From a virus: a stretch of 64,000 bases of DNA. The notes under the pieces are model-generated. The model was not told where the DNA came from and did no database searches. It saw nothing but the letters and a program-made list of their open reading frames with translations. Made by a program: the position numbers and the translations under genes. Shown one piece after another: positions 1 through 64,000 of the stretch. The stretch lies in the IMG/VR virus record IMGVR_UViG_3300030060_005952, positions 1 to 64,000 of that record; one strand, written 5' to 3'. Numbering within the stretch: the stretch's first letter is position 1; every line of letters starts with the position of its first letter.

Positions 1-41
1 TTCCGTTCGCAATTCTTCCATACTCATCTTTTCTATTTCTT

Positions 42-527
42 TCATTCTTCCTCGCCTCCCATTATGACCTCTACTGCAAGCAGTACCTTGAGTACATCTG
101 CAAACGTGGTAGCCATGTTGTGCATCTTCTGCACAATCAATGGGTTAGTGTTCGTCATCACTCTGAGTAGCTCTGCGTAATGCTTCGGCTCCAAGTCCTC
201 CATCATGTTGCGAGCAACCTCTGCCCAATCATGCTCAATGTCCATGTGATATGCGATGTCTTCAGCTTTGAAGTGACTTGCCATCTCACTTGTGTCAATG
301 TAAGATGCAACATCGCTCATGTCTATGTTGTACACGATGTCATCAATGTCAATCTCTCGTGCAATATCATACCCATCGAAATGCTCTGCAATCAAATCCG
401 TATCTATGTAGTCTGCTACTTCATGCACTTTTATTTGCCCTGCGACCTTGCGTGTTATCTCTCCGTCTTCTTTCATGGCGTTCGTTATTTGTTCATTCAC
501 TATCTTCGTTATCCAGTTTCTTATCAT
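42..527 (-). CDS. hypothetical protein with acidic 9-aa tandem repeats
   Basis: 161-aa ORF with upstream AGGAGG RBS; repeats IDTDLIAEH/FDGYDIARE/IDIDDIVYN/IDMSDVASY/IDTSEMASH. Confidence 0.8.
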   Translation of the reverse strand: MIRNWITKIVNEQITNAMKEDGEITRKVAGQIKVHEVADYIDTDLIAEHFDGYDIAREIDIDDIVYNIDMSDVASYIDTSEMASHFKAEDIAYHMDIEHDWAEVARNMMEDLEPKHYAELLRVMTNTNPLIVQKMHNMATTFADVLKVLLAVEVIMGGEEE

Positions 528-590
528 TCTTCATTCCTCCTTTCTTCTTCTTCTGCGCATTCTCTCATGTGTCTTCTCCACTCAATTATC

Positions 591-1301
591 TCACTGTGTA
601 TTGTCATCGAACCATACCCCCCTGTCATCGTATCTCCCAATGTCGCCCTCTTGGTAGAAGTTCCCTGTGTACGCATTGGCAAACTCCCAATGTCCACCGT
701 CAATCTCCCACATGATGTCGTTGAATCTCCATGCGATGTGGTTGCCTTCCATCACTGGCACTTCCATCTGTGAACCAAAGTACACATGGACTCCCATCCT
801 GTTCTCTGGGCTACTGTGCAACTCTCCCATAGGACGTGAAGTCAGTTGCTCAAGGTCTATCTTGTCATTGTCATACAACACCAACGCAATCGGACTGACT
901 TTCATACAGTTGAAGTAGATGTCCACACCATCTTGCATATCATTGTCCACAAGGTAATGTGCAATCGTTGTCGCAACCTTGTAGTTCGACCAAGCTCTGT
1001 CCATCGCACTCTTAAGGAAGGGAGAGTTACTGTTAGTGCAAAAGCCATTCCAATACTCATTTCTGAATGCGTAGTTCAACAAGTCGGGGCCATCGGGAAT
1101 CTCATTGTGCAAACCCATACATGAGTTAGGTGTTCTTCCACAACAAGCTAGGGTTGTGAATGCGTATTCATTGTCGTAGTCTTTGGGTGCGTTAAGGTCA
1201 GCAACGCTTGAGATTGCTCCGCAGTTATTGCACGTAGTATATACGATATTAACAGGGCGTTCTAGGTTAGGTTCAGTATCTTCGATTAACTTGACAGTCA
1301 T
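591..1301 (-). CDS. hypothetical protein, possible N-terminal Zn-binding motif
   Basis: 236-aa ORF with CNNC...CC motif; TATA-like element 26 nt upstream. Confidence 0.75.
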   Translation of the reverse strand: MTVKLIEDTEPNLERPVNIVYTTCNNCGAISSVADLNAPKDYDNEYAFTTLACCGRTPNSCMGLHNEIPDGPDLLNYAFRNEYWNGFCTNSNSPFLKSAMDRAWSNYKVATTIAHYLVDNDMQDGVDIYFNCMKVSPIALVLYDNDKIDLEQLTSRPMGELHSSPENRMGVHVYFGSQMEVPVMEGNHIAWRFNDIMWEIDGGHWEFANAYTGNFYQEGDIGRYDDRGVWFDDNTQ

Positions 1302-1323
1302 CGATAGTCTTCGACTCTACCGG

Positions 1324-1333
1324 TACTTAAAGA
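1324..1333 (-). promoter_or_regulatory. archaeal TATA-like box (CTTTAAGTA) for leaderless transcript of 591..1301
   Basis: TTTAAG on the minus strand about 26 nt upstream of the ATG at 1301, typical archaeal spacing. Confidence 0.55.
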
Positions 1334-1399
1334 GAATCAACTGCGCCGGGTTCAGGCTATCGCAAAACATGAGGGCAATACGTGTATTTCCCAACCGTA

Positions 1400-1690
1400 T
1401 GGGTAGGGGACACGGGGCACAAGGGCGTGCTGTTGCGCAACGCAAGTGTAGCGTTGAGCTATTGTTGATGCGTAGCGCAACGCAACGTGTTTGCGCAATG
1501 GTTTGCGTGGTGGTTGTTGTGCAACTGCGCAACGTGTACACAACAACAACCCTTTGCGCCAACTTTGCGCCACCTGTTAGAAGGAGAGATGCACATTGCG
1601 CCAACAATTGCGCTCTTTTAACCCCACACGGCGCTCCAGCAAATTTTCGTTGGAGGGTTGTTAAAAAAAATTTAAAAAATTTTACAACCC
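1400..1690. repeat. non-coding divergent region with repeated TTGCGC(A/C)A palindromes and an inverted repeat around an A/T core
   Basis: GTTGCGCAAC 1432-1441, TTGCGCAA 1491-1498, TGCGCAA about 1526, TTGCGCC about 1554/1564/1596; GGGTTGTTAAAA...TTTTACAACCC 1655-1690. Confidence 0.7.
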
Positions 1691-1730
1691 AGCGACACCC
1701 CTAAAGACCATTGCTTCCCTCGCACGTTAC

Positions 1731-2024
1731 ATGGGCAGTGCGTTCAATACCGCTTGGACTGTACTCAAGATGGGTCCTATACCTCCAGACTTCGATGATG
1801 AGTATAGCCACAAGGACTTGGACGCAGAGGCCCTCATTGACTTTCTAATAGAGAATCTAGGGATGGAGTACAGCGAGGCCAAAACGCTTGTGACGCACCA
1901 CAAGACGAAGGAAATGGCGTCTGCCAGTAGGCGGAAGGCCATGAAGAACGGCCCCAAGGAGAACGGTAACGGTGGACCGCCAATGCCACCGATGAATGGC
2001 GGTATGCCGGGAATGGGAATGTGA
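1731..2024 (+). CDS. AW-LK leader family protein, unknown function
   Basis: N-terminus MGSAFNTAWTVLK; first gene of the plus-strand block. Confidence 0.8.
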   Translation: MGSAFNTAWTVLKMGPIPPDFDDEYSHKDLDAEALIDFLIENLGMEYSEAKTLVTHHKTKEMASASRRKAMKNGPKENGNGGPPMPPMNGGMPGMGM

Positions 2025-2527
2025 TGAATGCCTTTGAGGAAGCGTGGGGAGTCCTTAAGGCGCTAGAAGAGCAACAACTTATCTCAGGAGATACAGACCA
2101 GTACGAGCATTTATTGAACTATCATTACGATGAAACTGGTCGTCCAGCTCCTGATTCTTACGTAAATTTAGGCACAATGCATCCAGCGGCTCTTGGTATG
2201 GCTCGTAGACAACAAGCAAAGCAACCCGTCGGCACAGTTCAGGTACAAAGGCTAACAAGACCTCACATGTATAATTCAGGAATTGGTAATTATAACACTA
2301 AGTATGGAATACAAGAAAGGACTGGTAACCCCGATTTTGCACCTTATGATGAGAGAAATATAGAAGACATCAAGGCTTATGGTGCGGTTGGAGCATTAGA
2401 CGAACGATTTCCCAAAGTTAGCAGAGAGGGATATGACTTGAGGTACAGTAACATGGTAAAACCAGATTATCCACGTAGGGACCCCATTTATCTTGATACT
2501 CCCTTACAATTAGAAGGAGGAATGTAA
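2021..2527 (+). CDS. AW-LK leader family protein, unknown function
   Basis: N-terminus MNAFEEAWGVLKA; overlaps upstream stop codon. Confidence 0.8.
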   Translation: MMNAFEEAWGVLKALEEQQLISGDTDQYEHLLNYHYDETGRPAPDSYVNLGTMHPAALGMARRQQAKQPVGTVQVQRLTRPHMYNSGIGNYNTKYGIQERTGNPDFAPYDERNIEDIKAYGAVGALDERFPKVSREGYDLRYSNMVKPDYPRRDPIYLDTPLQLEGGM

Positions 2528-3093
2528 TGCCAAAAGACTACAAAGGGGAAAAAACAAAGCCTTCGATGGCTCTAATCATCTCTGTTGGGCCAAAAATGCC
2601 TAAAAAACCACAAGATACCGCTACACCTGATGACAAAGCGATGAAGAAAGCATGGGATTTCATAAAAAACAGAGAACCGGAGCCCTATGATGCTGGTTTT
2701 AAGAGAAATTCACAATCCTTTGGTCTAGGACCCGGTGCTGGGTCGAATTATGAAAGAGCAATTTACGAGGACAGTTTTGAAGACGACGAACCTGCGTTCC
2801 CAGACACCAGTGGTGATTTGGAAGGCATGAGTGCGAACGAAAGGGCGTTGTTCCTAGCTCAACAATCAATGGAGCGACCAGAAAGGACTACCCCTAGCAT
2901 CCATTCTGACCTCACACCAGAAGAATTAGCTAATTTCAGGGCAAAATTAGACCGTATGACACCTACCCCAAAGACAACACCACAAGAAATGGAAGAATAC
3001 ATGCGAAGGCACAGCAGAGGGGACAAAGAAGCACAGAGAAAATTCAGGGAACGTGGCTTTTCAGGCGACCCCAATAGGTATAGAGGTGCATAA
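2527..3093 (+). CDS. hypothetical protein with internal AW-IK motif
   Basis: AMKKAWDFIKN near residue 40; TAATG coupling, GGAGG RBS. Confidence 0.8.
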   Translation: MPKDYKGEKTKPSMALIISVGPKMPKKPQDTATPDDKAMKKAWDFIKNREPEPYDAGFKRNSQSFGLGPGAGSNYERAIYEDSFEDDEPAFPDTSGDLEGMSANERALFLAQQSMERPERTTPSIHSDLTPEELANFRAKLDRMTPTPKTTPQEMEEYMRRHSRGDKEAQRKFRERGFSGDPNRYRGA

Positions 3094-3096
3094 AAC

Positions 3097-3408
3097 ATGA
3101 CTCCCTTTCAAGATGCTTGGAATCTGTTGAAAAATATCACAGATATGGTTGAGTATCCTGAAGGTTCTGGCAATTTTATGTCCCTCAAGGACATGCATGA
3201 GGCGAGAAATGCTCAATCACGGGCTAATTTAGCAGAAATGAATGAAAATCTTAAACAAGGCTACATCAGAAAGCCAAATGTGGCTGTAACGCCTGAAAAA
3301 TATCCAATGCCCTCTACCGCTAGACTTTCATCTATGTTGACTCACGCTAGTGGTAGGTACGACCCTAACAATCCTGATGCAATGCACCCAATGGGGAGTG
3401 GGCAATGA
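3097..3408 (+). CDS. AW-LK leader family protein
   Basis: MTPFQDAWNLLKN; GAGGTG RBS. Confidence 0.8.
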   Translation: MTPFQDAWNLLKNITDMVEYPEGSGNFMSLKDMHEARNAQSRANLAEMNENLKQGYIRKPNVAVTPEKYPMPSTARLSSMLTHASGRYDPNNPDAMHPMGSGQ

Positions 3409-4550
3409 ATGTTTTTGAGTCTGCTTGGCTTTCTTTGTTGAAGCAAACCGATGAATATGACCGTGACTACGATTCAACTGATAGTCTGTATCCGGGTGCG
3501 CCCTTTGACAATGTATTCAGATATGGCAATCAATATTTTGACACATTAGAAGAACTAGAAAATTACATGGGTGGCCTAGATATAAAACCACAACCTGAGT
3601 ATGTTGCTGGTGGTCGTCAGATGAGTTTGAGAAACTACCCTACTGACGATGACGATGTTCGTTATACTCATTCTTTTGACCCTAAATATCTCGGAGAAAA
3701 AATGATTGAGGGATTATCACCCAGAGAGTTAGATAATTACGGGCTTGGCCATAGTTGGGAAATAGAACATGCTGGTGCTGGTCGTAAAGGTCTAGGTATT
3801 ACAAGATTCAAACCAATGACTACTATGTGGAAAGACTCAGAAAAAGCAAGTAAGATATTTTTTAGGAATAATTTTACTGATGACCCCATGACTTTTGACC
3901 ATGAAGGATTGGGTGAAGCTCTTAACCACGCTGCAGAAATAGCAGAATCCAACATAGATGGAAGTAAAATTGATGAGTCTATCATAAGAGCCCGTGACCT
4001 TTATGATACGATGACTGGGCATCAAACAACCGATTTAGGTACTGGTAGAAGAATAAACAGAGTGGATTTTGACCATGATGAAAATACAGAAGAAAAAAGA
4101 ATGGAGGCGGCGGCCGACCTTCTTGATTTCTATAGGGATAATACCTCACCGGCAGCAGAGCATCTAAGAGAAGAATACGACGAGAGCCATTTTTTGGATT
4201 TACTTGAAAGAATACTGAATGACTCTTGGCTAAACGACCCTAAAAACCATGTACCCGGCTTCTTCATTACCGATACTAACCCTTTTTCAGTAGATAGGAT
4301 TTCTTCAATGATAGACGGAACGAGAAACGTAGTTGGCATCAGAAGTAAATTACCAAGCGAACCAACGAAAGAAAGGGGTGCAGGGCAGAGCATAGACTTG
4401 ATACCTGAAAAATTCGTAACAGAACCCATACCACCCGAAGACCTGATTTTTTATCCAGAGACAGGTACTGATTTGGTAGAGAGAGGTAGAATTAAGCCTC
4501 GTTTTCAAGACACAAGACCTCTTTCCGAGCGCACTGAATTTCCCATATAG
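3405..4550 (+). CDS. AW-LK leader protein with PIP-like motif and possible ADP-ribosyltransferase-like fold
   Basis: MNVFESAWLSLLKQ; QMSLRNY; YTHS...EGLSP...KIFF...EKFVTEPIPPEDL pattern resembles small ART-fold domains (by eye). Confidence 0.6.
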   Translation: MNVFESAWLSLLKQTDEYDRDYDSTDSLYPGAPFDNVFRYGNQYFDTLEELENYMGGLDIKPQPEYVAGGRQMSLRNYPTDDDDVRYTHSFDPKYLGEKMIEGLSPRELDNYGLGHSWEIEHAGAGRKGLGITRFKPMTTMWKDSEKASKIFFRNNFTDDPMTFDHEGLGEALNHAAEIAESNIDGSKIDESIIRARDLYDTMTGHQTTDLGTGRRINRVDFDHDENTEEKRMEAAADLLDFYRDNTSPAAEHLREEYDESHFLDLLERILNDSWLNDPKNHVPGFFITDTNPFSVDRISSMIDGTRNVVGIRSKLPSEPTKERGAGQSIDLIPEKFVTEPIPPEDLIFYPETGTDLVERGRIKPRFQDTRPLSERTEFPI

Positions 4551-4580
4551 TGCCTAAAAACAGCATTACGAAGCGTTCAA

Positions 4581-4588
4581 ATATAAAT
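4581..4588 (+). promoter_or_regulatory. TATA box (ATATAAAT) for 4609 gene
   Basis: TATAAA about 27 nt upstream of ATG 4609. Confidence 0.5.
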
Positions 4589-4608
4589 GGTATATCCTAT
4601 TATCCCCG

Positions 4609-4797
4609 ATGAAGGCTACTCCGACCCCCTTTGAACGGGCTTGGTTGCTAATAAAGGGACAACCTCTTGGCATTAAATTCACTAACGAGGAAGAGCAGTT
4701 TATCAACACCGCACTTCATGAGGCAATGACTAGTAAGGACGCTTACAGAAAGAGCGAAGCAAAGGAGCTTTTCTTAGAGTTTCTCAACCACAACTAG
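4609..4797 (+). CDS. AW-LK leader family small protein
   Basis: MKATPTPFERAWLLIKG. Confidence 0.75.
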   Translation: MKATPTPFERAWLLIKGQPLGIKFTNEEEQFINTALHEAMTSKDAYRKSEAKELFLEFLNHN

Positions 4798-5195
4798 TAG
4801 TCAAAACCAGTTGTTGTACTACCACTAGTATCAGCAACCATCTGTTGTCTGTTTTGAGTTTCAGCCATTCTTTGTCTTTCCATAGCCTCTTTTTGGGCTC
4901 TTTCCTGTTGTTTTTCTTTTAATTTCTTCATTGCAGGGTCCATGGCTCCCCTTACTGTCTGGACTTTATCGAGATGAGGAGCTACTTTCTGTGCGACTTG
5001 TCCTGCTGCACTACCCATACGACCTGCCATTGAAGCTAATCTAGCGCCAACTCCCAGTCCAGTCGTAGTAGCACCTGCTGCACCCGCACCTGCTGCACCC
5101 GCACCTGCTGCACCTGCACCTGCACCTGCACCTGCACCTGTACCTGCACCTGCTACTACAGGCGCTACTAGTGGAGCTACTACTGGTGCTGGCAT
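4794..5195 (-). CDS. Ala/Gly-repeat protein, lone antisense gene; probable start ATG 5195
   Basis: MPAPVVAPLVAPVVAGAGTGAGAG... followed by a coiled-coil; TTTTTATG about 25 nt upstream on the minus strand. Confidence 0.6.
   Translation of the reverse strand: MPAPVVAPLVAPVVAGAGTGAGAGAGAGAAGAGAAGAGAAGATTTGLGVGARLASMAGRMGSAAGQVAQKVAPHLDKVQTVRGAMDPAMKKLKEKQQERAQKEAMERQRMAETQNRQQMVADTSGSTTTGFDY
5070..5155. repeat. TGCACC hexamer / GCACCTGCTGCACCC microsatellite
   Basis: tandem TGCACC units encoding GA/GAA repeats. Confidence 0.85.
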
Positions 5196-5247
5196 GATAG
5201 TCGGATAGAGCGGAACATAAAAACAGTATCGCAATGTACCACATTTC

Positions 5248-5457
5248 ATGGGTGACCGTAAGGTATTGGTCTACAAAGGTCGCTCCTACATTCAAGATAG
5301 GCCAAAAAGACTAGCACAAGCCAAAGTGCAGAGGCTTGCTAGAAAAACCAAAAATCGCAAAACTAGAGCTAGGTATGCCCGAAATCTATCTCGTGGCAAC
5401 ATTAGACCAAAGATGCGTAGACAAACCGGACTTGTCAGAGTGGTGAGAAGAAAATGA
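5248..5457 (+). CDS. small Arg/Lys-rich protein, possibly DNA-condensing
   Basis: 69 aa, very basic; N-terminal KVLVYKG; stop overlaps next ATG. Confidence 0.7.
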   Translation: MGDRKVLVYKGRSYIQDRPKRLAQAKVQRLARKTKNRKTRARYARNLSRGNIRPKMRRQTGLVRVVRRK

Positions 5458-6026
5458 ACCCCTTCGACCAAGCATGGGGTTTGCTCAAATCGAGCAGTTT
5501 CACTAAGCCCTCGGAAGTCAGAGCAGGGGAAGCCGGAGGCTCATTAGGTGTATATCAACCATCGAAAGGTAAGGCTTGGACGCATCCATCGAATATCTAT
5601 GCCCATTACAAGGAACTCTATCCCTTTGGGAAGTTTAATGAGGACGCATTGATAAATGAGCTTATAGGGACGGATGTTCACGAATCCATACACGAGGCCA
5701 TGCATAAAGTAGGCGAAACATACGATTCAGGTCTTCATGAGGAATATGCGCCTAATTTAGCCCAGATTTTAGTCCAAGCGAGAATGCCGGGAATATACGG
5801 TGGTAAAAGAAACCAAGTGATGAGGTTAATACATGGTGATAAAGTAAGGGGAGTAGAGCCAAGACCCGACACTCAAGCCGCTATGGATTACACAAGGGAA
5901 TATGCCAATTCTTATGGTTTTAACCATCCTAAAGTAAGGAAACCAACGGAAGAGGATGGAAAGTTGTTTACGTATGGCCATACCGAACCTGAGTTCTACA
6001 CTGGATATGGAGAGGACTTAGAATGA
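5454..6026 (+). CDS. AW-LK leader protein with zincin-like metallopeptidase motif
   Basis: MNPFDQAWGLLKS; HESIHEAMH...HEEY (HExxH). Confidence 0.65.
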   Translation: MNPFDQAWGLLKSSSFTKPSEVRAGEAGGSLGVYQPSKGKAWTHPSNIYAHYKELYPFGKFNEDALINELIGTDVHESIHEAMHKVGETYDSGLHEEYAPNLAQILVQARMPGIYGGKRNQVMRLIHGDKVRGVEPRPDTQAAMDYTREYANSYGFNHPKVRKPTEEDGKLFTYGHTEPEFYTGYGEDLE

Positions 6027-6442
6027 ACCCCTTCGACCAAGCGTGGGTACTACTCAAGATGCCACAAGAGGCGAGGGCGTTCGCAGAGCAAGCGCACGAG
6101 GGCCAGATGTATGGTGAAGACCCGTATATGTACCATGTCGATGAGGTAGCGAATCAGTTTCAAGACCCTCTTTTGCAGAGAATAGCGTATCTGCACGACG
6201 TGGTTGAGGATGGCAAGGTTTCAGTAGAGGACATACACGATAGATTCGGAGAGGATGTAGGTCACGGTGTAGATGCAATGACTAGAAGACCAAATGAGAA
6301 CTACTTTGATTACATAGGAAGAGTAAGTGAACATCCACATGCTAGACAGGTCAAGATGGCAGACCTTACTCACAATCTGAGTGGCGACCCACCCGGAGGT
6401 CTGAGACAACGATACGAGAAAGCACTGGAGATGTTGTCATGA
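6023..6442 (+). CDS. AW-LK leader plus HD-domain hydrolase (RelA/SpoT HD, Mesh1/SAH-like)
   Basis: FAEQAHEGQ...PYMYH...AYLHDVVED...VKMADLTHN motifs. Confidence 0.85.
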   Translation: MNPFDQAWVLLKMPQEARAFAEQAHEGQMYGEDPYMYHVDEVANQFQDPLLQRIAYLHDVVEDGKVSVEDIHDRFGEDVGHGVDAMTRRPNENYFDYIGRVSEHPHARQVKMADLTHNLSGDPPGGLRQRYEKALEMLS

Positions 6443-7356
6443 ACCCTTTTGAGCAAGCTTGGATGCTTTTGCTGAAGGAGATGCTACCTCCTAATTACAC
6501 ACAAATTGGTAACGAAGAGAAGGATTTGAATGCAGCAGAGAGAGCTTGGCAGATGCAATATGCAAAACCAAACCCTGTCACTGCTCCACAAGTAGACGTT
6601 TCTAGGCCCCCTGTTGCTAATTTAGGTGAGAACTTCTTTGGACCACATTCTCATGAAAGACTAACTGACAGAGATAGAGTGGTGGACGAGGGGGAACAAC
6701 AAGAAGTCAGAGATAGAATATCTATGGCAATGGGTCAGTTTTTGGATGAATATGGTCTTTACAAACCCGGAGCACCAAGAAATCTAGCAATTAGAACACA
6801 TCTTTTGAATGAGCACAGAAGACCAGATGAAACTTACACAAAGAGCAACGGTGATTCAATTGTCGCTATCGTAAGACCACATAGAAAAAATAACATGAAA
6901 CCTGAGCTAAACACAGTCATGCTACGCCGCTCGGAGATGCATCACGAGGCACCTCAACCATTCAAGGCTGCCGCTATGAGTGTCGATAAAGTAGTAAATG
7001 CACACGGCATGTCGAAGAAACAGATGAAGAGGCTGGCGGCCATGAGAAGACAAAATCGCGCCATCCGAACTGGGGAGCCAATGGACATCGCAATGCAGTT
7101 GCTCAAGGAGCGCAAGTCGCCAGAGGCTATGAGGCGTAAGTTGGAGTATGACAAGAGGTATGAAAAGACCCCTGAGAGAAGAAAGTACCAACGTGAATTA
7201 CACGCTGAAAGAAGAAAAAGAGGTATTTACGGCTCTGGCGACCACATGGATGTGAGTCACACACAAGGCGGTAAGTTGACTCTTGAGCCTGAGCATGCTA
7301 ATAGAGCTAGACATTTCAAGAATCGAGGTACTCTAAGGAGAGTGAAAGTAAGATGA
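6439..7356 (+). CDS. AW-LK leader protein with a second internal leader preceding an HNH-like C-terminal module
   Basis: MNPFEQAWMLLLKE; internal MDIAMQLLKE (ATG 7081); DHMDVSH...EHANRAR. Confidence 0.65.
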   Translation: MNPFEQAWMLLLKEMLPPNYTQIGNEEKDLNAAERAWQMQYAKPNPVTAPQVDVSRPPVANLGENFFGPHSHERLTDRDRVVDEGEQQEVRDRISMAMGQFLDEYGLYKPGAPRNLAIRTHLLNEHRRPDETYTKSNGDSIVAIVRPHRKNNMKPELNTVMLRRSEMHHEAPQPFKAAAMSVDKVVNAHGMSKKQMKRLAAMRRQNRAIRTGEPMDIAMQLLKERKSPEAMRRKLEYDKRYEKTPERRKYQRELHAERRKRGIYGSGDHMDVSHTQGGKLTLEPEHANRARHFKNRGTLRRVKVR

Positions 7357-8135
7357 GACAGACTGAACTCGGTGAGTTTCATGAGGGCTTTTCCAGTAGC
7401 AAGGGACCTGTTAGTGAGTATCATGGTACGGTAGATATGCCAGCGGTTATGGAAGAGGGAATCAGGGGAGGTCCAACCACAGGTAGGTCCAAACGCTATA
7501 TCCCTGAATCACTAAGAGGACAAGAAAAAATATCTTACACTTCACCTGATAGAGAGCTGGCACTCAGGTTTGCACAAGAAAGAGCCAAAAAGCTAGGCTT
7601 GCCTCAGAGCAACGTAGGCGTGGTTGGCGTGAGAGCAGGGGAACTTTCAGAACCAGTGAGACAAGCAGAGCCAGCAGGTGGTGTATTTGCTGGAACTGAT
7701 AGTAATGTCAGGGCTGGTGGAATACCCAGACAGAACCTCGTACCATTGACTTTGAAATCCAATATCTCTATCTCCGACCCACCGCTCGGCGTTAGTATGG
7801 AAGCTTTCACCGCAGCGTGGAATGTGTTGAAAGCGACCTTACCGATAAAGCCTGAAACAATGCAAGGTGCGACTGACCCTAGAAGATATCGTAATTACAA
7901 ACAGACGGGTGGTGTCGCTCGACGGGCTAGAGAAAGATTGATGGATGAAACGGCTTCAATGGATGCAGATGTGGATGATGAGCAATTAATGGGTAGAAAA
8001 AATCCCATCCTTGATATTTATGGTGATGACACAGTCTACCCTCCTGACGCCGTACCCATTGAGCCTCTACCGGAGGATATGCGAGAGTACCGCATCCGGA
8101 GAGACGGAGATGCGTATTTCTATGGACAAGAGTGA
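7353..8135 (+). CDS. PIP-box plus ART-like domain fused in frame to a second AW-LK leader module (ATG 7797)
   Basis: MRQTELGEF; EYHGT...SYTSPDRELALRFA...GGIP; internal MEAFTAAWNVLKA. Confidence 0.65.
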   Translation: MRQTELGEFHEGFSSSKGPVSEYHGTVDMPAVMEEGIRGGPTTGRSKRYIPESLRGQEKISYTSPDRELALRFAQERAKKLGLPQSNVGVVGVRAGELSEPVRQAEPAGGVFAGTDSNVRAGGIPRQNLVPLTLKSNISISDPPLGVSMEAFTAAWNVLKATLPIKPETMQGATDPRRYRNYKQTGGVARRARERLMDETASMDADVDDEQLMGRKNPILDIYGDDTVYPPDAVPIEPLPEDMREYRIRRDGDAYFYGQE

Positions 8136-8155
8136 TAATGTATAGGTGATTACTG

Positions 8156-8506
8156 ATGAATGGGACTTGTGATTGTTGCTCTCCTATGCAACAAGCCTCT
8201 GTCGCTCTCCTTGATGGCTATTTTGAGAAGGGAAAAAAGAAGTCGAAGCCGTTTCACGGTTACAATCCTAAGAGACATCACAAGAAAGGCGGGTTGAATC
8301 AAGCAGGTCGTGACAAGTTCAAGCGAGAGACAGGTGCGAACCTGAAACCGCCAGTCACAACTAAGCCATCAAAACTCAAACCCGGAAGCAAGAAGGCGAA
8401 AAGACGCAAATCCTTCTGCGCTCGCATGAGTGGTAGTAAAGGTCCAACCAGCAAGGACGGCAAACTTACACCGAAAGGTGCGGCATTGAAGAGGTGGAAC
8501 TGCTAA
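8156..8506 (+). CDS. small basic protein of a family common in marine phages (DUF6321-like)
   Basis: KGGLNQAGR...NLKPPV...RRKSFCARM...ALKRWNC. Confidence 0.7.
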   Translation: MNGTCDCCSPMQQASVALLDGYFEKGKKKSKPFHGYNPKRHHKKGGLNQAGRDKFKRETGANLKPPVTTKPSKLKPGSKKAKRRKSFCARMSGSKGPTSKDGKLTPKGAALKRWNC

Positions 8507-8682
8507 TGGCGCTCAAAAGAAACAGTTGCTGTTGCGGTGGTAGCAAGAAGAATCCGTGTAAATGTATGGAAAAAGGAGTGATGAAGTGCTCCATGACACC
8601 ACCCCGATGTCCATGCTACAGTCTACTACATGCGCAGAGGAAGGCTGCTGATAAATTAACAAAAATGGTGTTTGTGATATGA
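8506..8682 (+). CDS. small Cys/Lys-rich protein (probable start ATG 8506)
   Basis: TAATG coupling; CCCGG...CKC...C...CPC. Confidence 0.6.
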   Translation: MALKRNSCCCGGSKKNPCKCMEKGVMKCSMTPPRCPCYSLLHAQRKAADKLTKMVFVI

Positions 8683-8873
8683 TAGGTTCTTGTGGTTGTG
8701 GTCATTGCGTCGGTATGAGTGGTGCTTGGGATGCTTTGGAAAAGAAGCTCTGTCCAGAAGGAAAAGCGGCTGCAAAAAGAAAATTCAAAGTTTATCCCTC
8801 TGCCTATGCTAATGGATGGGCCGTACAGTATTGTAGAGGAAAATTCAGAGGCAAGAAGGGGAAGAAGAAATGA
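8679..8873 (+). CDS. small basic protein (PSAYA motif, DUF5872-like N-part)
   Basis: MSGAWDALEKK...KFKVYPSAYANGW. Confidence 0.7.
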   Translation: MIGSCGCGHCVGMSGAWDALEKKLCPEGKAAAKRKFKVYPSAYANGWAVQYCRGKFRGKKGKKK

Positions 8874-9190
8874 GCGAACGCTGCACTTGCCACAATACGT
8901 TAGTTGTGAAGAACCTCAATCGTTGGTTCAAGGAGAAGTGGGTGGACGTATCGAGAAAGGACCCGAAAACAGGCAAACATCCCCCGTGTGGACGGTCAAA
9001 GGCAAAATTATCAGGAAAGGGTTACCCGAAATGCAGACCCTCAGTAAAAGTGTCGAGCAAGACTCCGAAGACATCTGGAAGCATGTCAGGTGGACAGAAA
9101 CAGGCCGCAACAAAAAGAAAAAGGGCAAAAAAGCAGGGTGTTGGTGGGAAACCGACGATTGTTAAGTCATATTGGGTTAAAATCGTATAA
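8870..9190 (+). CDS. small basic protein (LxRWFKEKWVDV motif, DUF5872-like C-part)
   Basis: LNRWFKEKWVDV...PCGRS...YPKCRP. Confidence 0.7.
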   Translation: MSERCTCHNTLVVKNLNRWFKEKWVDVSRKDPKTGKHPPCGRSKAKLSGKGYPKCRPSVKVSSKTPKTSGSMSGGQKQAATKRKRAKKQGVGGKPTIVKSYWVKIV

Positions 9191-9266
9191 TTCTAATTAT
9201 TCTATTATTCCTTTAGATACAATAATAATTATTATAGTGTATAGATAGAATAATGAATAATTGGAA
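9191..9266. repeat. AT-rich imperfect palindrome of about 76 bp
   Basis: arms TTCTAATTATTCTATTATTC (9191-9210) and GAATAATGAATAATTGGAA (9248-9266) around the perfect 14-bp palindrome ATAATAATTATTAT (9222-9235). Confidence 0.8.
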
Positions 9267-9330
9267 ATATCCTCCTGTCTAACCTACAATTGGGTCAAAA
9301 CTCTTAAGATGTCCCCTATGTTGGCACGGC

Positions 9331-9978
9331 ATGAGGTCGGTTCACATGGATTGGAACAATGATGGTCAGGTTGATAACGCTGAACTAAGATTAACAGGTT
9401 TGATTTTAGCACAATCAGCACTAATAGGAGTAGCAGTGGGAGTCTTTGACTCAGGTATTTGGTTGCCAGCAGGTAATGGTGACCACGTTGTAAATGGCAT
9501 GACGTACGCAATGGGCGCTTTAGCAGTTCAAATTCTAGCTTATTACGTTTTCAAAATGTTCTTTGAGCAGTCAATGAAGGTTAGAGTGAATACACAAAAT
9601 CTACAACGTGATAGGGAAATCAGACTTAGAAGCATGCAAACAGAGCATGAACAGAGAAGGATAGATATGGAGCTTAGAATACAAGAGATGCAATTAGAAA
9701 GAGAACTCATGGCATTCAAGCAAAATCCTAGTCTTTTAATGCAGGAAACAATTACTGTGCCAGCTCCACCCAAACCCCAGAGTGGTGTAATGAGCTTAGG
9801 TTTGGATAGAATTGGAAATACGCAGGAAACATATACACCTCCTAGAGTTGTGCAAAATCCCGGCGTTACCACACTTTCTTTAAATCAAATGGCTGATGAT
9901 TTGGTAAAGGAAGAAAACAACAGTAATGTGCGTTTGAAGAAGGATGGAACCCCAGACCTTAGATACAAAAAGAGTTGA
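9331..9978 (+). CDS. two-TM membrane protein with EF-hand-like N-terminus and coiled coil
   Basis: DWNNDGQVDNAE; two hydrophobic helices; E/R/Q coiled coil; C-terminal RLKKDGTPDLRYK. Confidence 0.75.
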   Translation: MRSVHMDWNNDGQVDNAELRLTGLILAQSALIGVAVGVFDSGIWLPAGNGDHVVNGMTYAMGALAVQILAYYVFKMFFEQSMKVRVNTQNLQRDREIRLRSMQTEHEQRRIDMELRIQEMQLERELMAFKQNPSLLMQETITVPAPPKPQSGVMSLGLDRIGNTQETYTPPRVVQNPGVTTLSLNQMADDLVKEENNSNVRLKKDGTPDLRYKKS

Positions 9979-10247
9979 GGGAGCCTTCAATGGGACGTAT
10001 ATTCAAAACGCCAAAGGATGATTCTGTAGAAGAAACTTTGAGAGCCATGCATTTGGCTAATACTTTTGATAATACTTACGAATGGGGCATTGGTTGGCTT
10101 AGAACAATCATCATCAGTGGCGCTACTGCTCTCGCAGTTAGTGCAATAGAAGCTAACAGCGCATACAGTCTTTGGGAATTGACTGTTGAGTGGGGATACA
10201 GACAAGTAAGCTCTTTTGGAAATTGGTTGCTTGGACTGGTGCCTTAA
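9975..10247 (+). CDS. small membrane protein (start possibly ATG 9990)
   Basis: hydrophobic IGWLRTIIISGATALAVSAI segment; GAGGGAG RBS before ATG 9990. Confidence 0.65.
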   Translation: MREPSMGRIFKTPKDDSVEETLRAMHLANTFDNTYEWGIGWLRTIIISGATALAVSAIEANSAYSLWELTVEWGYRQVSSFGNWLLGLVP

Positions 10248-10961
10248 ATGAGTATGGCGGGTAGCGCCTTAGTTGGCGCAGCTATATGGGGTAGAACTCT
10301 ATACGATTCTTGGAGGCCAAGAAAAGTAGGAATTTATGGAGCATCTCTTGTTGGTAAGACCACTCTTGATAGATACATGACCACACCCGGTGAGATGGAA
10401 GATATACCGGAGGAAGAGAGAACTAGACATTACAAGTTGCTAAGTCAGTATATTTTACCAAAACCAACCGCTAAAAGAGTGAAATACGACAATCATACTA
10501 GATTAGTGCACTCTTCTGACATGGGTGGTCAAAAAGAATACTGGAATCTATGGATAGACGATATGGTAGCTAGACAGGTGGAAGCCGTTGTTTTTGTATT
10601 CGATGACCGTGCATTCAAGGGAGGTAAAGAAAGTTTAGACCAAATAGCCGGTTTCAAGTTTCTAGTAGATGTTCTTACAACTAGAAATTGGAGATACAGA
10701 AACTTAAAATCTTGGTGGAAAGGTAGAAAATACTCACCAAAAGTAATAATGCTTGTAGCTAACAAAGCAGATAGGTTCTTCGATGATACCGCAGCAAGAT
10801 TATGGCCACAAGGGAGAATAGGCGAGCACAAGATATTCGACCCGTTCAGAGATGACCTCATAAGATTACAAAAAGCTGGCATTCCAACTAAGCGCTCTTT
10901 TATGGCAACTAGGATAGGTTGGAACGTAGAACCTACTATGATAGAACTTCTGACCTCATGA
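10248..10961 (+). CDS. Ras-superfamily small GTPase, Arf/Sar-like
   Basis: G1 GASLVGKTT, G3 DMGGQ, VEAVVFVFD, G4 VANKAD; N-terminal hydrophobic helix. Confidence 0.85.
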   Translation: MSMAGSALVGAAIWGRTLYDSWRPRKVGIYGASLVGKTTLDRYMTTPGEMEDIPEEERTRHYKLLSQYILPKPTAKRVKYDNHTRLVHSSDMGGQKEYWNLWIDDMVARQVEAVVFVFDDRAFKGGKESLDQIAGFKFLVDVLTTRNWRYRNLKSWWKGRKYSPKVIMLVANKADRFFDDTAARLWPQGRIGEHKIFDPFRDDLIRLQKAGIPTKRSFMATRIGWNVEPTMIELLTS

Positions 10962-10996
10962 GTGACCTTTTTGATGTATAACGTTGTGCGATTAAC

Positions 10997-11194
10997 ATGG
11001 CTGGCGGCGGTTCCACCACTGTTCTTGTTTCCACTGGAGGCAAAAGCAACTCCCTAAGAACCACTTTTCCTATGTGGTTAGTAGAACAATTTGAGTTGAA
11101 ATCTGGACAAAAGGTAGAATGGAAGGTCGCATCTGATGATTCTGGGGAATTATTCATCAAGGTAAAGCCACGAGGTGTCTCCGATGGTGCTTGA
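10997..11194 (+). CDS. AbrB/MazE/SpoVT-type swapped-hairpin DNA-binding protein
   Basis: SLRTTFPMWLVEQFELKSGQKVEWKV...ELFIK pattern. Confidence 0.75.
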   Translation: MAGGGSTTVLVSTGGKSNSLRTTFPMWLVEQFELKSGQKVEWKVASDDSGELFIKVKPRGVSDGA

Positions 11195-12158
11195 TATCCC
11201 AGACAACATGTATCGCCAAGTGACTGGTCAAAGACTACAACCGACCCAATCACTTTCACAAATGAACGAAGCCGCAATGATTGCATTATCCCAACAAGGA
11301 AATCAGAATCTATCTCACGCTGCATTAGTAGAGCAAGCTGTTGCTCAACAGCAAATGCAAGTGATGGCACAACAGAAAAATCTAGAAGTTCCAAAAGTGA
11401 ATTTCTATCCTAGCACGCATCCTGACCCTAGAAAAGCTAGGAAGCAGGACATAAAGCAAGCTTACAAGTTACTTAAACCGACTAAGCGCTCTTTGTTAGA
11501 CCCCAGAAGATGGTTGGGTAGCAAGTATAGATACACCAAAGATACTGGTACTTGTGTTATCGATGGGTGTAATGTCAAAGAACTCATCGAGTATGACAAT
11601 CTTTACGCACGTATAACTGATGAGGAAACAGGAAGAAGCCTATGGGATATGTATTGGCAGAATCCTGTAACTGGACAAACTGAAGCTTTTGTAGCTCGTG
11701 AAGGAGTTACGAGTGGCAGAAGAATGAAGGGTACTTATTGCCCAGAGCATCTACATTTGTATCATTTACTATGTAAATGGGAAGAAGAGCAAGAAAAAGA
11801 AGATGAGATGAAACCATCTAGATTCCGCGATAAGATGAAGAAAGGAGTTAGTTTAGTTACTGTGCCCGTATCCATCATGTCTCAGAAACAAGGTCCCACT
11901 CATAGCTTAGTTCAGAAATATGAGAGTTTCTTTACTGAAATAGAGAAGGACGCAATCAAATCCAAAGGAATCAATGTCTGGCACATTCCCAATCCAGAAA
12001 CAGGAAACAACGATATAACCATGGTACAATTCGATATGAGAATGTTTCAAAAAGAATTACTTGAGTCTTCTATGCCTACACCGGCCTTCCAAGCATTTCT
12101 GAACCAACAGCCTCAAACCCAACCACCCATACCGCCCATACAGGAGGCTACACAATGA
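11175..12158 (+). CDS. hypothetical protein, possible Zn-binding (CxxxxC...CPEH)
   Basis: 327-aa ORF; GAGGTG RBS; Q-rich N-terminus. Confidence 0.75.
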   Translation: MSPMVLDIPDNMYRQVTGQRLQPTQSLSQMNEAAMIALSQQGNQNLSHAALVEQAVAQQQMQVMAQQKNLEVPKVNFYPSTHPDPRKARKQDIKQAYKLLKPTKRSLLDPRRWLGSKYRYTKDTGTCVIDGCNVKELIEYDNLYARITDEETGRSLWDMYWQNPVTGQTEAFVAREGVTSGRRMKGTYCPEHLHLYHLLCKWEEEQEKEDEMKPSRFRDKMKKGVSLVTVPVSIMSQKQGPTHSLVQKYESFFTEIEKDAIKSKGINVWHIPNPETGNNDITMVQFDMRMFQKELLESSMPTPAFQAFLNQQPQTQPPIPPIQEATQ

Positions 12159-12763
12159 GTTTGGGAATAACATCCAACAACACACAGCAAAGTGGGCTTT
12201 CCCTTGGTGTTTCTGGTATGCAAAATGGCTATCAGCAAAATAGCATGATGGGAGCTCAGAACAATTTTATGAACGGCATGATGGGAGGCATGGGAATAAA
12301 TCAACAGTATTACAACGCTCCAGTCGCGCCACCCAGTGACACTGAAATCCTAGCATCAATGCTTGGAACCATACAACCCATTGATAGATTCATCATCAGT
12401 CAAAATATGCCTATATTCGTAGAAATGCTAAGTAATATCTCTGCTTTTTCCATACTTAACATTCTAAAGAACTGCTCCTTCAAATTAGATGATGAAGGTG
12501 TTATGAAAATGGACTTACAATCACTACCTTCTGACTTACAGACTCTAAGTGCTGAAAATATAATAGCACAACTAAGTAATATGCAAAATGCATCACAACA
12601 AGCTGTTACCATGGCTCAACAAGAGCGTGATAGAATAATAGCGATTTCACAACAAAGTCTCCTTCAAGGCGCTCTGGGCGCAGCCTTGGAGGACCAAACT
12701 TTCCTTGAGAATGCCGGAAGTGCTGCAGGTGGAATGCTAAGAAGCGCTTTCGGAATGAGGTGA
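12155..12763 (+). CDS. hypothetical protein with Q/N/G/M low-complexity N-terminus
   Basis: 202-aa ORF, ATGA coupling, GGAGG RBS. Confidence 0.75.
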   Translation: MSLGITSNNTQQSGLSLGVSGMQNGYQQNSMMGAQNNFMNGMMGGMGINQQYYNAPVAPPSDTEILASMLGTIQPIDRFIISQNMPIFVEMLSNISAFSILNILKNCSFKLDDEGVMKMDLQSLPSDLQTLSAENIIAQLSNMQNASQQAVTMAQQERDRIIAISQQSLLQGALGAALEDQTFLENAGSAAGGMLRSAFGMR

Positions 12764-13023
12764 TTAACATGATGAGTGGAGGAAGTCCTACAGATTACAT
12801 ACCAAAACCGATTGCTGAAATGACTATGCAAATGATGTCTCCAAAAAGAAGTGTAATCATTGATATGGTAATGGTACAACTGATTAGTGCAATACTACTT
12901 GGGTTAGGCATTCTATTTTTCAGAGGTAATGAATTAACTGCATCTGAAACATCCACATATATGATTGGTGTCTTTGTATCTTTTTTGCTATTAACCTCAA
13001 TTTATGGTAGAATCACTAGATAG
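12760..13023 (+). CDS. small two-TM membrane protein (holin-like topology)
   Basis: two hydrophobic helices in 87 aa; GAGGTGA RBS before ATG 12769. Confidence 0.7.
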   Translation: MINMMSGGSPTDYIPKPIAEMTMQMMSPKRSVIIDMVMVQLISAILLGLGILFFRGNELTASETSTYMIGVFVSFLLLTSIYGRITR

Positions 13024-13055
13024 AATTATCAAACTACCCACCACATCGGGGTATC

Positions 13056-13733
13056 GTGGGCGAGCAGGTCACTAAGCGCTCTTGTGCATTTTGTCAACAT
13101 CCTGATAGAGCGATTTATGAAGAAGCAATGCTCAATGGTGAAATGACCGCCAAGCAATTAGATAAGGAAATGGGTTGGAGAGCAAACACTGCTGACAGAC
13201 ATTTTAGAAATCATATGGGTGAATACCATATGGCTGCAAATCCTAGTTGTGTAATTTGCTCACACCCAGACAGAGCAGAGTTTGAACATCGATATTTCAC
13301 AAATGGCTCAGAGTCAGACTCAATAGCAGCAGAGCTTGGAGTTGCAGAAAACACAGTATTTCATCACATGAAGTTTCATTTCCAACCATTAGTACAAAAA
13401 TCAGCGGCAACTGAGGTAGCCATCCAAGTTGGTAACGAAATGAATGTCTTACGTGGTAATGTGGAAAGATTAAACAGTAGGCTCAATGAATTTCTAGATG
13501 AGACTAGCATACATGAAGATGGTTTTGTTAGAGACGCAGTAAGTCTGCACAAAGAGGTTAGAGAATCTGTTAAGGATTTATTGAAAATGAACGATGCTTG
13601 GGGTACACAAAGTGATACACCACAAATAAATCAAACAATAAACGTCTTGAAAGTAGAACTTGCTAAGGAAAGTCCTGAAACTTGGAAGAGAATAAGAGAG
13701 ACACTTTTGGAAACGGAGGCTGAAGAAGTATGA
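13056..13733 (+). CDS. putative terminase small subunit with duplicated CxxCxHPDR Zn/HTH module
   Basis: CAFCQHPDR...HFRNH and CVICSHPDR...HMKFH repeats followed by coiled coil; upstream of terminase large subunit. Confidence 0.55.
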   Translation: MGEQVTKRSCAFCQHPDRAIYEEAMLNGEMTAKQLDKEMGWRANTADRHFRNHMGEYHMAANPSCVICSHPDRAEFEHRYFTNGSESDSIAAELGVAENTVFHHMKFHFQPLVQKSAATEVAIQVGNEMNVLRGNVERLNSRLNEFLDETSIHEDGFVRDAVSLHKEVRESVKDLLKMNDAWGTQSDTPQINQTINVLKVELAKESPETWKRIRETLLETEAEEV

Positions 13734-14134
13734 TTTCCATAAGCGACCTCATGCAAATTACTCATCCCGGTCACAGACATTACATTTCTCAGAAAAATAT
13801 ACATGATGATGATTTGCCACTTTTCTTAGATTATTGTGTAACAGTCGTTGAGAGGTTTAATCATCATTCGGAAAAGAACTTTCAGACCAGTCTTGAAAAC
13901 AAAAATTGTATAGTGAACATAGTTGATTTAATGGCTTCTTTACATATGACTGATGAGCCTGAAGATGTGTTTGAAATTAGAAAGAAATTACACAGAGAAT
14001 TATCAAATTTTGATTATGTTTGTACAGTCATGGCTAGATGTTTCGTTAGTCCGGGGTTTGTAAAAGAATTCTATGAAAATCTTTCTAAGAAGCTAAATGA
14101 TGAAATATCAGCATACGCGGGGTTGGAATTATGA
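13730..14134 (+). CDS. hypothetical protein
   Basis: 134-aa ORF, coupled to both neighbours. Confidence 0.7.
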   Translation: MISISDLMQITHPGHRHYISQKNIHDDDLPLFLDYCVTVVERFNHHSEKNFQTSLENKNCIVNIVDLMASLHMTDEPEDVFEIRKKLHRELSNFDYVCTVMARCFVSPGFVKEFYENLSKKLNDEISAYAGLEL

Positions 14135-15438
14135 CGGAGGGGATGCAGGGACGTTCCTCCGATACGAGGATGTATAATCCACGTAGTGAATCCTCCCATA
14201 TGTATCGTAATAATCACGAAGAAGATACATACAGTCCTGATGATGCAAAGCATCGTGATGAGCGTTATGAGGAAAAGCAAAAGAAGAAGGAAAAAGAAAA
14301 GAAAGAACGTGATAAAGTAAAGCATATTCGTATCAGACCCAAAGACCTACCACCTTCAGAAGATGAAAATGACGATGATGAAGATGAAGGTATGTACAAA
14401 CCTGACAAAAGAAATGCTGAGAGAGAAATCTCAGCTATCACTGGACCACCCGGCAACGGTGGTTTTCTCACGAGTCTTGCTACACAAGCAAAAGGACCCG
14501 GCGCTGCTGGTGGAAATATGTTCGCCATGAGTGAGGTTATGGATGATGCTTGGTCTAGTCTTTTAAAATCAAAAGAAAGTAAGAAAGCAAAGAAAGATAA
14601 GAAAGAGAGAAGTAAGAAATTCCGACCTTCTACGGGACAATTCAAGACTCCACCCGGTGGTTCAATGGGACCGAAAGGAGCCACTGAAAGAAGAAGAAAA
14701 AGTGTTAGAAGGGCTGTTTCAAGAGGTAAGTTGACCGGAATGAAAGATGCTCCAAAAGCAGTTGAGATGGAACACAGGGGTGTGTCGGTCAAACAACCAT
14801 TATCAAAAGACCCTGCTAGATACAGAGATTATCAAGGTACAATGGAAGCCAGAAAAAGACTAGGTGGAGTAAGACAAGACACATCTTCACAAAGAAGATT
14901 CGGGCAAAGAAAATACCAAGCAGGACCAACTGGTGGCGGTAGACTTCTTGGTGGCGTTGGTGTTAGAAAACCCAGAATACACTCTCCTAGAATGTCACAT
15001 AGAGTTTCGATGCCTCATTTGAACAGACCTAAAACTCCTTCTGCTGGATTATCAATGGGTAAAATGGGTCTAAGACAAAGCGTAATGGGACCTCCACCAG
15101 TAACGGCGATAGCTCCACCAGCACCAATGCCAAGTCCAAATCAACAGTTTCAAATGAGTTCTGATTACGTGCCTTACAGCGATATTCTCAAAGCAAAAAT
15201 TACAGCATCGGACATAGCCGAGATGAGAAGAATGCTGTTTGAAATTAGAAGAGAACTCAAAGACAAGGACAAAAAGAGCAAATCGATGGGAACCAAAGAC
15301 ACTGCTGGAGCTGGGGATGACAAACCCAAAAGCAAGAATGGTGGATTCAAACAGACCTCACGACCACAAGGGGGAACCGAGGACGCCACTGATATGACGG
15401 GTATCCTTCCTGAAAATCGTGGGGGAGCCACCGCATGA
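14131..15438 (+). CDS. basic, low-complexity putative internal head protein with internal AW-LK motif
   Basis: MDDAWSSLLKS, DILKA; K/R-rich. Confidence 0.7.
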   Translation: MTEGMQGRSSDTRMYNPRSESSHMYRNNHEEDTYSPDDAKHRDERYEEKQKKKEKEKKERDKVKHIRIRPKDLPPSEDENDDDEDEGMYKPDKRNAEREISAITGPPGNGGFLTSLATQAKGPGAAGGNMFAMSEVMDDAWSSLLKSKESKKAKKDKKERSKKFRPSTGQFKTPPGGSMGPKGATERRRKSVRRAVSRGKLTGMKDAPKAVEMEHRGVSVKQPLSKDPARYRDYQGTMEARKRLGGVRQDTSSQRRFGQRKYQAGPTGGGRLLGGVGVRKPRIHSPRMSHRVSMPHLNRPKTPSAGLSMGKMGLRQSVMGPPPVTAIAPPAPMPSPNQQFQMSSDYVPYSDILKAKITASDIAEMRRMLFEIRRELKDKDKKSKSMGTKDTAGAGDDKPKSKNGGFKQTSRPQGGTEDATDMTGILPENRGGATA

Positions 15439-17801
15439 GCAAGGTTAGAGTTCTACCTAAAACCCTGAAAAAGAGCGATGGAAATTTCATCTATTGGGAT
15501 GGAAAACAAAGAGCCCAAAGACATCCACCGAAGGAGGTCAAGAATACTGACCCGAATGGAATAGACCACGCTCCTCCTTTTGCACATACTGGCAGTCATG
15601 GTGAAAATGAAACAGGAGAACTTGGCGTTGGAAAGATAATACCCGGAAAATATGAAACCGGACCACATGGTGAATTGGTGTACAAAGACGAGCTTGGTGG
15701 TCTACACTTTCATGGTATAGATGGCGTTATACACCATTTGGGAAATTTACTCAAGAGTGAGGGTATTGATGATAGTGCAGCAAAGTTAGTCCAACAAGCC
15801 ATAGAAGAAACAAACAATGACCCCCTACATAGGGACAATCCAGATAATCACCTTCCCGATGTAACAGATAAAGCTTGGCGAAGACTAGTCATGAGTGACT
15901 ACCAAGGACCAAAATTTGAAGAAGAGGGAAGAGCCAGACAGCACTATGTTACCATTGATGGTCAGAAACAACTGATAACTGGTTACAGAAATTTTCATGG
16001 TCATGATTCACCTCACGGGATGTTTCTAGATTCCTTGGCTAATCCTGTGCAAGCCGCTCTCGCTAGAATCCTAAAAGAAAAGCATAATCTTGACCCACCA
16101 CAAGGTAGAAATGATTTTCTTACCAGACCGCATATAAGAAGCGCTTACCTAAGTTATGCACTAGGTCCAAACTCTACCCCTGAAAATCCACAATATTACA
16201 GAGCTAATACTTCAGCTAGAACAGGACAAGTGTATGGTACTAACTATCAGACGAGGAACGCTTTCAAAAATGATATACTTTCTAGATTGAGTGAAGCCGG
16301 AATAGATACTGATATTGCTTTTCCTGATACATCAGCATATGGCATAGCACACATGCTTCCCGATAGATTCTTTAGAAGAGTTAGAAAAGGCACACGAAAA
16401 TATAGCGAGGGTGCAGAACCAACAGGGGCAGTAAGAGTTGCTAATCAAGAAATCATGGATGCGATAGGACATAGCAGTGTAGGTGGAGAAGCTATTGCTA
16501 GGGGAAGAGTGAAGCAGACTCTGAATCCATTTGAACACCCTGCTCTTGCCAACACTATGTATGGGGGAAGACCACTTTCACAAATCCTAGCTTCTGACGA
16601 ACAAAGAAAAAAGTTTCTTTATGGATTACTTTCCTATGATGCTTTTATGAAAATATTTGGCAAAACCTCACCAGATTCACCTGCTGGTAGACTTGCTAGT
16701 GCCTTCACTGAGTTGCACACGGGACTCCAAGACACTGCTGAGTTACCAGCAGGTGCTTTGGATTTAGGTGGCATTCAAAATCACGTCGGTGCTGTGCAAG
16801 GGAGGTACGGAACTGGTAGGCATCTCAGAGCTAAGGACATGCGTGCTTTGGCAATTCACAGTGGACATGAGGAAGCGATGGGCAACAATGCTGGAAACTT
16901 CAAACTGAGAACTACAGAATTAACTCCTGAGCTAGAAGTGAAGTACAACATAAAGCATCAAGAGCCATATGAAGGTGAAGTGGAGGAAATCAGAGGTGTC
17001 ATGGAAGCGATATCAGAGTTCCTAGCTGATGCGAAAGGACATGAGACGAGACTAACTCATCCAATAGAGCTACCAACACAACCTGCGGTCAGCACTAGTT
17101 TTCAAATGCCAACTAATCAAGGCATGAGTTTGGCAGACCACGTAAGATACTCTCCCCTTGTTGAAAACACAATGGCCGAAGGGACCACACGAGCGATGGG
17201 TGGCTCAACACAAGATTTGCCACCTGCACCAGTCGTACCTCAAGTAACCCAAATGGCCACACCACCTAGTAACGTAGCACGAACACAACCGCCAACTTCT
17301 GCAAATTTGGCAACTCCTAGTCTATCGCCTGAGCAAGTTACTGCTGCTAGAACAGGAGCGGCTAATCTTAGCGATGACCAATTAAGACAACTGATGAGAA
17401 CAGGTGGTGCTAGGTCTGGTGGTAGTACCACACCAATTGCTCAACCAGAGTTAGAGCGTTTTAGAGGCGCCTTCAGTGACCCATATCAGAGACTTATCAC
17501 AGAGTACATGAAAGGAGAGGGCTCGGTCGAAGAAGTGCAAGATAGGTTAATCAAGACCATGGAGAGACTTCAAATCAAGGATGCTAAGAATGATTCTACA
17601 ATAATCAAACATGTAAGTGAAAATAAACTTTCGATAGATTCTTTTCATGATGTTTCCACAATGGCCAAAAAGCTTGGCCTCGCCCCTCAAGATATTAGGT
17701 TGATAAACGAGAGCAAGGGTGATTGGATGAGGTTGAACAAGTCTTTCGGTTTCTCTGAGAGAGATATCAAGATAGTCAAGCTGTCTTTCAGGGGTGATTG
17801 A
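15435..17801 (+). CDS. 788-aa hypothetical putative head protein
   Basis: N-terminal KVRVLPKTLKKS; PIP-like QRLITEY near residue 685. Confidence 0.75.
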   Translation: MSKVRVLPKTLKKSDGNFIYWDGKQRAQRHPPKEVKNTDPNGIDHAPPFAHTGSHGENETGELGVGKIIPGKYETGPHGELVYKDELGGLHFHGIDGVIHHLGNLLKSEGIDDSAAKLVQQAIEETNNDPLHRDNPDNHLPDVTDKAWRRLVMSDYQGPKFEEEGRARQHYVTIDGQKQLITGYRNFHGHDSPHGMFLDSLANPVQAALARILKEKHNLDPPQGRNDFLTRPHIRSAYLSYALGPNSTPENPQYYRANTSARTGQVYGTNYQTRNAFKNDILSRLSEAGIDTDIAFPDTSAYGIAHMLPDRFFRRVRKGTRKYSEGAEPTGAVRVANQEIMDAIGHSSVGGEAIARGRVKQTLNPFEHPALANTMYGGRPLSQILASDEQRKKFLYGLLSYDAFMKIFGKTSPDSPAGRLASAFTELHTGLQDTAELPAGALDLGGIQNHVGAVQGRYGTGRHLRAKDMRALAIHSGHEEAMGNNAGNFKLRTTELTPELEVKYNIKHQEPYEGEVEEIRGVMEAISEFLADAKGHETRLTHPIELPTQPAVSTSFQMPTNQGMSLADHVRYSPLVENTMAEGTTRAMGGSTQDLPPAPVVPQVTQMATPPSNVARTQPPTSANLATPSLSPEQVTAARTGAANLSDDQLRQLMRTGGARSGGSTTPIAQPELERFRGAFSDPYQRLITEYMKGEGSVEEVQDRLIKTMERLQIKDAKNDSTIIKHVSENKLSIDSFHDVSTMAKKLGLAPQDIRLINESKGDWMRLNKSFGFSERDIKIVKLSFRGD

Positions 17802-18549
17802 GATGGGTAATGTTTATGTTTTGAGGAAGCAAAATGAAACCTCTATACAAGTAGGTAGCGATGGGACACCTAATTTACAATATCAGATTGGTACAGGTAA
17901 AAAGATGACTAGTCCCTTGAAATTCTTACCTTACTTAGCAGGTGGATATGGCGCACTCAGAAGTCTTGCTAGTCGTGACCAGACTGACCTTGGTTCTGCT
18001 TTAGCTTCGGCAGGTATGACTGGATTAACCAATTATGGAACTTTCAATCAGTTGGGGTCAGGGGCTGAGAAACTTTTCAGAGATAGACTTGGTAGAGAAA
18101 AAGAGGCTCCTTTACCTTCGGCTCCTACCATACCTCTTGGTCAATTACCAATGGATGAAATGGAATTAAGAAACAACACTAGTCAAGCACCAGTAGATAA
18201 CACCGGAAACACAGTGGCTCAAAATTTAAGAGAAAACCCAATCTTACCTTTTGGTTTTGAAAATATTCCTGAAACACCAATGCCCGGTGAAACTCCAGAT
18301 TCTGCTAGGATGATTGAACAAGCCTCACAAATGGGACAAAACCCAAGCATACCATTTGGTCGTGAGGCGATGCCGACCCCAACTGGACAAATGACTGATG
18401 CACAAAGAGCAGTCATGTCTCAGTCTGGCAGTAGAATGATGCCAGTGATACCCGGTTCACGTATTGATGAAAGTCAACGAAACTACCAACGAACTGAAGC
18501 AGGTGAGACTCCTACTTTAGATAAATTTGGTTTCACTAGGTTTGGGTGA
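17794..18549 (+). CDS. hypothetical protein, possible ejection/pilot-like
   Basis: Gly/Ala-rich amphipathic segment then Pro/Gln-rich tail; C-terminal TLDKF. Confidence 0.65.
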   Translation: MIEMGNVYVLRKQNETSIQVGSDGTPNLQYQIGTGKKMTSPLKFLPYLAGGYGALRSLASRDQTDLGSALASAGMTGLTNYGTFNQLGSGAEKLFRDRLGREKEAPLPSAPTIPLGQLPMDEMELRNNTSQAPVDNTGNTVAQNLRENPILPFGFENIPETPMPGETPDSARMIEQASQMGQNPSIPFGREAMPTPTGQMTDAQRAVMSQSGSRMMPVIPGSRIDESQRNYQRTEAGETPTLDKFGFTRFG

Positions 18550-18553
18550 TTGA

Positions 18554-20029
18554 TTGGTCAAGGAGGACATGAAAGAGTTCGTCCTTGAGATGGATAGGGA
18601 GATGTCCAAGAAGTCCTTTAGGTATTTTTTCACTGATGTTCTTGATTTTCTCTACAATCATCATCACGAGTCTTGGGGAAAAGGATTAGATGAGAACCAA
18701 TACTACTGTGTCAAGGCTTCTCGTGACCACGGCAAATCTGTGTTTTTCATGTCTTACGCTTTGTGGTTGGCGGCTTTCAACCCCGGTACTCACATCATGA
18801 TATTCTCTCACTCCCTTGAGCAAACTCTTGAGCATATGAGATTTATTCGTAATAACATAGAGACTTCAGATGTTTTGAGAAATCTCAAACCACAGGGTAA
18901 GCCTTGGGCTAAGTCATACTTTGAGTTCACAAACGGCTCTCGTATAATGGCAAAGTCCGTTGGTGGAGCAACTCGTGGTTTCCACCCGGATGTAGTTGTC
19001 TGTGACGATATTCTCTGGGGCACAAGCGGAACTGAACTACAGAGAACCGCAGACTGGTTTTACGGTGTTCTTCTCCCAGTTCTCCACCACAGCTCTAGAC
19101 TGATGATGGTTGGAACACCATTTAGCTACAACGATTTGTACGCTGAGTTAGAGCAGAAGGAGACTTTCACAGTCGAGACTTATCCAGCCATAGACAGAGA
19201 GGGAGTCGCATTATGGCCAGAGCGTTGGGATTTGGAGGCTCTAGAACAAAGAAGACTTTCCATGCCAGCTATACAGTTCAGCCGTGAGTATCTATGCGAG
19301 CCGATTCACGATGTTGCGAGTATGTTTCCAATGGACATACTTGAGCTTGCTCGTGACAATGACTTGGTGTTACTTGAAAGAGCCGACACAGAATACAACG
19401 AAGAAGGAGAGCCGAATGGTGTATTTGGTCAACACTTCATAGGACACGACCCTGCAATATCATCTGACAAGAACGCCGATTTCACAGCAATGGTGGTTCT
19501 CAGGATATTGCCGAATGAGCCACATAAGCAGATAATACATGCTGTGCACGAGAGAGGTATGTCATCGATGGCACAAAAAAGAATGATGGTGATTCTGAAC
19601 AATAAGTTTCAACCTGATTTGATAGAGCTTGAGGGAAACAATTTCCAAAGAATGCTTGAAGCTGAAATGAGGGAGATGGCTTCCGATATGCCAATTAAAG
19701 TATTTATGACGACTAGAGCTAGAAAAGAATCTCTTTTCATGTCGCTTCTTCTAGCCTTTGAGCAAGGAAATATCAAAACCCCGTATGGTGATGAGAAGAG
19801 TCGTAAATTCACTCATCAGCTTGAGCAAGAGCTGAATAGATTTGGCATGCAGAAGAATGGTAGGCTTGAGAGCGTTGGCACCCACGATGACTTAGCTATG
19901 GGTTTGGCTCTTGCGAATTGGGCGACTAAGGAATTCAAAGGCTCAGTAGTTCTCTTAGATGACGTAATGGAGAACTTTGATGGGTGGTTTGACGGTAACT
20001 CTAAATCCGGCGGTTGGATGGTACCTTGA
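18554..20029 (+). CDS. terL: terminase large subunit
   Basis: Walker A SRDHGKS, Walker B VVVCDD, coupling motif VGTP, nuclease GHDPA and HDDLAM. Confidence 0.95.
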   Translation: MVKEDMKEFVLEMDREMSKKSFRYFFTDVLDFLYNHHHESWGKGLDENQYYCVKASRDHGKSVFFMSYALWLAAFNPGTHIMIFSHSLEQTLEHMRFIRNNIETSDVLRNLKPQGKPWAKSYFEFTNGSRIMAKSVGGATRGFHPDVVVCDDILWGTSGTELQRTADWFYGVLLPVLHHSSRLMMVGTPFSYNDLYAELEQKETFTVETYPAIDREGVALWPERWDLEALEQRRLSMPAIQFSREYLCEPIHDVASMFPMDILELARDNDLVLLERADTEYNEEGEPNGVFGQHFIGHDPAISSDKNADFTAMVVLRILPNEPHKQIIHAVHERGMSSMAQKRMMVILNNKFQPDLIELEGNNFQRMLEAEMREMASDMPIKVFMTTRARKESLFMSLLLAFEQGNIKTPYGDEKSRKFTHQLEQELNRFGMQKNGRLESVGTHDDLAMGLALANWATKEFKGSVVLLDDVMENFDGWFDGNSKSGGWMVP

Positions 20030-20125
20030 GGGATTAGTTATGGTGACCACAGAAGATGACGGAAATTGGCTCAATAATACCACTTTCATAGAGAAGGATA
20101 AAGATAATAACAGGACTTTCTGGGT

Positions 20126-21280
20126 GTGAGAATATTGAACGAACTTTTCTCAAACACTGGTGATGGTTGGTTTGAAACTCATTTGGGTTGCACGGCCTCT
20201 CAGATAGTTAAGAGATTGAGAAAATCTAGAAGGCACAATAAACAACAAAAACACGAAATTGATGACATCATAAATGACATTCGTGTAATCAAAGCTTTGG
20301 AGTTTGAGAAAACTCTGGACATGTACGATTGGTTGGCAAAACATGCTGATGTTGTACGTTCTTTCTCCCCAAGTGAAAAAGACATGAGGGCTTTGAGAAA
20401 GTTTGGTGAAAGTAGGCAAGTCAATTTGATTAGAGCCTGTAATCAATGGAGAAAGTCTGATGAGATAATTAGTATGCTTGAGAAACACGAAGGTGTCTGG
20501 GGTGACGATGAGAAAGACTCTTGGGTAAAAGCCATGGACGATAGAGCTAGTGCAAAACTAATTTGGAAAAACACTCTGCACCAAATGCAAAGACTGACTG
20601 ATAAAGAAGTAACTGCTTTGACAAAAAGTTCCGATTTGTTGCAGAAAATGGGTCCTATGACTGCTCGCTCGATTTTTGAGAACCTCCATGAGAAAAACAT
20701 TCTACATAAGACCATGACTCCAATGAAGCTTTCTAAACTACTGAGCATGTATGGGGAGGAAGTAGACATCATGAGCGGTGCAACTCGCTCTACTTTTGTA
20801 AAAATGGATTCTACTGGTTTGATTCTCAAAGACCCTTTTGCATATGCTAGTGGTTTTCTAGATGCAGATGGCTATATCACTATCACTGGGAGGGGTGAGC
20901 CTAGAGCTGGTTTCATAGCAACTGGCACTAGGGGAAGGGCACATTGCGAACATTTGAGAAAAACTCTAGGTTGTGGTATTTTACAACTTGACCAGAAAAT
21001 ATACAAAGATGGACAAAGGAGCCAACACAGATTACAGTTTTATTCAAAAGGCGATATCAAGAAACTATTGACTGCTTTGATGCCTCATTTAGAAATGAAG
21101 AAAACACAAGCAAAAGCGGTTTTGGCATATATTGAAGAAAGTGACACTATGAGAAAGGAAGAGCTCAAAAAACTAGTTAAGTATAGCAACTGGAGTGACG
21201 ATACAACAAAAGCCGAGTCGCTACTCGCTGAGTGGGGAGTAGACGTAGACGCTGTAACTAAGTGGCAGGAGGGATTGTAA
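20126..21280 (+). CDS. LAGLIDADG-domain protein with long N-terminal helical/wHTH region
   Basis: AYASGFLDADGYI motif at about residue 240; PHLEMKKTQA pattern. Confidence 0.85.
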   Translation: MRILNELFSNTGDGWFETHLGCTASQIVKRLRKSRRHNKQQKHEIDDIINDIRVIKALEFEKTLDMYDWLAKHADVVRSFSPSEKDMRALRKFGESRQVNLIRACNQWRKSDEIISMLEKHEGVWGDDEKDSWVKAMDDRASAKLIWKNTLHQMQRLTDKEVTALTKSSDLLQKMGPMTARSIFENLHEKNILHKTMTPMKLSKLLSMYGEEVDIMSGATRSTFVKMDSTGLILKDPFAYASGFLDADGYITITGRGEPRAGFIATGTRGRAHCEHLRKTLGCGILQLDQKIYKDGQRSQHRLQFYSKGDIKKLLTALMPHLEMKKTQAKAVLAYIEESDTMRKEELKKLVKYSNWSDDTTKAESLLAEWGVDVDAVTKWQEGL

Positions 21281-23040
21281 TGGCAGAGGGTGATGGAGGT
21301 AGAATAGCCAATTTTCTATCCAACCTATCTGATAGGTTTCGCAGACGACAAACTCCAGAACCCACTATGCCTCTCTACACGACAGGCATACAAGAACCAG
21401 TAATGGCACAGGGTATTACTTTACCAGCCCTTTATGCTGTGACTAATGAGAACTTGGTTCTAAGAACAATAGTGTCAAAATTAACACAAGAAATATTCAG
21501 AAGGGGTTATTACTGGGAGAAGAAGTTTCAATACAAGTGCGTAGAGTGTCATGAAGAATACAGTGATTCTGTAGAACAATGCAAGCTTTGTGGCGGAGAG
21601 GTTAGAGCGCCGGATGTAGACCAATTACTGTATCCAAAGTGGGTTTTGAAACAGGAAAACTCCATGGAACAGCCTTTCATACACGTTTTATATGAACTTG
21701 AGAGAGATTTGAATGTTGTTGATGACGCTTTCCTCATACTAATCAAAGAGTATAACGTTGACCCTGAGACTGGCGAAATCATGTTCTACAGAATAAAGGA
21801 AGTGATGAGGGGCGACCCTATATTCATGAGAATTGTATCTGACAAGCGTGGTATCCGTGGTGGTAGATACAAGGTCTGTCCTTTGCATCGTGACCAAGTG
21901 GCATATCCCGGTCAACATGAAAATTGTGAAGTTTGCGGCAACAAGTTACAGGACGTTCACTACGTCAACATGGCAGGTAGTGGAAAGACTCAGTATTATG
22001 TTGAGGGCGAAGTTATACACATAAGTAAGTACAATCCCTCTAGACTCTACGGTAGAAGCCCAGTCAACACCATGTGGCGTCAAGCTATGACGCTCACTGC
22101 CATGGACAATTACATGTACACTGCCTATCAAAAGAGAAGAATGCCAAAGGGTATTATTTCCGTTACAACTGATAATCTGGAGTCTATGAAATCTTTCTGG
22201 AAAGTCGTTGATGAGAAGATGGAGAGGGACCCCCACTATGTACCGAAGGTAGGCATAGAGTCTTCCACTGGAAGAGGGGGTGTGAATTGGGTCAAGTTCA
22301 TGGATACTCTAGATGAGATGCAGTACATAGCCGTTAGAGATGAGGTTCGTGCTAGAATGTCTGCTTTCTATGGAGTAAGTAATATTTTCATGATAGACAA
22401 TGGAAAAAGCGGGGGTCTGAATAATGAGGGCATGCAGATACTTGTTACTAACAGAGCAGTTGAATTTGGTCAGAAAGTCTACACTGAAATCCTATTCCCT
22501 AGATTATTGAAACAGTTTGGCGTTACTGATTGGAAGATTACACTTTATCCAAATGAAGAGGAAGATGAGATTACCAGACTTAGAAGGGATGAGATGGAGG
22601 TAAATCTTGCTCAGAGAATGATGATGCTCGGTTACAAACCTGAACTCTTAGAAGAAGGCACTGGAAACAGAGACATACGATTTGTTTATACCAAATTACA
22701 ACAAGAGGCGGCAGGTGCTCCACCCGGAGGACCCGGTATGCCTCCCGGCATTCCACCCGGCATGCCTCCCGGTATGCCAGTAGGTGGCATGCCTCCCGGT
22801 ATGCCTATGAACTCGGCTGTAACTAACATGCCTCCGGGTGCAGGACCACCTATGCCTTCTCCTAATCCCGGTGGTCAAGGGGTTGGCATTCGCAATAGGG
22901 GCCCAGCTAGACCAGAAATGAGAAATTCCTTTGGTATAGGGAGCCCAAATACTAGCGTGCAACAGAGAGGCCCACAACCAACATCAGCTCAGAGAAATCA
23001 ACAGAGAATATCATCAGCATCTCGCCCAAGAGGCGCTTAA
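21280..23040 (+). CDS. portal protein with Zn-ribbon insertions and Pro/Gly tail
   Basis: DLNVVDDAFLI, EVIHISKYNPS..YGRSPV, FYGVS motifs; position between terminase and protease; TAATG start 21280. Confidence 0.9.
   Translation: MAEGDGGRIANFLSNLSDRFRRRQTPEPTMPLYTTGIQEPVMAQGITLPALYAVTNENLVLRTIVSKLTQEIFRRGYYWEKKFQYKCVECHEEYSDSVEQCKLCGGEVRAPDVDQLLYPKWVLKQENSMEQPFIHVLYELERDLNVVDDAFLILIKEYNVDPETGEIMFYRIKEVMRGDPIFMRIVSDKRGIRGGRYKVCPLHRDQVAYPGQHENCEVCGNKLQDVHYVNMAGSGKTQYYVEGEVIHISKYNPSRLYGRSPVNTMWRQAMTLTAMDNYMYTAYQKRRMPKGIISVTTDNLESMKSFWKVVDEKMERDPHYVPKVGIESSTGRGGVNWVKFMDTLDEMQYIAVRDEVRARMSAFYGVSNIFMIDNGKSGGLNNEGMQILVTNRAVEFGQKVYTEILFPRLLKQFGVTDWKITLYPNEEEDEITRLRRDEMEVNLAQRMMMLGYKPELLEEGTGNRDIRFVYTKLQQEAAGAPPGGPGMPPGIPPGMPPGMPVGGMPPGMPMNSAVTNMPPGAGPPMPSPNPGGQGVGIRNRGPARPEMRNSFGIGSPNTSVQQRGPQPTSAQRNQQRISSASRPRGA
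22720..22835 (+). repeat. PPGM-coding tandem repeats
   Basis: repeated ATGCCTCCCGG units in the portal C-terminal tail. Confidence 0.8.
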
Positions 23041-23049
23041 TTGATATAG
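23041..23049 (+). promoter_or_regulatory. putative late promoter TTGATATAG
   Basis: same 9-mer recurs at 29840 upstream of the protease/MCP operon. Confidence 0.45.
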
Positions 23050-23081
23050 AGGTGCTCTAGTGGGTACAACGAGGTACTGAC

Positions 23082-23441
23082 ATGGACTTGAGTAAGATGG
23101 ACCCAATGGCTAGAAAAATGAGTCTACATATGGACGAGTTGAACAAGGCTATGAAAGCCAATGATTCAGCTAGTTCAAGATTTCATTTGAACGAGATTTC
23201 AAAATACGCAGATTTCCTTCAAGGGGATTTGACTAACGAGATTAGAAAATCTGAGGATACACCAGAACCTGAAGGTGTTGACCAGTTTGCGGCCGGAGTG
23301 CCTGTAATCAAGTTCAATGAAAGTGGCTCAACTTTTGACCCCGCTGAAAGGAACAGAGTTCTAAAGGGCACAATCATACCTTCTAGAACCAATCCCACAA
23401 TGAGAAACGTCTCTGGAACTTTTGGTCGTTGGTCCCAGTAG
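23082..23441 (+). CDS. hypothetical head-associated protein
   Basis: GAGGT RBS; AMKA and IRKS Lys sites. Confidence 0.7.
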   Translation: MDLSKMDPMARKMSLHMDELNKAMKANDSASSRFHLNEISKYADFLQGDLTNEIRKSEDTPEPEGVDQFAAGVPVIKFNESGSTFDPAERNRVLKGTIIPSRTNPTMRNVSGTFGRWSQ

Positions 23442-23450
23442 GTGTTTTGA

Positions 23451-23783
23451 ATGAGTGAGGAAGCAACCGATGATGGTATTGCTCAGAAGCTCATGGAAAC
23501 TCTCATACGAAAGATGGAGGAAATGGACGCTAAGTTGTCCCGTTTAGAGGGCACTGTTAACTCTCCAAATGCACTTCTTAGGAAAGCAGGTTACGTCTCT
23601 ATGAGAACACCACATACAGAAGATTTGCTAGTCGATGGCTTCAGGGGCGACCTTGAAGCTGAAAGCCAGATAATGAAGAGCAACACTCAAAATGAATTTA
23701 CCAATGAGGAAATTCACGAAATGAGTTGGGAAGAAATCCATGACATGGCATCCCAGCACCAAAACACACAGGAGATGTATTAA
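23451..23783 (+). CDS. scaffold-like small protein sharing its C-terminal helix with the protease/scaffold
   Basis: coiled coil plus IHEMSWEEIHDMA, similar to MHRMSWDEVHALA of 29856..31280. Confidence 0.7.
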   Translation: MSEEATDDGIAQKLMETLIRKMEEMDAKLSRLEGTVNSPNALLRKAGYVSMRTPHTEDLLVDGFRGDLEAESQIMKSNTQNEFTNEEIHEMSWEEIHDMASQHQNTQEMY

Positions 23784-24403
23784 TGGCAGTAAGACCAATA
23801 CCAAGTCAGGCTTCATACGAAGTCACTGAAATGCTAAAGAAAGCTAAGAATCTTTTAGAAAAAGCAGAAAAGCTAGAAATGGTTGAGCACGATGGAAAGA
23901 AAGTGCCAGCATTCGCAGCAGATGGCAAGGGCGCCAAAGATGAAAAGAAGAAAGCCGACATGGCTGAAAAAGACAAATACTGCAAAAAGAACTTCGGCAA
24001 GAAATACTCCGAGTGTTCAGCAAAGGAGAAGGCACAGTGCGATAAGGTTCATGGCAAGGTCGAGAAAGGAAAGGGTATGGGAATGTGCCCGTCTTGTGGC
24101 GAGATGAAGATGGACATGGAGAAAGGTATGTGCATGAAAGCAGGTTGCATGCCTAGCCACAATATGAAGAAAGGTGAACATCACTATGCACAAACTTACG
24201 GAACTAAGCCAGAACATGCTCAATTCATGATAGAAACTGGTGGCCAAACATACAACCAATTCTACTACACCAATCAATCCTTATTGGATTCTGACGATGT
24301 AGCAAACAAGGGTGCTACTAGTCAGTCAGTTGACTTATCAGCTCTTCAACCAAACATGAATCCCCATGAGAACCCAGTAAAAGGACATCTCACGGAGGGA
24401 TGA
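23783..24403 (+). CDS. K-rich head-associated protein with Cys motifs
   Basis: multiple EKA/EKG/KKG sites; CPSCG. Confidence 0.7.
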   Translation: MAVRPIPSQASYEVTEMLKKAKNLLEKAEKLEMVEHDGKKVPAFAADGKGAKDEKKKADMAEKDKYCKKNFGKKYSECSAKEKAQCDKVHGKVEKGKGMGMCPSCGEMKMDMEKGMCMKAGCMPSHNMKKGEHHYAQTYGTKPEHAQFMIETGGQTYNQFYYTNQSLLDSDDVANKGATSQSVDLSALQPNMNPHENPVKGHLTEG

Positions 24404-24405
24404 TA

Positions 24406-24555
24406 TTGCCAAGGGTGGCAGTCAGAAAGGCGGCGGCCTCTATGTTGGCTTGTCCTTGTGGCGGTACATCACAAACTGGTTGTCAGTCTCCTAGTAATAG
24501 GGGAGGGAGTGTAGCGGATTGCCCCATTCGCATTAATCAAACCATGGGAGCGTAG
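24406..24555 (+). CDS. small Cys-containing protein of 49 aa, absent from the ORF track
   Basis: TTG start after GGAGGGA; MPRVAVRKAAASMLACPCGG...; fills the gap between coupled genes. Confidence 0.55.
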   Translation: MPRVAVRKAAASMLACPCGGTSQTGCQSPSNRGGSVADCPIRINQTMGA

Positions 24556-24564
24556 GTGGTATGA

Positions 24565-27500
24565 GTGCAAGAGAGCGACTATGTCATTCATCTTCGCGCT
24601 AGGGATGATTTACTCAAGAGCATAATTTCTTGTGACGATTATACTGAAGAGGCTACTGCCTATATTAATAGCCTACGAAACATAGTGAATAAGGAAATGA
24701 TACTACAGAACAACCCTGTTGATGATTTCTGCTATGAAGCCAGTACGATGTTGTTGTACAAAAAAACCATCGGTGACCTCTCAGCAGAGCTAGCGTTCGG
24801 AGAGCGTGGTGATGAGGGGTATGACTACGACAAAAAAGGCAGAATAAGCAGAAGAACTGTTGGCCCCGCATTTAATAATCACAGACATATAAATGAGATA
24901 ATCGACAATGAGAATATCGAATTAGCCTCATCGCTCTTCCCAAGGGTAGTTCCCGGTGATAGCAATTACAAACATCATCATTTTCATGAATCGATACACC
25001 CACTACGCAAGAAGAACAGCTCTACTGGTAATTCTAGAATGGTTGAGAAACTCTTGGGTTATGTCAGAAAAGACGACGATGGAAACAGCGTTGCATCCTC
25101 GCATGCTGATGCGGAGAGGGCACATGAGACACATTACGATAATTTACGTAATCCGATAATTGTAGGTCAAATTAGAAAATCAAAAAGAGCTGATATGGAT
25201 GATGAGATTACCCATGGCTTTTTGGGTAGGTTAAACACCAACGACTCAAATAGAACCATTTCTGAGCAAGTGGGTACTTCTGGTGCTTTTCAAGAGGGTC
25301 TGTATGAGAGGGCTTTCACAAAGTGGTCAAGTCAAAATCAAAAGAAGATTGACGAGGAGAAATCCCAAGGCGCCTCTGATAAAGACATCAGGGAAATGCA
25401 CCTTGAGGAAGCAGCTAAATTATGGCAGGGTAGAGATTTTGAGGAAGAGGAAATAAAATATGATGATGATGAAATCTATAGCAAGCTTTTTGCCGAAAGA
25501 GCAGGGGAGAGACAAGAGGGCTCTCGCATAGCAGAGGGCGTTCAGACAGAGTTTCCCACTGAGAGGCAACACCCTCACAGACTGGGACTCCTTGGGTATG
25601 GCCTTGGTTTGGAATGGCTCAGTCCCATTGAGAGAACCAAAGTCATCGAGCATCTTAAGGATAACAAGGGGGACACAAGCGAGAAAATAAAGCTCGATGA
25701 TGGCACTGAAATACCACTTGGAAGACTAAGGAGAAACTTTCAGAAGAGAATGACGCCTTTGTATCTCCACAGCCAAATGCCCCATAACCGGGGACAGCCC
25801 AATCTAGCTAAACACTTGGAAAGCGATGAGCTAGATGGCACAGAGTACACTGGTAGTGAAACGGAGCCAATTCGTAGCCTACTGGCAAAAATAGACCATG
25901 GGGTGCATGGGACCATGTTCGGTTCCTTATTGAACCATTATAATGAGCTACTAGAATTACAGGGCGACCAAAAACTAACAAAAATTCCCATCTATGGCGA
26001 AAAACGCACTAAGAAAATACGAGAAAAGATAGACGAGCTAATAGAAAAAGGAGTGGACGAGAAGGAGGCTCTTAGAACAATTTTGAAGGTAGAGGATTAT
26101 GCTCCCGTTAGTAATTTCACCATACCCCAGTTGAAGAGGCATCTGAAGGAGCATCCCCTCTCTGAGCTTCTAACTGACGAGGGTAAAAAGCCCCTCGCTC
26201 ATGAGAACATGAAGGCAGATGACTACATCAACCAGTTAGAGGAGATGTACAGAGATGGAATGTCATTAGCTCGTGACAGCAAGGACATAGCTAATGCCAA
26301 TGCCGTGTTCGCCAAGAGTGCGGGCCCGGACATAAGGGATGTACCCGAAGAAATAAGAAATCACTTCATAGAGAAAAATGGGACTTTGAGAGGGCTATCT
26401 GATTACTGGGCGCATGACTTGCAGGTTGGTAGCAATCCCATAGAATCCACTACTTTCTTTGACATGCTGAACAGTATCGCACCGGGTCTGTTTGGTGAAT
26501 TTGAAGCGCATCACGAATATCCAGATTTTCAATTCTTCGTACCCAGACCAGATATGTCGGGTTTCTTGGGCGCCATGCACCACGTCGTCAGGGAGAGAGG
26601 CGAGAGCTTCAGTCCTGCCGAGATAATGAGCATGCATGACCAGAGCTTGGGTGCTAGTCATGTAAATTTAGGTGACAAAAAACCAAGAAATAGGGCCAAT
26701 GGTAGCGATACCGCTCATTCACTCACACCAAGAGCCACCACCTTCTGGTCAAGGAGCAGGAACCCAAAAGCCGAAATAACCAGAGATAGTGTTGGATTTT
26801 TAAAAACTAAAGGCGAAAAAAGAGCCATACATGAAACTCAGTATCACGAGTTCGGAACCAAGACAGGTAGCACTAAATCCGAGGCTCTGGATAGCAAGAA
26901 GGCGCATAACTCCTCCGAGATAATGCGTGAGTATCTAATGTCTGGTGCCCAATACAAGTTCGGGTCAATTGACCCTAACACTGGTAGGAGGAGGCTCGGC
27001 TCGCCTGTGATGAGAATACCAGTCAATGAGATGCTTGGAGGCAAACACGGTTTTCCTTTTGAGGACGATGAAGAGGGCGGATACTCGGCTTTTGAGAAAG
27101 CTCTTTTTGCTTTAAGTGGCTCTTTGGGCATGGATGACACAAAGAGAATAGCGGAGCTTCAAAGCGAGCTGGAGGAGATTGAGCTATCAGGCGAGGATGC
27201 CTCTCAAGAGCTGATAGATGAACTGAAGGGACGCATACACATGCAACAGGCTAATTTACGAGCTAAAATTTCGGGTTTTGACAAAACCAGATTACAAGAA
27301 AAGGAAAGAAGAGCCGAAGCTGAAGAAAGAGCTAGAATGGAAGTCGCCAAGAACATAACCATACCTGCTATGCTAGAGATAAATCCTAACTTGCTTGACC
27401 CTAATAATCCTGAGCAAACCGTGGCTGACCTATCCCAAGCCATGCATGATGCTGAGTTGATTATGAAGCACATGCCTCACGGCTTCCATGGTCAAAGTAT

Positions 27501-29808
27501 CAGGGACATCATGATTGGGGATGCTGTTGATGAGCAGACGATAGATGCCATGGTCGGTGGCGACATGTTCCGTCGAAAAGCCAATGTGCTTGAGAAAGAG
27601 GGCTTTCCGCTTAGTTTCCCAGAGAGCGGAAAAGTCGAAGATATGCATGTCACAGCGAGTTTGATAGGCATAGGATTAGATGACCCCATGTACTTCACTG
27701 ACCCCGGATACAGGGAGTACATGCGGGAACTCCTAGAGAGTCTGGAGGGCAAGCCCGCTCATTATGCGATGACTACCGCTCAACTTGCAGCACACGCTAA
27801 CGAGGACTTCCATCTCTTTGACGATGATGGGATGAAAGGGGACCCAATGAGAGCCCATAAATTGATGGAGGATGAGTTAACACGCTATAGGAGTCAAATC
27901 CGTGGTCTTAAACTTCCTGACAAACACAAAGGCGATTTTAATAACAATAATGAGCATTACAATTCGATAAATAACAATTACATGAAACTCAGCATGGCAC
28001 ACAAAGGCACCAGTGCTATACAACACGGTCTTTCTTTGAGTAGCTTACCCAAAGACATACATGGTAATGAGGATAAAGGCAAAGGTACAGAAAGACTTCG
28101 TTATGAGTGGGCTATGGCTAGAGCCAAGAGAAAGGCCAACAGTCTAGTTCTTTTCAATCCAGAGGCAAGGGTGGCGGCACCAACGCCTCCCCCTGCTATG
28201 CCTGAAGGACAGATGACACTGGACCAGTTTGGCGATACTGGTAGTAATTTGAAGCGCCCGATAAAAATAGGAGATGGCAAGATAGGTCCAGTCACTAACC
28301 CAAATTCGGATGCCATAATGGGGTCCCGTTACACAAGTGCAGGTGTTCAAATGCAAATGGGCACAGAACTACCTGCAGCCTCCGCTTCGCTTAATTTAGG
28401 CTACGATGGAAATATGGAGTATGGGACAAATACCAGCGCTGGCCCAGCGGTACCGCCAAGTGAGCCAGTAATAAAAGAATTGATGGAACACTTTCAAGAG
28501 GGTTCTTACAGTCAGATGGATGCTTATTTTCAAGCCAATGGTGTCAATGAGGCTATGTTACCAAGCACCACTTCCAACATGGAGAGGGTATCGGAAAGCA
28601 ACCCAATGTCAGGATTGCAGGTCCCACATGAGGTAGCTAAGTCCTTACCAAAGGAAATGCCACTAATAGAGCCCTATCACAAGATATTCGACATGGAGGA
28701 CCTGCAAGAGCTACGGGGTTTCACCGGGGAGTGGGTTGTCTCTGTAATGGAAGAGGGCACTAGAGTGAAAGTAACTAGGAAGTCGAATAGGATAGAGGTC
28801 AAGGATGACGACAATGAGGATGTTGGCACAAGCGATGGTATGAGAAGCTCCCTTAGAAAAATAGGGAAGAACAACTATGTCATGGACGCTGTGCTTAACA
28901 GCTCTGGTTTGCACATATTCGATATCATGCACTACGATGATACCGATGTTACTGATATGCCCACTAGGGAGAGGATAAAGTTACTACGTGGGCAGTTTGA
29001 CAGTAACGAGAATGTTTTCGTGCCCGGACCGTTCAATCTGAAAGTCACCGATGATGATGGTTTGAGCGATGCGATAAAATTTCTACAGAGGGAGAATAAG
29101 GACTCAAAGCTACTACTCAGGGATGCTAAGTCCACTTACATGAAGGGAGAAGAGAAGCATCCGAAGTGGATATTGATGACCAAATCCGATGATGACTACC
29201 ATGTGCCATTTGGCATGGAAATAGATGGAGAGGTCTTCATACTGCACTTTGACCATGACATACTCAAGTACGACATAGTGGAGGATAGCTTGGAAAACCC
29301 ACGTTCAGCTTTGGGTGGCCTCAAAGACCGGGACTATACGATGATACTAGCCAAGAGTCTGGAAAAATACTGGGAGCCCGCTTTCCAACAGATGCTCAAA
29401 GCGGAGAAGAGAAAAATAAAAGAAATCGTTGAAGAAGATGAAGACGATAAAGAAGAGGATGAGGGCATAAGCGAGGAGGATGCCAAGAGAATAGGCAGAC
29501 AGAGCGGGGGCGTCTTAAAACCAAATGAGGACCAGAATATTCTGCTAAAGCCGAGCACCATACAGACTTTGGAAAAAATAGAGAAAATACTTGACTCTTT
29601 GGAAAAAGGACATTTTCCAATGACAGCAGGTAAGGGTCTGGGTGTTGATGTAGGTAGCGACATAGACAGCCCTAGAGGACCCACTAAGTTGACTAATGAG
29701 GCAACTCTACCGGATTATGACATGAAGGAAAGACCAGAACAGGACCCTGAGAAGCCGGAGGACTATCCAAAAAGAAAGAAAATAGCCTCTCGGTCTAACG
29801 ATTCTTGA
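24565..29808 (+). CDS. 1747-aa putative internal head polyprotein with inactive ATP-dependent ligase-like domain
   Basis: DLLKS N-terminal site; GQMTLDQF; ligase motifs EWVVSVMEEGTR, VMDAVL, IFDIM, LLLRD, KWILM. Confidence 0.8.
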   Translation: MQESDYVIHLRARDDLLKSIISCDDYTEEATAYINSLRNIVNKEMILQNNPVDDFCYEASTMLLYKKTIGDLSAELAFGERGDEGYDYDKKGRISRRTVGPAFNNHRHINEIIDNENIELASSLFPRVVPGDSNYKHHHFHESIHPLRKKNSSTGNSRMVEKLLGYVRKDDDGNSVASSHADAERAHETHYDNLRNPIIVGQIRKSKRADMDDEITHGFLGRLNTNDSNRTISEQVGTSGAFQEGLYERAFTKWSSQNQKKIDEEKSQGASDKDIREMHLEEAAKLWQGRDFEEEEIKYDDDEIYSKLFAERAGERQEGSRIAEGVQTEFPTERQHPHRLGLLGYGLGLEWLSPIERTKVIEHLKDNKGDTSEKIKLDDGTEIPLGRLRRNFQKRMTPLYLHSQMPHNRGQPNLAKHLESDELDGTEYTGSETEPIRSLLAKIDHGVHGTMFGSLLNHYNELLELQGDQKLTKIPIYGEKRTKKIREKIDELIEKGVDEKEALRTILKVEDYAPVSNFTIPQLKRHLKEHPLSELLTDEGKKPLAHENMKADDYINQLEEMYRDGMSLARDSKDIANANAVFAKSAGPDIRDVPEEIRNHFIEKNGTLRGLSDYWAHDLQVGSNPIESTTFFDMLNSIAPGLFGEFEAHHEYPDFQFFVPRPDMSGFLGAMHHVVRERGESFSPAEIMSMHDQSLGASHVNLGDKKPRNRANGSDTAHSLTPRATTFWSRSRNPKAEITRDSVGFLKTKGEKRAIHETQYHEFGTKTGSTKSEALDSKKAHNSSEIMREYLMSGAQYKFGSIDPNTGRRRLGSPVMRIPVNEMLGGKHGFPFEDDEEGGYSAFEKALFALSGSLGMDDTKRIAELQSELEEIELSGEDASQELIDELKGRIHMQQANLRAKISGFDKTRLQEKERRAEAEERARMEVAKNITIPAMLEINPNLLDPNNPEQTVADLSQAMHDAELIMKHMPHGFHGQSIRDIMIGDAVDEQTIDAMVGGDMFRRKANVLEKEGFPLSFPESGKVEDMHVTASLIGIGLDDPMYFTDPGYREYMRELLESLEGKPAHYAMTTAQLAAHANEDFHLFDDDGMKGDPMRAHKLMEDELTRYRSQIRGLKLPDKHKGDFNNNNEHYNSINNNYMKLSMAHKGTSAIQHGLSLSSLPKDIHGNEDKGKGTERLRYEWAMARAKRKANSLVLFNPEARVAAPTPPPAMPEGQMTLDQFGDTGSNLKRPIKIGDGKIGPVTNPNSDAIMGSRYTSAGVQMQMGTELPAASASLNLGYDGNMEYGTNTSAGPAVPPSEPVIKELMEHFQEGSYSQMDAYFQANGVNEAMLPSTTSNMERVSESNPMSGLQVPHEVAKSLPKEMPLIEPYHKIFDMEDLQELRGFTGEWVVSVMEEGTRVKVTRKSNRIEVKDDDNEDVGTSDGMRSSLRKIGKNNYVMDAVLNSSGLHIFDIMHYDDTDVTDMPTRERIKLLRGQFDSNENVFVPGPFNLKVTDDDGLSDAIKFLQRENKDSKLLLRDAKSTYMKGEEKHPKWILMTKSDDDYHVPFGMEIDGEVFILHFDHDILKYDIVEDSLENPRSALGGLKDRDYTMILAKSLEKYWEPAFQQMLKAEKRKIKEIVEEDEDDKEEDEGISEEDAKRIGRQSGGVLKPNEDQNILLKPSTIQTLEKIEKILDSLEKGHFPMTAGKGLGVDVGSDIDSPRGPTKLTNEATLPDYDMKERPEQDPEKPEDYPKRKKIASRSNDS

Positions 29809-29839
29809 CTTTGTGAAATATATTTTTACATGCGCTTGA

Positions 29840-29848
29840 TTGATATAG
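29840..29848 (+). promoter_or_regulatory. putative late promoter TTGATATAG
   Basis: about 30 nt upstream of probable GTG start 29874; repeated at 23041. Confidence 0.45.
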
Positions 29849-29855
29849 CATTGCT

Positions 29856-31280
29856 TTGCATTTCTTCATTAGTGTGCTGTCACAAGAGCGTCTCTATGGT
29901 GTTGATGAGTCCATTGGACTCCTTAAGGCTGGCAATGACCTCGTTGTTGCAGGATACGCTAGTGTGGAGCTAGTAGACAAACAAGGCGATTTAATTACAA
30001 AGGAGGCATTGAAGGACGGATTTCGGAAGTTTATGAGCGACCCGAAATATAGAAACGTCCAACTAGCGCACTCAAATATACAGGTAGGAGAAGTAGTACC
30101 ATCATATACAGATACAGAAGGGAGGTTATGGAAAAGCGAAGTTGACGATGTCGGCATGTTTGTAGTAATACAGCTCAGAGACGACATCGAAAAAGCACGA
30201 GAAGTTGCCGCCGAAATCAGGAAAGGCAAACTAAGGGGATTCAGCATCGGAGGACAAGCATTCAAGCGAGTCAGAAAGAGCGACCCAAGACACGGCGACT
30301 ATCAAGAAATCAGCAAGCTTGAGCTTCATGAAATCACAATTTGTGAAAAAGGGATAAATCCAGAAGCGACATTTAGAATTCTAAAGCAGGAGACTGACTC
30401 AGAAAACATAGAAAAAAATAAGGTGAAAAAAATGACAGATGAAAATGACATGCAGACACAGTTGGGTGACGTTCTTACTCGACTAGAAAGTAGGCTCGAC
30501 AGTATGGAGAAAGGAATGCCTCCACAACTGAAAGAAGCCATGAAAGACAAGAAGGATGACAAGGACGACAAAGACAAGGCCATGGCAGACAAGAAGAAAG
30601 ATGAGGACAAAGATGAGAAAATGTACGCAGATGAAGCTAAGAAATCTGATGACTACTCTGATGTTATCTCATCTGAGTACCTTGACTGGATGGAGAACAC
30701 TCTAAAGAGTGCCGGAGTCGATGTCGCAGGGGCTAGGGGTCACTTTGACGACCTAGCAAAAGCTAACCTTGGCTCTACTCCTGAAGAGTTTGACCTAGAT
30801 TACGGTCAGACCCCTAACAGAGAGTCCGAAGGTGGCAAGCCTTCAACAAACGCCATAGCAAGACTAGGTGGAAAAGGAGAGAAGAAAGAGGTCAAGAAAT
30901 CTGACTTCCTAACTCCAGACCTAGTATCAGAGGCAGATGTAGAAGCCGCATACGAAGTTTACAAGGCTGCTGCAATGGAGCAGGAGTTCAGGGGTTCACT
31001 AGAATCCCGATTTGCAGACAGATTTGCTAATGAGAGAGCAGAAGAAGTCGCAAAGGCAGAAGCCGCAGCATATGATGCACGCGGTCCTCTTGACGAGGTA
31101 ATGAAGGCTCTTGGTGCTCTTAATGAGAGAATCGACAACATAGGAACAGTTGAAGCTGGCACTCCAATCGCTAAGAGCGAGGCAGAGCCAGCAGTAGAAA
31201 TACCCTCCACAGTAGACATGCACAGAATGTCATGGGATGAGGTTCACGCCCTAGCAGATAAGGCATTTAGAGGAGAGTGA
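29856..31280 (+). CDS. HK97-type prohead protease fused to scaffold
   Basis: VAGYASVELVDKQGD, LAHSN (His), GFSIGG (Ser), LHEITICEKGINPEA; charged coiled-coil C-half. Confidence 0.93.
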   Translation: MHFFISVLSQERLYGVDESIGLLKAGNDLVVAGYASVELVDKQGDLITKEALKDGFRKFMSDPKYRNVQLAHSNIQVGEVVPSYTDTEGRLWKSEVDDVGMFVVIQLRDDIEKAREVAAEIRKGKLRGFSIGGQAFKRVRKSDPRHGDYQEISKLELHEITICEKGINPEATFRILKQETDSENIEKNKVKKMTDENDMQTQLGDVLTRLESRLDSMEKGMPPQLKEAMKDKKDDKDDKDKAMADKKKDEDKDEKMYADEAKKSDDYSDVISSEYLDWMENTLKSAGVDVAGARGHFDDLAKANLGSTPEEFDLDYGQTPNRESEGGKPSTNAIARLGGKGEKKEVKKSDFLTPDLVSEADVEAAYEVYKAAAMEQEFRGSLESRFADRFANERAEEVAKAEAAAYDARGPLDEVMKALGALNERIDNIGTVEAGTPIAKSEAEPAVEIPSTVDMHRMSWDEVHALADKAFRGE

Positions 31281-31285
31281 GATAT

Positions 31286-32416
31286 ATGGCAAGAAATTAC
31301 GTACGAACAATAACAGACATGGAGCGCTATTACTATGGCGCCGGAAACGCAATGGGTTACTCCTACTCCGGTAGTGAGCTACTCAAGGCTGACAGCCCTA
31401 TGCTGTCCACGACTGCTGGTACATACCAAGCAATCTACGGGCGCAAGGTCTGGTCGCAACTCAACCAAGAGTTCAACGCATTCAGCATCCTACCCAAGAA
31501 GCCTTGGGACAGGTCAGGATGGAGAGTTATCACAGGCAAGCCAAACGGCGGTGCCCTACACGGCGGAGTTGCAGAAAACGCAACACTGCCAGACACTGTG
31601 AAGCCTACCTTCCAGCACGTAGCTGCAAAACCAAAGACGGTCGCACACACATTCGACATGTCCGAGACAGCTATCTTCCTAGCAGACAGAGACGATGGAT
31701 TGGGAGATATCCGCTCAGTCTTAAAGGAAGAAATGGGCAAGCACCACGCTGAGATGGTCAATAAGATGCTACTAACAGACGTTACAACTGCAGCAGCTAA
31801 CAACTTTGAGTCGCTAGACAGGGTTACCACTGGAAACACATCAATGACATCTGGCACTCACTACGACGCTGGAGATGAAGACATCTACTCCATCGACAGA
31901 AGCGCCAACACATGGGCCTTCGCAGAAGATGAGGCTAACAGCTCCAGCACAAACAGGACACTGTCCCTAGACCACTTGGACACTTTGTTCCAACAAATCT
32001 GGGAGCGCGGTGGAAACCCCAAGGTCATCCTAACAGGATACGACACTCTGATGAGACTACAGCAACTGCTACAGTCCCAGCAGAGGTTCATGGAAGAGAA
32101 GAGAGTTACCCCAACCTACAACGGTGTGAAGGGTGTCCCCGGTGTAGAGGCAGGGTTCATCGTGGCAACCTACAACGGAGTACCAATCATTCCAACCAAG
32201 GACATGCCAAAGGACAGCTTGAGCAGGATGTACTTCCTAGACACAGACTATGTGCACTTTAGCACAGCTATTCCTACGCAATACTTTGAGAGCGGAATTG
32301 AGACTGGTGACCCATTCGCCATCAACAGGCTAGGACAGGAAGGACTGTACCGAACCATGGGCGAGATATGGACCACTTTCTTTGGAGCACACGGGAGCAT
32401 TCGTGACCTAAAGTGA
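31286..32416 (+). CDS. mcp: major capsid protein (HK97 fold)
   Basis: position after protease; IYGRKVWSQLN, YNGVPII, MYFLDTD motifs; resembles halovirus/magrovirus MCP. Confidence 0.92.
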   Translation: MARNYVRTITDMERYYYGAGNAMGYSYSGSELLKADSPMLSTTAGTYQAIYGRKVWSQLNQEFNAFSILPKKPWDRSGWRVITGKPNGGALHGGVAENATLPDTVKPTFQHVAAKPKTVAHTFDMSETAIFLADRDDGLGDIRSVLKEEMGKHHAEMVNKMLLTDVTTAAANNFESLDRVTTGNTSMTSGTHYDAGDEDIYSIDRSANTWAFAEDEANSSSTNRTLSLDHLDTLFQQIWERGGNPKVILTGYDTLMRLQQLLQSQQRFMEEKRVTPTYNGVKGVPGVEAGFIVATYNGVPIIPTKDMPKDSLSRMYFLDTDYVHFSTAIPTQYFESGIETGDPFAINRLGQEGLYRTMGEIWTTFFGAHGSIRDLK

Positions 32417-32451
32417 GGTTGCAGAGGAGATAATAAAGAGGTGAAAAAGAT

Positions 32452-32880
32452 ATGGCAGCAACAACACACAGAGGAATAACATACACAGGCACTGGCACTT
32501 ACACCCAAACCGTTAATCTGGACTTGGGACTATGGGCTGGTAGCGACATAGACGAGACACTATGGCTCGACGGACAGGCAACCGCTGGTTACCCCGGTAA
32601 CCTAGATGGGTTCCAAGCAACCAACACACAGGTAGTAGACAGGAGGAGCCCAAGGCTCGTCTCCTTGACACTTAGCTCTGCTCTAGCAGAGGGTAACACA
32701 CTTACCCTAAGCGGAGAGTGCAGCAAGATTCTAACAGCAGTAGGACAGCACGCAGACGCAACTGCTAACTTTGCAGTGACAAAAACCAGCGACCTTGTAC
32801 TGACCTTCGACATAGAAGCGACAACTGATGGTACTACCAACGACACGACTGGAGCAGAGCTACTGCTCATAGTGGTCTGA
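32452..32880 (+). CDS. Thr-rich virion protein (capsid decoration candidate)
   Basis: immediately after MCP; strong GAGGTG RBS; beta-rich composition. Confidence 0.6.
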   Translation: MAATTHRGITYTGTGTYTQTVNLDLGLWAGSDIDETLWLDGQATAGYPGNLDGFQATNTQVVDRRSPRLVSLTLSSALAEGNTLTLSGECSKILTAVGQHADATANFAVTKTSDLVLTFDIEATTDGTTNDTTGAELLLIVV

Positions 32881-32881
32881 G

Positions 32882-33319
32882 GTGGTCTACTTGCCCAGTC
32901 TTAGGTATAATGGCAAATCCTTCTACGCAAGGAGCCCCGATGCATACATGCCCGACTTCACCAGAGGTGAGGTTAGGGAAGTTTCGCAGGGATGGGTCGA
33001 TACTTACCGAAGATTTCTGGTTGAGCCATCTTGGACTCTGCTTGGGGATGAGCCTCCTCACCACGATGAGGGTGGGGACGGCATCCCCGACAGTAGTTGG
33101 AGAAGGCCCGAAATAATGTCTTGGTTGGCTGAGAGGGGAGTAGTCCCCACAGCCACATACACCACAAAGAGTGGTGCTTTGAAATTGGTTGAGGACTATC
33201 TAAATCCTGAGCCAGCGGTAGCGGCACCAGTCGAAGAACCAGTGGTAGAGGCTCCTCCAGTAGAGGAAGTCTTAGAAGAGGCAGCACCAGTTGAAGAGCA
33301 AGAATTGACAGAGGAGTGA
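32882..33319 (+). CDS. hypothetical protein with small helical (HeH/LEM-like) motif and acidic tail
   Basis: PDSSWRRPEIMSWLAERGV...TKSGAL. Confidence 0.6.
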   Translation: MVYLPSLRYNGKSFYARSPDAYMPDFTRGEVREVSQGWVDTYRRFLVEPSWTLLGDEPPHHDEGGDGIPDSSWRRPEIMSWLAERGVVPTATYTTKSGALKLVEDYLNPEPAVAAPVEEPVVEAPPVEEVLEEAAPVEEQELTEE

Positions 33320-33325
33320 TGAAAA

Positions 33326-33607
33326 ATGGCATTTGAGAGTACAATAGACACAAGACCACACGTAATGGGTAACCTAATGATGGTTACTGGGACCTTCACA
33401 AACGGCGGTAGCGATGCAGGTGGAAGCATAGACCTTTCTGGTCTACTAGCTGACATAGTAGCTTGTAACGCAGTTGCAGGAAGTAGCACCGCTGGTACAG
33501 GGGCTGGAGTCGATGGAGTGTTCGCACTCATTAACGGCACCAGTCTAGTCATTCAGAATGTGAATGGACAAGACGGTACATGGTTTGCTATGGGACACCG
33601 CAGTTAA
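33326..33607 (+). CDS. small virion structural protein
   Basis: G/T-rich beta composition; GGAGTG RBS. Confidence 0.7.
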   Translation: MAFESTIDTRPHVMGNLMMVTGTFTNGGSDAGGSIDLSGLLADIVACNAVAGSSTAGTGAGVDGVFALINGTSLVIQNVNGQDGTWFAMGHRS

Positions 33608-33620
33608 GGCGGTGACCTAA

Positions 33621-33815
33621 ATGGCTAATCTAACACCGAAGTACAAAGTCGTGGGACCCTTCTCACCGAAGGAGTTCAGTGACACGTCTACGCTGACAAC
33701 GACCATTGCTACGGCAGTGGGCACGTTGAGTGATGCGTCGAGCACGACTAGTCTAGTTGCCTCGGACCCTTTCATGGTCTTGGGTAATGTTTACATTCTG
33801 GTAACATACGTTTGA
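33621..33815 (+). CDS. small hypothetical structural protein
   Basis: GGTGA RBS, 64 aa. Confidence 0.65.
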   Translation: MANLTPKYKVVGPFSPKEFSDTSTLTTTIATAVGTLSDASSTTSLVASDPFMVLGNVYILVTYV

Positions 33816-33830
33816 TGGTGAGGGGTATGA

Positions 33831-34115
33831 ATGGGTTTCGATTTGCAGACTCTCGATATTGACGACATCGAAAGGGCTCAAAAGCAGAACATTCGTTCAG
33901 ATACTCATTATCAGGCTAATGTAGTGGTTGATGAAAAGAATCCCCTGAAAGGGGCGATTAGCAAGCAAAGAGCAAATGCCAAGAAAGCCGCCGATGTACT
34001 CAATATAGGCTCAGGCACTCGATGTACTCACTGTGGTCTTCTTCACTTTATGTGGAGGGAAACCTGTGGCTCCTGTAGAAAACCCATGAACTATAACATG
34101 GGGGTCAAAGAATGA
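33831..34115 (+). CDS. Zn-ribbon protein
   Basis: CTHCG...CGSC. Confidence 0.7.
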   Translation: MGFDLQTLDIDDIERAQKQNIRSDTHYQANVVVDEKNPLKGAISKQRANAKKAADVLNIGSGTRCTHCGLLHFMWRETCGSCRKPMNYNMGVKE

Positions 34116-35626
34116 CATTTCAGTATTCTTGGGACTTTCTCAAAGCCAAGAAAAAGAAGAAGAAATCAAAAACTGGTACGAAATACGTTAGACTGCAAGG
34201 CGGTGGTCGTGGTGGAGCAAAACTTCAATCATTAAGCAAGTATATCACTGATGTGGCTAAGAACAAATATCTACGGGAAGAAGCTCCAAATTTGGGTCCT
34301 GAAATTTTCAAAAAGCCCACAGAAGTACCACCACTCAAGGATGGACTTGATAGGTCCAAACCCAAAAATCAAATAATGATTGATAGACATTCACAAGCTA
34401 CCAATGAATACGAAAGAAAAATGAAAAACTATCGACATTTCTGGGACAAAGTAAATGAAATTAAAAGTGAATTAAACAGTTATTATTATAAAAATGGTCA
34501 TGATGCATTCATGAGGAAATATAAGGATTATGCAAAGCCAGCTTCTGAAGTAGGAAAACTAACTGGTGCAGAGTCAAGAGCTGCTAAAACTGGTAGAATG
34601 GATGCTTTGGATAATCAATTGACTTCAGAGCAAATGGAAGCTGAGAAACCAGTAGACCCTATTGAATATTTGAAAAACAGATTGGCTTCTAAGACGCCTG
34701 AGAGTGAAAGTGATGTCAATTCTTTGATGACGGGTTTGTTGAGTCAAATGGGCCCCGATGCTTTATCCGACTCTGAGCAAAAAGAATTAAGAAATGTTTT
34801 AACACAAAAGTATAACATACAACCAGAATCTATGGCTGATAAACTAAAGCGTGAGTTGAACGTGCAGCGTAGACAACCAGAATCCAGAACTTCCAAAGAG
34901 GAAATGATGGCCGATTTGGATAAATTGCCTGAAGACATAGACTTTCAAACAGGCTCAAAAGCCCTCCTAGAAGGTTTTCAACCACAAGGAATGCAGGACA
35001 TTAACAAAAAGGCTCACTCTTTACTAAGTCTTATGAATCCCGAAGAAAGAACTGACGATTCTTGGGGTAAGATAAGAAATGCTCTTGCACAAAAATATGG
35101 CTTCGATGTCCCCGAAGCATCTCCAGCGGCTAATATAGCAGCTGCTAATCTAGCGAGAAATCCAATTCTACCAAAACCATCAGAGGAAAAGCCACCAGTG
35201 ATGCCACCACAAGGTCAAATGACACTAGACCAATTTGGGAAACCACCCACGAGAAAACCACCAGTGAGGGTTTCCAGACCTGTTCAAGAGAAAGTAAAGG
35301 AGCCCGCACAATTAGCACAAGAACAATCTGACAGACGTTTCGATGAGAGACAGGCAAAGACAGAACAATTCTTTGCACCTGAACCAACACCTGCACCGAG
35401 CGATGAACTTACTGATGAGCAAAGGGCAAAAATAGCACAAGCTTACCCTGATGTGAAACCATTACAACCAGACATGCCTGACATATTTGATGCAGGTGGT
35501 AACCTTTCCCAGACAATGCCTGAGCCCAGTCCTTCATCTCAAGGAGCTGGTTCATCTGAAGTAATAGGTAATTTATTCGACCAGATGATGGATAACTTTA
35601 GACGAGAACAAGGAGCTGGTCAATAA
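34112..35626 (+). CDS. AW-LK-type leader protein with PIP box, inserted in the neck region
   Basis: MTFQYSWDFLKA; GQMTLDQF; more AT-rich than its neighbours. Confidence 0.75.
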   Translation: MTFQYSWDFLKAKKKKKKSKTGTKYVRLQGGGRGGAKLQSLSKYITDVAKNKYLREEAPNLGPEIFKKPTEVPPLKDGLDRSKPKNQIMIDRHSQATNEYERKMKNYRHFWDKVNEIKSELNSYYYKNGHDAFMRKYKDYAKPASEVGKLTGAESRAAKTGRMDALDNQLTSEQMEAEKPVDPIEYLKNRLASKTPESESDVNSLMTGLLSQMGPDALSDSEQKELRNVLTQKYNIQPESMADKLKRELNVQRRQPESRTSKEEMMADLDKLPEDIDFQTGSKALLEGFQPQGMQDINKKAHSLLSLMNPEERTDDSWGKIRNALAQKYGFDVPEASPAANIAAANLARNPILPKPSEEKPPVMPPQGQMTLDQFGKPPTRKPPVRVSRPVQEKVKEPAQLAQEQSDRRFDERQAKTEQFFAPEPTPAPSDELTDEQRAKIAQAYPDVKPLQPDMPDIFDAGGNLSQTMPEPSPSSQGAGSSEVIGNLFDQMMDNFRREQGAGQ

Positions 35627-37191
35627 TGCCACAGGTTTTCAGTCCGGGCGAGGCAGAAACAAGACCCCTCGACCCAGATGCGATAGTTTACACCACAGCT
35701 CAAAAAGTAGCCGATTTGCTTGAGATAGGGCCACAAGAGGCAGTAGCGGTATCTAATGACTCAGACTCAGATGGCGTCTATGTCACGGGTGCTGACTTCC
35801 GTAACATAGGATTCTCAGTAGATGATACAATACTCATATACAGTGACGCTGACCCTCTTGGTATAGAGAGGACAATTTCCTCAATTACTACCTCAGTCAA
35901 TGGTGTCAATCTTAATTTCTCAACCACTATAACAGCCGCTGATTATCAATCCGCTGACAATACATATGTGCAAAATCTAGCTTCTTTCACAAATGGCAGG
36001 ACTAGAGGAGTGAAGAGGTCCAAAGTAGAGGAGCTAATCAAGAGGTCCCAAGACAGAATAGATAACATGACACACAACTCTTGGAGGCCAAATCTCGTTA
36101 CTGCTGAGTACATTAATTTCGATACCTACAAACCATACAGGCGTAGGTATTACACGGATTACGTGGGTACTACGCCTCTACTTTTTAGAAACGTACAACA
36201 GATGCTCAGAATAGAGCTTTGGCAAGGCGATGACTACAGAGAGATAGGGGCTTCTGAAGCTAGAATAAAGATACCAAAAGCAGTTAGAGACATATCTGGC
36301 TCAATAGTATTGTCTCCCGGTAACGGCTCTGCAGCGGTGCTTACAGCGGGCACTTCCACTAGTCAATGGAGAGCCGATTTCGACTTCATAACCACAGCAC
36401 AGAACCTAGCTGATTTGATTAACAAGGAAGACAGAGTCAGCAAAGCAGCAGTGGATTTCAGTCCAGCATTCACCTTAGAGGGAAGCACATCCAACGTAGC
36501 TGTGAATAACGAGTTCCTAGCCACAGCCAATTCCGATTATGGTAGTGGTCAAGTAAAAATCACCAGTATGAGGTCAACACAAGCTGGTGAATCATGTAGT
36601 TTAGTCTCAACGGATAGCAATGTTACAATAGAGCAGACAGCAATAAAAACAGCAACTTTCAGTGGTCTTCTTAGCACCACTATAACTGTGGATAGCACCA
36701 ATGGTTTCGTTGATGCAGGTGTGGTTGTTGATTCTAGTGGTGATGTTTTCCGTTACACTGGAAAGACGGACACTACTTTCACTGGGTGCGTGATAGTGGT
36801 CGGGTCGGCTCTATCAGACATAGCGGGCACTCTAACACAGCACATCATGCAAGTGGACTTGCAGGGTGGAAGCGCCAGTGGAGACAGGGGTAGACTCAGA
36901 GACTACTGGTTGGACCACGAGATGGGAATCGTCTACTTCAATAATTCATATCCTTTCTTTGAGTGGAACGCTGTCAAGGTTTCCTACGTTTATGGTGAGA
37001 GATATCTTGAGAAGGCTATCGAAGACATTTGTACAAAGATGGTTGCCATCGATATACTGATGAGTGACGATAGAAGTGTGTTGATACCAGAAGGCACTCA
37101 GAACGTCGATTTGACATCAAAAATACAGCTCTATAGGCAGGATATCGATAGAATGCTCCCTCGATATGTCGAGGTGGTAGCCTTTGAGTGA
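35626..37191 (+). CDS. head-tail adaptor (gp6/gp15-like) with large internal insertions
   Basis: YTTAQKVADLL...IKRSQDRIDNMT N-part; VKVSYVYG...IEDICTKMVA C-part. Confidence 0.7.
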   Translation: MPQVFSPGEAETRPLDPDAIVYTTAQKVADLLEIGPQEAVAVSNDSDSDGVYVTGADFRNIGFSVDDTILIYSDADPLGIERTISSITTSVNGVNLNFSTTITAADYQSADNTYVQNLASFTNGRTRGVKRSKVEELIKRSQDRIDNMTHNSWRPNLVTAEYINFDTYKPYRRRYYTDYVGTTPLLFRNVQQMLRIELWQGDDYREIGASEARIKIPKAVRDISGSIVLSPGNGSAAVLTAGTSTSQWRADFDFITTAQNLADLINKEDRVSKAAVDFSPAFTLEGSTSNVAVNNEFLATANSDYGSGQVKITSMRSTQAGESCSLVSTDSNVTIEQTAIKTATFSGLLSTTITVDSTNGFVDAGVVVDSSGDVFRYTGKTDTTFTGCVIVVGSALSDIAGTLTQHIMQVDLQGGSASGDRGRLRDYWLDHEMGIVYFNNSYPFFEWNAVKVSYVYGERYLEKAIEDICTKMVAIDILMSDDRSVLIPEGTQNVDLTSKIQLYRQDIDRMLPRYVEVVAFE

Positions 37192-37561
37192 TAGGGACTT
37201 CGCAAGAGTAACTATAGATTCTCTTCATGAAGAGTTGGACAGTGCTTTCAAGAACAATGACATCCAAGAAGAAATCAGTCAGGTTGTACTTTACAACGAT
37301 GATGATGTCACTAAAGGGTATAGGGAGATGGTGTTAAGACAAGAGTTGGGAGTATATGCCTACAAAGAAACCGATGATGGTTTTTTCACATCGATGAATA
37401 ATCCTGTTTCGGAAGAAGAGATGAACAAAGTGCTTGACAATGTAGACAAGAGAATGAAGACAGAATCCCCAGTTCTCTTTGAGAATATGATGCACAATGT
37501 TGCTGGTAAGATACTACCAGATAAGGATAAGATAACTAGAAAATCTAGGAGGGAGATGTAA
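37184..37561 (+). CDS. hypothetical neck-region protein
   Basis: 125 aa, coupled to both neighbours. Confidence 0.65.
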   Translation: MSDRDFARVTIDSLHEELDSAFKNNDIQEEISQVVLYNDDDVTKGYREMVLRQELGVYAYKETDDGFFTSMNNPVSEEEMNKVLDNVDKRMKTESPVLFENMMHNVAGKILPDKDKITRKSRREM

Positions 37562-38010
37562 TGGTAGCTACCTTCAAAGAAGCAATCGACGTTGTAGTTG
37601 ATTTGCTCTCAGGTTCTTGGAATCGTGGCAACACTGACAATATCAAACCGATAGTCGTAGACATAGCTAGTACCGATGCGGAAAGAGGCAAGAGGTTGGA
37701 TTTGAACAAATCGGACTTCGTATTGGTTTTTGAAACTGCACACAACGAAGAACTGCCTGAGTTGCTTTTTGATTTCGTCACTACTAGGATAAACATAACA
37801 GTCGATGCTAGGACAACGCACAGTCGTGAGAGACTTAAGAAAATTGAGAACGAAATAAGAAGATTAGTTCATACAAAGAGAAAAGGCGACGGCACAAACT
37901 TCGACAGACTCGTTTACAAAACCCGCACGGATTTGTCTGATAGGAGTAAAAAACTGTTCAGAATGACCTTCCAGATAGAAGTGATTATCTTTGCGGAACT
38001 AATCCCATGA
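37561..38010 (+). CDS. putative tail terminator/completion protein
   Basis: size and position before the tail tube; ITVDART...EIRRL...FRMTFQIEV. Confidence 0.6.
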   Translation: MVATFKEAIDVVVDLLSGSWNRGNTDNIKPIVVDIASTDAERGKRLDLNKSDFVLVFETAHNEELPELLFDFVTTRINITVDARTTHSRERLKKIENEIRRLVHTKRKGDGTNFDRLVYKTRTDLSDRSKKLFRMTFQIEVIIFAELIP

Positions 38011-38011
38011 G

Positions 38012-40039
38012 GTGAGAGAGAGCATGCCGTCCACAGTGTATAAGGGTGACCTGACAGAAATATCGTTCGGGCACGAGTCTGGACTCACTCTGAAATCCGA
38101 TTATGATAATAATGGAAGCTTAGGTTCTGGTCTTCGTTTTCACTTTAAGATTCAGGCTGAAAGTGAAAGTGAAGATACTACCACCATAAGATTGCAGAAA
38201 GGAGCAACCGATACTCCAGTAGAGGGTGGTGTGATTGTCTACCCACTTGGGATGCTTGTCGGCTCAGAGCTTGTTTTCTCAGGTTTAGCGGGTAATTTCA
38301 ACTCAAGGGACAATTTTTCTGAGGACGGTAGAAGATACACGATAGTATCAGACGCTCGTGGCACAGATTACACCGATTTGAAAATCACACCTAAGATGCT
38401 GAGTGCCCAAGCTGATACTTGTACGACTGTGGATACCACTAACGGGACAATTCACATTATGCCATTCAAGACTCCTACTTTAGATGTGGATTCCGTTTAC
38501 GCAGCCAACGCTAATGCGTCGTCAGAATCAGTTCTTACTGACCAGTTTGCTGGTTTAATCAATACCATATCGTTACCTGAGACTAAAGTTGACCTCAAGA
38601 GAATGCATGTGGTCGGCTTGGGTAGGGACGTAGCAGTGCAAGTGCCCGGTAGATTCACCAACGTAGGCGGGGCTTTTGAAACTGCTATGCACAATGCTAG
38701 GTGGCTCTACTACGCTTTAGGACAAGAGGCAGTTCGTCTTGATGACCCACCGCCTACTACAACTTACAGTATAGCTGGTGCGGTAAATGTCGGTGCTAAT
38801 TTCATTCAATACGGTGGAAGCACTAGCGCTCCAACACTTCCTAGTGGTGACACTGTTGCCGCTGGAGATTATGTCTTCATAAACGACACTGATACAGTAG
38901 CCCTACATCTACACAAGGATGTCGGCTCAAGCCCTGTGACATATGGTTCTTCAACTAGTATTGGACCGGAGGACTTAGTAACACAAGCTAGGAAATACGA
39001 AGTGAGGAGAATAGCGGCAATAAGGCACAATGGCTCCACTGGAACGCACTACATATGGCTTGACGGTCCCTTGGATTTCTCGCATGCAGACAATACGACA
39101 ATAGGATTCGCCGCATACGACAGCGCCACCACAAAAGCTCCTATAATGAGCACGGCAGAAAGCACCTATGGTACGATAGCTGACCCCGTAAACAGGGTTC
39201 TCTTCTCAAAATCAGAGGTTCCTTCCTTCGCTTTAGAGGTCAGTGTCAGGAGAAGGGACAATCAGGACGATGACGGTACTACTGGTGAGACTGTCGATGG
39301 TGGCGCTAGTGATGCCAAACAGCTTACTCGTGTCTTCCGTGGTTGTAAAGTCAAGGAGTTCTCAATGACTGCTGATACAGATGCTGCCGTCAAGCTCAAT
39401 CTTGGATTCGATGCGGCGCTTTGCTATACGGACACTGGTAGGCTTGAGAGTAGCAACAAGGGCGATAGATACAATCCGCACAGAATATTTGAGGATGTGG
39501 CCAATACTGAGCTAGCTAGGAGGATAGCTGGTATAGGCAAGAGAACCCAGAAGCCCTTCATGTTCTACAACGGTATCATACAACTCGGTGGTGTAACTCT
39601 TGGACAAGTAGTGTCCTTCGATTTGAAGGGCAAGACTGGAGTGGCACAGCATTACACCATATCTGGTAATAACATAGCCAATGCCGCCACGGACCAGATA
39701 CCGTTTGGTGGTGCTAGAAATGCTAGTCTAGCCATAGAGGGCAAGACTGAGTACGAACTAGATATGGAGATAATAGTCGATGACCCTACCCTGTATCATC
39801 AAATGAGAAGAGCGGTTGAGAGTTTTGATGACACCACTAAATTTGTTAGACTATCCTTTACTAAGCAAGGGGCTGAAGCCTCCTCTGGTAGAGAGAGCAT
39901 GGATATAGTGATGGATGACTACTTCATCACTGAGGCTCCTCTACCCATACCTGATGACAAGGGACCACTCCGTTCAAAACTCAAGATTATGCCAAAGACA
40001 CTGAGGGTCTTCACCCAAGACACAGTGTTTCACTACTAG
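38012..40039 (+). CDS. major tail (tube) protein with accessory domain insertions
   Basis: YKGDLTEISFGHE N-terminus, FRGCKVKEFSM, position before the chaperones. Confidence 0.75.
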   Translation: MRESMPSTVYKGDLTEISFGHESGLTLKSDYDNNGSLGSGLRFHFKIQAESESEDTTTIRLQKGATDTPVEGGVIVYPLGMLVGSELVFSGLAGNFNSRDNFSEDGRRYTIVSDARGTDYTDLKITPKMLSAQADTCTTVDTTNGTIHIMPFKTPTLDVDSVYAANANASSESVLTDQFAGLINTISLPETKVDLKRMHVVGLGRDVAVQVPGRFTNVGGAFETAMHNARWLYYALGQEAVRLDDPPPTTTYSIAGAVNVGANFIQYGGSTSAPTLPSGDTVAAGDYVFINDTDTVALHLHKDVGSSPVTYGSSTSIGPEDLVTQARKYEVRRIAAIRHNGSTGTHYIWLDGPLDFSHADNTTIGFAAYDSATTKAPIMSTAESTYGTIADPVNRVLFSKSEVPSFALEVSVRRRDNQDDDGTTGETVDGGASDAKQLTRVFRGCKVKEFSMTADTDAAVKLNLGFDAALCYTDTGRLESSNKGDRYNPHRIFEDVANTELARRIAGIGKRTQKPFMFYNGIIQLGGVTLGQVVSFDLKGKTGVAQHYTISGNNIANAATDQIPFGGARNASLAIEGKTEYELDMEIIVDDPTLYHQMRRAVESFDDTTKFVRLSFTKQGAEASSGRESMDIVMDDYFITEAPLPIPDDKGPLRSKLKIMPKTLRVFTQDTVFHY

Positions 40040-40047
40040 GAGGAAAC

Positions 40048-40713
40048 ATGTTACCAAGAGCTGGAACCAGAAAATGGAAGTTCCGAAAGCTAGGTGCATC
40101 GGGTTACGTTGATTGGTTAAACGAAATACTGGGTAGAAATGTCGTAATCGAAGGAAGAACATCAAGAAAACAGATTGATGCTCTAATGTTAGATTTGATA
40201 GAAACTCCACCTTGGGTAGAAGCTGCTTTAGACTCACTTAAGAAAAAAGAAGTTGTCGAAGAGAATGATGGTATCGAGCCCTCACTTCAAGACGAGGAAG
40301 AGGTTATTGAAGAGATACACGAGGAGATACAGGAGGAGGAGATTGAAGAAGCTTCTTTGGAGGTTGTTGAGGAAATAGCCCCTCCAGAGCCTGAGCCTGA
40401 GAAAGAAACAGTAGTTATCTCAGTCGAGCAACCATTCGTTGCTGTAAAAGATTACAATTCCATGACAGTACGTGAATTGCGCGAAGTGTGCAAGGAGCGT
40501 AACATCACCGTTAGAGGTACTAAGTCCGAGGTTGTCCTCAGACTCAACCGATACGATGATGGTATCATGGAAAACACCGCAACAGACGAAGCTGATGCCC
40601 CCTCGGAAGAGGCTGTAGATGCAGAGTCGGATGCCCCCTCGGAAGAGGCTGTAACCACAGGTGATGAAAATGCAGATAGCAGACAAGGAGATATTATTGA
40701 CGAAGAGGAATGA
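40048..40713 (+). CDS. acidic protein with SAP-like domain
   Basis: YNSMTVRELREVCKERNITVRGTKSEVVLRL. Confidence 0.75.
   Translation: MLPRAGTRKWKFRKLGASGYVDWLNEILGRNVVIEGRTSRKQIDALMLDLIETPPWVEAALDSLKKKEVVEENDGIEPSLQDEEEVIEEIHEEIQEEEIEEASLEVVEEIAPPEPEPEKETVVISVEQPFVAVKDYNSMTVRELREVCKERNITVRGTKSEVVLRLNRYDDGIMENTATDEADAPSEEAVDAESDAPSEEAVTTGDENADSRQGDIIDEEE
40594..40653 (+). repeat. 24-bp direct repeat (DAPSEEAV x2)
   Basis: GATGCCCCCTCGGAAGAGGCTGTA at 40594 and 40630. Confidence 0.9.
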
Positions 40714-41035
40714 ACAAAAACACGTATTGAGCGCCAGTCGGGACAATCCTGACTTGAAAATGGAGGTGTGGACTCGTGATGTTACATTCCTTGACATGCA
40801 GAACGCCGCTCAAACCATGTTTAAGATGGAGAATGACGGTACGGCTAGCTTGGATTTGGAAGGGTACTGGAGGTACGCTTTCAGGCACTGGGTATTGAGG
40901 ACCAACCCCTCAATGACACCAGATGAGTTAAGCGACGTAAATGCTTACATTGGTGAGCAATTATCTTCCATACTTCCCAAGCCCACTGAGCTGGCGGAGG
41001 CGATGCAAGGGGGTTTTACGAAAGCGAACAACTGA
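40661..41035 (+). CDS. tail assembly chaperone (lambda G-like)
   Basis: between the tail tube and the TMP-like gene; ends just after a slippery site. Confidence 0.75.
   Translation: MMKMQIADKEILLTKRNEQKHVLSASRDNPDLKMEVWTRDVTFLDMQNAAQTMFKMENDGTASLDLEGYWRYAFRHWVLRTNPSMTPDELSDVNAYIGEQLSSILPKPTELAEAMQGGFTKANN
41011..41017 (+). other. -1 programmed ribosomal frameshift heptamer G GGT TTT
   Basis: X XXY YYZ in phase; the -1 frame is open from 41017 (YESEQLRIQRYLEQKNYTGKDALVLQ...) to the stop at 41310. Confidence 0.85.
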
Positions 41036-41310
41036 GGATTCAGAGGTATCTGGAGCAGAAGAACTACACTGGTAAAGACGCATTGGTTCTTCAAAATCAG
41101 TTGTTCGCCTATTTCGTAGCGAAACATTATGGCATATCGATAGCAGAGGTTTTAGAAATGAGCATACCAGTCTTCCAGCAATCACTAACTTGGGCTCTTG
41201 CCATGCAGGACCGTGACAACAAAGAAAGAGCTAGACAAGCCTTGGAAAGCAAGACTGGTAACGAAACCATTACACTCGACTACTCCTTCCTAAACTCGGA
41301 GGAGTTCTGA
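41017..41310 (+). CDS. frameshifted C-terminal extension of tail chaperone (GT-like)
   Basis: in -1 frame relative to 40661..41035; includes track ORF 41083..41310 (VAKHYGISIAEVLEM). Confidence 0.75.
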   Translation, partial: YESEQLRIQRYLEQKNYTGKDALVLQNQLFAYFVAKHYGISIAEVLEMSIPVFQQSLTWALAMQDRDNKERARQALESKTGNETITLDYSFLNSEEF

Positions 41311-41879
41311 TGGTAGCGTTACTAACACTTAGAAACGCTCTTGTCGAAGTCAATAGATTGACTCAAACAGGCAATCTTGGAATCAGCGTCTTATCTGGTT
41401 TAGTCACTGGCATAGGTGGTGCATTTAGTGCTGCTTTCAGCATAGCCTCTGGTGCAGCTACCACTGCTTTTGATATCATAGCAGATTTGTATGACACACT
41501 CATAAAGCCAATAGTCGATACACTCTCAAATCTGAGCATACCGACTTTCAATCTAGTAAACCCATTTACCATTCTAAGAAACGAACTAGAAGATATCAAA
41601 ACTCTTATTGACAATATCAAGGACTTCAGCCTCACCGATGTAGTGACCAATTTAGCTCCAGACTCCATAGCCTCCCCTGTGAAGGCGATTACCGCTGCTG
41701 GTGGGGCATTTCAAACTGCATCCAATAATCCTAACTTTAGTTTTACCATAACGCAGAATTTGAGCGGTATAACAGACAAATTGGATAAGAGAAAACTAGC
41801 CGGAGAAATAGCTAACGAGATGTCGAAGCAATTCCAGAGAAGATTAGGCATTTTGCCGGGTAGCGGGGGTCTGTTCTGA
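41310..41879 (+). CDS. very short tape-measure-like protein
   Basis: canonical TMP position; amphipathic G/A/S-rich helices; C-terminal FTITQN...LAGEIANEM. Confidence 0.55.
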   Translation: MVALLTLRNALVEVNRLTQTGNLGISVLSGLVTGIGGAFSAAFSIASGAATTAFDIIADLYDTLIKPIVDTLSNLSIPTFNLVNPFTILRNELEDIKTLIDNIKDFSLTDVVTNLAPDSIASPVKAITAAGGAFQTASNNPNFSFTITQNLSGITDKLDKRKLAGEIANEMSKQFQRRLGILPGSGGLF

Positions 41880-42994
41880 TGGCCACTGGGACGCCAATCC
41901 GTTTGGTTCGTGAGGACGGCGGTTTGATATCCCTGAATGCCACTCAGATAGCACTGTCTACTGAAAGAGAATTTGGGCCGAACGCAATGCCCTTTGCTGG
42001 TAGTGAGCGCCTCGCTATAGACTTAAACATAAACAAAGCCATAATCAGAATAGATGGTTTCTTTTCTGATGATACTCAAGCTACAGGAGCAGCCGCTGCT
42101 GAAGCTAAGATAAATTTCAATGTCAATACGGCAAAACAAAGCTTCGTCTCTTCTAGTAATTTAGGCGCTTTTTTCTCACTTACAGACTCTCCTACCCTAG
42201 TCTTAAAATCAACAAGCGGGACGCTTTCTAGTATTGTTTTTACAGAGGACAATACTGCCACTACTGGTTATAATTCATCTACTAATGTTCTAAAAGTGAA
42301 TGTTGCTAGTACAACTGCATTGCAGTTAGCTAATGCTGTTAGTTCAGCAATAAACGACCAGCACTCCTCACTCTACACGGCCTCACTATACGACGCATTG
42401 GATAGGGATGGCAATTCTCAAACTAACTCAGGCGTCTTGATTAAGCAAGTATCTAATGGAAAAGCGGGAAATAACAAGTCCACTCCTAGCTTCTCCACAG
42501 GATATTTTTTCCTCCCACCACAAGTAGAGAAATTTTCGGGAGGCAGAGATGCTGAACAGAAATCAGCAGGGGACAAGGCTCAAGATTTGTATTCCATAGT
42601 CAATAACAGTAGCAGAACGCTTAGGAAAGTAGCTTTTGACCGCATACCTGATTTTTTTGAGCTTTTTGGAAGAAAAACATCATTCTTACCTGATTTTATA
42701 ACCGGCGGCTCCGGTAGTGATTACATAGTAGGCATACAAATTCCCTACAATAGCAAAATAGAAGCCGGTAACAATGAGTACACTGCCAAGAACTTCTTCA
42801 TGCCCACTGGTCTTTTTCATAATAAAAATGACAAGGACTCTACAAATGCAAAACCCGCAGGAGTTGAGTTCGATGAGTCAAATGACTTCACGGGCATTCA
42901 AGGAGGTATTTCATCTATGGACATAATATACGATGCTGGTGAGGCCATCTATAACTACACAATGACTTTCCTACCTGCTGATGCGATGCTGTGA
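41879..42994 (+). CDS. tail tip/distal tail (baseplate hub-like) protein
   Basis: position after TMP; C-terminal YDAGEAIYNYTMTF. Confidence 0.55.
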   Translation: MATGTPIRLVREDGGLISLNATQIALSTEREFGPNAMPFAGSERLAIDLNINKAIIRIDGFFSDDTQATGAAAAEAKINFNVNTAKQSFVSSSNLGAFFSLTDSPTLVLKSTSGTLSSIVFTEDNTATTGYNSSTNVLKVNVASTTALQLANAVSSAINDQHSSLYTASLYDALDRDGNSQTNSGVLIKQVSNGKAGNNKSTPSFSTGYFFLPPQVEKFSGGRDAEQKSAGDKAQDLYSIVNNSSRTLRKVAFDRIPDFFELFGRKTSFLPDFITGGSGSDYIVGIQIPYNSKIEAGNNEYTAKNFFMPTGLFHNKNDKDSTNAKPAGVEFDESNDFTGIQGGISSMDIIYDAGEAIYNYTMTFLPADAML

Positions 42995-42998
42995 TTTT

Positions 42999-45900
42999 AT
43001 GACTGTGCTGGGGAGAAGGAATCATGCGTTTTTCTTCGATGGCGTTAGCGATAGCATAGTAGTTCCACAAGGTCATTTTTCAAGCATCGGAAAAACGAAT
43101 CCAGAGGGTCAAGAAGATATCAGGGGTCTTCTCAACCCAGAACCCAGAGGTGGCTCCGAGTCCATAACATCAGGGCTTTTCAACGAGGAGATTACAATCG
43201 AGACTTGGCTCATGCCAGACCAAGGAGGCACTGTCCTTGAGAAGAGTGGACAGTACAAGCTTTCAGTTGGCAAGATACAAGAAGCCGCTCCAGCTACTTT
43301 CACGATAGAACTGACCAATGGCGAGGCAGTGGAATCTCATACAATCACAACCGGGAGTCACAATGGTACTAGGTACACTGGTGCGATATACCCATTGAGT
43401 GAGCAAAACGGCATGTTCGATACCAAGGACAGTGGCCTGAATAGAAATCACAGGCCACTCCTAAATGTCGTAGCTACGTATCGTTCTGGTAGGATAGAGC
43501 TTTACGTCAATGGAGTTCTAATGGCTAGAAAAATTCTGAAGGACAAATCCTTGAAATTAGCAACTAGTAGTGAGAATCTCTACATTGGTGGCAAGGGTGG
43601 TGAGTACAGGGGAGTAATAGAAGCCATACACATAACCAATGACTTCAATCCAGACTTTACTGCTAGAACTGCCCCATTAAGAAGAGCCTCCACTATGTTG
43701 CTCTATAGATTTGAGGAGCCTATAACGACGTATGATGATGTCTACACACTTGCATCTTCGGCATCATCCGGTGCCACTAGCATTTCTATAAGCACGACTG
43801 AGGCTGCTGCATTAGCGACAAAACTCACAGGCTCATCTGTCACAAGTGGCACTATCACTTTCACATCTTCACCATACACAAGCGGTAACTACAAGGTCCT
43901 GCAAAGCACATCATCTGGAGTTACCCAACACGATGTGGCTCATGTTCCATACAATCTACTTCTGAAGCCAGTCGGTGTAAATGACCTCACACAAGCACCT
44001 ACTAGCCTTCCCCCTGAGAGAGTCAGACTACAGAGCATAAACGTAGGCACAGGCGCCTTGACTGTAGCCAGCATACATCTTGACTACAACACAGCCAGCA
44101 GTGGTCAGAGGGGCTTGCTCCATGACCACGCTAGTGGGGTTCAATTCGTTGTGATAGGGGCTGACCTGCTGTTAGACTCTGGTACAGGTAAACCGTACCA
44201 GCCTCCACACTATTCCTCAAAGGCCATCGATAGAACTGGTCAGATGGTTATAGACGAAGGACCTTTGGGACAACATGGTTTTGTCTACTCCTCACAAATG
44301 GCGATTAGCACTGATTCACCGAACAATCCCTACGCAGTGACTTGGCCCACTACCATATCGACTGAGTTATCAATTGGTCATTCCGGGCGTCACACTCTCA
44401 ATCATGTTGATGGTCACCACTATCTCAGGATGCTACCAAAGCCAAATGAGGAAATAATAGACATGGAAATCAATGGCGTGGCTGATAAATACAAAGCACT
44501 CTATGTTGACTCACAACAAGGTATAGCAGAGCAGTTGCCCGTAAACACAGAAGTAAGCATTCTAAGAAACGTAGGCCAGTTCACAGTCAATAGGGTGGTC
44601 AGTAGCACCACTGTGAACACAATCTACAACTCCCATCAAAGCACTGGTAGCACGGCTAATGGGACGAGAAAGCTCATAGCGATAGGTGGGACTAATTTTG
44701 ACTTCACTCCTTTCTTCCTAAAAGCTCCAATACATGACAAGGGTGCAACACTAGACTCGACTGTAAGAACACATCATCTAAGACCAAGCAAGACCAGTAG
44801 GGTGGCAATCCTAAACGTACCAGCTCTCTCAGGTTCTGACTACAACATGTCCCCTTATGTTGAGATACACTACAACGCCATAGACTTGAGTGGCGCTAGC
44901 ATGGCAACAGAAAACAATGTTGCTTGTCTAATGGTAGAGAAAACCGTGCCAGCCGGGGACACCGCCATCGGCACTGGTGGAGCCGCTACTACTATCTATG
45001 ATTTGATTGATGCTCAAATGGGGACTTTCACAGACGCTACCTGTGATACCAATCACACTAGCGGTGTTAGTGATGGTTCAACCACCAGTGTAAGGCACAT
45101 CACGATGGATAGCACTTCTTCCTTAGCAGTGGGAATGGAGGTTTCAGGGACTGGCATACCTTCGGGCGCATTTGTAAGTGCTATCAATAACTCAACTGCG
45201 TTTACACTCAGTCAGGACACAACGGCCACTAACACGAATACCACATTGACATTCACTAGAGTTGGTTTGACATTGCATGCACCCGGTGGCTACATAGACA
45301 TTAACACTGATGATTTCGCACACAAGCAGGAGCTTTTGAACCCGCATTCCCTCTCAGGCGATAACAGTGAAGGCTTTGATGCCGATTTGACTCTAGACGA
45401 GTCGTTAACACCCGGTAGTGGTTATACCCCATATGCCTCTGATACTAACACAAACACCACACCCAGTGTGATAGAAGATTCCACCAGCAAGACCACTACA
45501 CACGAGTCTTCATTCCACAAACTCTTCTTTGACCCTCTGCCATCAGAGAAGGACTTAGTTGACTTTTCTGATTTTCAGAGAATGGATGTCATATCATCTG
45601 GCTCTAACGCAGGTGAACCAGATGTGTTGGTCACTTCCTCTAACTCGCCCATATACGAGTCATTTGACATCATAGACAATGTGGAGATAACCACAGTTGA
45701 CTCCAACATGAGATTGATAATACATCCAAGCGACAGGGCTAGAACCAACCAGTTGCACTACGCTCAGGATGCACTCAATACCAAGGGAACCCCAAATGAA
45801 GTGTCAATTCACTACATGATGTCCCGTGCTAAGGTCAAAGGTGTATTAGAGGAGGATAACGTAGAGGGTAGAAGCTACACCACTGTCGAGTGTTGGGGCT

Positions 45901-48900
45901 TACAGAACAACATCGGTAGCAGAAACATCTCAGCAATTAGCTCAGGTAGCCCTGACTCCAACGTGGTCAAGGAGATTGAGCCTAATGCTCCTGTTGTTTC
46001 AGTCACTCTTGGAGGGCCGGGTCAAGGGGGTGTTGATACCAAACCCACTTTCACCAAGAGTCCCTTCAGTCACAAGCCCTTCTCAACTAGGAGGGCGTAT
46101 GCTGTTGCCACAAAGGAGTTCGTTTACAATCACTCAAGTGGAGCTTTTACTATCAATGTGCAACCGCTTAATAATCAGTCTTCTGACATGAAAAGCTGGG
46201 GCACTTTTGGTTTTCCTAAGTCTGGTAGAGTTTACTTTGCTGATGGTAGTAGCGCCAAATACGATTCTAGAACTTTAACCGCTTTTACTTTCTCTACTGC
46301 TACTGCCGGTAGTGGCGACTTCATCACATCTGATGGGAATGAGTTCACTGGTATTCTACCGTTGTTGAAAAACATAGGAGTGACAACCAATTCAGCTACT
46401 GGGGTTAGTGGCACGTTCGCTTTCAACGCTACTCTCTTCAGTGAGCCTGACTTTGGCGATGAGTCAATGATAGACAATGGTACAAACGTGAATGACAGAA
46501 TGTTCCAGTCCCTCAGTGATATCTCACATGACTATCAGCTTGGTACTCAGTATGCCAGCACTAGGGCACTTGTTGAGATACCATTCTTCTCAAACCAGTT
46601 CTTCAATAATCCAGACAGTGGCACATTCGTTGGACCCGGCAATGCCTTCAAGATTCATCTCGACGCCACTCACACGGCACATACCTACAATCCCAGTCCT
46701 GTGGGTAGAAGACCAAAGGGCATCGAGCCAGCAGACAGGGAGGCTAACTCGGCTTACTCAATCTCCATAGCTAAAGGCGAACATGTGCCTTACAGTAGAA
46801 TAGTGAAATGGGATTCTTCCAACAGAAGGATATACGTTGAGGATGCATCGAAGTATCCAGCACCATCGGCTAGTGGTTCTTTCAAGAATCTGACATCAGT
46901 ACCAAGATACAGAAGGGCATTCTTGAGTAGTGGCGAGTGGGTGGTGTACAGTGCAGTTGATACTTCTAACAACTACCTGACCGTACCAGCTAACCTTTCT
47001 TACGTTTTTTCAACTAATTTCATCAATGAACTCAGGCGCTCTGAAAGACTACCTCTGCTTGTTGGGCTACACGACGACACAGCTACGGCAATGGCCTCAG
47101 ATGTCTACACTCCGTCATCTGAGTTTGAGAGTAGAGGCGAATATTATTATGACCAAGCCAGCGCAATGACTCAAGGTGGTAATGTTGACTACGGACTCAG
47201 GCAGTACGTCAGCGCTGTTTCTTTCAAGAGTGGTCCCGAAACCAATCCGCATGCTCCTCGTGTTGAACCTAAGAGGGCAAAGGGAGAGATTGTTGGAATT
47301 AATGCCGAGAGGACAACAACTGATGGAGGTAACACGTATGTTGTATCACTTTCTGAAGAGGACTTTGCTCGCTTTCCTAATCTTGGTAGCCGCAATTCTA
47401 ATACAGCGAGCGGGGGAACAATAGGCGATTTATTGTATGAAGCTGTAGTAGATGTCAATGGTACTGAGTACAGGTTTCACTACTACGGTCATCTTGATGA
47501 AATCTCTGGCACTAGTAGTAACACTGCCATACCTAACTCAGCGATAGTCATAGCACATTACGAGAAGACAGGCAGTTACTTCACACCTAGCGACTTGATT
47601 GGCTCTGAGGTTGTTCTCAAGCAGAGGACTAGGAGGGTAATGTACGATGAGTACATAGCCGCTTACGCTGGTGGTTCTTTCACCAATAACATACCACCTG
47701 CTCTAAGCACTGTAGACCCTCTGTACAGGGAGCTTCTGAACAACATTTACTTCGGCGCAATTTTTTCAGCTTCAGCTTCGGGCGGTGGTGGAACTACGCT
47801 AACAGTCACTGGGACAAACAGTGTGAATGACCTGTTTGATTTCAACGTGCGAAAGGACGACAAGATATTCTACAAGTACGCAGATGGTCTAGGTGATGTC
47901 AGAGTAGGTTTCTTAGGAACCGTAACCGAGCATATAGCTGATACCAACGCACTCAAGTTTGAGATTGACACGACCAGTCTCCATAGCACCGTGACAACTC
48001 AATTAGCCGCTGATGGTGGAGCTCAGATTGGTGTCTTGGTCAATGACTTCAAGGATGTCGATGCAGTCCTAAACGCCACTTGGTTGAATCCATATGCACC
48101 GGGCGGGCTAAGGGATGGCGACACTATCTGGGCTAACATGTCTTACAATAACCCACATGCTGTTGAGGGACTCTTTGCCAAGAGCAGGGGTGTCTACAAC
48201 GAGGGGGAGGTCTGGAGCGAGTTCAATGGCGGGGAGGGTACTTTAGCCGCTAGCAACCCCAGAGATAGCATACCGTTGGAGAACTTCCTGATAGGTGCCA
48301 ATGCTCTTGAAACTGCCAGAAACTACGCTCAACACGTCAACAGAACGATTGAGGAGAACTATGTGTCTCTTGGTCTATCCGCCTCTTTAGCACCCACTGT
48401 AGCATACGTAGACCCATATCTAGCCAACGAGGGACATGCTAGGGTCTTGCTCTATGATGTTGTGCATGACAGGGAGTTCATTGCATTCCAAGACATTCAC
48501 ATGCAGGTTCAGTCGTCGGCTGATGCTACTCACATAGGTTGGAACAGACATGTAGTAGAAAACACTGACACGACTATGACGGACTTGGCTGTTAGCCTCC
48601 CAGCTACCAACGGTGCTGCTCCGTATGCTTGGACCACACAGATAGATGTGGCTAATGGTTTTCCTTCTCAAAACAGATACATTCGCTCAACACAGCAATC
48701 TAAGTTCATAGAGAGCGCATATGCACATGACTTGGCCAATAAGCAGAGTGATGACCTCACAGGTCAAACTGTCTATTCTGACAACGCCAGAAGAAACAAC
48801 TACTCCAGATTATTTGGAAAGGCACATGGTCACCACGTCCACGTAGGTTTCAGCATAAACGGTGCTGCATCGAATCAATCCTACTCATTCAGCACGCCTC

Positions 48901-51900
48901 CTAGAACACAGGAAAGCGTAACCACATTGAACAGAGCTATTGACAGACACCCCCTATCAAGGAAGAGCAGTAGGAGCTTCATTGACTCGTTGGTTAAGTT
49001 CAGAGAGGTATCAGGCAAATCACTACGTGACCCATCCACATTCTTCGATACACCAGATGGCACTCGTGTCATACCAGCCTTCCTCTGTCTCAAGGGCATT
49101 CGCTCTAGCTCACTAGACTTAAGCAGTCACGCAGAGGCTAACCAGAGCAGTGGGCTAAGAGGCATCAAACACCTACCACAATGGACTGACATGGATTTCG
49201 TCAGAAGACTCACAATAGATGCAGGTGAGATAGCAGAGAAGGAAGGTGTTGTTGATGTGCTTTCGGGTGCTACCGAGATAGTCAGAAAAATCAATCAGTA
49301 TGGCGCTTTGAATGCTAGAATGGCTAAGACTGTAGAAGTTTTTGATGCTGGTTTGAATGTTACTTCAACAGCCATAGTCGGTGGTGGTTCAGCGCACGAC
49401 CCTGCTGTGTGGTGGGATGTCAACCAAGCTTTCACAAGCACAGACTCTGGTACTCACATGGGCTATCTAAGGGCACATTTGGGAAGAGAGGTCGAGGACG
49501 CTGATGGTAATATCGGCCATACCATAGTGATTCACAGCACAGTTCCCGGCGCATCAGGTAGAAACTTCTGCGTCTGGCTGGACAACAGCACATCTCAGAC
49601 TACGTACAAGCCAGAGTTCCTGATTGGACACGGCGGTAGGTGGAGGAACTTCTGGGCCCTTCCAGACGAGAGGGAGGGAGAGAACATGCATCCTGCTCCC
49701 ATGCCTCTTGACAAGAACGGTAGGCCATTCGCCCCAATCACCACGCTCAAGCAGTACATTGACAGCGATGAGAGTGGAGAAGACGTAGTATCAGTAGCTG
49801 ACATTGGTACGGAGGAAAAGACCGATTTCATGTCTATCTCTGATGTCATAAGCGGTAAGAATCACAACAGCATCAACAGGGACTCCTTTGACTTGGAGGG
49901 CAGTACCTCAACTCTGGTCAACGGTCTGAGAATTGGGAAGAGAGCGATATCAAGAATAAACTTCGGTGGTCTGGTCGCAACTGGTGTTCCCGGTTGGGCT
50001 CCAGTGGCCGGAACTTGGGGCTTTGGCAAGAATGGCGAATCGACTTACAACACTAGGTATGGTAGCTCAAGCACAACAAGAACATACTCTTCACACATAT
50101 CAGCCAATATGCTTGACGAGGAGAACATAGGGAAAGGACAGCTCTACGGCTTCAGACTTAGGGACCATCTGGGTGGTGAGCATGGTATCAGATTTATCTA
50201 CAGCAGAAGGGGACAGGTCTTCGCCAATACCAACACCAAGACTCCTGATACCCTACAAGATGAGATATGTGTCTTCTTCGATGACAGGTCCTCCTCTCAA
50301 GGTGGTTTTACGGTTGGTACCTCGATGATGGGTTCTGGTGACGCCACTGGTAGGTTAGTTAGCTCATTCACTGACCAGAGTTGGAGAGGCGCTCGTTGGA
50401 ATGCGAAGCCAGCGCCTGAGATTGCAGTGAGGATGTCTTTGGCTTTCGCATCAACCAGCTTCACTGCTACTTTGAGCGCACCATATGACTCTCTTTCTCA
50501 TCCCGATGTCTTAGGTTATCTCGGCTTCCCACTTGAGAATGGCGTGTTACAAATGACTGATGCCGTGACTTCCCAAGATGACGAAGTTGGAAGGGTGGTA
50601 TCATATGAGAGAAGAGTTGGAAATACCTTCTACAACGTACAAAATGCACCAGCTACATCTGGAACTGATATTAAGCTAGTATCCCCGACCATCAACTGGA
50701 GTTGCTTAGTTACTGATGAGTTAATGAGCGCTGTTACGGCGGCTGCAATAAACAAGGAAGATGCGAATAGCGTTACTTTCTTCGATTGCACTTCCATGTA
50801 TGCCGCTGATGGTAGAACCTTCGGTGAGTGGGGCGTTACACCCGATGCCATACAGATTGTTGCTTTCAACACAGAGAGGAACGTCACTCCACTCTCAAAG
50901 TTGTTCAATGCCGTAGTCGCACCAGACTTGGGGATACAAGCGGCACATCTGGAGTTTGGTGAGATACAGAAAGCTGAGTTGACAGCCGCTGGTGTGTGGG
51001 ACTTTGGTACTAGTGCTGCACGCACAGATACTGAGATAGACGCTGGTATGAGAATAGATTGTGGCTACATACCAAAAACTCTGTTGGAAATAAGAACGAA
51101 AGGTGTCGGCCCAAACACCAACACAGCCACACCTGTGTTTGTAGATAGCGATAACAACCCAGTTTCCACTGTAGCATGGAGAAAGAATCTCACTGGTGAG
51201 TCCTACACTTCCGTATCAGGCGACCACATAATTCCGAAGATAGACAACCCCATTCTACAAATTGATAGAAGCGAGTTTACTGATTCAAACTGGGCCACTG
51301 ATAATCAATTCAAAACTGTCACAAACGCATATCACTTCCTAATACCAGCTAGCACTTATGTCAGTGGTGATGCCTCTCGTTCGATAGGTCAGAAAGCAGT
51401 CGTCTATCTCGATAATGAGAAGTACGCTGTGGTTGAAAGTGTGAATGACAGTGCTAGTTTCGCTTCTAACAATAGTATGAAATGGTTTTCCGACACTGAG
51501 GTGAATTGGCCCAGTACAAGACCCGCACAAGACGAGTTTTTACATCTGCACCTAGAGAGAAAATTCGCTGGCATACGCTCCATAGGAAGCGTCTTCTCAG
51601 AGCCAATAATCCTCTTCAGAGGGGGTAAGTCTAGTCCCGACCACAGCGTACCACTATTCTTCGGTGGCGGATTCAGTGGCGTTGTCATGGATGTGAATGA
51701 TGGTAGCAACAATGACTACTCGCAGTTCTACACCCACCCTTACGCTAACGGGCCCACTGGTACAGCGGGGATTCAAAACGCCAACGAGATATCCACTAGC
51801 TTCGCAATGTTGGACTGCAATGCCATATTAGCTTTCTTCCCCGGTACAGCTCTGCTCAATCAGCACAGAGCGAGCGCTCTACCTCCATTTTTCAACAAGG

Positions 51901-54900
51901 ATAACGTGTTAAGCACTGATTTGGATAGAGGTGGTACGACTTACACCGCTGGTGTAGTCAAGGCAAAAGCAGTGCCTTTGGTATTGAGGTTCCCTCATCC
52001 GACAGCAAGGTATGATGACCATGTGAATGGAGTGGACAATAAGACGACTTACCTTGTTTTTGGTCCCGGTCAGGCATTCCCAATAAGGGAGGAAACATCA
52101 GTATCAAATCCAAAAGAACCACATCCGGGTCGTGTGATTACCACTGGTAACTCATTCTCAAAGGTTCCTTTGATGACTAAAGCTTTCCACAATCACATAA
52201 ACAACGAGGATAGGGATTACCTGCCACCCGATAAAACAGAGTATCTAGCAAATGCTGCTTATCATTGGCGTGCTATGGTGAACTGGGAATCACCCGCTGG
52301 CTATCCCTTGGGACGTACATACAAACAGAGGCCCTCACACGGTAGAATGTACGGTCAGATGATTTGGGATGAGTCTACTTTTGATGACAGAACACAACCA
52401 CTCAGGCATACTCCCTTCATTGGCTTCGGTATAGCAATGGCAGCAGACACCGTGTTCCACATGGACGGTGGCTTCCATCCCGGTGGTTCTTGGTTAGATG
52501 ACCAACTGACTTTCAACCCACCAAAAAATGATGCCAGAATATCTGTTAGTGGATATAGCAAAATCAATCCAACTGCTTTCCGTGTGGCTGGAGCGATGTT
52601 GAAGAGCATTGTTACTGGTAGCACGACGATAGCCGACAAAGACACTGATATGGAATACATAGCAGTAGATGCTACACGCTGTCAAAATGGAGAGGAGCTT
52701 GCTACCGTGCTAGGTGCTGCAATAAACACATTCCCCGGAAAGGGTGCTTTGAAGGCGATAGGAGGCACACACATGCCTTCTATGGGAAATGCAATGAGAC
52801 AAGACAGATACGGCTGGATAGATATAGGGGCAGCAACAGGTACATACCAAAACAGCAGTCATCCGTACTACATAGAAAGCGTTGCCACAAGCGATAGGGA
52901 CCTTCTTGAGAACCTACCAGCTTCAGGTTGGATTAGGGGTGACATCGACAATAGCGCCACAACCAATGCTGCTTCGTATGCATGTTATTTCATGAAGCAG
53001 ATAATATTGAGTGGAACGGATTTCAAAGCAAGATTCTATCTTGCCCCCAATAGAAAAGAAAACGCCTCATCACCCGATGCGAACTTCTTGCATGATAATG
53101 GTGGTGTCACGCCTTCCTCATCAAAGAACCTGTATGTCTGGTCCAAGAGCGGAGTCATCAGGTACAACAACGAGAGCGTTAGTGCTCGTGACCACATGAC
53201 ACAGGTTCACTTCTCAGGCATAGCAGATGCCGTAGATAGAACAAAACCAGTAGGAGCTGTTGGATGGCATGGTGAGAGATATTCCTATCTCAACAGTCTC
53301 AAGATTACAACCAGTGTCACAAAAAATACCACCACGACGAATACCACTGGTTATGCTGCTGGTTTAGGGGCGTACCACCCCTTCCTGAATTTCTCTCCAT
53401 ATGGCTCGGCTAGCACTGTGATGAATACGTACGGACAACTTCCGCTCATTGCACCATTGTTCGGAAGTCCCGAAAGCACACCAGTCATAGACGGTGGGCA
53501 AAGTGCTACAAATCAAAAAGGATACATTGATAGTATCTATTCTAATAACACATTTTCGTCATACGGTAGAAGTTACAACTACAAAGATGCAGAAGACGCT
53601 GCACCGAACAATCTCTTTTCTGACCCAACAAATTATGTGATGTCGCACGCAAACACATCAAACACTAGCATTTTACCCGATGAGCTACAAAAATCACAGG
53701 GAGTCTACACATCTGCTTTCCTAGTTGTTTCGTATGAAAGCGAGCTAGCACTTGTGGCAAAAAGAGATAGGGACGGTACAAGTGCTGTTGGGGATTGGCT
53801 GTATTTGAGACAGGAGGAGGATATCTCTGATTCTGGCACTACGATATGGGACGATAGGATTCACGGTCAGGATAGATATACAGCACCAGCAAATGCTGGG
53901 CCAAACGTAGAGGCTCTGATTGCTGATGGCACAGCAGTTCCAGTAGATACCATAGATGCCAATTGGATTGATGATTTGTTCCCAACTGGAGGGGGCGCTT
54001 ACAAGTACATGCATAGTGCTGTTTCTTCAGATACCAATCTTTCCAACGCCACGCCAGACAGAGCAAAGACTGGTGATTTGATACATGACTTGGATTTTTC
54101 ACCCGGCTCATTCAATTTACAATCCGATGAAGCAGAAAGAAATGTTGCTGAAGACAAATATTCTGGTACTGCTTACACGGCTGAAACAGGATTCTCAAAT
54201 CAGTATTGGTTGTCTGATGTAAATGGTTTTCAAACTCAGAAAAAATTTGCTGCAAAGAATTTTTCTGTAGAAAATATTGTTTGGAAAAGAATGGATGGAG
54301 GTAACCTAAGTCTGCCTACTTTGGACGCCAGAGGGCTTGGTGCAGTGCCTTTCGTGACTCGTGTAAAAAGCAATACAAAATATTTGACTGGAGAAAAAAT
54401 TTATGGAAATGTGCGTTTTTCGTTTGAAACAACCAATTCTGCTATGATGCCAGTGTTACAAGCACAAGAAATTTCTCAACCACAGCTCTCAGAAAAAAAT
54501 ATTTTCAATGTAAAAAATATTTTACAAATTCCAAATGAAGAAATTCAATTTGAGGAAATTTTGGTTGTTGACGATGCTGGGCAGGAGCATGTCATAGAAG
54601 GAGGAAGCCCACTTGGTACAATCATCAGAACTTTCAATCTCAGTCAATTTACTTCACAAGAAACAACAACCGTGTTCGATGCTGGTCTTGGTGTCTTCAG
54701 TAATGTAACAGAAAACAAGACGGGACCTGCTTTAGCTAATTCTGGACTCAAACCAAGACTAGCGGTGCAACTACCAAACCCGGATAGCATACCGGGGAAT
54801 TTAGTGGTTCGCTCTGGTTTTGACCCCATACAGGCGTATCAAAACGAGACTTTTGGCTCCGGTGGCATGCAACACCCCGGTGATAACTCAACTAGGCTGA

Positions 54901-57900
54901 GTAGCTTCTACGATACCACATACGGCATTGGGCAGGGACATCCTACTTACGAAGAGGTCGGATGGGAGCATTATGACCCAGTTAACGAAAAATCAAAAAT
55001 AGGCGATTTGAATGTTGCCACTCTCAAAAACTCCTATGAATTGCACGATAGGGCGCTTTTCTTTCATGTTACGAAGATGGGACACAGTAGCACACACAGG
55101 TATCCAAACGTGTACACCACTGGTTCTAACTCCGCTGCAAATGACGTAGAAGCACAGACTCTGACATTCGTTTCTTTTTCCAGTGGAGTTGTCACTGTAA
55201 ACGCCGCTCCAAACGTACATGTCTGGAAGAGAACTTTCACGGACGCCACATGTGATTACAATAACTCTACCAGTGTATCGATAGATAGCACTGCCTCCCT
55301 AGTCATAGGAATGCAAGTTTCTGGTACAGGCATACCAACAGGCGCAATAATATCCAGCATATCGAACAGCACTTCCTTTGAGTTAAGTGCAGCCACTACT
55401 GGGGGTAGCGTGACTAATGGTACTTTGACATTCAAAGAAACCAGAGACTTTGGCTCAAGGGAAGAAAATGATGATAGAAGGTACATGAGATTGTACAATC
55501 CCACTACCGGAGAAAGCGGTGTAGCTACCTATACAGGCATTTCTGGTAGCACTTTCACGGGTGTAAAGGCTGATGCAAATTTCACAACTCTAGCTGCTAC
55601 ATCTGATACCATGTATCTGGTTCCCTCTTTCTACATACCCGCAGGAAGCAACAGATTCTTTGCGGCAAGAAGACTACGTGACCATGCTGAAGTAAGCGGA
55701 AACTCCCCTGATATGGCGCATACTGAGTACATTACTAGTGTGACAAACGCTTACGACAGATACACAAAACCCGTAATGACACCCATGCCATATCCAAGAA
55801 TGGGCCATCATTACGTCAATGCAACCCAACCCATGCTACCGGGCCATTGGGCTCACCCAGTGTACCAGTCTCTGTACAAAAAACACAGAGCCGAGCAAAA
55901 CATGCTAAGGCAGACAATGGATGGAAAAATTTTGTTGGACGCCGTAAAAGCTAGCGCTGAGAATGTGCCGACAAAAAGTGACTTATCGATAGGAAACAGC
56001 ATAAACCCAATGGAAGCAGAAATAAACTTCAGTGCGATAAACGCTGCACCTAGCGGTCCTTCGGACTTACACGGTGGTGCTTTCACATTAATGTTTGAAA
56101 CTGCTGTAAAATGGGACGGTTACGGGGTTTTGGGCAGTCAGGGGGATGCTGGTACGATAAACAAGGCAGGTGGACACAGTATCACGTTACAGGCTGCCTC
56201 CAGCTACACGCTAGCAAATCACTTCCCAGACCCGGCTGAAGTGGGGGCGTACCAAATTGTCATACAGCCCAATCTTTTCAGCAATCAACTAGGCGGCGCA
56301 GATGACACAACCTATGCATTAACAGCTCAACAAGTTAATACAGTCATTGGAATAAAGCATGATGAATCCAACACTGGTGCTATGACACTAGTATTGGCTC
56401 GCTCTACTGAAGCCGATGTCAGAGGGTGTGAAGTAATGATAAACGAAATGATGCTGGACATCAATCCTGATTTCGGAAGTCAATTTACAAATATACCAAA
56501 ACTACTTTTGTACAACCCATATGGTGTAAATTTGAATGAGAGTCCTTCCTTTTCAAGAAGGGGATTCCCTTACTCACCAATGTTTTCAGATTCAACACCC
56601 GGAGTTACTTTGAATGTACCTTGGTGGAGTGTTTTATTCGCAGATATAGCTAGTGATGACTTATCAAATGATGAGGGCTTTAGAGGATTAGCACAAAGTG
56701 CGCCTCATAATTACTATTCACATTCTAGAAGTACATATGGAAGTATAGGAAATACACTAACTATGCAAGGATACCCTACAATATACCCCGACATATACTC
56801 ACATATACTTCAAAATACATCTAATATACCTACATGTATAGTACAATCATTCAATACAAGTACGAGAAAAATAACAGTTGACAATGCAAGCAGTTTCCCT
56901 AGCCTACCTAGATTCGGAAAGCACCTACAATACACCGGAAAGGACGGAAAAACGTATTCTGCACCATATACATCACGTAGTGGATTTAGTGCATCTGAGA
57001 TAAATATACCAACTATATTCACCTTACCAAGCACTGCAACTAGTACCAACTTCCTAAACAATATATTCGACGGTGCTGAGATTACACTTTCAAGTACATA
57101 CAATACAATATCTGAGAATACTTATGCTAAGGATAGGACAAAAAGCATATTCGCAACTAATTTAGATGATATTAAATTAGGTACTAGAGATACTAACAAC
57201 CTAAATCCACCAGATGCATTCCTATGTTTATGGCATGAGAATCTAGGTAGGCCATATACTATATTTTCAGAAAGCACTAGTCGTGCTTGGAATGCAGAAC
57301 CTGTTGATGCTGACAGGTATAATGCACTACCTGAGCATTATGAAACTATACATTATCACTCTGCTACATATGCAATGAGTCTAGGTCCTTTTTCACTCAA
57401 AGTAAAAGCACAAAAAACTGGTGATGCAACGGGTGGTGTACATACTGTTGATACTAACAATGATGCTGGAGGTGCATCTGGTAGCGAGTTTGGAAGTGTC
57501 CTATACAACAGATACTGGCCTTGTGGTAGCAGGGGTGGTCCTCAAGCCAGTAGTTTGGAGGAATACACAATAGCTTCTGCTTCTTGGAGTAAACCGGGCG
57601 ATTATGACCAAATGGGCTTAAATTGGACAGATGCTGACGATGACGGTAGTTATTCTGTTTCTAGCGGAATCAGCTCGTCCACCTCAAGTACCAAAAGAAG
57701 GGCCTTTGGATACCGTATCGCTGTACGGCAAGCCTACAACAGACCTAGATGGGGTCTTCTCCCAGCTCGTGCTGTCTATGAGGGAACTGCTTCTGGTAGC
57801 GCCTTTAACACCACAAACTATGATTCTGGTCCAATAATCCAGATGGAGAGCCATGGAAGCATACCACTCACTTACACGGGCATACTGGAGAGAAGCACGA

Positions 57901-59630
57901 ATTTCACTGGTATGCTGAACAACGACATAGCTGGCCATCAGGTGCGTTACGCACAAGGAAGAAGGATGTCACGGCCTTTCGGTACACCGTTACGCACGCT
58001 TAGAAACCCTGCCACTGATACGTCAGCTTCTATAACTGTGCAAAGGGACTGGTGGGGCGATAGTGAGCCAAAGGGCATTACAGAGCTATCTGAGGCATCT
58101 CAATACTATTTGGTGGATTGGTGGGGTAACGAGCGTGGAGAGGATGTAAGGCGTGCCCCAGTGCGTGGATTCGGTATCAGACCAGCATGGGACTGTGGTA
58201 ATGCATACAAGATGGGCAGTAATACCCCGTTCGATAGAATCTGGAATGGTGGTAAACCTCTTTTCAATGTCAAAAACGTAATTAATTCCAGTGGAAATGT
58301 AAGTGTTACAGCAGATTTTACCGTTCCTAGATTTGGAGGCACACAAAACGACTCCAATCTAAACGGTAGTAATAATGACCTAGTGGACGTATTCTCCCCT
58401 GTGCATTCACTCAGGGTGGGTTGCATGGGTAATGGAAGGGGTTCTAGATACCCTACTTCCTTCAACGAGTGCATTTTCACTGATGTCTCAGTTACAGATG
58501 AAAAAACTGGTGTAGTTCTCAGTTCCAATACTAGTGAGCCAACTCTTGGCGCTGGTTTTACAAGGCCCCGTAACGATGTACTGCAAGCCGATGAGATAAA
58601 GCGTGGCATAAGCTCAAAGCTATCAATCTCAGAGGATGGGCTTCTCAAGCCAGAGGCTAACGTAGGAGGTAGAACAGACACCATAGTAGGCTCTAGCAAG
58701 CATCTGGAGCCAATAAGCAGGACTAGCCCAAGAATAGGCATAGACGCTCCTTTGTATGACGGATTAGAGGAGAATCATGTAGCCATCACAACAGAGGCAC
58801 ACAGCCTCCACACTGACCGTAACATGGGACAGAGAGTGTCTTTGAGTGCATCACTACAAAGAGATGCCAGAACTGCAGCTAATATAGACATACCAACGTC
58901 TTTCTCTAGGCAGTCTGATGGCTCGTTAGCCTCTGGAATTTTGAGATTCTCACACACAAACTCATTCAGACCGTATGGTGGCTCCTATATTTTGGAAGTC
59001 AGAAGTTATGCTGGTTCTTTTGATGACACTGGTTGGGGTAAGAACAACATTGCCGCCCCTACAAAATCATCTAACCCATATCAAAACGCCACTAGAAAAC
59101 TCACAACAAAACCAAACAACAGAACTGATAAGTCAGTAAAATTCCTAATTAGACCGATAAGACAACTGGATAACAGACATGTGGAAATGTACAGACTGAA
59201 TGATAATTTACACTCTAGCTCACCTCAATACACACTAGGCTATCTGAATTTCACATCTGGCGGCAAGTACGGTTACTTCAATTACGAAGTGGACAATCCA
59301 GCTAGCTCTTCTTTCTATGTGGGCTCATCAAATCCGAATGCCAACGGCCCTTACTACCCAGTTGTCTTGTTCACGAGTGATTACGGGACTGTAAGCTCAC
59401 AGGGCCCTACAATACAAACAAGTGAGCAGTCTTCCTTCGACAACACCGATTTGACAACTGGTGTTGGTAGATTATTGGTTTCTGAGAACACCCTACAGCA
59501 TCACAGGGCTGATTCAGTGAGAGCTGGTGACTTCTCGGTAAAACCAAGATTTTCACAAACTCTTCATCCGAAAGGCCACAAAGGTGATGTAACATTCGGA
59601 ACTGATGACCATAGCGGGGACTCACCATGA
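42999..59630 (+). CDS. giant (about 5540 aa) tail/adhesin protein with N-terminal LamG/ConA-like domain
   Basis: FFFDGVSDSI...ITIETW...ELYVNG...LYIGG...YRFEE LamG pattern; S/T/G-rich; probable ATG 42999. Confidence 0.85.
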   Translation: MTVLGRRNHAFFFDGVSDSIVVPQGHFSSIGKTNPEGQEDIRGLLNPEPRGGSESITSGLFNEEITIETWLMPDQGGTVLEKSGQYKLSVGKIQEAAPATFTIELTNGEAVESHTITTGSHNGTRYTGAIYPLSEQNGMFDTKDSGLNRNHRPLLNVVATYRSGRIELYVNGVLMARKILKDKSLKLATSSENLYIGGKGGEYRGVIEAIHITNDFNPDFTARTAPLRRASTMLLYRFEEPITTYDDVYTLASSASSGATSISISTTEAAALATKLTGSSVTSGTITFTSSPYTSGNYKVLQSTSSGVTQHDVAHVPYNLLLKPVGVNDLTQAPTSLPPERVRLQSINVGTGALTVASIHLDYNTASSGQRGLLHDHASGVQFVVIGADLLLDSGTGKPYQPPHYSSKAIDRTGQMVIDEGPLGQHGFVYSSQMAISTDSPNNPYAVTWPTTISTELSIGHSGRHTLNHVDGHHYLRMLPKPNEEIIDMEINGVADKYKALYVDSQQGIAEQLPVNTEVSILRNVGQFTVNRVVSSTTVNTIYNSHQSTGSTANGTRKLIAIGGTNFDFTPFFLKAPIHDKGATLDSTVRTHHLRPSKTSRVAILNVPALSGSDYNMSPYVEIHYNAIDLSGASMATENNVACLMVEKTVPAGDTAIGTGGAATTIYDLIDAQMGTFTDATCDTNHTSGVSDGSTTSVRHITMDSTSSLAVGMEVSGTGIPSGAFVSAINNSTAFTLSQDTTATNTNTTLTFTRVGLTLHAPGGYIDINTDDFAHKQELLNPHSLSGDNSEGFDADLTLDESLTPGSGYTPYASDTNTNTTPSVIEDSTSKTTTHESSFHKLFFDPLPSEKDLVDFSDFQRMDVISSGSNAGEPDVLVTSSNSPIYESFDIIDNVEITTVDSNMRLIIHPSDRARTNQLHYAQDALNTKGTPNEVSIHYMMSRAKVKGVLEEDNVEGRSYTTVECWGLQNNIGSRNISAISSGSPDSNVVKEIEPNAPVVSVTLGGPGQGGVDTKPTFTKSPFSHKPFSTRRAYAVATKEFVYNHSSGAFTINVQPLNNQSSDMKSWGTFGFPKSGRVYFADGSSAKYDSRTLTAFTFSTATAGSGDFITSDGNEFTGILPLLKNIGVTTNSATGVSGTFAFNATLFSEPDFGDESMIDNGTNVNDRMFQSLSDISHDYQLGTQYASTRALVEIPFFSNQFFNNPDSGTFVGPGNAFKIHLDATHTAHTYNPSPVGRRPKGIEPADREANSAYSISIAKGEHVPYSRIVKWDSSNRRIYVEDASKYPAPSASGSFKNLTSVPRYRRAFLSSGEWVVYSAVDTSNNYLTVPANLSYVFSTNFINELRRSERLPLLVGLHDDTATAMASDVYTPSSEFESRGEYYYDQASAMTQGGNVDYGLRQYVSAVSFKSGPETNPHAPRVEPKRAKGEIVGINAERTTTDGGNTYVVSLSEEDFARFPNLGSRNSNTASGGTIGDLLYEAVVDVNGTEYRFHYYGHLDEISGTSSNTAIPNSAIVIAHYEKTGSYFTPSDLIGSEVVLKQRTRRVMYDEYIAAYAGGSFTNNIPPALSTVDPLYRELLNNIYFGAIFSASASGGGGTTLTVTGTNSVNDLFDFNVRKDDKIFYKYADGLGDVRVGFLGTVTEHIADTNALKFEIDTTSLHSTVTTQLAADGGAQIGVLVNDFKDVDAVLNATWLNPYAPGGLRDGDTIWANMSYNNPHAVEGLFAKSRGVYNEGEVWSEFNGGEGTLAASNPRDSIPLENFLIGANALETARNYAQHVNRTIEENYVSLGLSASLAPTVAYVDPYLANEGHARVLLYDVVHDREFIAFQDIHMQVQSSADATHIGWNRHVVENTDTTMTDLAVSLPATNGAAPYAWTTQIDVANGFPSQNRYIRSTQQSKFIESAYAHDLANKQSDDLTGQTVYSDNARRNNYSRLFGKAHGHHVHVGFSINGAASNQSYSFSTPPRTQESVTTLNRAIDRHPLSRKSSRSFIDSLVKFREVSGKSLRDPSTFFDTPDGTRVIPAFLCLKGIRSSSLDLSSHAEANQSSGLRGIKHLPQWTDMDFVRRLTIDAGEIAEKEGVVDVLSGATEIVRKINQYGALNARMAKTVEVFDAGLNVTSTAIVGGGSAHDPAVWWDVNQAFTSTDSGTHMGYLRAHLGREVEDADGNIGHTIVIHSTVPGASGRNFCVWLDNSTSQTTYKPEFLIGHGGRWRNFWALPDEREGENMHPAPMPLDKNGRPFAPITTLKQYIDSDESGEDVVSVADIGTEEKTDFMSISDVISGKNHNSINRDSFDLEGSTSTLVNGLRIGKRAISRINFGGLVATGVPGWAPVAGTWGFGKNGESTYNTRYGSSSTTRTYSSHISANMLDEENIGKGQLYGFRLRDHLGGEHGIRFIYSRRGQVFANTNTKTPDTLQDEICVFFDDRSSSQGGFTVGTSMMGSGDATGRLVSSFTDQSWRGARWNAKPAPEIAVRMSLAFASTSFTATLSAPYDSLSHPDVLGYLGFPLENGVLQMTDAVTSQDDEVGRVVSYERRVGNTFYNVQNAPATSGTDIKLVSPTINWSCLVTDELMSAVTAAAINKEDANSVTFFDCTSMYAADGRTFGEWGVTPDAIQIVAFNTERNVTPLSKLFNAVVAPDLGIQAAHLEFGEIQKAELTAAGVWDFGTSAARTDTEIDAGMRIDCGYIPKTLLEIRTKGVGPNTNTATPVFVDSDNNPVSTVAWRKNLTGESYTSVSGDHIIPKIDNPILQIDRSEFTDSNWATDNQFKTVTNAYHFLIPASTYVSGDASRSIGQKAVVYLDNEKYAVVESVNDSASFASNNSMKWFSDTEVNWPSTRPAQDEFLHLHLERKFAGIRSIGSVFSEPIILFRGGKSSPDHSVPLFFGGGFSGVVMDVNDGSNNDYSQFYTHPYANGPTGTAGIQNANEISTSFAMLDCNAILAFFPGTALLNQHRASALPPFFNKDNVLSTDLDRGGTTYTAGVVKAKAVPLVLRFPHPTARYDDHVNGVDNKTTYLVFGPGQAFPIREETSVSNPKEPHPGRVITTGNSFSKVPLMTKAFHNHINNEDRDYLPPDKTEYLANAAYHWRAMVNWESPAGYPLGRTYKQRPSHGRMYGQMIWDESTFDDRTQPLRHTPFIGFGIAMAADTVFHMDGGFHPGGSWLDDQLTFNPPKNDARISVSGYSKINPTAFRVAGAMLKSIVTGSTTIADKDTDMEYIAVDATRCQNGEELATVLGAAINTFPGKGALKAIGGTHMPSMGNAMRQDRYGWIDIGAATGTYQNSSHPYYIESVATSDRDLLENLPASGWIRGDIDNSATTNAASYACYFMKQIILSGTDFKARFYLAPNRKENASSPDANFLHDNGGVTPSSSKNLYVWSKSGVIRYNNESVSARDHMTQVHFSGIADAVDRTKPVGAVGWHGERYSYLNSLKITTSVTKNTTTTNTTGYAAGLGAYHPFLNFSPYGSASTVMNTYGQLPLIAPLFGSPESTPVIDGGQSATNQKGYIDSIYSNNTFSSYGRSYNYKDAEDAAPNNLFSDPTNYVMSHANTSNTSILPDELQKSQGVYTSAFLVVSYESELALVAKRDRDGTSAVGDWLYLRQEEDISDSGTTIWDDRIHGQDRYTAPANAGPNVEALIADGTAVPVDTIDANWIDDLFPTGGGAYKYMHSAVSSDTNLSNATPDRAKTGDLIHDLDFSPGSFNLQSDEAERNVAEDKYSGTAYTAETGFSNQYWLSDVNGFQTQKKFAAKNFSVENIVWKRMDGGNLSLPTLDARGLGAVPFVTRVKSNTKYLTGEKIYGNVRFSFETTNSAMMPVLQAQEISQPQLSEKNIFNVKNILQIPNEEIQFEEILVVDDAGQEHVIEGGSPLGTIIRTFNLSQFTSQETTTVFDAGLGVFSNVTENKTGPALANSGLKPRLAVQLPNPDSIPGNLVVRSGFDPIQAYQNETFGSGGMQHPGDNSTRLSSFYDTTYGIGQGHPTYEEVGWEHYDPVNEKSKIGDLNVATLKNSYELHDRALFFHVTKMGHSSTHRYPNVYTTGSNSAANDVEAQTLTFVSFSSGVVTVNAAPNVHVWKRTFTDATCDYNNSTSVSIDSTASLVIGMQVSGTGIPTGAIISSISNSTSFELSAATTGGSVTNGTLTFKETRDFGSREENDDRRYMRLYNPTTGESGVATYTGISGSTFTGVKADANFTTLAATSDTMYLVPSFYIPAGSNRFFAARRLRDHAEVSGNSPDMAHTEYITSVTNAYDRYTKPVMTPMPYPRMGHHYVNATQPMLPGHWAHPVYQSLYKKHRAEQNMLRQTMDGKILLDAVKASAENVPTKSDLSIGNSINPMEAEINFSAINAAPSGPSDLHGGAFTLMFETAVKWDGYGVLGSQGDAGTINKAGGHSITLQAASSYTLANHFPDPAEVGAYQIVIQPNLFSNQLGGADDTTYALTAQQVNTVIGIKHDESNTGAMTLVLARSTEADVRGCEVMINEMMLDINPDFGSQFTNIPKLLLYNPYGVNLNESPSFSRRGFPYSPMFSDSTPGVTLNVPWWSVLFADIASDDLSNDEGFRGLAQSAPHNYYSHSRSTYGSIGNTLTMQGYPTIYPDIYSHILQNTSNIPTCIVQSFNTSTRKITVDNASSFPSLPRFGKHLQYTGKDGKTYSAPYTSRSGFSASEINIPTIFTLPSTATSTNFLNNIFDGAEITLSSTYNTISENTYAKDRTKSIFATNLDDIKLGTRDTNNLNPPDAFLCLWHENLGRPYTIFSESTSRAWNAEPVDADRYNALPEHYETIHYHSATYAMSLGPFSLKVKAQKTGDATGGVHTVDTNNDAGGASGSEFGSVLYNRYWPCGSRGGPQASSLEEYTIASASWSKPGDYDQMGLNWTDADDDGSYSVSSGISSSTSSTKRRAFGYRIAVRQAYNRPRWGLLPARAVYEGTASGSAFNTTNYDSGPIIQMESHGSIPLTYTGILERSTNFTGMLNNDIAGHQVRYAQGRRMSRPFGTPLRTLRNPATDTSASITVQRDWWGDSEPKGITELSEASQYYLVDWWGNERGEDVRRAPVRGFGIRPAWDCGNAYKMGSNTPFDRIWNGGKPLFNVKNVINSSGNVSVTADFTVPRFGGTQNDSNLNGSNNDLVDVFSPVHSLRVGCMGNGRGSRYPTSFNECIFTDVSVTDEKTGVVLSSNTSEPTLGAGFTRPRNDVLQADEIKRGISSKLSISEDGLLKPEANVGGRTDTIVGSSKHLEPISRTSPRIGIDAPLYDGLEENHVAITTEAHSLHTDRNMGQRVSLSASLQRDARTAANIDIPTSFSRQSDGSLASGILRFSHTNSFRPYGGSYILEVRSYAGSFDDTGWGKNNIAAPTKSSNPYQNATRKLTTKPNNRTDKSVKFLIRPIRQLDNRHVEMYRLNDNLHSSSPQYTLGYLNFTSGGKYGYFNYEVDNPASSSFYVGSSNPNANGPYYPVVLFTSDYGTVSSQGPTIQTSEQSSFDNTDLTTGVGRLLVSENTLQHHRADSVRAGDFSVKPRFSQTLHPKGHKGDVTFGTDDHSGDSP

Positions 59631-61021
59631 GGATACAATCGACCAAGGGTGCTTTTTCCGAATCGCTTACTGAGGTTATGGTAGATGTTAGAAAACCAGT
59701 CTTTGTTGACAACGCTCTGCACTACGGAAAATACGAGTCCCAACAATCTGAAAAACCAAAAGTCACAATCTCCACAACTTCCTACAGAGTATCAAAAGAA
59801 GGCAGTTACAGGATAGAGGAAGAGGAGTCCTCCTTGCTTGTGTCACACACAAAAACTCCGGGTCACACTTTTGAAGATAATATTTTTACGCCATACGGAA
59901 ATGACTCTTCATCAGAAATTTTGTATGATGCTAATGATAATAAAAAACGTCTTTTAAGACAAAAAATAGAGGTTTTGGATAAAAAAATAAGAGTTCACTT
60001 GCCAAATATGAAAAATGAAAATCTGTCAACATTTGGTTTTTCTGATGAGGTGAAAATGGGTCAGCCAATAAACGTAGGATTTAGAACAACTGATTTGGCT
60101 TTGGAAATCGGCAAGGAAATAGACGGCACAGTAACGTCTTTTTCAATAGGGGAACCTTTGTCCGTGGCTAACGCAACAACACAGAGGCAAAAACACAGCA
60201 AGACTTTCTTCGCTCATAATTTCAATAATGCCAGCCTGATGACAGCTCTCACAACTTTGGGAAGAAGGGATAATAGAATCTTAGATTACGACATGCATGG
60301 TAACTTAATGTTCATACCTTTCAACTATTCTAGAAAACCACATTTCCTATCAGCGAGTTTGAGAACGGACAGTGAAAATACCAACACAGTGGATGATAGT
60401 GCGAACAGAGTTACAGTGGTAGGTCGTCAAATTGCCTTGAATGACAACTCTTCTGTTACTCTCAATGACGCCACTCAACAAGGCAGGTTTAATATCGAAA
60501 TTGCAGAGGAGCCCATGCCACATTTTGATAATTCTATAATGTCAGAACAGGAGTCAAGGTCCGTAGCAAGACAGATGCTCAAGGCAAACAGACTCCTAGC
60601 AACGAGAATGGAAACAAAGGGACATCCAAAATCTTGGTTCATAAGACCGGGAGAGATTGTTAATTACGGCAACAGAAAATACGTCGTCATGTCAGCTAGC
60701 CACATGTTAGCCTCACAACTAAGCGATTTTACTTTCCTTACGCTAGAATCGGGTGCTGACACAGCAATCAGGTCCGTGTTTGAGGATGAAGCGATAGCCG
60801 AAGAGATAACCAGCGATGACCTAAATGAGCAAATAAAGCAAGTTGATTACGGTTTCTTTGATGAAATTGATATAAAGACCACCCTTCTCCTCACTGTGAC
60901 AGATGTTAGCGGTACACCCCTTCTAATAGGCCGTAACGCTAACAGAGTCAGTATAGGCGGTAGTGCAAAAACGATTGGACTCGGTAAAAAAGAAGCAGAT
61001 GAGAGGTTTTTGGTGTTCTAA
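59627..61021 (+). CDS. tail/baseplate hub-like protein
   Basis: NRVTVVG...SVARQML...IRPGEIVNY pattern typical of hub proteins. Confidence 0.6.
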   Translation: MRIQSTKGAFSESLTEVMVDVRKPVFVDNALHYGKYESQQSEKPKVTISTTSYRVSKEGSYRIEEEESSLLVSHTKTPGHTFEDNIFTPYGNDSSSEILYDANDNKKRLLRQKIEVLDKKIRVHLPNMKNENLSTFGFSDEVKMGQPINVGFRTTDLALEIGKEIDGTVTSFSIGEPLSVANATTQRQKHSKTFFAHNFNNASLMTALTTLGRRDNRILDYDMHGNLMFIPFNYSRKPHFLSASLRTDSENTNTVDDSANRVTVVGRQIALNDNSSVTLNDATQQGRFNIEIAEEPMPHFDNSIMSEQESRSVARQMLKANRLLATRMETKGHPKSWFIRPGEIVNYGNRKYVVMSASHMLASQLSDFTFLTLESGADTAIRSVFEDEAIAEEITSDDLNEQIKQVDYGFFDEIDIKTTLLLTVTDVSGTPLLIGRNANRVSIGGSAKTIGLGKKEADERFLVF

Positions 61022-61368
61022 TGGCAGTTAATGATTATTTGAAGAGGCTCTTGGTAGAGACTATCGCCAATAACATAAACGAAGTCAAGGTAGGCTTTGA
61101 TGGTACACCTGCAACTAGCAGTGATGGTTCACCCGGAAAACCAGCCCCTGTGACTCTCACCCCTACCGTCAAGATACTCGATAGCAATAGCCTGTTAGTT
61201 GAGGCCACACTACCCACAACAGAAAGCTATGATGAAACCATTAAGGAAGTCTATATTCAGATGAGGGACACCAGTGGTTTCACACCAGTAAGCAGACACG
61301 TCTTCGCTCCAATTCTCAAAACAACTGAGAATGAGATAAAAATCCAATTATTGATAGAGGTGAAATAA
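61021..61368 (+). CDS. tail fibre attachment/baseplate small protein
   Basis: TIKEVYI...SRHVFAPILKT pattern. Confidence 0.55.
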   Translation: MAVNDYLKRLLVETIANNINEVKVGFDGTPATSSDGSPGKPAPVTLTPTVKILDSNSLLVEATLPTTESYDETIKEVYIQMRDTSGFTPVSRHVFAPILKTTENEIKIQLLIEVK

Positions 61369-63779
61369 TGTCAAATCCGTTGAAAACACACACAGACAAC
61401 TTGCAGGATGGGGGATTCATATTCTCCTCATCACTGACTAACATGCTAGAAGCAGCTCATGGAAACGGCGTTTTCATGCTAGAGGACTATGCAACTGGCT
61501 CTGGTATCAGAAACACCCCTGCCTCCTTATCAGGTGCAGTGTCGAAAGTTGATGCAAGCACAATCAGAATAAAAGGAGGATTCGCTGTAATAGACGGCTT
61601 ACTAGTCGATTTTGCTGGCGGATATTCATCGAACGCACCAGCAGACACATTCAATGTCGATTTGGACAATTCAAGTTACGGTTCTGCTCTAACTAGTGGA
61701 CAGTCCGTTATTTTCGTGGTTTATGTCACAACCGACAATTCTACGGGCGTAAAGAGAATAGGGATAGAGAGAAGCAGCGCTACTTCCAGTTTCCCAGTAA
61801 CACCAAGTTCGTTCTTGAACGAGGGAGGCGCACTCGACGTTGACCAAACTGTGGTGCTAGCTTTGGTCAAAGCCGATTATGCTAGTAACAGCACAACGAT
61901 GGACATAGACATTCAGACAATCTACGATGTCAGGACCTTCATCAGACCTTCCCCAATCTATCTCGGTAGGATGTCCACTGGCGCAGTTGGCGCCACAGTG
62001 AGTGATTCCAACAGAATCAACGAGCATCAGGATTTGGATGGTATGCAGGGCGGTGGCACTGAAAACGGGGCATTTACAGCTTCAGATTTAGGAGCCCTCT
62101 GGATGAGCAGTGACCCTGCTGGCGAAGATGTCCTGTTTTTCTCAGGCACTCAGGGTGGTTCTAGGAGAACCCATAGGCTTGGACCCAACAAGGCCCTAGT
62201 CTCTAGTCCTAGCAGTGATTTGACGTTTGAGTACGATGGTTACAACTTCTTCATACTCACTCCAAGCGGTGCAATAACTCTGACTCCTGATACGAGTGAC
62301 TCGCCATTCCCGCCCGGACACGTTGTTTATGTCAGCAATCTGCACTCCAGTAACGCAATAACATTTGAGAATGGCTCCAATGACATAACGATAAACGGCA
62401 ACTCAGGTGCTGTGATAGTCTACAACGGCACTGCTTGGTACACCGCTTTCTCCTCTACATCAGCATCCACGGCGGCATCAGGGGCTTCTGGACTTGTACA
62501 ACTCAGTGATGGGTCTAGCGGTTTCACTTCCGATACTGACCTCTCATTCACTACAGGTACTAACACTTTGAATGTCGGTGGACCTATCATTATGTCCGGC
62601 TCGCTCTTCAAAGCGCCAACTGGTCTTGAGTTCACACCAACCTCCAGCAATCCCGGCACTGCCGCCAATACACTGTGGAAGGACAGTGGCACTGGCAATT
62701 ATCTGAAATTAAACGCTGATGCTGTTCTGACTGCTGGAAATTTTGCGACTTTGTTTGCCACAAGCGCAGTAGGAATACACTCCCTAACTGCAGCCTCAAT
62801 AGCATCTGGAGATTTCCTCGCTATAGCTGACGCAAACGATTCTAATACCACAAGAAAGGAATCAATAGACGATATTGCTACGCTATTCGCTGGCACAGGA
62901 TTGACTGCATCTAGCGCTGTAATAGGCATTGATGCGGCACAACCCACCATTACATCGATAGGACCAAGCGATGCAGCAGTTACGGTAGGACAGAATCTAA
63001 TTGTAACGGGTAATCTGACTGTTAGCGGTAGCACAACCACAATCTCAAGCACCACTATCACTGTGGATGACAAGCATGTGGAACTCAACGCAGTCGATAG
63101 CCCAAGTGATGCTAACGCTGACGGTGGTGGCCTCATCCTCAAGTCGGCAAGCGATAGAAGCATTGTATGGAGCAATGCCAATGATGCTTGGACTTTCAAT
63201 CAAAACATATACCCCAGCGCAGACAGTAGCTTCAACATAGGCGCAGATGCCACACGTTTCACCGCTGGTTACTTTGACACTGTGTACGGTGCTGGAAACT
63301 TCTCAACGATAACAGGCTCAGGCGATGTGGCAATAGACACTGACACACTAAAGGTCGATGTGGGCAACGACAGAGTTGGTATCAACCAAGGAACACCATT
63401 GGCCCCACTACAGATAGCCAACTTGGGCTTTGGTGAGGTCACAGGTACTTTGTCTAGTAGCGACAACAATGGTAGCAACGTAATCACAATGGCTCTATTT
63501 TCCGTATCTCAATTCCGTTCAGCCAAGCTTCTGATAGAAGTCGATGGTGAGGATGGCTCAGGCAATAGAGTGCTTGAGGCAGCAGAAGCAGTGGTCACCC
63601 ACGATGGTTCTGCTGGTAGAATAACAACATACGGCGTTGTACAATCGAACGCCAGCGAAACACTCCAAGCGGCCTATAGCGTCACTGTATCTAGCGGTAA
63701 CCTTAATTTAGTTATCACACCAGAGATAAACAGTGTTCAGTACGATGCGAGAGTCACTTGGCAAGGGATGGTGGCATAG
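61368..63779 (+). CDS. tail fibre protein
   Basis: VTGNLTVSGSTTTISSTTITVDD, ADGGGLIL, DRVGINQGTP, C-terminal EAVVTHDG...YG domain typical of marine phage fibres. Confidence 0.8.
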   Translation: MSNPLKTHTDNLQDGGFIFSSSLTNMLEAAHGNGVFMLEDYATGSGIRNTPASLSGAVSKVDASTIRIKGGFAVIDGLLVDFAGGYSSNAPADTFNVDLDNSSYGSALTSGQSVIFVVYVTTDNSTGVKRIGIERSSATSSFPVTPSSFLNEGGALDVDQTVVLALVKADYASNSTTMDIDIQTIYDVRTFIRPSPIYLGRMSTGAVGATVSDSNRINEHQDLDGMQGGGTENGAFTASDLGALWMSSDPAGEDVLFFSGTQGGSRRTHRLGPNKALVSSPSSDLTFEYDGYNFFILTPSGAITLTPDTSDSPFPPGHVVYVSNLHSSNAITFENGSNDITINGNSGAVIVYNGTAWYTAFSSTSASTAASGASGLVQLSDGSSGFTSDTDLSFTTGTNTLNVGGPIIMSGSLFKAPTGLEFTPTSSNPGTAANTLWKDSGTGNYLKLNADAVLTAGNFATLFATSAVGIHSLTAASIASGDFLAIADANDSNTTRKESIDDIATLFAGTGLTASSAVIGIDAAQPTITSIGPSDAAVTVGQNLIVTGNLTVSGSTTTISSTTITVDDKHVELNAVDSPSDANADGGGLILKSASDRSIVWSNANDAWTFNQNIYPSADSSFNIGADATRFTAGYFDTVYGAGNFSTITGSGDVAIDTDTLKVDVGNDRVGINQGTPLAPLQIANLGFGEVTGTLSSSDNNGSNVITMALFSVSQFRSAKLLIEVDGEDGSGNRVLEAAEAVVTHDGSAGRITTYGVVQSNASETLQAAYSVTVSSGNLNLVITPEINSVQYDARVTWQGMVA

Positions 63780-63782
63780 TAG

Positions 63783-64000
63783 ATGACCGAGCGTGATTTT
63801 AAAGTAAAGAAAGGATTGACTGTAGAGAATGGGGATTTGGAGTTCAAAGCCGCATCCTCTGTGAAGATATTGGACAACAGTAGTACATCATTAGTTGTGA
63901 AAGAGGGCTCTAATGCCTACATAACTCTTGATACGTCAAATAGCTCTGAAGCGATTACCTTGCATAAAGCCACTTCTTTCAACGACCAGAATATCACGAA
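63783..64000 (+). CDS. tail fibre-like protein, partial (runs off the window)
   Basis: MTERDFKVKKGLTVENG..., open to the end of the window. Confidence 0.65.
   Translation, partial: MTERDFKVKKGLTVENGDLEFKAASSVKILDNSSTSLVVKEGSNAYITLDTSNSSEAITLHKATSFNDQNIT

Follow-up and report, generated by a model that had tools for sequence, protein, structure and literature searches.

The question raised by this locus is why proteins that otherwise have nothing in common share one short peptide, most often at their N-terminus and sometimes between two of their modules. The window (the whole stretch of DNA analyzed, 64,000 nt) belongs to a magrovirus, a tailed virus of ~100 kb that infects abundant marine archaea. 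Among viruses of ocean archaea, magroviruses are some of the most abundant; both they and their hosts are uncultured, and most magrovirus genes are ORFans. The shared peptide, here called the tag, was not mentioned in the magrovirus literature searched.

All 13 copies reported by the first-pass annotation were recovered where it had placed them: nine at ORF starts (1731, 2024, 3097, 3405, 4609, 5454, 6023, 6439, and 34112) and four internal (ORFs at 2527, 7353, 8679, and 14131). For the second copy a GTG at 2021 had been given; the tag copy is at 2024. The tagged ORFs, together with one ORF carrying a second junction type, are as follows.

1731..2024, plus strand: 97-aa ORF, N-terminal tag MGSAFNTAWTVLK (nt 1731-1769).
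2024..2527, plus strand: 167-aa ORF, tag MNAFEEAWGVLK (nt 2024-2059).
2527..3093, plus strand: 188-aa ORF, conserved ~38-aa 'ALIISVGPKMPKKP' module followed by internal tag MKKAWDFIK (nt 2641-2667).
3097..3408, plus strand: 103-aa ORF, tag MTPFQDAWNLLK.
3405..4550, plus strand: 381-aa ORF, tag MNVFESAWLSLLK, a variant with a one-residue insertion.
4609..4797, plus strand: 62-aa ORF, tag MKATPTPFERAWLLIK with four extra residues ahead.
5454..6026, plus strand: 190-aa ORF, tag MNPFDQAWGLLK, cargo with a HExxH string.
6023..6442, plus strand: 139-aa ORF, tag MNPFDQAWVLLK followed by an HD phosphohydrolase starting with Met.
6439..7356, plus strand: 305-aa ORF, tag MNPFEQAWMLLLK, basic cargo (pI 10).
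7353..8135, plus strand: 260-aa two-module protein; ART-like domain, linker, internal tag MEAFTAAWNVLK (nt 7797-7832), module 'ATLPIKPET...'.
8156..8506, plus strand: 116-aa basic DUF6321 protein, module behind a second type of junction, CDCC..QQASVALLDGYFEK↓GKKKSKPF (arrows, here and below, mark the putative scissile bond).
8679..8873, plus strand: 64-aa Cys-rich basic protein, truncated tag MSGAWDALEK (nt 8715-8744).
14131..15438, plus strand: 435-aa protein, internal tag MDDAWSSLLK (nt 14539-14568) followed by a very basic C-terminal half.
34112..35626, plus strand: 504-aa ORF in the head-tail module, tag MTFQYSWDFLK.

The permissive expression [AS]W.{1,3}[LIVFE]K, run in six frames over the window, gave just four extra matches, all four in non-coding frames. 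The strict expression h..[AS]W.{2,3}hK gave 12 matches in the called ORFs of the 99.6-kb genome, nine of them within the first nine residues, against a mean of 0.44 and a maximum of 2 in 200 ORF-wise residue shuffles. A similar stretch in the replication arm (genome 87082-87759, minus strand) has no Phe, and its Lys is lost in the ortholog of relative G002; it is unlikely to be a genuine copy. A motif scan of related viral loci extended the set to 204 N-terminal copies in 62 marine loci, corresponding to 155 non-redundant proteins, whose cargoes (51 to 551 aa) fall into 78 unrelated clusters; a Pfam match was found for only 3 of 75 cluster representatives.

The tag consensus is M-x-[A/P]-F-[D/N/E]-x-A-W-x-h-L-K, 12 residues, with an acidic or polar residue conserved at position 5; W, K, F, and A are each >95% conserved over 60 unrelated clusters. 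That similarity stops at the Lys, as had been claimed, was borne out: mean pairwise identity between clusters is 0.63 over tag residues 1-12 and 0.067, 0.058, and 0.056 in the three successive 12-residue windows after the Lys, and column information drops from 3-4 bits within the tag to <0.5 bit past K12. When the Lys was not required in the search, it was nevertheless present at W+4 in 163 of 185 F-x-x-[AS]-W contexts and at W+5 in nine more (172/185 combined); Arg occupied W+4 in only two of the 185. Behind the Lys, at P1', Ala (17/78, p = 2e-5) and Met (10/78, p = 1e-3) are enriched. Every synonymous codon is used in the tag, the same-codon fraction being 0.458 versus 0.386 expected; the variation of synonymous codons points to selection on the peptide, not on the DNA. 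The tag is an amphipathic helix of net charge ~0, one face of which is formed by F, A/W, and L/L. It is thus a real, modular element that is selected at the peptide level, ends in a near-invariant Lys, and forms the edge at which cassettes break.

The cargoes had been described as an HD hydrolase, a zincin, ART-like, HNH-like, and basic proteins, and these assignments fared differently. The HD hydrolase (6023..6442) was confirmed; a leaderless homolog, 36% identical and located on an unrelated viral contig, has its own start at the Met after the tag Lys, and the P1' Met of the HD protein thus coincides with the start codon of that homolog. In relative G001, tag and HD domain are fused in frame downstream of another tagged cargo. 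For 7353..8135, an ADP-ribosyltransferase-like fold is predicted for residues 12-132 and is kept as a lead only; this domain ends in LTLK↓S, an h-h-K↓S site, and in the AF2 model of the protein the internal tag forms a helix standing by itself, flanked by linkers of low confidence. The HExxH string of the 5454 ORF is present as reported, nothing beyond that string supports a zincin, and no family match was found for this cargo. The HNH-like reading has a match to an unannotated PHROG family as its sole basis. In 6439..7356, the C-terminal part matches phrog_6437, whose function is unknown. Some cargoes are indeed basic; the majority in this genome are acidic (pI ~5).

Several of these layouts recur in relatives: the 'ALIISVGPKMPKKP' module followed by an internal tag (2527..3093); the DUF6321 module, behind either the CDCC-type junction or a standard tag; and the Cys-rich protein (8679..8873), whose ORF in relatives begins right at the Met of MSGAWDALEK. 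The 14131..15438 protein was found in G001 and G003, with no match in G002; in relatives of this family the tag is repeated two to three times, flanking inserted modules. The slot of 34112..35626 holds a different tagged gene in G002.

Tagged ORFs lie on the strand of the major capsid protein (MCP) in 32 of 34 cases over four genomes. The array that they form upstream of TerL is hypervariable, and others occupy slots within the head-tail module. This array opens the structural strand and adjoins the divergent intergenic region, so that it could be transcribed early; no RNA run containing the stretch was found. A membrane/GTPase cassette adjoins it in most relatives and is absent in G002, where tags are still present; a group II chaperonin is also encoded in the genome. 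Among distant relatives of the same MCP family, the shared leader was not found in vir519 or in the cultured HVTV-1, which has no tagged array in the 35 kb examined.

The claim of a modular tag on interchangeable, unrelated proteins was upheld by the 78 clusters and, in addition, by module shuffling and population breakpoints. Other marine metagenome contigs diverge from the window at 5453, 5477, 5488, 6439, and 2529, i.e. at tag edges, and run on into different cargoes. Polyprotein modules A to E are joined in varying orders, with a tag ending in K↓ directly before each downstream module, and the tag DNA of the 5454 and 6023 ORFs is near-identical.

Two genes of the virus's own head module bear on whether the tag serves as a processing signal.

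29856..31280, plus strand: prohead serine protease (Peptidase_S78) fused to a coiled-coil scaffold.
31286..32416, plus strand: major capsid protein, SU10/HK97 type; true start, ATG at 31286.

The protease matches PF04586 (5e-9) as well as phrog_23555 and phrog_80 'head maturation protease' (XkdF-like, HK97 type), and is the candidate processing enzyme. Among enzymes acting on peptides, S78 is the only obvious one common to all four genomes. Its own N-terminus is variable up to h-h-K↓A/G/S (here GLLK↓AGND) and conserved beyond, and a conserved x-K↓S site lies ahead of its C-terminal MSWDEVH helix. In HK97, the capsid protein gp5 is matured by the prohead protease gp4, whose cut falls behind Lys103 (K103↓S104). 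In the MCP, SELLK34↓A35D is an invariant site, with MSK↓AD as its aligned counterpart in halovirus HVTV-1; the h-h-K↓small sites of MCP and protease are conserved even in lineages with 64-66% identical MCPs. An LLK-A/S site had been noted in MCP, protease, and a 1747-aa protein; the first two examples hold, the third is weak because its DLLK↓S start is replaced by ALID↓S in one relative. No gene block was enriched for the generic site [LIVMF][LIVMFT]K[ASG]. In one lineage, tag variants have T, S, or A at P2, yet the MCP stays LLK, and no co-variation at P2 between tag variants and MCP site was found. The MCP structure model (pLDDT 31) is too low in confidence to place K34 at the start of the N-arm.

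Precedents for such a peptide come from bacteriophages. In T4, a capsid targeting sequence (CTS) of 10-19 residues directs internal proteins to the core and is cleaved off by gp21; one packaged protein, Alt, is an ADP-ribosyltransferase, and the CTS has been proposed as an evolutionary device for packaging varied proteins (PMC9026906). The likeness is that of a short N-terminal peptide common to dissimilar proteins (IPI, IPII, IPIII, Alt) and ending at a protease-type site, putative in the present virus, with an ADP-ribosyltransferase-type protein and small proteins among the cargo and a variable set of tagged genes. The ip loci of T-even phages are reportedly polymorphic, with the CTS kept in every ORF. 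The differences are equally clear: the sequences are unrelated; the site is L/I-x-E↓ in T4 and h-L-K↓ here; gp21 is of another family than the Peptidase_S78 fused to scaffold; the present virus infects archaea; its repertoire, at 78 clusters in 62 loci, is much larger; the tag also joins polyprotein modules; and cargoes are mostly acidic here, whereas T4 internal proteins are basic. As the protease families differ and the tag and the T4 CTS have unrelated sequences, the two systems are analogous, not homologous. With HK97 are shared the protease family (Pfam Peptidase_S78) and the HK97-type MCP fold, and the invariant Lys followed by a small residue matches, as a sequence feature, the HK97 cut behind a Lys; in contrast, the F..AW..LK helix has no HK97 counterpart, packaging of tagged cargo is not known for HK97, the protease is fused to the scaffold here, and the N-terminal segment of the MCP is only 34 residues long.

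In phage P1, the N-terminal 30 residues of DarB suffice to bring a heterologous reporter into the capsid; the Dar anti-restriction cargo is delivered to the host, where it counters defence (PMC9024508). DarB thus resembles the present proteins in its N-terminal capsid signal, but that signal is known for one protein, is not a shared tag, and has no sequence similarity to the tag. In phiKZ and SPN3US, ejection proteins bear propeptides, and a short motif marks where the prohead protease processes many proteins of the head interior (PMC10052503). Common to these giant phages and the present virus are protease-cut head-internal proteins, putative here, and polyprotein-like substrates with several sites; the giant phages differ in their motif (A-x-E↓), in propeptides of mostly 111-254 residues, in the lack of a single shared tag, and in the protease family. 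Encapsulins likewise use short peptides to address varied enzymes to the interior of an HK97-fold shell, but their peptides are usually C-terminal, remain uncleaved, serve a non-viral compartment, and have no similarity to the tag.

On the analogy with T4 internal proteins and P1 DarB, we consider it slightly more probable than otherwise that tagged proteins are loaded into the head, that the tag is cleaved after the Lys, and that the cargo is injected. The tag would then be a portable sorting and processing peptide of one magrovirus lineage, folding as a short amphipathic helix with a flexible linker behind. As heads assemble, it would attach tagged proteins either to the protease-scaffold core or to the inner shell of the procapsid; the S78 (HK97-type) prohead protease would cut behind the invariant Lys, releasing the cargo within the head; and this cargo, among it an HD hydrolase, a domain resembling ADP-ribosyltransferases, small basic proteins of the Zn/Cys type, and numerous ORFans, would be delivered along with the DNA. 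The 36 nt coding for the tag may double as a recombination joint by which cargo genes are swapped, added, and fused into polyproteins, each module of which would carry a tag ahead of it. Procapsid binding, cleavage, packaging, and injection are all steps that we infer from the analogous systems; the invariant Lys, the P1' Ala, the restriction to the structural strand, the K↓small sites of MCP and protease, and the T4 and P1 precedents are consistent with them.

The conservation of F, D, A, and W exceeds the needs of a cleavage site, for which reason the partner of the tag could be other than the head. The tag might be a docking helix for another viral or host machine (the membrane, the virus-encoded thermosome, or a host hub protein), which is not removed in the head and concentrates accessory proteins at that site during infection. 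We regard this as unlikely. The amphipathic face, the encoded group II chaperonin, the membrane/GTPase cassette next to the array in most relatives, the promoter-proximal position of the array, and the mostly acidic cargoes would suit it, and T4 propeptides are said to recruit chaperonins (PMC10052503); but the net charge of ~0 and the acidic or polar position 5 are unlike cationic membrane-targeting helices, G002 keeps its tags without the GTPase cassette, and tagged genes also occur within the head-tail module. The strict Lys, for which Arg hardly ever substitutes, the P1' Ala, and the tags duplicated at each polyprotein junction suit a scissile site better.

Less probable still, and improbable in our view, is that the tag is mainly a recombination joint, a 36-nt stretch kept for homologous cargo exchange with a nearly functionless peptide. 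The breakpoints between the window and other populations fall exactly at tag edges, tag copies bracket inserted modules, the Met behind the Lys resembles a fossil start codon, and both the near-identical tag DNA of 5454 and 6023 and the slightly raised same-codon fraction would be expected of such a joint; yet synonymous sites are free while the amino acids are fixed, unlike in a DNA-level element. A role in recombination is compatible with head loading as a second function, not as its replacement.

That the tag is recognized by a modifying enzyme with many substrates, acting on the invariant Lys or as a RiPP-style maturase, is very improbable: the Lys is a possible modification site, but neither in the array nor next to it was any radical-SAM, transferase, or ligase family found, and proteins of the tagged region are nearly without Pfam matches; the block beside the array is absent in G002, which retains tags; the S78 protease is the sole obvious shared peptide-acting enzyme; and the cargoes, unlike short precursor peptides, are folded domains of full size. 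For the same lack of a modifying-enzyme family in the array or its flanks, a RiPP-like or radical-SAM leader was rejected. A secretion signal (Sec, Tat, or archaeal class III) was also rejected, the tag having no hydrophobic core of ~10 or more residues and only five hydrophobics among D, Q, and K; the sequence after it is polar and Pro-rich. An encapsulin cargo-loading peptide was discarded as well, the tag being N-terminal or junctional and the virus having terminase, portal, protease, and tail genes. Finally, a shared start left over from a paralogous family with C-terminal parts diverged beyond recognition is scarcely credible, since, although the tagged genes are adjacent and tandem duplication is conceivable, identity falls from 63% to 6-7% within one residue, the HD domain has leaderless homologs elsewhere and an ART-like fold is also among the cargo, and the tag precedes 78 clusters of widely differing size and occurs internally at module junctions.

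Returning to the head-loading reading, we put at somewhat less than an even chance its fullest form, a protease-jointed, recombination-swappable 'effector loading' system in which a 12-residue address, cut behind its Lys by an HK97-type protease, would load population-variable enzymes into the capsid for injection into Marine Group II archaea. The arsenal would then include the ART-like domain and the HD hydrolase, together with basic proteins that bind DNA and ORFans by the dozen. If true, this would be the first evidence of effector injection by archaeal tailed viruses and the first CTS-type tag for an HK97/S78 head, and would provide both a computational marker of injected proteins and a portable packaging tag. 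The T4 'capsid targeting sequence' principle would extend to archaeal viruses and to the widespread HK97/S78 heads, and one short peptide could double as the recombination joint driving cassette exchange and polyprotein formation. A tag that marks virion proteins would turn a hypervariable, unannotatable region into a candidate class of host-takeover or anti-defence effectors, testable by metaproteomics or heterologous assembly without a cultured host.

The window spans positions 1 to 64,000 of an IMG/VR viral record that is 99.6 kb long. Its plus strand carries the genes listed here.
18554-20029, plus strand: large terminase (TerL), head-tail module
21262-23040, plus strand: portal, head-tail module
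Plus strand: 1747-aa head-region protein, head-tail module
29856-31280, plus strand: Peptidase_S78 prohead protease fused to a coiled-coil scaffold
31286-32416, plus strand: major capsid protein (MCP), SU10/HK97-type
Plus strand: tail genes, including a 5549-aa protein (42981-59630), head-tail module
The minus strand holds the remaining genome (family B DNA polymerase, group II chaperonin, ERCC4 nuclease, C5 methylase), and this combination of plus- and minus-strand genes is that of the magroviruses of Marine Group II archaea [according to Philosof et al., PMC5434244]. MCP relatives are encoded by more than 598 IMG/VR contigs (best 80, 81-100% identical); among isolates, the haloarchaeal siphoviruses HCTV-1 and HVTV-1 come nearest, with 34% MCP identity. 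In G010, a 109-kb relative, the MCP match falls in two pieces within one open frame (G010:C1:85046-86227, loci L164 and L165; query 3-198 and 185-378); a small insertion or an artefact of the alignment may account for the split. The 5549-aa tail-region ORF is 49-53% identical over almost its full length in three relatives. An HNH-endonuclease-like ORF (20126-21280, phrog_5046) lies between terminase and portal and is kept in relatives; the HVTV-1 terminase is likewise flanked by HNH genes. The viral thermosome, used as query on genome contigs, had NZMJ01000138.1 (locus L168) as its sole match, a magrovirus-like contig of 21.8 kb in a bacterial MAG labelled Maricaulis sp. The chaperonin encoded on this contig shares 88% identity with its viral counterpart, and the contig is most likely from a magrovirus and mis-binned into that MAG. 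A look-up of RNA runs that contain the window yielded none.

The 12-residue peptide ending in Lys, here called the tag, was found at every place listed in the first-pass annotation: at the start of nine ORFs (1731, 2024, 3097, 3405, 4609, 5454, 6023, 6439 and 34112) and internally in four (2527, 7353, 8679 and 14131). Additional regex matches in the six-frame translation were confined to non-coding frames. Called ORFs of the whole genome gave 12 matches, whereas 200 residue shuffles gave a mean of 0.44 and at most 2. Left out of this count is a conserved 225-aa replication-arm protein on the minus strand (genome 87082-87759; L167:3082-3756) that starts with a tag-like x-x-AW-x-x-LK; the Phe is absent, the Lys is not kept in the ortholog of relative G002 and there is no Pfam match, and the resemblance is due either to chance or to decay of a tag. 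One putative ORF of 151 aa (4794-5249) in the array runs on the minus strand, against the plus-strand orientation of the rest; it has a Gly/Ala repeat, a repeat being flagged at 5080-5161 by read alignment, and is adjoined by a putative, untagged, extremely basic plus-strand ORF of 69 aa (5248-5457).

A search with the HD protein (6023-6442, plus strand; tag followed by an HD phosphohydrolase) returned 11 loci, seven of them matched at residues 1-14 or 1-16 only and so carrying the tag on different cargoes. Scanning DNA for the pattern F-D-Q-A-W-x-x-L-K gave 50 stretches, mostly in contigs also carrying this MCP. The tag survey set of 62 sources (691 kb) contained 204 N-terminal copies (155 non-redundant), with the consensus M-[T/N/S]-[A/P]-F-[D/N/E]-x-A-W-x-[L/V/F]-L-K; M-x-x-F is the dominant geometry (141 of 196 copies with an ATG start). 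Most tagged starts are preceded by purine-rich, ribosome-binding-like motifs, and an ATGA overlap is seen in many genes. BLASTP at 1e-4 groups the 155 proteins into 78 cargo clusters. That similarity ends at the Lys, as proposed earlier, is borne out: between-cluster identity is 0.63 in the tag versus about 0.06 per following 12-residue window, and column information drops from 3-4 bits to less than 0.5 bit directly past the Lys, the next two positions showing weak preferences only (A/M/S, then P). Only three of 75 cluster representatives had Pfam matches (HD, DUF6321, double zinc ribbon); PHROGs added mainly unannotated families. Synonymous alternatives are all used at the tag codons (Ala7, GCG/GCT/GCA; Lys12, AAA/AAG; six Leu codons), and the same codon occurs at identical tag residues at 0.458 versus 0.386 expected from cargo codon usage. 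The conserved level is therefore the peptide, plus a small residue of shared DNA, and an mRNA or DNA element as sole explanation was rejected on account of this variation at synonymous sites. A signal peptide was rejected for want of a hydrophobic core, and a PIP box because the spacing does not match Qxx[LIM]xx[FY][FY]. No same or analogous shared leader was found in 35 kb around the head module of HVTV-1 or in the whole genome of Methanofastidiosa virus vir519.

Comparison of this genome with three whole relatives (G001, G002 and G003; 89-100% estimated completeness) shows syntenic head, tail and replication modules across all four. The tagged genes lie together in a hypervariable array that has few BLAST matches between genomes and is located, in every case, upstream of the terminase on the MCP strand; that strand carries 32 of the 34 tagged ORFs, versus about two thirds of the coding residues. 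G002 retains five tagged genes immediately upstream of TerL and has two further tagged genes within the head-tail module, one in the slot held here by the 34112 ORF (504 aa). The whole block between tag array and terminase (9331-17801; membrane/GTPase cassette, the 435-aa 14131 protein and a 788-aa protein) is accessory and not core, since it has no BLASTP match in CheckV-complete G002.

The tag also occurs as a joint within proteins. Homologs of the 7353 ORF (7353-8135, plus strand, 260 aa) are built from five recurring modules in differing orders: an ADP-ribosyltransferase (ART)-like domain, a basic DUF6321 domain, an 'ATLPIKPET' domain, a 'ALIISVGPKMPKKP' segment and a Cys/His basic domain (DUF5872). 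Every downstream module stands directly behind a tag (AF-x-AAW-x-VLK/; slash, putative cut position) or a second junction (CDCC...QAFG-x-L-x4-FEK/), and the ART-like module itself ends in h-h-K/S. In the 14131 family, tags (one here, three in G001, two in G003, where they read AF, not AW) bracket inserted modules in every case, and G001 has a tag and HD domain as an in-frame fusion downstream of another tagged cargo. AlphaFold2 (AF2) modelled the N-domain of the 7353 ORF confidently (residues 12-132, pLDDT about 90) and its internal tag as an isolated helix (149-162) flanked by low-confidence linkers. The best PDB matches of the N-domain all belong to the ART superfamily (KptA/Tpt1, pertussis and cholera toxin A chains, Arr, TreX) with weak E-values, 5e-3 upward, and language-model look-alikes agree; an ART-like assignment is a lead at the level of the predicted fold.

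A search that did not require Lys retrieved 185 non-redundant F-x-x-[AS]-W contexts; 163 of these have Lys at W+4 and nine more at W+5, and Arg occupies W+4 in two only. The Leu ahead of the Lys is replaced by T, S or A in one lineage. Enriched after the Lys are Ala (17/78 clusters, p = 2e-5) and Met (10/78, p = 1e-3). The post-tag Met of the HD protein matches the initiation codon of a leaderless homolog (36% identical) in an unrelated viral contig, which suggests that an already complete ORF received the tag. In the MCP, SELLK34/AD is invariant in the relatives retrieved; TDLLK/AD is kept in MCPs of only 64-66% identity, and HVTV-1 aligns as MSK/AD. The N-terminal part of the protease varies as far as h-h-K/(A, G or S), in many cases with no obvious ATG, and is strongly conserved beyond; the scaffold part has a conserved x-K/S immediately before its C-terminal MSWDEVH helix. 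Judged by sequence, the MCP and protease sites would fit a protease cutting after Lys before a small residue, which is the specificity of HK97 gp4. The 'DLLKS' of the 1747-aa protein, earlier cited as a further example, reads ALIDS in G001 and is a weak example. The generic site [LIVMF][LIVMFT]K[ASG] was not enriched versus shuffles in head, array, tail or replication blocks, and no P2 co-variation between tag variants and MCP/protease sites was found in diverged lineages. An AF2 model of the MCP, made to see if the N-arm begins at K34/A35, was too poor to use (mean pLDDT 31), and the MCP profile gave a weak internal match only against PDB sequences. A 110-aa coiled-coil protein (23451-23783) ends in MSWEEIH..., the same short helix as in the protease-scaffold (MSWDEVH...); the helix is kept in relatives and may be the one with which two scaffold proteins bind the coat.

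The best-supported reading, by analogy, is that the tag would serve capsid targeting and processing, like the capsid targeting sequence (CTS) of T4 internal proteins. That it is instead a docking helix for another partner seems to us unlikely.

Contigs of four marine metagenomes (three studies) aligned on window 1300-9300 diverge at the following points.
5453 and 6439: base preceding the ATG of a tag
5477: last base of the Trp codon
5488: within the Lys codon, after which the contigs read K-MPEVT... or K-MPLVPG...
2529 and 8499: other tags follow
The tag is therefore where cargoes are exchanged. A recombination joint devoid of peptide function is improbable, and joining is better taken as a second role. 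Still less probable is a recognition site of a modifying enzyme, and descent of the tagged genes from a decayed paralog family can hardly be credited.

For the preferred capsid-targeting and processing tag, the T4 internal proteins are the closest model: their 10-19-residue N-terminal propeptides attach to the assembly core, and the prohead protease cuts them off; for IPIII, the first 10 residues are enough for foreign proteins to be packaged, and Alt, which is packaged too, is an ADP-ribosyltransferase (PMC9026906). The N-terminal 30 residues of P1 DarB send a reporter into the capsid (PMC9024508), and in giant phages many internal head proteins are processed at a short motif (PMC10052503). 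Unlike the T4 CTS, the tag belongs to a virus of another host domain with an S78 protease, has Lys rather than Glu at P1, differs in repertoire size and turnover, and serves also as a joint within polyproteins. The magrovirus papers searched by text, PMC5434244 among them, make no mention of a leader, propeptide or N-terminal motif. The general phenomenon is already known; what is new is the form it takes here, in an archaeal virus with an HK97-type protease.

Follow-up and report, generated by a model that had tools for sequence, protein, structure and literature searches.

The whole 64,000-nt stretch of DNA analysed here, referred to throughout as the window, is the structural arm of a magrovirus, that is, of a tailed virus whose hosts are Marine Group II archaea. 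In the surface ocean, magroviruses rank among the most abundant viruses of archaea and, to our knowledge, neither they nor their hosts have been cultured; therefore, their protein-protein wiring must be read from sequence. A thermosome, PolB, and RFC are encoded in the full record of 99.6 kb, as is a clamp with the PCNA fold. The clamp is the product of a 259-aa gene adjoining those of PolB and RFC, and its best Foldseek matches, with E about 1e-11 and TM 0.6 to 0.7, are PCNAs of archaea. Judged from this structural comparison, the virus encodes its own PCNA-fold clamp, and a clamp and clamp loader have been reported in all magroviruses (PMC5434244).

Several proteins encoded in the window carry a short peptide that resembles a PIP box. 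The carriers are the 788-aa, 251-aa, 1747-aa, and 504-aa proteins, and the products of ORFs 3405-4550 and 7353-8135 probably count among them as well. Every motif listed in the original prediction was recovered where it had been placed. The features considered here are as follows.

3618 to 3638, plus strand: QMSLRNY, at residue 72 of the tagged ORF 3405-4550
7359 to 7379, plus strand: QTELGEF, at the extreme N-terminus (residues 3 to 9) of ORF 7353-8135
17442 to 17462, plus strand: QPELERF, a second PIP-like peptide of the 788-aa protein, 8 residues upstream of QRLITEY
17487 to 17507, plus strand: QRLITEY, at residue 685 of the 788-aa protein (ORF 15435-17801)
18223 to 18249, plus strand: NLRENPILP, second motif in the 251-aa protein
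18508 to 18534, plus strand: TPTLDKFGF, six residues from the C-terminus of the 251-aa low-complexity protein (ORF 17794-18549)
21023 to 21043, plus strand: QHRLQFY, in the HNH endonuclease, a pattern match not counted as an instance
28207 to 28233, plus strand: GQMTLDQFG, at residue 1215, in a variable Pro-rich linker of the 1747-aa protein (ORF 24565-29808)
35147 to 35173, plus strand: NLARNPILP, second conserved motif of the 504-aa protein, 13 residues upstream of the Q motif
35213 to 35239, plus strand: GQMTLDQFG, at residue 368, in a Pro-rich linker of the tagged 504-aa protein (ORF 34112-35626)

The 788-aa and 251-aa genes lie upstream of the terminase gene, the second of them directly upstream of the large terminase, while the 1747-aa gene is found between those of the portal and the protease and the 504-aa gene follows the capsid gene. 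Domain searches gave no recognisable domain in the 504-aa and 251-aa proteins. The tag referred to above is the N-terminal sequence F..AW..LK, present on many putative cargo proteins including the 504-aa protein.

The loose pattern Qxx[LIM]xx[FYW] shows no enrichment in the window, where it was seen 10 times against 8.2 ± 2.8 after within-protein shuffling (p = 0.30), nor in the range 3618 to 35236 spanned by the predicted motifs (8 against 4.8 expected, p = 0.11). When the 313 non-redundant proteins of 80 related loci were considered, the strict motif occurred 19 times against 5.8 ± 2.5 (the maximum in 200 shuffles being 14) and its reversed control 0 times, and the loose motif occurred 93 times against 44 ± 6, with 24 reversed matches. 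Six proteins of this set have the motif at most 10 residues from the C-terminus, against 0.45 expected. The motif recurs across several unrelated magrovirus protein families, and its consensus can be written as [G/K/R]-Q-[M/T]-[T/S]-L-x-[D/E/Q]-[F/Y], usually with a small residue next.

GQMTLDQFG is the sole 9-mer common to different proteins of the window, and shared 9-mers appeared in 0 of 100 shuffles. The claim that two unrelated proteins contain it is borne out by the BLASTP match between the 504-aa and 1747-aa proteins, which comprises only 28 residues around the motif (E = 2e-4). The two copies differ at synonymous sites in five of nine codons, which rules out a recent DNA copy as the source and argues that their identity is held at the peptide level. 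Among 12 close homologues of the 504-aa protein the motif is invariant save for the position following F, occupied by G, V, or A (also by E in related IMG/VR contigs). Q-x-T-L-x-x-F is retained in distant homologues despite diverged flanks, the distant or positional homologues having QPTLDDFG, QTTLTDFG, QTTLDAFT, QMTLDAFT, and ATTLDDFM, and in two clades of the family the motif forms the extreme C-terminus, as QTSLQDFGFN or QMSLDEF. The 1747-aa instance is instead confined to homologues whose identity is about 90% or higher, which make up the close clade of the window, and the motif is missing at this position from the 10 homologues listed at 29 to 40% identity over residues 1000 to 1400. Other clades of the 1747-aa family have Q..L..Y at other places, e.g., a C-terminal QEDLDAY in one of them (L105). 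About 230 residues after the motif follows a conserved ligase-like C-terminal domain, for which the match to the ligase adenylation domain is weak (Pfam E 0.0019, PDB E 0.054).

In the 788-aa family, nearly all of the 22 sequences, down to about 25% identity, display (DP[YQ])-Q-x-x-[LI]-[TF]-[DE]-[YF], and one member (L110) has QSTLGSF at the motif site. At the site of QPELERF, several clades have Q-x-x-[IM]-x-[RQ]-F and others are missing the Q; some clades harbor an extra copy (GQMTLDDF, GQTSLTDF) in a Pro-rich linker. When the 788-aa protein was modelled with AlphaFold2, residues 678 to 696 (pLDDT <50) lay between a disordered linker (577 to 642) and a C-terminal helical domain, whose weak HTH-like match (Z 5.2, rmsd 2.0, 53 residues aligned) is below the reliability level of the tool. 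This low pLDDT, together with flanks that are plainly rich in Pro, Gly, and Gln at 28210, 35216, and 18520, agrees with the Pro-rich or disordered setting described in the original prediction.

The TPTLDKF of the 251-aa protein is missing the Q of the PIP box, and a close relative (L064) has APTLDEFGF. Other clades of this family carry QTTLGEF, QSRLTDF, QTSMADFG, QESMADY, QTDMGMF, QSLLDNYG, QTTLGQYG, and QRILDEYG at shifting positions, as well as C-terminal QQNLLGFGA and QQRLDSY. The position of the motif turns over in the family, with Q..[LM]..[FY] re-created, often at the very C-terminus, and the retained residues are exactly PIP positions 1, 4, and 7. In the 504-aa and 251-aa families the Q motif is accompanied by NL..NP[IV]LP, a pairing for which no PIP model accounts; NP[IVL][LMIV]P occurs six times in the non-redundant set against 0.63 expected, and all six occurrences are in these two families.

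For ORF 3405-4550, the Q, L, and Y/F are kept in 14 homologues of 76 to 94% identity, with variation at positions 3 (S/K/F) and 5 (R/Y), and homologue searches with this ORF found none more distant. The QTELGEF of ORF 7353-8135 is kept in G001, which has a full-length homologue (68% identity in 202 aligned residues, 83% over residues 1 to 156), and reads QTELGEY in G002 (55 to 56% identity), where the next six residues have diverged. QHRLQFY is invariant in all homologues of the endonuclease and lies inside the region matching the HNH family (residues 236 to 342); it is probably part of the folded HNH domain and not a docking peptide.

Carriers were also identified in the replication arm, in clades other than that of the window. 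They are an approximately 100-aa protein encoded between the primase and nuclease genes, with an invariant Q-x-T-L-D, and a homologue, 27% identical, of a 239-aa protein of this arm, the homologue ending in EEQMTLDQFPSEEE. No such peptide was found in the viral PolB, RFC, and other large replication proteins examined, and the conserved C-termini PKKYW of PolB and QF[E/D/M] of a 460-aa protein differ from the motif. Since it is also present on replication-arm proteins, the motif does not in itself single out injected proteins, and the mixture of structural and replication-arm carriers fits a DNA-replication hub better than a capsid hub.

On the evidence of their sequences, these peptides are instances of one genuine short linear motif that is conserved, recurrent, and under selection. 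Conservation against background, by which the original prediction was to be judged, holds in part: the motif is kept in distant homologues of the 504-aa and 788-aa proteins and its strict form is enriched, whereas the 1747-aa instance is clade-limited and the loose pattern stays at chance in the window. The predicted likeness to a PIP box stands, with matches at Q1, L/I/M4, and F/Y7 that are conserved across several unrelated families. A PCNA-type sliding clamp is deemed, with moderate confidence, the best candidate partner of the motif. The PIP pocket of the clamp would accommodate the Q, the L/I/M, and the aromatic, and the motif would tether late proteins to DNA-loaded clamps; docking could follow injection or come at a late stage of infection, e.g., during DNA maturation or packaging on replicated DNA (compare the T4 clamp). 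We lean toward host PCNA over the divergent clamp of the virus because neither its polymerase nor its other replisome proteins carry the peptide. The clamp as partner, the choice between the two clamps, and the time of docking are all matters that we infer. Packaging and injection of the carriers are putative, being suggested by gene position and, for some of them, the N-terminal tag. That the virion carries several motif proteins, some loaded by means of the tag, and that these dock after ejection on Poseidoniales PCNA, blocking host replication or placing viral enzymes on DNA before viral gene expression, seems to us quite improbable; we know of no virion-delivered clamp-hijacking system in archaeal viruses.

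The motif could instead bind a hub other than a clamp that takes part in building or maturing the virion (portal, capsid interior, protease-scaffold, or viral thermosome) and so bring the carriers into or onto the procapsid, as encapsulin or T4 targeting peptides do; we regard this explanation as possible but doubtful. All carriers of the window belong to the structural arm (upstream of TerL, in the portal-protease interval, and downstream of the capsid gene), the motif is at the C-terminus in several instances, like a cargo-loading peptide, the pairing with NP[IV]LP suggests a bipartite site that is not known for PCNA, and the second aromatic of PIP boxes is absent. However, in other clades the peptide is borne by proteins of the replication arm, the F..AW..LK tag already marks many putative cargo proteins and would make another loading signal redundant, and the conserved residues are exactly the key positions of the PIP box. 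Within the clamp explanation, the partner might be the virus's own PCNA-like clamp, with late roles on viral DNA after its replication, for example in sealing nicks, initiating packaging, or late transcription. Drawn by analogy with T4, this sub-case is unlikely in our view: although the clamp and RFC are encoded beside PolB, the terminase gene is flanked by carriers, among which are found a ligase-like domain and a C-terminal domain that weakly resembles an HTH, and magrovirus PolB groups with T4-like polymerases (PMC7544198), PolB would be expected to be the main client and is without the peptide, as are other viral replisome proteins. Finally, it is very improbable that the peptides have no common partner and are chance or compositional matches or parts of folded domains, with the 9-mer a relic of recombination between two genes, since the chance level of the loose pattern in the window, the folded setting of QHRLQFY, and the clade-specific 1747-aa instance are set against a 9-mer that shuffling never produced and whose copies differ in synonymous codons, a motif kept in distant homologues with diverged flanks, a three-fold enrichment without reversed matches, and the C-terminal excess.

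One docking peptide is found on no fewer than five unrelated families of late proteins and on two families of the replication arm, which points to a single hub organising many viral functions. If this hub is host PCNA, as we favor, the virus would effect a broad take-over of the archaeal sliding clamp through short-motif mimicry; if it is something else, the motif could still be used as a bait peptide to find it. Our literature search found no paper describing such motifs in magroviruses.

Among known systems, the capsid-loading peptides, i.e., the T4 capsid targeting sequence and the encapsulin cargo-loading peptide, are likewise short, common to unrelated capsid-module proteins, and sometimes C-terminal. 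The magrovirus motif differs from them in that it is not confined to capsid-interior proteins, being found on replication-arm proteins too, stands alongside a distinct N-terminal tag, and has the residues of the PIP pattern. The T4 proteins gp33 and gp55 bind the clamp through their tails for purposes other than replication. The docking of gp43, gp33, and gp55 on the gp45 clamp in T4/RB69 resembles the present case as regards a clamp-encoding virus and a short hydrophobic docking peptide on non-replisome proteins, but the T4 peptides are strictly C-terminal and without the leading Q, and the polymerase gp43 has a clamp tail whereas the magrovirus polymerase has no such peptide. Contact between an archaeal virus protein and a host clamp, putative in magroviruses, is known for SIRV2 Gp1, which binds Sulfolobus PCNA3 (Gardner et al. 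2014, cited in PMC5537682); SIRV2 differs in being a rod-shaped crenarchaeal virus without its own clamp, and no shared multi-protein motif is described where PMC5537682 cites that work.

With the PIP-box clients (FEN1, the RFC large subunit, PolB/PolD, RNase HII, DNA ligase, and p21), the magrovirus peptide has in common Q1, L/I/M4, and F/Y7, T/S often preceding the L, D/E often preceding the aromatic, a location in disordered tails and linkers or at extreme termini, and gain and loss by clade; moreover, one magrovirus carrier has a ligase-like domain. The PIP box reads QTSMTDFY in p21 and QGRLDDFF in human FEN1. Those three key residues recur in distant homologues of the 504-aa protein, in almost every one of the 22 sequences of the 788-aa family, and in the 251-aa instances despite their changing positions, and a flexible or terminal location is seen in the Pro-rich flanks, the low pLDDT, the C-terminal excess, and the N-terminal instance of ORF 7353. 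The clients are replication and repair enzymes, whereas most magrovirus carriers are late or structural-arm proteins for which clamp binding is putative. The PIP consensus is Qxx-small hydrophobic-xx-aromatic-aromatic, usually at the termini (PMC3504372), and the second aromatic, normal in the clients, is almost never present in the magrovirus peptide, where position 8 is G, P, T, V, N, D, A, or E in nearly all instances, without an aromatic or bulky hydrophobic residue. This difference only weakens the case for a PIP-like binding mode, because archaeal PIP boxes without the second aromatic exist in A. fulgidus RNase HII and in Haloferax polymerases (PMC3504372).

The peptides that the original prediction had listed as PIP boxes were all found at the positions reported for them. 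With 10 matches in the ORFs of the window, against 8.2 ± 2.8 expected from within-protein shuffles, the generic pattern Qxx[LIM]xx[FYW] is unremarkable in number, so that the list could by itself have been a product of chance. The peptide GQMTLDQFG is the sole 9-mer common to two different proteins of the window, and no shuffle gave one. Its carriers, the 504-aa protein (ORF 34112-35626) and the 1747-aa protein (ORF 24565-29808), are otherwise unrelated, BLASTP aligning only 28 residues around the motif, and the two copies differ at synonymous sites in five of their nine codons; selection thus acts on the peptide, and the identity does not stem from a recent duplication of DNA.

Close homologues of the 504-aa protein, at 83-89% identity in alignments over the full length, say little about the motif, since the whole linker around it is invariant. 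A profile search with this family against 1.84 billion representatives returned its own cluster, the distant homologue P0014, one repeat protein, and nothing else, and conservation was therefore read from positional homologues in 80 related loci retrieved via the 1747-aa family. These read QTTLTDFG, QTTLDAFT, QMTLDAFT, or ATTLDDFM; in two clades the positional homologue is a shorter tagged protein with QTSLQDFGFN or QMSLDEF at its C terminus. P0014 has KQPTLDDFG at the corresponding place, with diverged flanks. In the family of the 788-aa protein (ORF 15435-17801), nearly all of 22 aligned sequences, down to about 25% identity, contain (DP[YQ])-Q-x-x-[LI]-[TF]-[DE]-[YF], which is the QRLITEY of the window; locus L110 reads QSTLGSF instead. 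Several clades have an extra GQMTL[D/N/G][D/E]F or GQTSLTDF in the upstream Pro-rich linker. In the AlphaFold2 model, the 788-aa motif falls in residues 678-696, a stretch of low confidence that joins a disordered linker to the C-terminal helical domain.

The low-complexity 251-aa protein (ORF 17794-18549), encoded just 5' of the terminase gene, has TPTLDKFGF near its C terminus, which is kept in one close relative; other relatives have, at shifting positions, QTTLGEF, QSRLTDF, QTSMADFG, QTDMGMF, QSLLDNYG, QRILDEYG, and, at the C terminus, QQNLLGFGA or QQRLDSY. This turnover leaves exactly Q, L/M at +3, and an aromatic residue at a further +3. The 1747-aa motif is present in the window's close clade only, the linker being different or deleted in the 10 homologues listed at 29-40% identity (residues 1000-1400), and in other clades Q..L..Y is found at other places in the protein, in one case at the extreme C terminus. 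For the ORF starting at 3405, the protein collection gave close homologues only (14, at 76-94% identity), which keep Q, L, and Y/F and vary at positions 3 and 5; five related genomes and the IMG/VR scan yielded none. The N-terminal QTELGE[F/Y] of ORF 7353 is kept in the homologue from the related genome G002 (55-56% identity), and the residues that follow diverge.

For group-wide counts, the plus-strand proteins of the 80 loci gave a non-redundant set of 313 (127,416 residues).

Occurrence of the Q motif in plus-strand proteins of 80 related loci
Strict pattern, Q.[TS][LIM]..[FY]: observed, 19; shuffles, 5.8 ± 2.5 (maximum 14 in 200 shuffles); reversed pattern, 0
Loose pattern, Q..[LIM]..[FY]: observed, 93; shuffles, 44 ± 6; reversed pattern, 24
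Loose pattern in the last 10 residues: observed, 6 proteins; expected, 0.45

These counts are cells and not independent events, as diverged homologues are still present in the 313-protein set; despite this, the direction of the excess over shuffles is clear. One contributor to them, QHRLQFY of the HNH protein, is part of a folded domain and is not to be counted as a docking peptide. Comparison of homologues with background, which the original prediction had proposed as a check, thus places its motifs beyond chance: besides the shared 9-mer, the motif is kept in the 504-aa and 788-aa families with diverged flanks or in distant members and is enriched over shuffles. No paper on such motifs in magroviruses was found in the literature searched.

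The window covers the initial two thirds of an IMG/VR virus record of 99,596 bases (completeness estimate, 94%). On its plus strand lies a morphogenetic module of tailed-virus type, here called the structural arm. The minus-strand remainder, the replication arm, encodes a thermosome subunit, a family B DNA polymerase (PolB), an RFC-like AAA+ ATPase, a primase, a PD-(D/E)XK nuclease, and a C5 methylase.

18554-20029, plus strand, large terminase
20126-21280, plus strand, HNH protein
21262-23040, plus strand, portal
24565-29808, plus strand, 1747-aa protein
29856-31280, plus strand, prohead protease-scaffold
31277-32416, plus strand, major capsid protein
42981-59630, plus strand, 5549-aa ORF of the tail region, among the neck and tail genes
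80115-80894 (genome), minus strand, 259-aa clamp gene adjoining PolB, assigned by predicted fold and Foldseek

This gene set, including the thermosome, matches that of group A magroviruses, which have been assigned Marine Group II archaea as hosts (PMC5434244). The 21.8-kb contig L144 (NZMJ01000138.1), from a MAG with the label Maricaulis sp., encodes a thermosome subunit that shares 88% identity with that of the virus; the contig probably comes from a magrovirus or from Marine Group II and was misbinned into a bacterial MAG.

An exact-pattern IMG/VR scan with the heptapeptide QMTLDQF gave further carriers. It was found in the linker of a 788-aa homologue from another clade (L055), near the C terminus of a small tagged protein whose gene lies among the neck genes (L010 and L011), and in a homologue, at 27% identity, of the 239-aa replication-arm protein (genome 89501-90220), where it is part of the C-terminal tail (EEQMTLDQFPSEEE). 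A protein of ~100 aa encoded between the primase and nuclease genes has Q-x-T-L-D in all four genomes compared, the record studied having QQTLDGGGF and two of the others QITLDAF and QMTLDDY. Six IMG/VR contigs with no detected similarity to the virus (L013, L026, L028, L035, L051, and L052) encode small proteins (136-147 aa) with QMTLDQFF at the C terminus, which is a PIP-like box of the canonical kind with two aromatics; one of these proteins has a weak N6 DNA methylase match and adjoins an Eco57I-type methylase and helicase gene.

Being short, placed in disordered or terminal segments, fixed at few positions, gained and lost between clades, and common to unrelated proteins, the peptide behaves as a short linear docking motif. 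We put the chances that its partner is a sliding clamp at about even. A clamp acting as a hub on which both replication-arm and late proteins dock would explain the occurrence of the peptide on both, as well as its presence on a carrier with a ligase-like domain, for which the matches are weak. This domain is the C-terminal ~400 residues of the 1747-aa protein (about 1350-1747; window 28582-29805), by far the best-conserved part of the family. In bins of 50 residues its conservation is 34-75%, for the most part 48-75%, and the bins upstream have 11-35% with one exception. It weakly matches DNA ligase adenylation domains (Pfam E of 0.0019; PDB ligase 3, E of 0.054). No other ligase-like gene was found among the replication-arm ORFs scanned.

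In the 788-aa carrier, about 560 N-terminal residues form a domain that is modelled with confidence, and the model gave nothing in the PDB by Foldseek at E ≤ 0.001; ESM Atlas look-alikes scored at most 0.77 and were uninformative. VIA-align, in a search that barely covered this large domain, gave weak matches of residues 736-788 to small helical or helix-turn-helix structures (best Z, 5.2; rmsd, 2.0; 53 aligned). This C-terminal stretch of ~50 residues has a weak resemblance to DNA-binding domains of the helix-turn-helix type, the N terminus of a small terminase among them (Z of 3-5).

A serious rival, though one we consider less likely, is that the hub of the peptide lies in virion assembly. 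Every carrier in the window lies in the structural arm, and in the families of the 504-aa and 251-aa proteins the Q motif is preceded by a second conserved peptide, (S)NL..NP[IV][LM]P (6 instances against 0.63 expected).

35147-35173, NL..NP[IV]LP in the 504-aa protein
18223-18249, NL..NP[IV]LP in the 251-aa protein

It is also present in L065, L069, L073, L121, L072, and L103, and in the 504-aa family it stands 10-25 residues upstream of the Q motif where both are found. The two look like a bipartite docking module; the second peptide is beyond the reach of the clamp model and hints at a bipartite site on another partner. On the other side, the replication-arm instances show that the peptide is no mark of virion proteins alone. 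A prohead-protease cleavage site was rejected, as capsid protein, protease-scaffold, and portal all lack the motif and replication-arm proteins have it.

An N-terminal F..AW..LK tag is found on at least eight proteins of the window, among them the 504-aa protein and that of ORF 3405. In the form M..F..AW..LK it opens otherwise unrelated ORFs starting at 1731, 2021, 3097, 3405, 5454, 6023, 6439, and 34112, as well as distant 504-aa homologues and the small L011 protein, and it is a candidate signal for loading or processing. Gene order and this tag are the grounds for supposing that the carriers may be packaged into the virion and injected.

As to which clamp would be bound, Pfam PCNA_N had no match in the genome and a PDB sequence search with the 259-aa gene product returned nothing; a weak PHROG match points to a processivity factor. 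Its model is a two-domain clamp subunit (mean pLDDT, 77) with archaeal PCNAs as top Foldseek matches (E about 1e-11; TM, 0.6-0.7), so that the virus has its own, very divergent PCNA-type clamp. A predicted complex of this clamp (4-row alignment) with residues 345-395 of the 504-aa protein scored 0.00 against a mark of 0.32 and counts neither for nor against binding. If the partner is a clamp, we lean towards host PCNA, because the peptide is missing from viral PolB and the rest of the viral replisome, whose conserved tails are different, which suggests that the divergent viral clamp reads something else. Binding of host PCNA by an archaeal virus protein, SIRV2 Gp1, is cited in PMC5537682.

Among the four genomes compared, no conserved C-terminal PIP boxes were found on viral replication proteins; the tails KQFDLAVF and TMTIDTFDILEEEE of the record studied are not kept in relatives. 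A search behind PolB found no PIP-like micro-ORFs in this record. PolB (genome 77815-80199) ends in K[V/M]PK[K/S][Y/H]W and a 460-aa replication protein (genome 82293-83675) in [S/A/G/E]QF[E/D/M], both kept in four genomes; these may be docking tails read by the viral clamp. Two small replication-arm proteins (genome 91933-92397 and 89501-90220) have acidic tails (TMTIDTFDILEEEE and DGDEEE, with EEE endings in relatives), much as single-strand DNA-binding proteins end in acidic tails.

The conserved positions of the magrovirus peptide are those of the PIP box. A strong eukaryotic example is the PIP box of p21, QTSMTDFY, and the magrovirus peptide likewise has T/S before L and D/E before the aromatic. 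The original reading of these peptides as PIP boxes holds in part: they form a PIP-like docking motif at the key PIP positions, but the second aromatic, which defines the canonical box, is nearly always absent. The consensus of the PIP box and its usual terminal location have been reviewed, and archaeal PIP boxes without the second aromatic exist there as exceptions (PMC3504372), whereas in magroviruses this form is the rule.

Follow-up and report, generated by a model that had tools for sequence, protein, structure and literature searches.

What is a small GTPase of the Ras superfamily doing among small membrane proteins in a tailed virus of archaea? The question is raised by positions 9331-13023 of the window, the whole stretch of 64,000 nucleotides that we analysed (positions 1 to 64,000 of the 99.6 kb record IMGVR_UViG_3300030060_005952), where a preliminary description had placed an Arf-like GTPase within a membrane-protein operon of an archaeal virus. 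The assignment to an archaeal virus was borne out, as the source is a tailed virus of ~100 kb, of the magrovirus type (Magrovirales), whose hosts are Marine Group II archaea (Poseidoniales, abundant in the ocean). TerL, portal, protease and MCP were all found in the viral genome, in a halovirus-like HK97 morphogenetic block whose MCP is 34% identical to that of HCTV-1/HVTV-1, and the virus also encodes a thermosome-type chaperonin, PolB and a PD-(D/E)XK nuclease. A genome of ~100 kb with an HK97 block, PolB and a chaperonin is what marks a magrovirus, and the gene content matches the description of group A magroviruses (PMC5434244).

The seven ORFs of the block, all on the + strand, lie exactly where they had been reported; the six neighbours of the GTPase are called here genes A, B, D, E, F and G. 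The AW-LK leader is absent from the whole block, again as reported: between 1731 and 7356 nine ORFs carry it at their N-termini, the ORF at 7353 has an internal copy, and the ORF at 34112 also begins with it. The palindrome said to bound the block upstream is a weak feature. Inverted repeats do exist in the AT-rich intergenic tract of ~90 nt upstream of gene A (9181-9270, no strand assigned), but they are imperfect, with 70-83% complementarity save for a single exact 10-nt pair, and form no discrete GC hairpin. A promoter scan of this tract gave sites no more numerous than in shuffled sequence; it is possibly an archaeal promoter or regulatory region. On its downstream side the block has no boundary, and genes continue with small gaps or overlaps through those at 13056, 13730, 14131 and 15435 and TerL.

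Motifs, structure model, fold and profiles establish that the 237 aa product of 10248-10961 (+ strand) is a genuine, very divergent small GTPase of the Ras superfamily (TRAFAC class P-loop). The motifs first read from the sequence are all present: G1 (P-loop) GASLVGKTT at residues 31-39 (10338-10364), G3 DMGGQ at residues 91-95 (10518-10532), W99/W102 followed by AVVFVFD at residues 113-119, and the guanine-specificity motif G4 NKAD at residues 172-175 (10761-10772). Switch I contains R58-T59-x-H61 (10419-10430), which aligns with IPHETRR of ArvA, a cellular archaeal GTPase considered below, and whose threonine is probably the G2 threonine. Among 87 unique orthologues, G31, G36, K37, T39, R58, T59, H61, D91, G94, N172, K173 and D175 are invariant, and the G5-like position reads (M/V/I)(A/S)(T/S/A). 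This set is far beyond chance and, judged from the alignment, the G domain for guanine nucleotides is intact and strongly constrained. Position 95 of G3 is Q in 55 orthologues, E in 20, D in 9 and H in 3; with the counterpart of the catalytic Gln so variable, the viral GTPase may go through a switch cycle unlike Arf's. The model (pLDDT 88.4) has a small G-domain fold, with Arf6, Sar1 and SRbeta as the nearest solved structures; compared with Arf proteins it has some 55 more residues, which lie in an extended switch I region and in an inserted helical segment at 127-165.

The N-terminal hydrophobic helix described earlier was also recovered. It appears in the model at residues 2-22 (10251-10313, + strand) and is made of a small-residue hydrophobic half, then an amphipathic half with basic residues at its end. 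Computed muH11 values were 0.36-0.78 in 30/30 members of the family, as compared to 0.61-0.65 for the helix of an Asgard ArfR (GerdArfR1). The KD19 maximum lies between 0.40 and 1.34 over the 30 members, and therefore the helix is not a TM span, unlike the N-terminus of SRbeta, which is a true TM anchor. This hydrophobic-then-amphipathic character is retained in clades whose N-terminal sequences are unrelated: the property itself is conserved, and in-plane binding to a membrane is predicted from it. Such a helix could also mediate protein-protein contacts instead.

The preliminary description had read DxGGQ plus an N-terminal helix as the signature of Arf/Sar1 GTPases. The resemblance is real: the DxGGQ...W...FVxD pattern is shared with Arf/Sar1, including Asgard ArfR (GerdArfR1, PDB 8OUN/8OUM; bioRxiv 10.1101/2024.02.28.582541), the N-terminal helices are similar in length and hydrophobic moment, and the best PDB sequence-profile matches are GerdArfR1 (E 5e-6) and Arl8 (E 2.6e-4). 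Nevertheless, membership of the Arf family was not supported. Pfam Arf (PF00025) gives 12.2 bits for the window GTPase, where the cut-off is 22.3, and reaches E<0.1 in only 6/30 members (best 0.0048). By hhalign, Asgard Ras/Rab-type profiles match as well as Arf-type ones (98.1% and 97.5%, over 164-169 columns; scores of 92.5 vs 82). Switch I is of the ArvA type and does not have the Arf pattern PT(I/V)GF, and the catalytic Gln (or the His of Sar1) is not conserved. The other Pfam matches are scattered and sub-threshold, to MMR_HSR1 (13/30 members), GTP_EFTU (6/30) and Roc, with a weak match to SRPRB in 3/30 members only, and NCBIfam small_GTP fails on the viral protein (19.6 bits) while cellular ArvA passes at 58.7 bits. 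To hold the signature as mainly eukaryotic and Asgard also overlooks ArvA, which belongs to Euryarchaeota and DPANN (PMC10927574).

Trees gave the viral family no firm placement. In the best tree the viral family is placed outside Ras+Arf+Rag, on the ArvA/MMR_HSR1 side of a 96/92 split, and AU tests reject none of the placements tried: viral+ArvA (dlnL 0.66, p 0.37), viral+Arf+Rag (p 0.29 and 0.31) and viral+canonical ArfR (p 0.12). Members were found in viral contigs only, and 0 of 81 sampled Poseidoniales genomes holds a cellular copy. We conclude that this is a deep-branching lineage within the Ras superfamily, confined to viruses. The sole viral structures matching the model are Nucleocytoviricota small GTPases (Rab, Ran and Ras homologues), likewise virus-encoded members of the superfamily; these, however, are recognisable recent captures from eukaryotes, whereas the present family is an orphan lineage in an archaeal tailed virus, with no host homologue found.

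The neighbours, all on the + strand, were examined in turn. Gene A (9331-9978, 215 aa) encodes two hydrophobic helices (~residues 19-43 and 56-77; KD19 2.04) and then a charged helical stretch, and its C-terminus varies. Conservation extends over the two helices and the FKMFFE junction, as expected for the two-TM protein first described, but its EF-hand-like loop is confined to the closest relatives (Pfam E 0.21). Gene B (9975-10247, 90 aa), whose stop abuts the GTPase start, has a single central hydrophobic helix, borderline in the window (KD19 1.46); its counterparts in clades 2 and 3 of the family are ORFs of 72-94 aa with one TM in the same place (profile E about 1e-4). Gene D (10997-11194, 65 aa) is of the SpoVT/AbrB-MazE swapped-hairpin DNA-binding type, in line with the AbrB-type regulator proposed: PF04014 is matched by 10/10 orthologues (E<0.1, best E 1e-5), although the window copy, at 15.5 bits, stays below the 24.7 cut-off. 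The gene is present at 72/80 close loci, in the window's clade (clade 1) only, and absent from clades 2 and 3.

Gene E (11175-12158, 327 aa) is the Cys/His protein of the preliminary description and an orphan: it has no Pfam family, no match was found by sequence, fold or atlas, and its 811 relatives are all without a name. Alignment shows C127, C189-P190, H192 and H197 to be conserved, a set that may form a metal site, and a paired CxxC ribbon is lacking. Gene F (12155-12763, 202 aa), present in clades 1 and 2, combines the Q/N/G/M-rich N-terminus already pointed out with a conserved C-terminal domain, for which family searches gave no family. Gene G (12760-13023, 87 aa) has two TM helices, as reported, and a short basic C-terminus; its orthologues, also from clades 1 and 2, are 81-87 aa long, with two TM helices and a C-terminal RITR or SF-R. 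The likeness to a holin stops at size and topology, and none of 15 orthologues matched a holin PHROG. The next gene downstream (13056-13733, + strand, 225 aa), not part of the core, is co-conserved in clades 1 and 2 and encodes two Cys/His + HTH repeats (HTH_20 1.4e-4, GerE 3.7e-3; weak TerS and DNA-binding PHROGs); its product is possibly a regulator or the small subunit of the terminase. No partner protein has a recognisable function, and no lytic enzyme, or enzyme degrading a cell wall or S-layer, was recognised among the neighbours.

The seven-gene synteny suggested at the outset holds for a core of four, A, B, the GTPase and E, which is collinear and tightly packed in all three clades, even though the GTPases share only 34-41% identity; F and G are kept in two clades and D in one. 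The GTPase thus always adjoins two small membrane proteins and the Cys/His protein, and of the neighbours conserved along with it, three are small membrane proteins. In the divergent clades gene E starts at the GTPase stop codon, overlaps it, or lies a few bases past it. The core is retained even where the MCP and TerL of the viruses have diverged beyond detectable similarity. In clades 1 and 2 the cassette stands directly upstream of the genes for the TerS-like HTH protein, TerL, portal, protease and MCP. The context differs in clade 3, where it follows a chaperonin and no relative of MCP or TerL was detected in the record; F and G were not detected in clade 3 either, save for one weak F-like ORF.

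Our tentative reading, to which we give somewhat less than an even chance, is that the virus encodes, in the core cassette, a GTP switch that acts at the host cytoplasmic membrane, with virion release as the favoured output. In its GTP form the GTPase would dock on the membrane through its then exposed N-terminal helix, in the manner of Arf, Sar1 and archaeal ArvA; once docked, it would organise or activate the small membrane proteins A, B and, in the clades that have it, G, with E, and F where present, as regulator or effector. Since packaging and morphogenesis genes follow immediately on the cassette in clades 1 and 2, the likeliest output would be a change of the host membrane timed to late infection, in our favoured reading the control of release. 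The clade 3 cassette does not adjoin packaging genes, so that late timing may not hold for all clades. In lambdoid phages the lysis cassette is found just upstream of the terminase genes, and the arrangement seen here, with small membrane proteins directly upstream of the terminase genes and a two-TM protein of 81-87 aa, is reminiscent of such holin-based cassettes. It departs from them in that gene G matched no holin family among the PHROGs and that no endolysin is recognisable, and we know of no GTPase in any holin system.

The closest functional precedent is ArvA (OapA, HVO_3014). This small GTPase, encoded in the ArvABC vesiculation operon that Euryarchaeota and DPANN carry, has an amphipathic helix at its N-terminus and drives the formation of vesicles in Haloferax (PMC10927574). 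Its role in deforming the archaeal cell membrane is proven: knockout and overexpression of ArvA control vesicle production (PMC10927574). We therefore considered whether the viral GTPase does ArvA's job, vesiculation rather than lysis (for decoys, export or assembly platforms), and so supplies a function that the host order appears to lack, OapB/ArvB being found in 74/151 sampled Thermoplasmatota and in 0/81 Poseidoniales. The architecture is alike: the amphipathic helix directly precedes beta1, the lengths are similar (237 aa for the viral protein vs 212-230 aa), the P-loop regions are near-identical in pattern (GIYG....GKTTL), the switch I regions align (IPHETRR in ArvA, IPEEERTxH in the virus), and the next gene in the operon encodes a Cys-containing protein. 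Pfam captures both poorly, the viral family being only sub-threshold to Roc, MMR_HSR1 and Arf among others, and ArvA being placed in MMR_HSR1 and matching Arf best by HHpred (PMC10927574); the viral+ArvA clade, as seen above, costs little likelihood. However, the hhalign match to ArvA (95.9%) is local, covering 73 columns only, with an overall score below those to Arf or Ras, and G3 is DTPG in ArvA but DxGG(Q/E/D/H) in the virus. Neither ArvB directly downstream of the viral GTPase nor the ArvC Zn ribbon within two genes downstream was found; the neighbours there gave no Pfam match, and A, B, D, E, F and G all remain below 1% by hhalign against ArvB (DUF2073/OapB) and ArvC (DUF2072), and the viral partners are unrelated to them. 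Finally, these are tailed viruses without an envelope, so budding would be of no obvious use to the virion. Taken together, we regard a vesiculation role as quite unlikely.

Three further readings have to be weighed. The module might serve host takeover or superinfection exclusion, altering receptors, transport or the envelope in order to block a second infection or redirect physiology; membrane-protein partners and a gene content that varies with the clade are consistent with this. Exclusion genes turn over fast, however, so that deep retention of a four-gene core would be atypical for them, the cassette sits among late genes in clades 1 and 2, and it matched no defence-system model, all of which makes this reading very unlikely. 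Alternatively, the GTPase might regulate capsid assembly, DNA packaging or tail attachment, perhaps on a membrane scaffold of A, B and G, as its position upstream of the TerS-like, TerL, portal, protease and MCP genes would suggest. This has little chance of being right, given the clade 3 context, and it leaves the membrane-type helix and the TM partners unexplained; to our knowledge, moreover, no Ras-type GTPase takes part in tailed-virus morphogenesis. Lastly, a cytosolic regulatory GTPase (translation, ribosomes or signalling), with a helix used for protein contacts and membrane neighbours present by coincidence, would agree with the MMR_HSR1 and GTP_EFTU matches and with the side of the tree on which the family falls, but is highly improbable in view of the top folds (Arf, Sar, SRbeta), the lack of extra RNA-binding or ribosome-binding domains, the conserved helix character, and a collinearity with TM proteins that is invariant in three clades.

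Returning to the membrane switch and virion release, the players in egress of archaeal tailed viruses have been described as completely uncharacterised (PMC10791045). A bolder form of this reading, which we hold to be fairly unlikely, is that A, B, the GTPase and E are the missing release machine of these viruses, a GTP-timed system in which a virus-specific, ArvA/Arf-like GTPase would dock on the membrane and trigger the small viral membrane proteins to disrupt or vesiculate the host envelope. If true, the lysis clock would be based on a G protein and not on a holin. The cassette is, in any case, an undescribed candidate for how such viruses may act on, or leave through, the membrane of their host.

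All seven open reading frames of the cassette proposed in the preliminary description were confirmed on the + strand at the coordinates given there, and the motifs quoted for the third of them, a 237-aa GTPase (10248-10961, + strand), were present. This protein is a member of a large family that forms 491 clusters in marine metagenomes when grouped at 90% identity, and it is seen on 184 IMG/VR contigs. A HMMER pass over 1.84 billion representatives returned just 78 matches, the strongest of which were either full-length (240-252 aa) or fragmentary and seem to belong to this family too; some family members bear the JGI automatic label 'GTPase SAR1 family protein'. Annotated phage records gave no match in tblastn, nor did a pattern search of IMG/VR for P0127-like relatives, and no fused form was seen among longer proteins, which is weak evidence.

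Among 87 unique orthologues, invariant residues were found in G1 (G31, G36, K37, T39), switch I (R58-T59-x-H61), G3 (D91, G94) and the guanine-specific G4 (N172-K173-x-D175), and also at W102, D105, M106, R109, D119, R121 and H194. The Gln position of DxGGQ was occupied by Q in 55 of them, E in 20, D in 9 and H in 3. An AlphaFold2 model based on a 30-sequence alignment was confident (pLDDT 88.4, pTM 0.86), and with it Foldseek retrieved small GTPases of all kinds (E ~1e-8); the only predicted viral structures matching it were giant-virus GTPases. Giant viruses that infect eukaryotes are known to encode small GTPases of the Ras superfamily.

The preliminary description had taken the GTPase to be Arf-like. 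Once matches to the Walker A motifs repeated in RecA concatemers were set aside as spurious, its best sequence-profile matches in the PDB were indeed the Asgard ArfR GerdArfR1 (8OUN, E 5e-6) and Arl8 (E 2.6e-4). Membership of the Arf family was not supported: Pfam Arf scored 12.2 bits for a cut-off of 22.3, the DxGGQ glutamine is variable, and hhalign was no better for Arf than for Ras/Rab. Sub-threshold Pfam matches in 30 members were to Roc (20), MMR_HSR1 (13), GTP_EFTU (6), Arf (6) and SRPRB (3), and NCBIfam yielded the generic small_GTP domain alone (19.6 bits, cut-off 42.5). Against a reference panel made of the proteins of one Asgard-labelled MAG, each labelled by its best Pfam model, the viral family reached 97.5% (score 82) with the Arf-type and 98.1% (score 92.5) with the Ras/Rab-type proteins, whereas Arf-type and Ras-type proteins of the panel scored 173 with each other, meaning that the viral family is an outlier to both.

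In maximum-likelihood trees (LG+C20+F+G4), the viral GTPases formed a single clade (100/100) on a stem of ~2 substitutions per site, where long-branch effects are possible. When outgroups were included they fell outside Ras+Arf+Rag (92/87; 96/92 split in the other tree), a position also open to long-branch effects. AU tests rejected none of the placements tried (viral+Arf+Rag, p 0.29 and 0.31; viral+Ras, p 0.29; viral+canonical ArfR, p 0.12). Because the tests of Arf membership fail or leave the placement undecided, we file the GTPase as a deep, unplaced Ras-superfamily lineage with Arf/Sar architecture rather than as a member of the Arf family.

The N-terminal extension has two parts, a hydrophobic stretch of small residues and then an 11-residue segment of amphipathic type, with basic residues at the end of the extension, directly ahead of beta1. 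The hydrophobic moment of the 11-residue segment was 0.36-0.78 in 30 of the 30 members examined, and 0.61-0.65 by the same measure for the GerdArfR1 helix. In 30 members the extension stayed below transmembrane hydrophobicity throughout (KD19 <=1.34), and a transmembrane anchor of the SRbeta type was rejected on this value. The hydrophobic-then-amphipathic property is kept in clades whose sequence in this segment is unrelated, which argues that the property itself is under selection.

A closer functional precedent than Arf is ArvA of the archaeal vesiculation operon. A review of archaeal virus egress flagged that a small GTPase is required for the formation of extracellular vesicles in Haloferax volcanii (PMC10791045). 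ArvA has an amphipathic helix at its N-terminus, is classed under MMR_HSR1 although its best HHpred match is Arf, and is encoded in one operon with arvB (DUF2073) and arvC (DUF2072 Zn ribbon) (PMC10927574). Using the OapB model, we recovered arvA-arvB-arvC operons from Thermoplasmatota genomes, with ArvA of 212-230 aa. The stretches compared were ...RIGIYGPPNAGKTTLANRI... in ArvA and ...KVGIYGASLVGKTTLDRYM... in the viral protein. Aligned by hhalign, the two families gave a probability of 95.9%, yet over just 73 columns (helix end, P-loop and switch I). In switch I, viral IPEEERTxH aligns with ArvA IPHETRR, so that the invariant T59 is likely the G2 threonine; T74 was dropped in its favour. 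A clade of viral GTPases and ArvA cost 0.66 log-likelihood units (AU p 0.37). The Asgard-labelled reference MAG has an ArvA-type GTPase of its own, L136 (G001:C93:21401-21829), which entered the tree as an MMR_HSR1 'outgroup' but clustered inside ArvA.

Vesiculation by the viral GTPase in the manner of ArvA is the main rival to a role in virion release. The shared switch I and helix end speak to such a likeness; the differences lie in G3, DTPG in ArvA versus DxGG in the virus, and in the partners, since every hhalign probability between the viral cassette proteins and ArvB or ArvC was below 1%, i.e. no similarity. The viral cassette is no copy of ArvABC. OapB/ArvB (PF09846) was detected in 74 of 151 sampled Thermoplasmatota (G083-G208) and in 0 of 81 sampled Poseidoniales (G002-G082), many of these genomes being incomplete; the host order may lack the ArvABC vesiculation system.

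The GTPase gene was found in three clades of viruses. In 80 loci closely related to that of the window (clade 1), the gene order A-B-GTPase-D-E-F-G-13056-14131 is conserved, with all genes on the same strand. Clade 2, which includes a single-cell contig, is 34-41% identical to the window in the GTPase, 64-65% in the major capsid protein (MCP) and 45-46% in the large terminase (TerL), and lacks D, its order being A(2TM)-B(1TM)-GTPase-E-F-G(2TM)-13056. Clade 3, with a GTPase 30-40% identical to that of the window, has the order chaperonin-A-B-GTPase-E, followed by unrelated genes; relatives of the window's MCP and TerL were not detected in its 110-kb record (G209). This clade may be the same as 'group D' of the magroviruses, which is poorly understood. 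The chaperonin, of the Cpn60/TCP-1 type, lies directly upstream of A on the same strand (loci L081, 5250-6785; L084, 4820-6481; L107, 3095-4633). Of the seven genes, A, B, GTPase and E are present in all three clades, F and G in clades 1 and 2, and D is confined to clade 1. Since just these four are kept across the three clades, we conclude that A, B, GTPase and E are the invariant core, which moves between genomic contexts as a unit. The start of E in the divergent clades coincides with or overlaps the GTPase stop codon, or lies a few bases past it.

The product of gene A (9331-9978, + strand) has two hydrophobic helices, both strongly conserved, and a helical region that is charged. The EF-hand-like loop reported for it is restricted to the closest relatives, and an EF-hand was ruled out as a family feature. 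B (9975-10247) precedes the GTPase, and D (10997-11194, + strand) encodes a SpoVT/AbrB-MazE-type protein. E (11175-12158, + strand) is an orphan in which C127, C189-P190, H192 and H197 are conserved; its 811 relatives are all without a name, and a fold search gave no match. Prediction of a complex between the GTPase, with GTP and Mg, and residues 70-300 of E scored 0.00, which speaks neither for nor against binding. For F (12155-12763), a search of a protein atlas gave no usable match. G (12760-13023, + strand) is a two-TM protein with orthologues of 81-87 aa; reading it as a holin found no support, no PHROG holin family being matched. Superinfection exclusion or host takeover by the cassette is possible; PADLOC defence models matched 0 of its 7 proteins.

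The neighbouring gene (13056-13733, + strand) accompanies the cassette in both clade 1 and clade 2. Its product has two repeats of a Cys/His motif, then an HTH (HTH_20, E 1.4e-4; GerE, E 3.7e-3), with weak matches to TerS and DNA-binding PHROGs, and may be the small terminase subunit. No boundary separates the cassette from the packaging genes downstream, and an assembly or packaging role for the GTPase is possible too. Upstream of A, what had been described as a palindrome is an AT-rich, low-complexity tract with imperfect inverted repeats, and a discrete palindrome was rejected. A regex check found no ORF of the block with the AW-LK leader, as had been claimed. This F..[AS]W..L(L)K leader starts nine ORFs at 1731-7356 of the window, and is also internal in ORF 7353 (residue 152) and N-terminal in the distant ORF 34112-35626.

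In the surface ocean, magroviruses rank among the most abundant viruses of archaea, and their hosts are not in culture. The window is the first 64 kb of the source record (99.6 kb, CheckV completeness 94%). Within it are genes for TerL (T4-type), portal, prohead protease and an MCP of the SU10/HK97 type, whose best named relatives are the haloarchaeal tailed viruses HCTV-1 and HVTV-1 (34% identity). The remainder of the record encodes, on the other strand, a family B DNA polymerase, a PD-(D/E)XK nuclease and a chaperonin of the thermosome type. The magrovirus gene set as described matches, the thermosome subunit belonging to groups A and D (PMC5434244). Other ORFs of the window include one of 5549 aa (16.6 kb, 42981-59630) downstream of the tail region, one of 1747 aa (24565-29808) between portal and prohead protease, without Pfam match at E<=0.001, and one of 464 aa (59627-61021) with an Imm33-like domain match below threshold (23 bits, cut-off 27). 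One TerL orthologue (G211:C1:42601-44037, in the 96.6-kb viral record of locus L087) has one in-frame TGA, for which sequencing error, gene splitting and recoding are candidate explanations.

A search of 81 evenly sampled Poseidoniales genomes, many of them incomplete, with the viral GTPase profile found no cellular copy. The sole match was a 106-kb single-cell contig also bearing viral MCP and TerL, and recent capture from the host was not supported. That contig, AG-422-I20_NODE_2 (L105, 106,262 nt, from a Poseidoniales single-amplified genome), carries the cassette, the MCP (64% identity) and TerL (45%), and is direct single-cell support for Poseidoniales as host of this virus group. Other matches in species genomes were on contigs from MAGs that bear the labels Maricaulis, Parvibaculum, Flavobacteriales, Methanobacteriota and Asgard archaeon; those in MAGs with a bacterial or Asgard label were short or virus-sized. 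As one of them matches at 97% identity and the mapped divergent ones carry the viral cassette, they are almost certainly binning artefacts, and cellular copies in bacterial or Asgard-labelled MAGs were rejected. The magrovirus contigs in MAGs with bacterial or Asgard labels (Maricaulis, Parvibaculum, Flavobacteriales, Promethearchaeati) are L101, L103, L104, L107 and L102, with the full cassette in the mapped L104 and L107; they could mislead host or gene-transfer inference, e.g. towards an 'Asgard' source for the GTPase.

We tentatively propose, at somewhat less than even confidence, that the GTPase is a GTP switch that would dock on the host membrane via its N-terminal helix and act together with A and B, both small membrane proteins, plus G where present, E and F being its putative regulator or effector. 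If so, control of virion release is the output we favour, one that is rather unlikely taken singly, because the cassette runs straight into late genes in clades 1 and 2, because three co-conserved neighbours are membrane proteins, and because no machinery is known for the egress of archaeal tailed viruses, the main players of which are completely uncharacterised (PMC10791045). A cytosolic regulatory GTPase is possible as well; in that case, too, these viral G proteins would make up a family that is both new and large.

The literature found on magroviruses mentions no GTPase, none of it pairing 'magrovirus' with 'GTPase', and we found no small GTPase described as a conserved gene of an archaeal or bacterial tailed virus. 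Should the viral protein act on membranes, it would be a third case of G-protein-driven membrane remodelling, besides eukaryotic Arf/Sar and archaeal ArvA, and either independent of both or very anciently diverged from them. The cassette would then provide a concrete candidate, and one that can be cloned, for the release of archaeal viruses, and its GTPase a deep small-GTPase branch that bears on the debate over how membrane trafficking arose.
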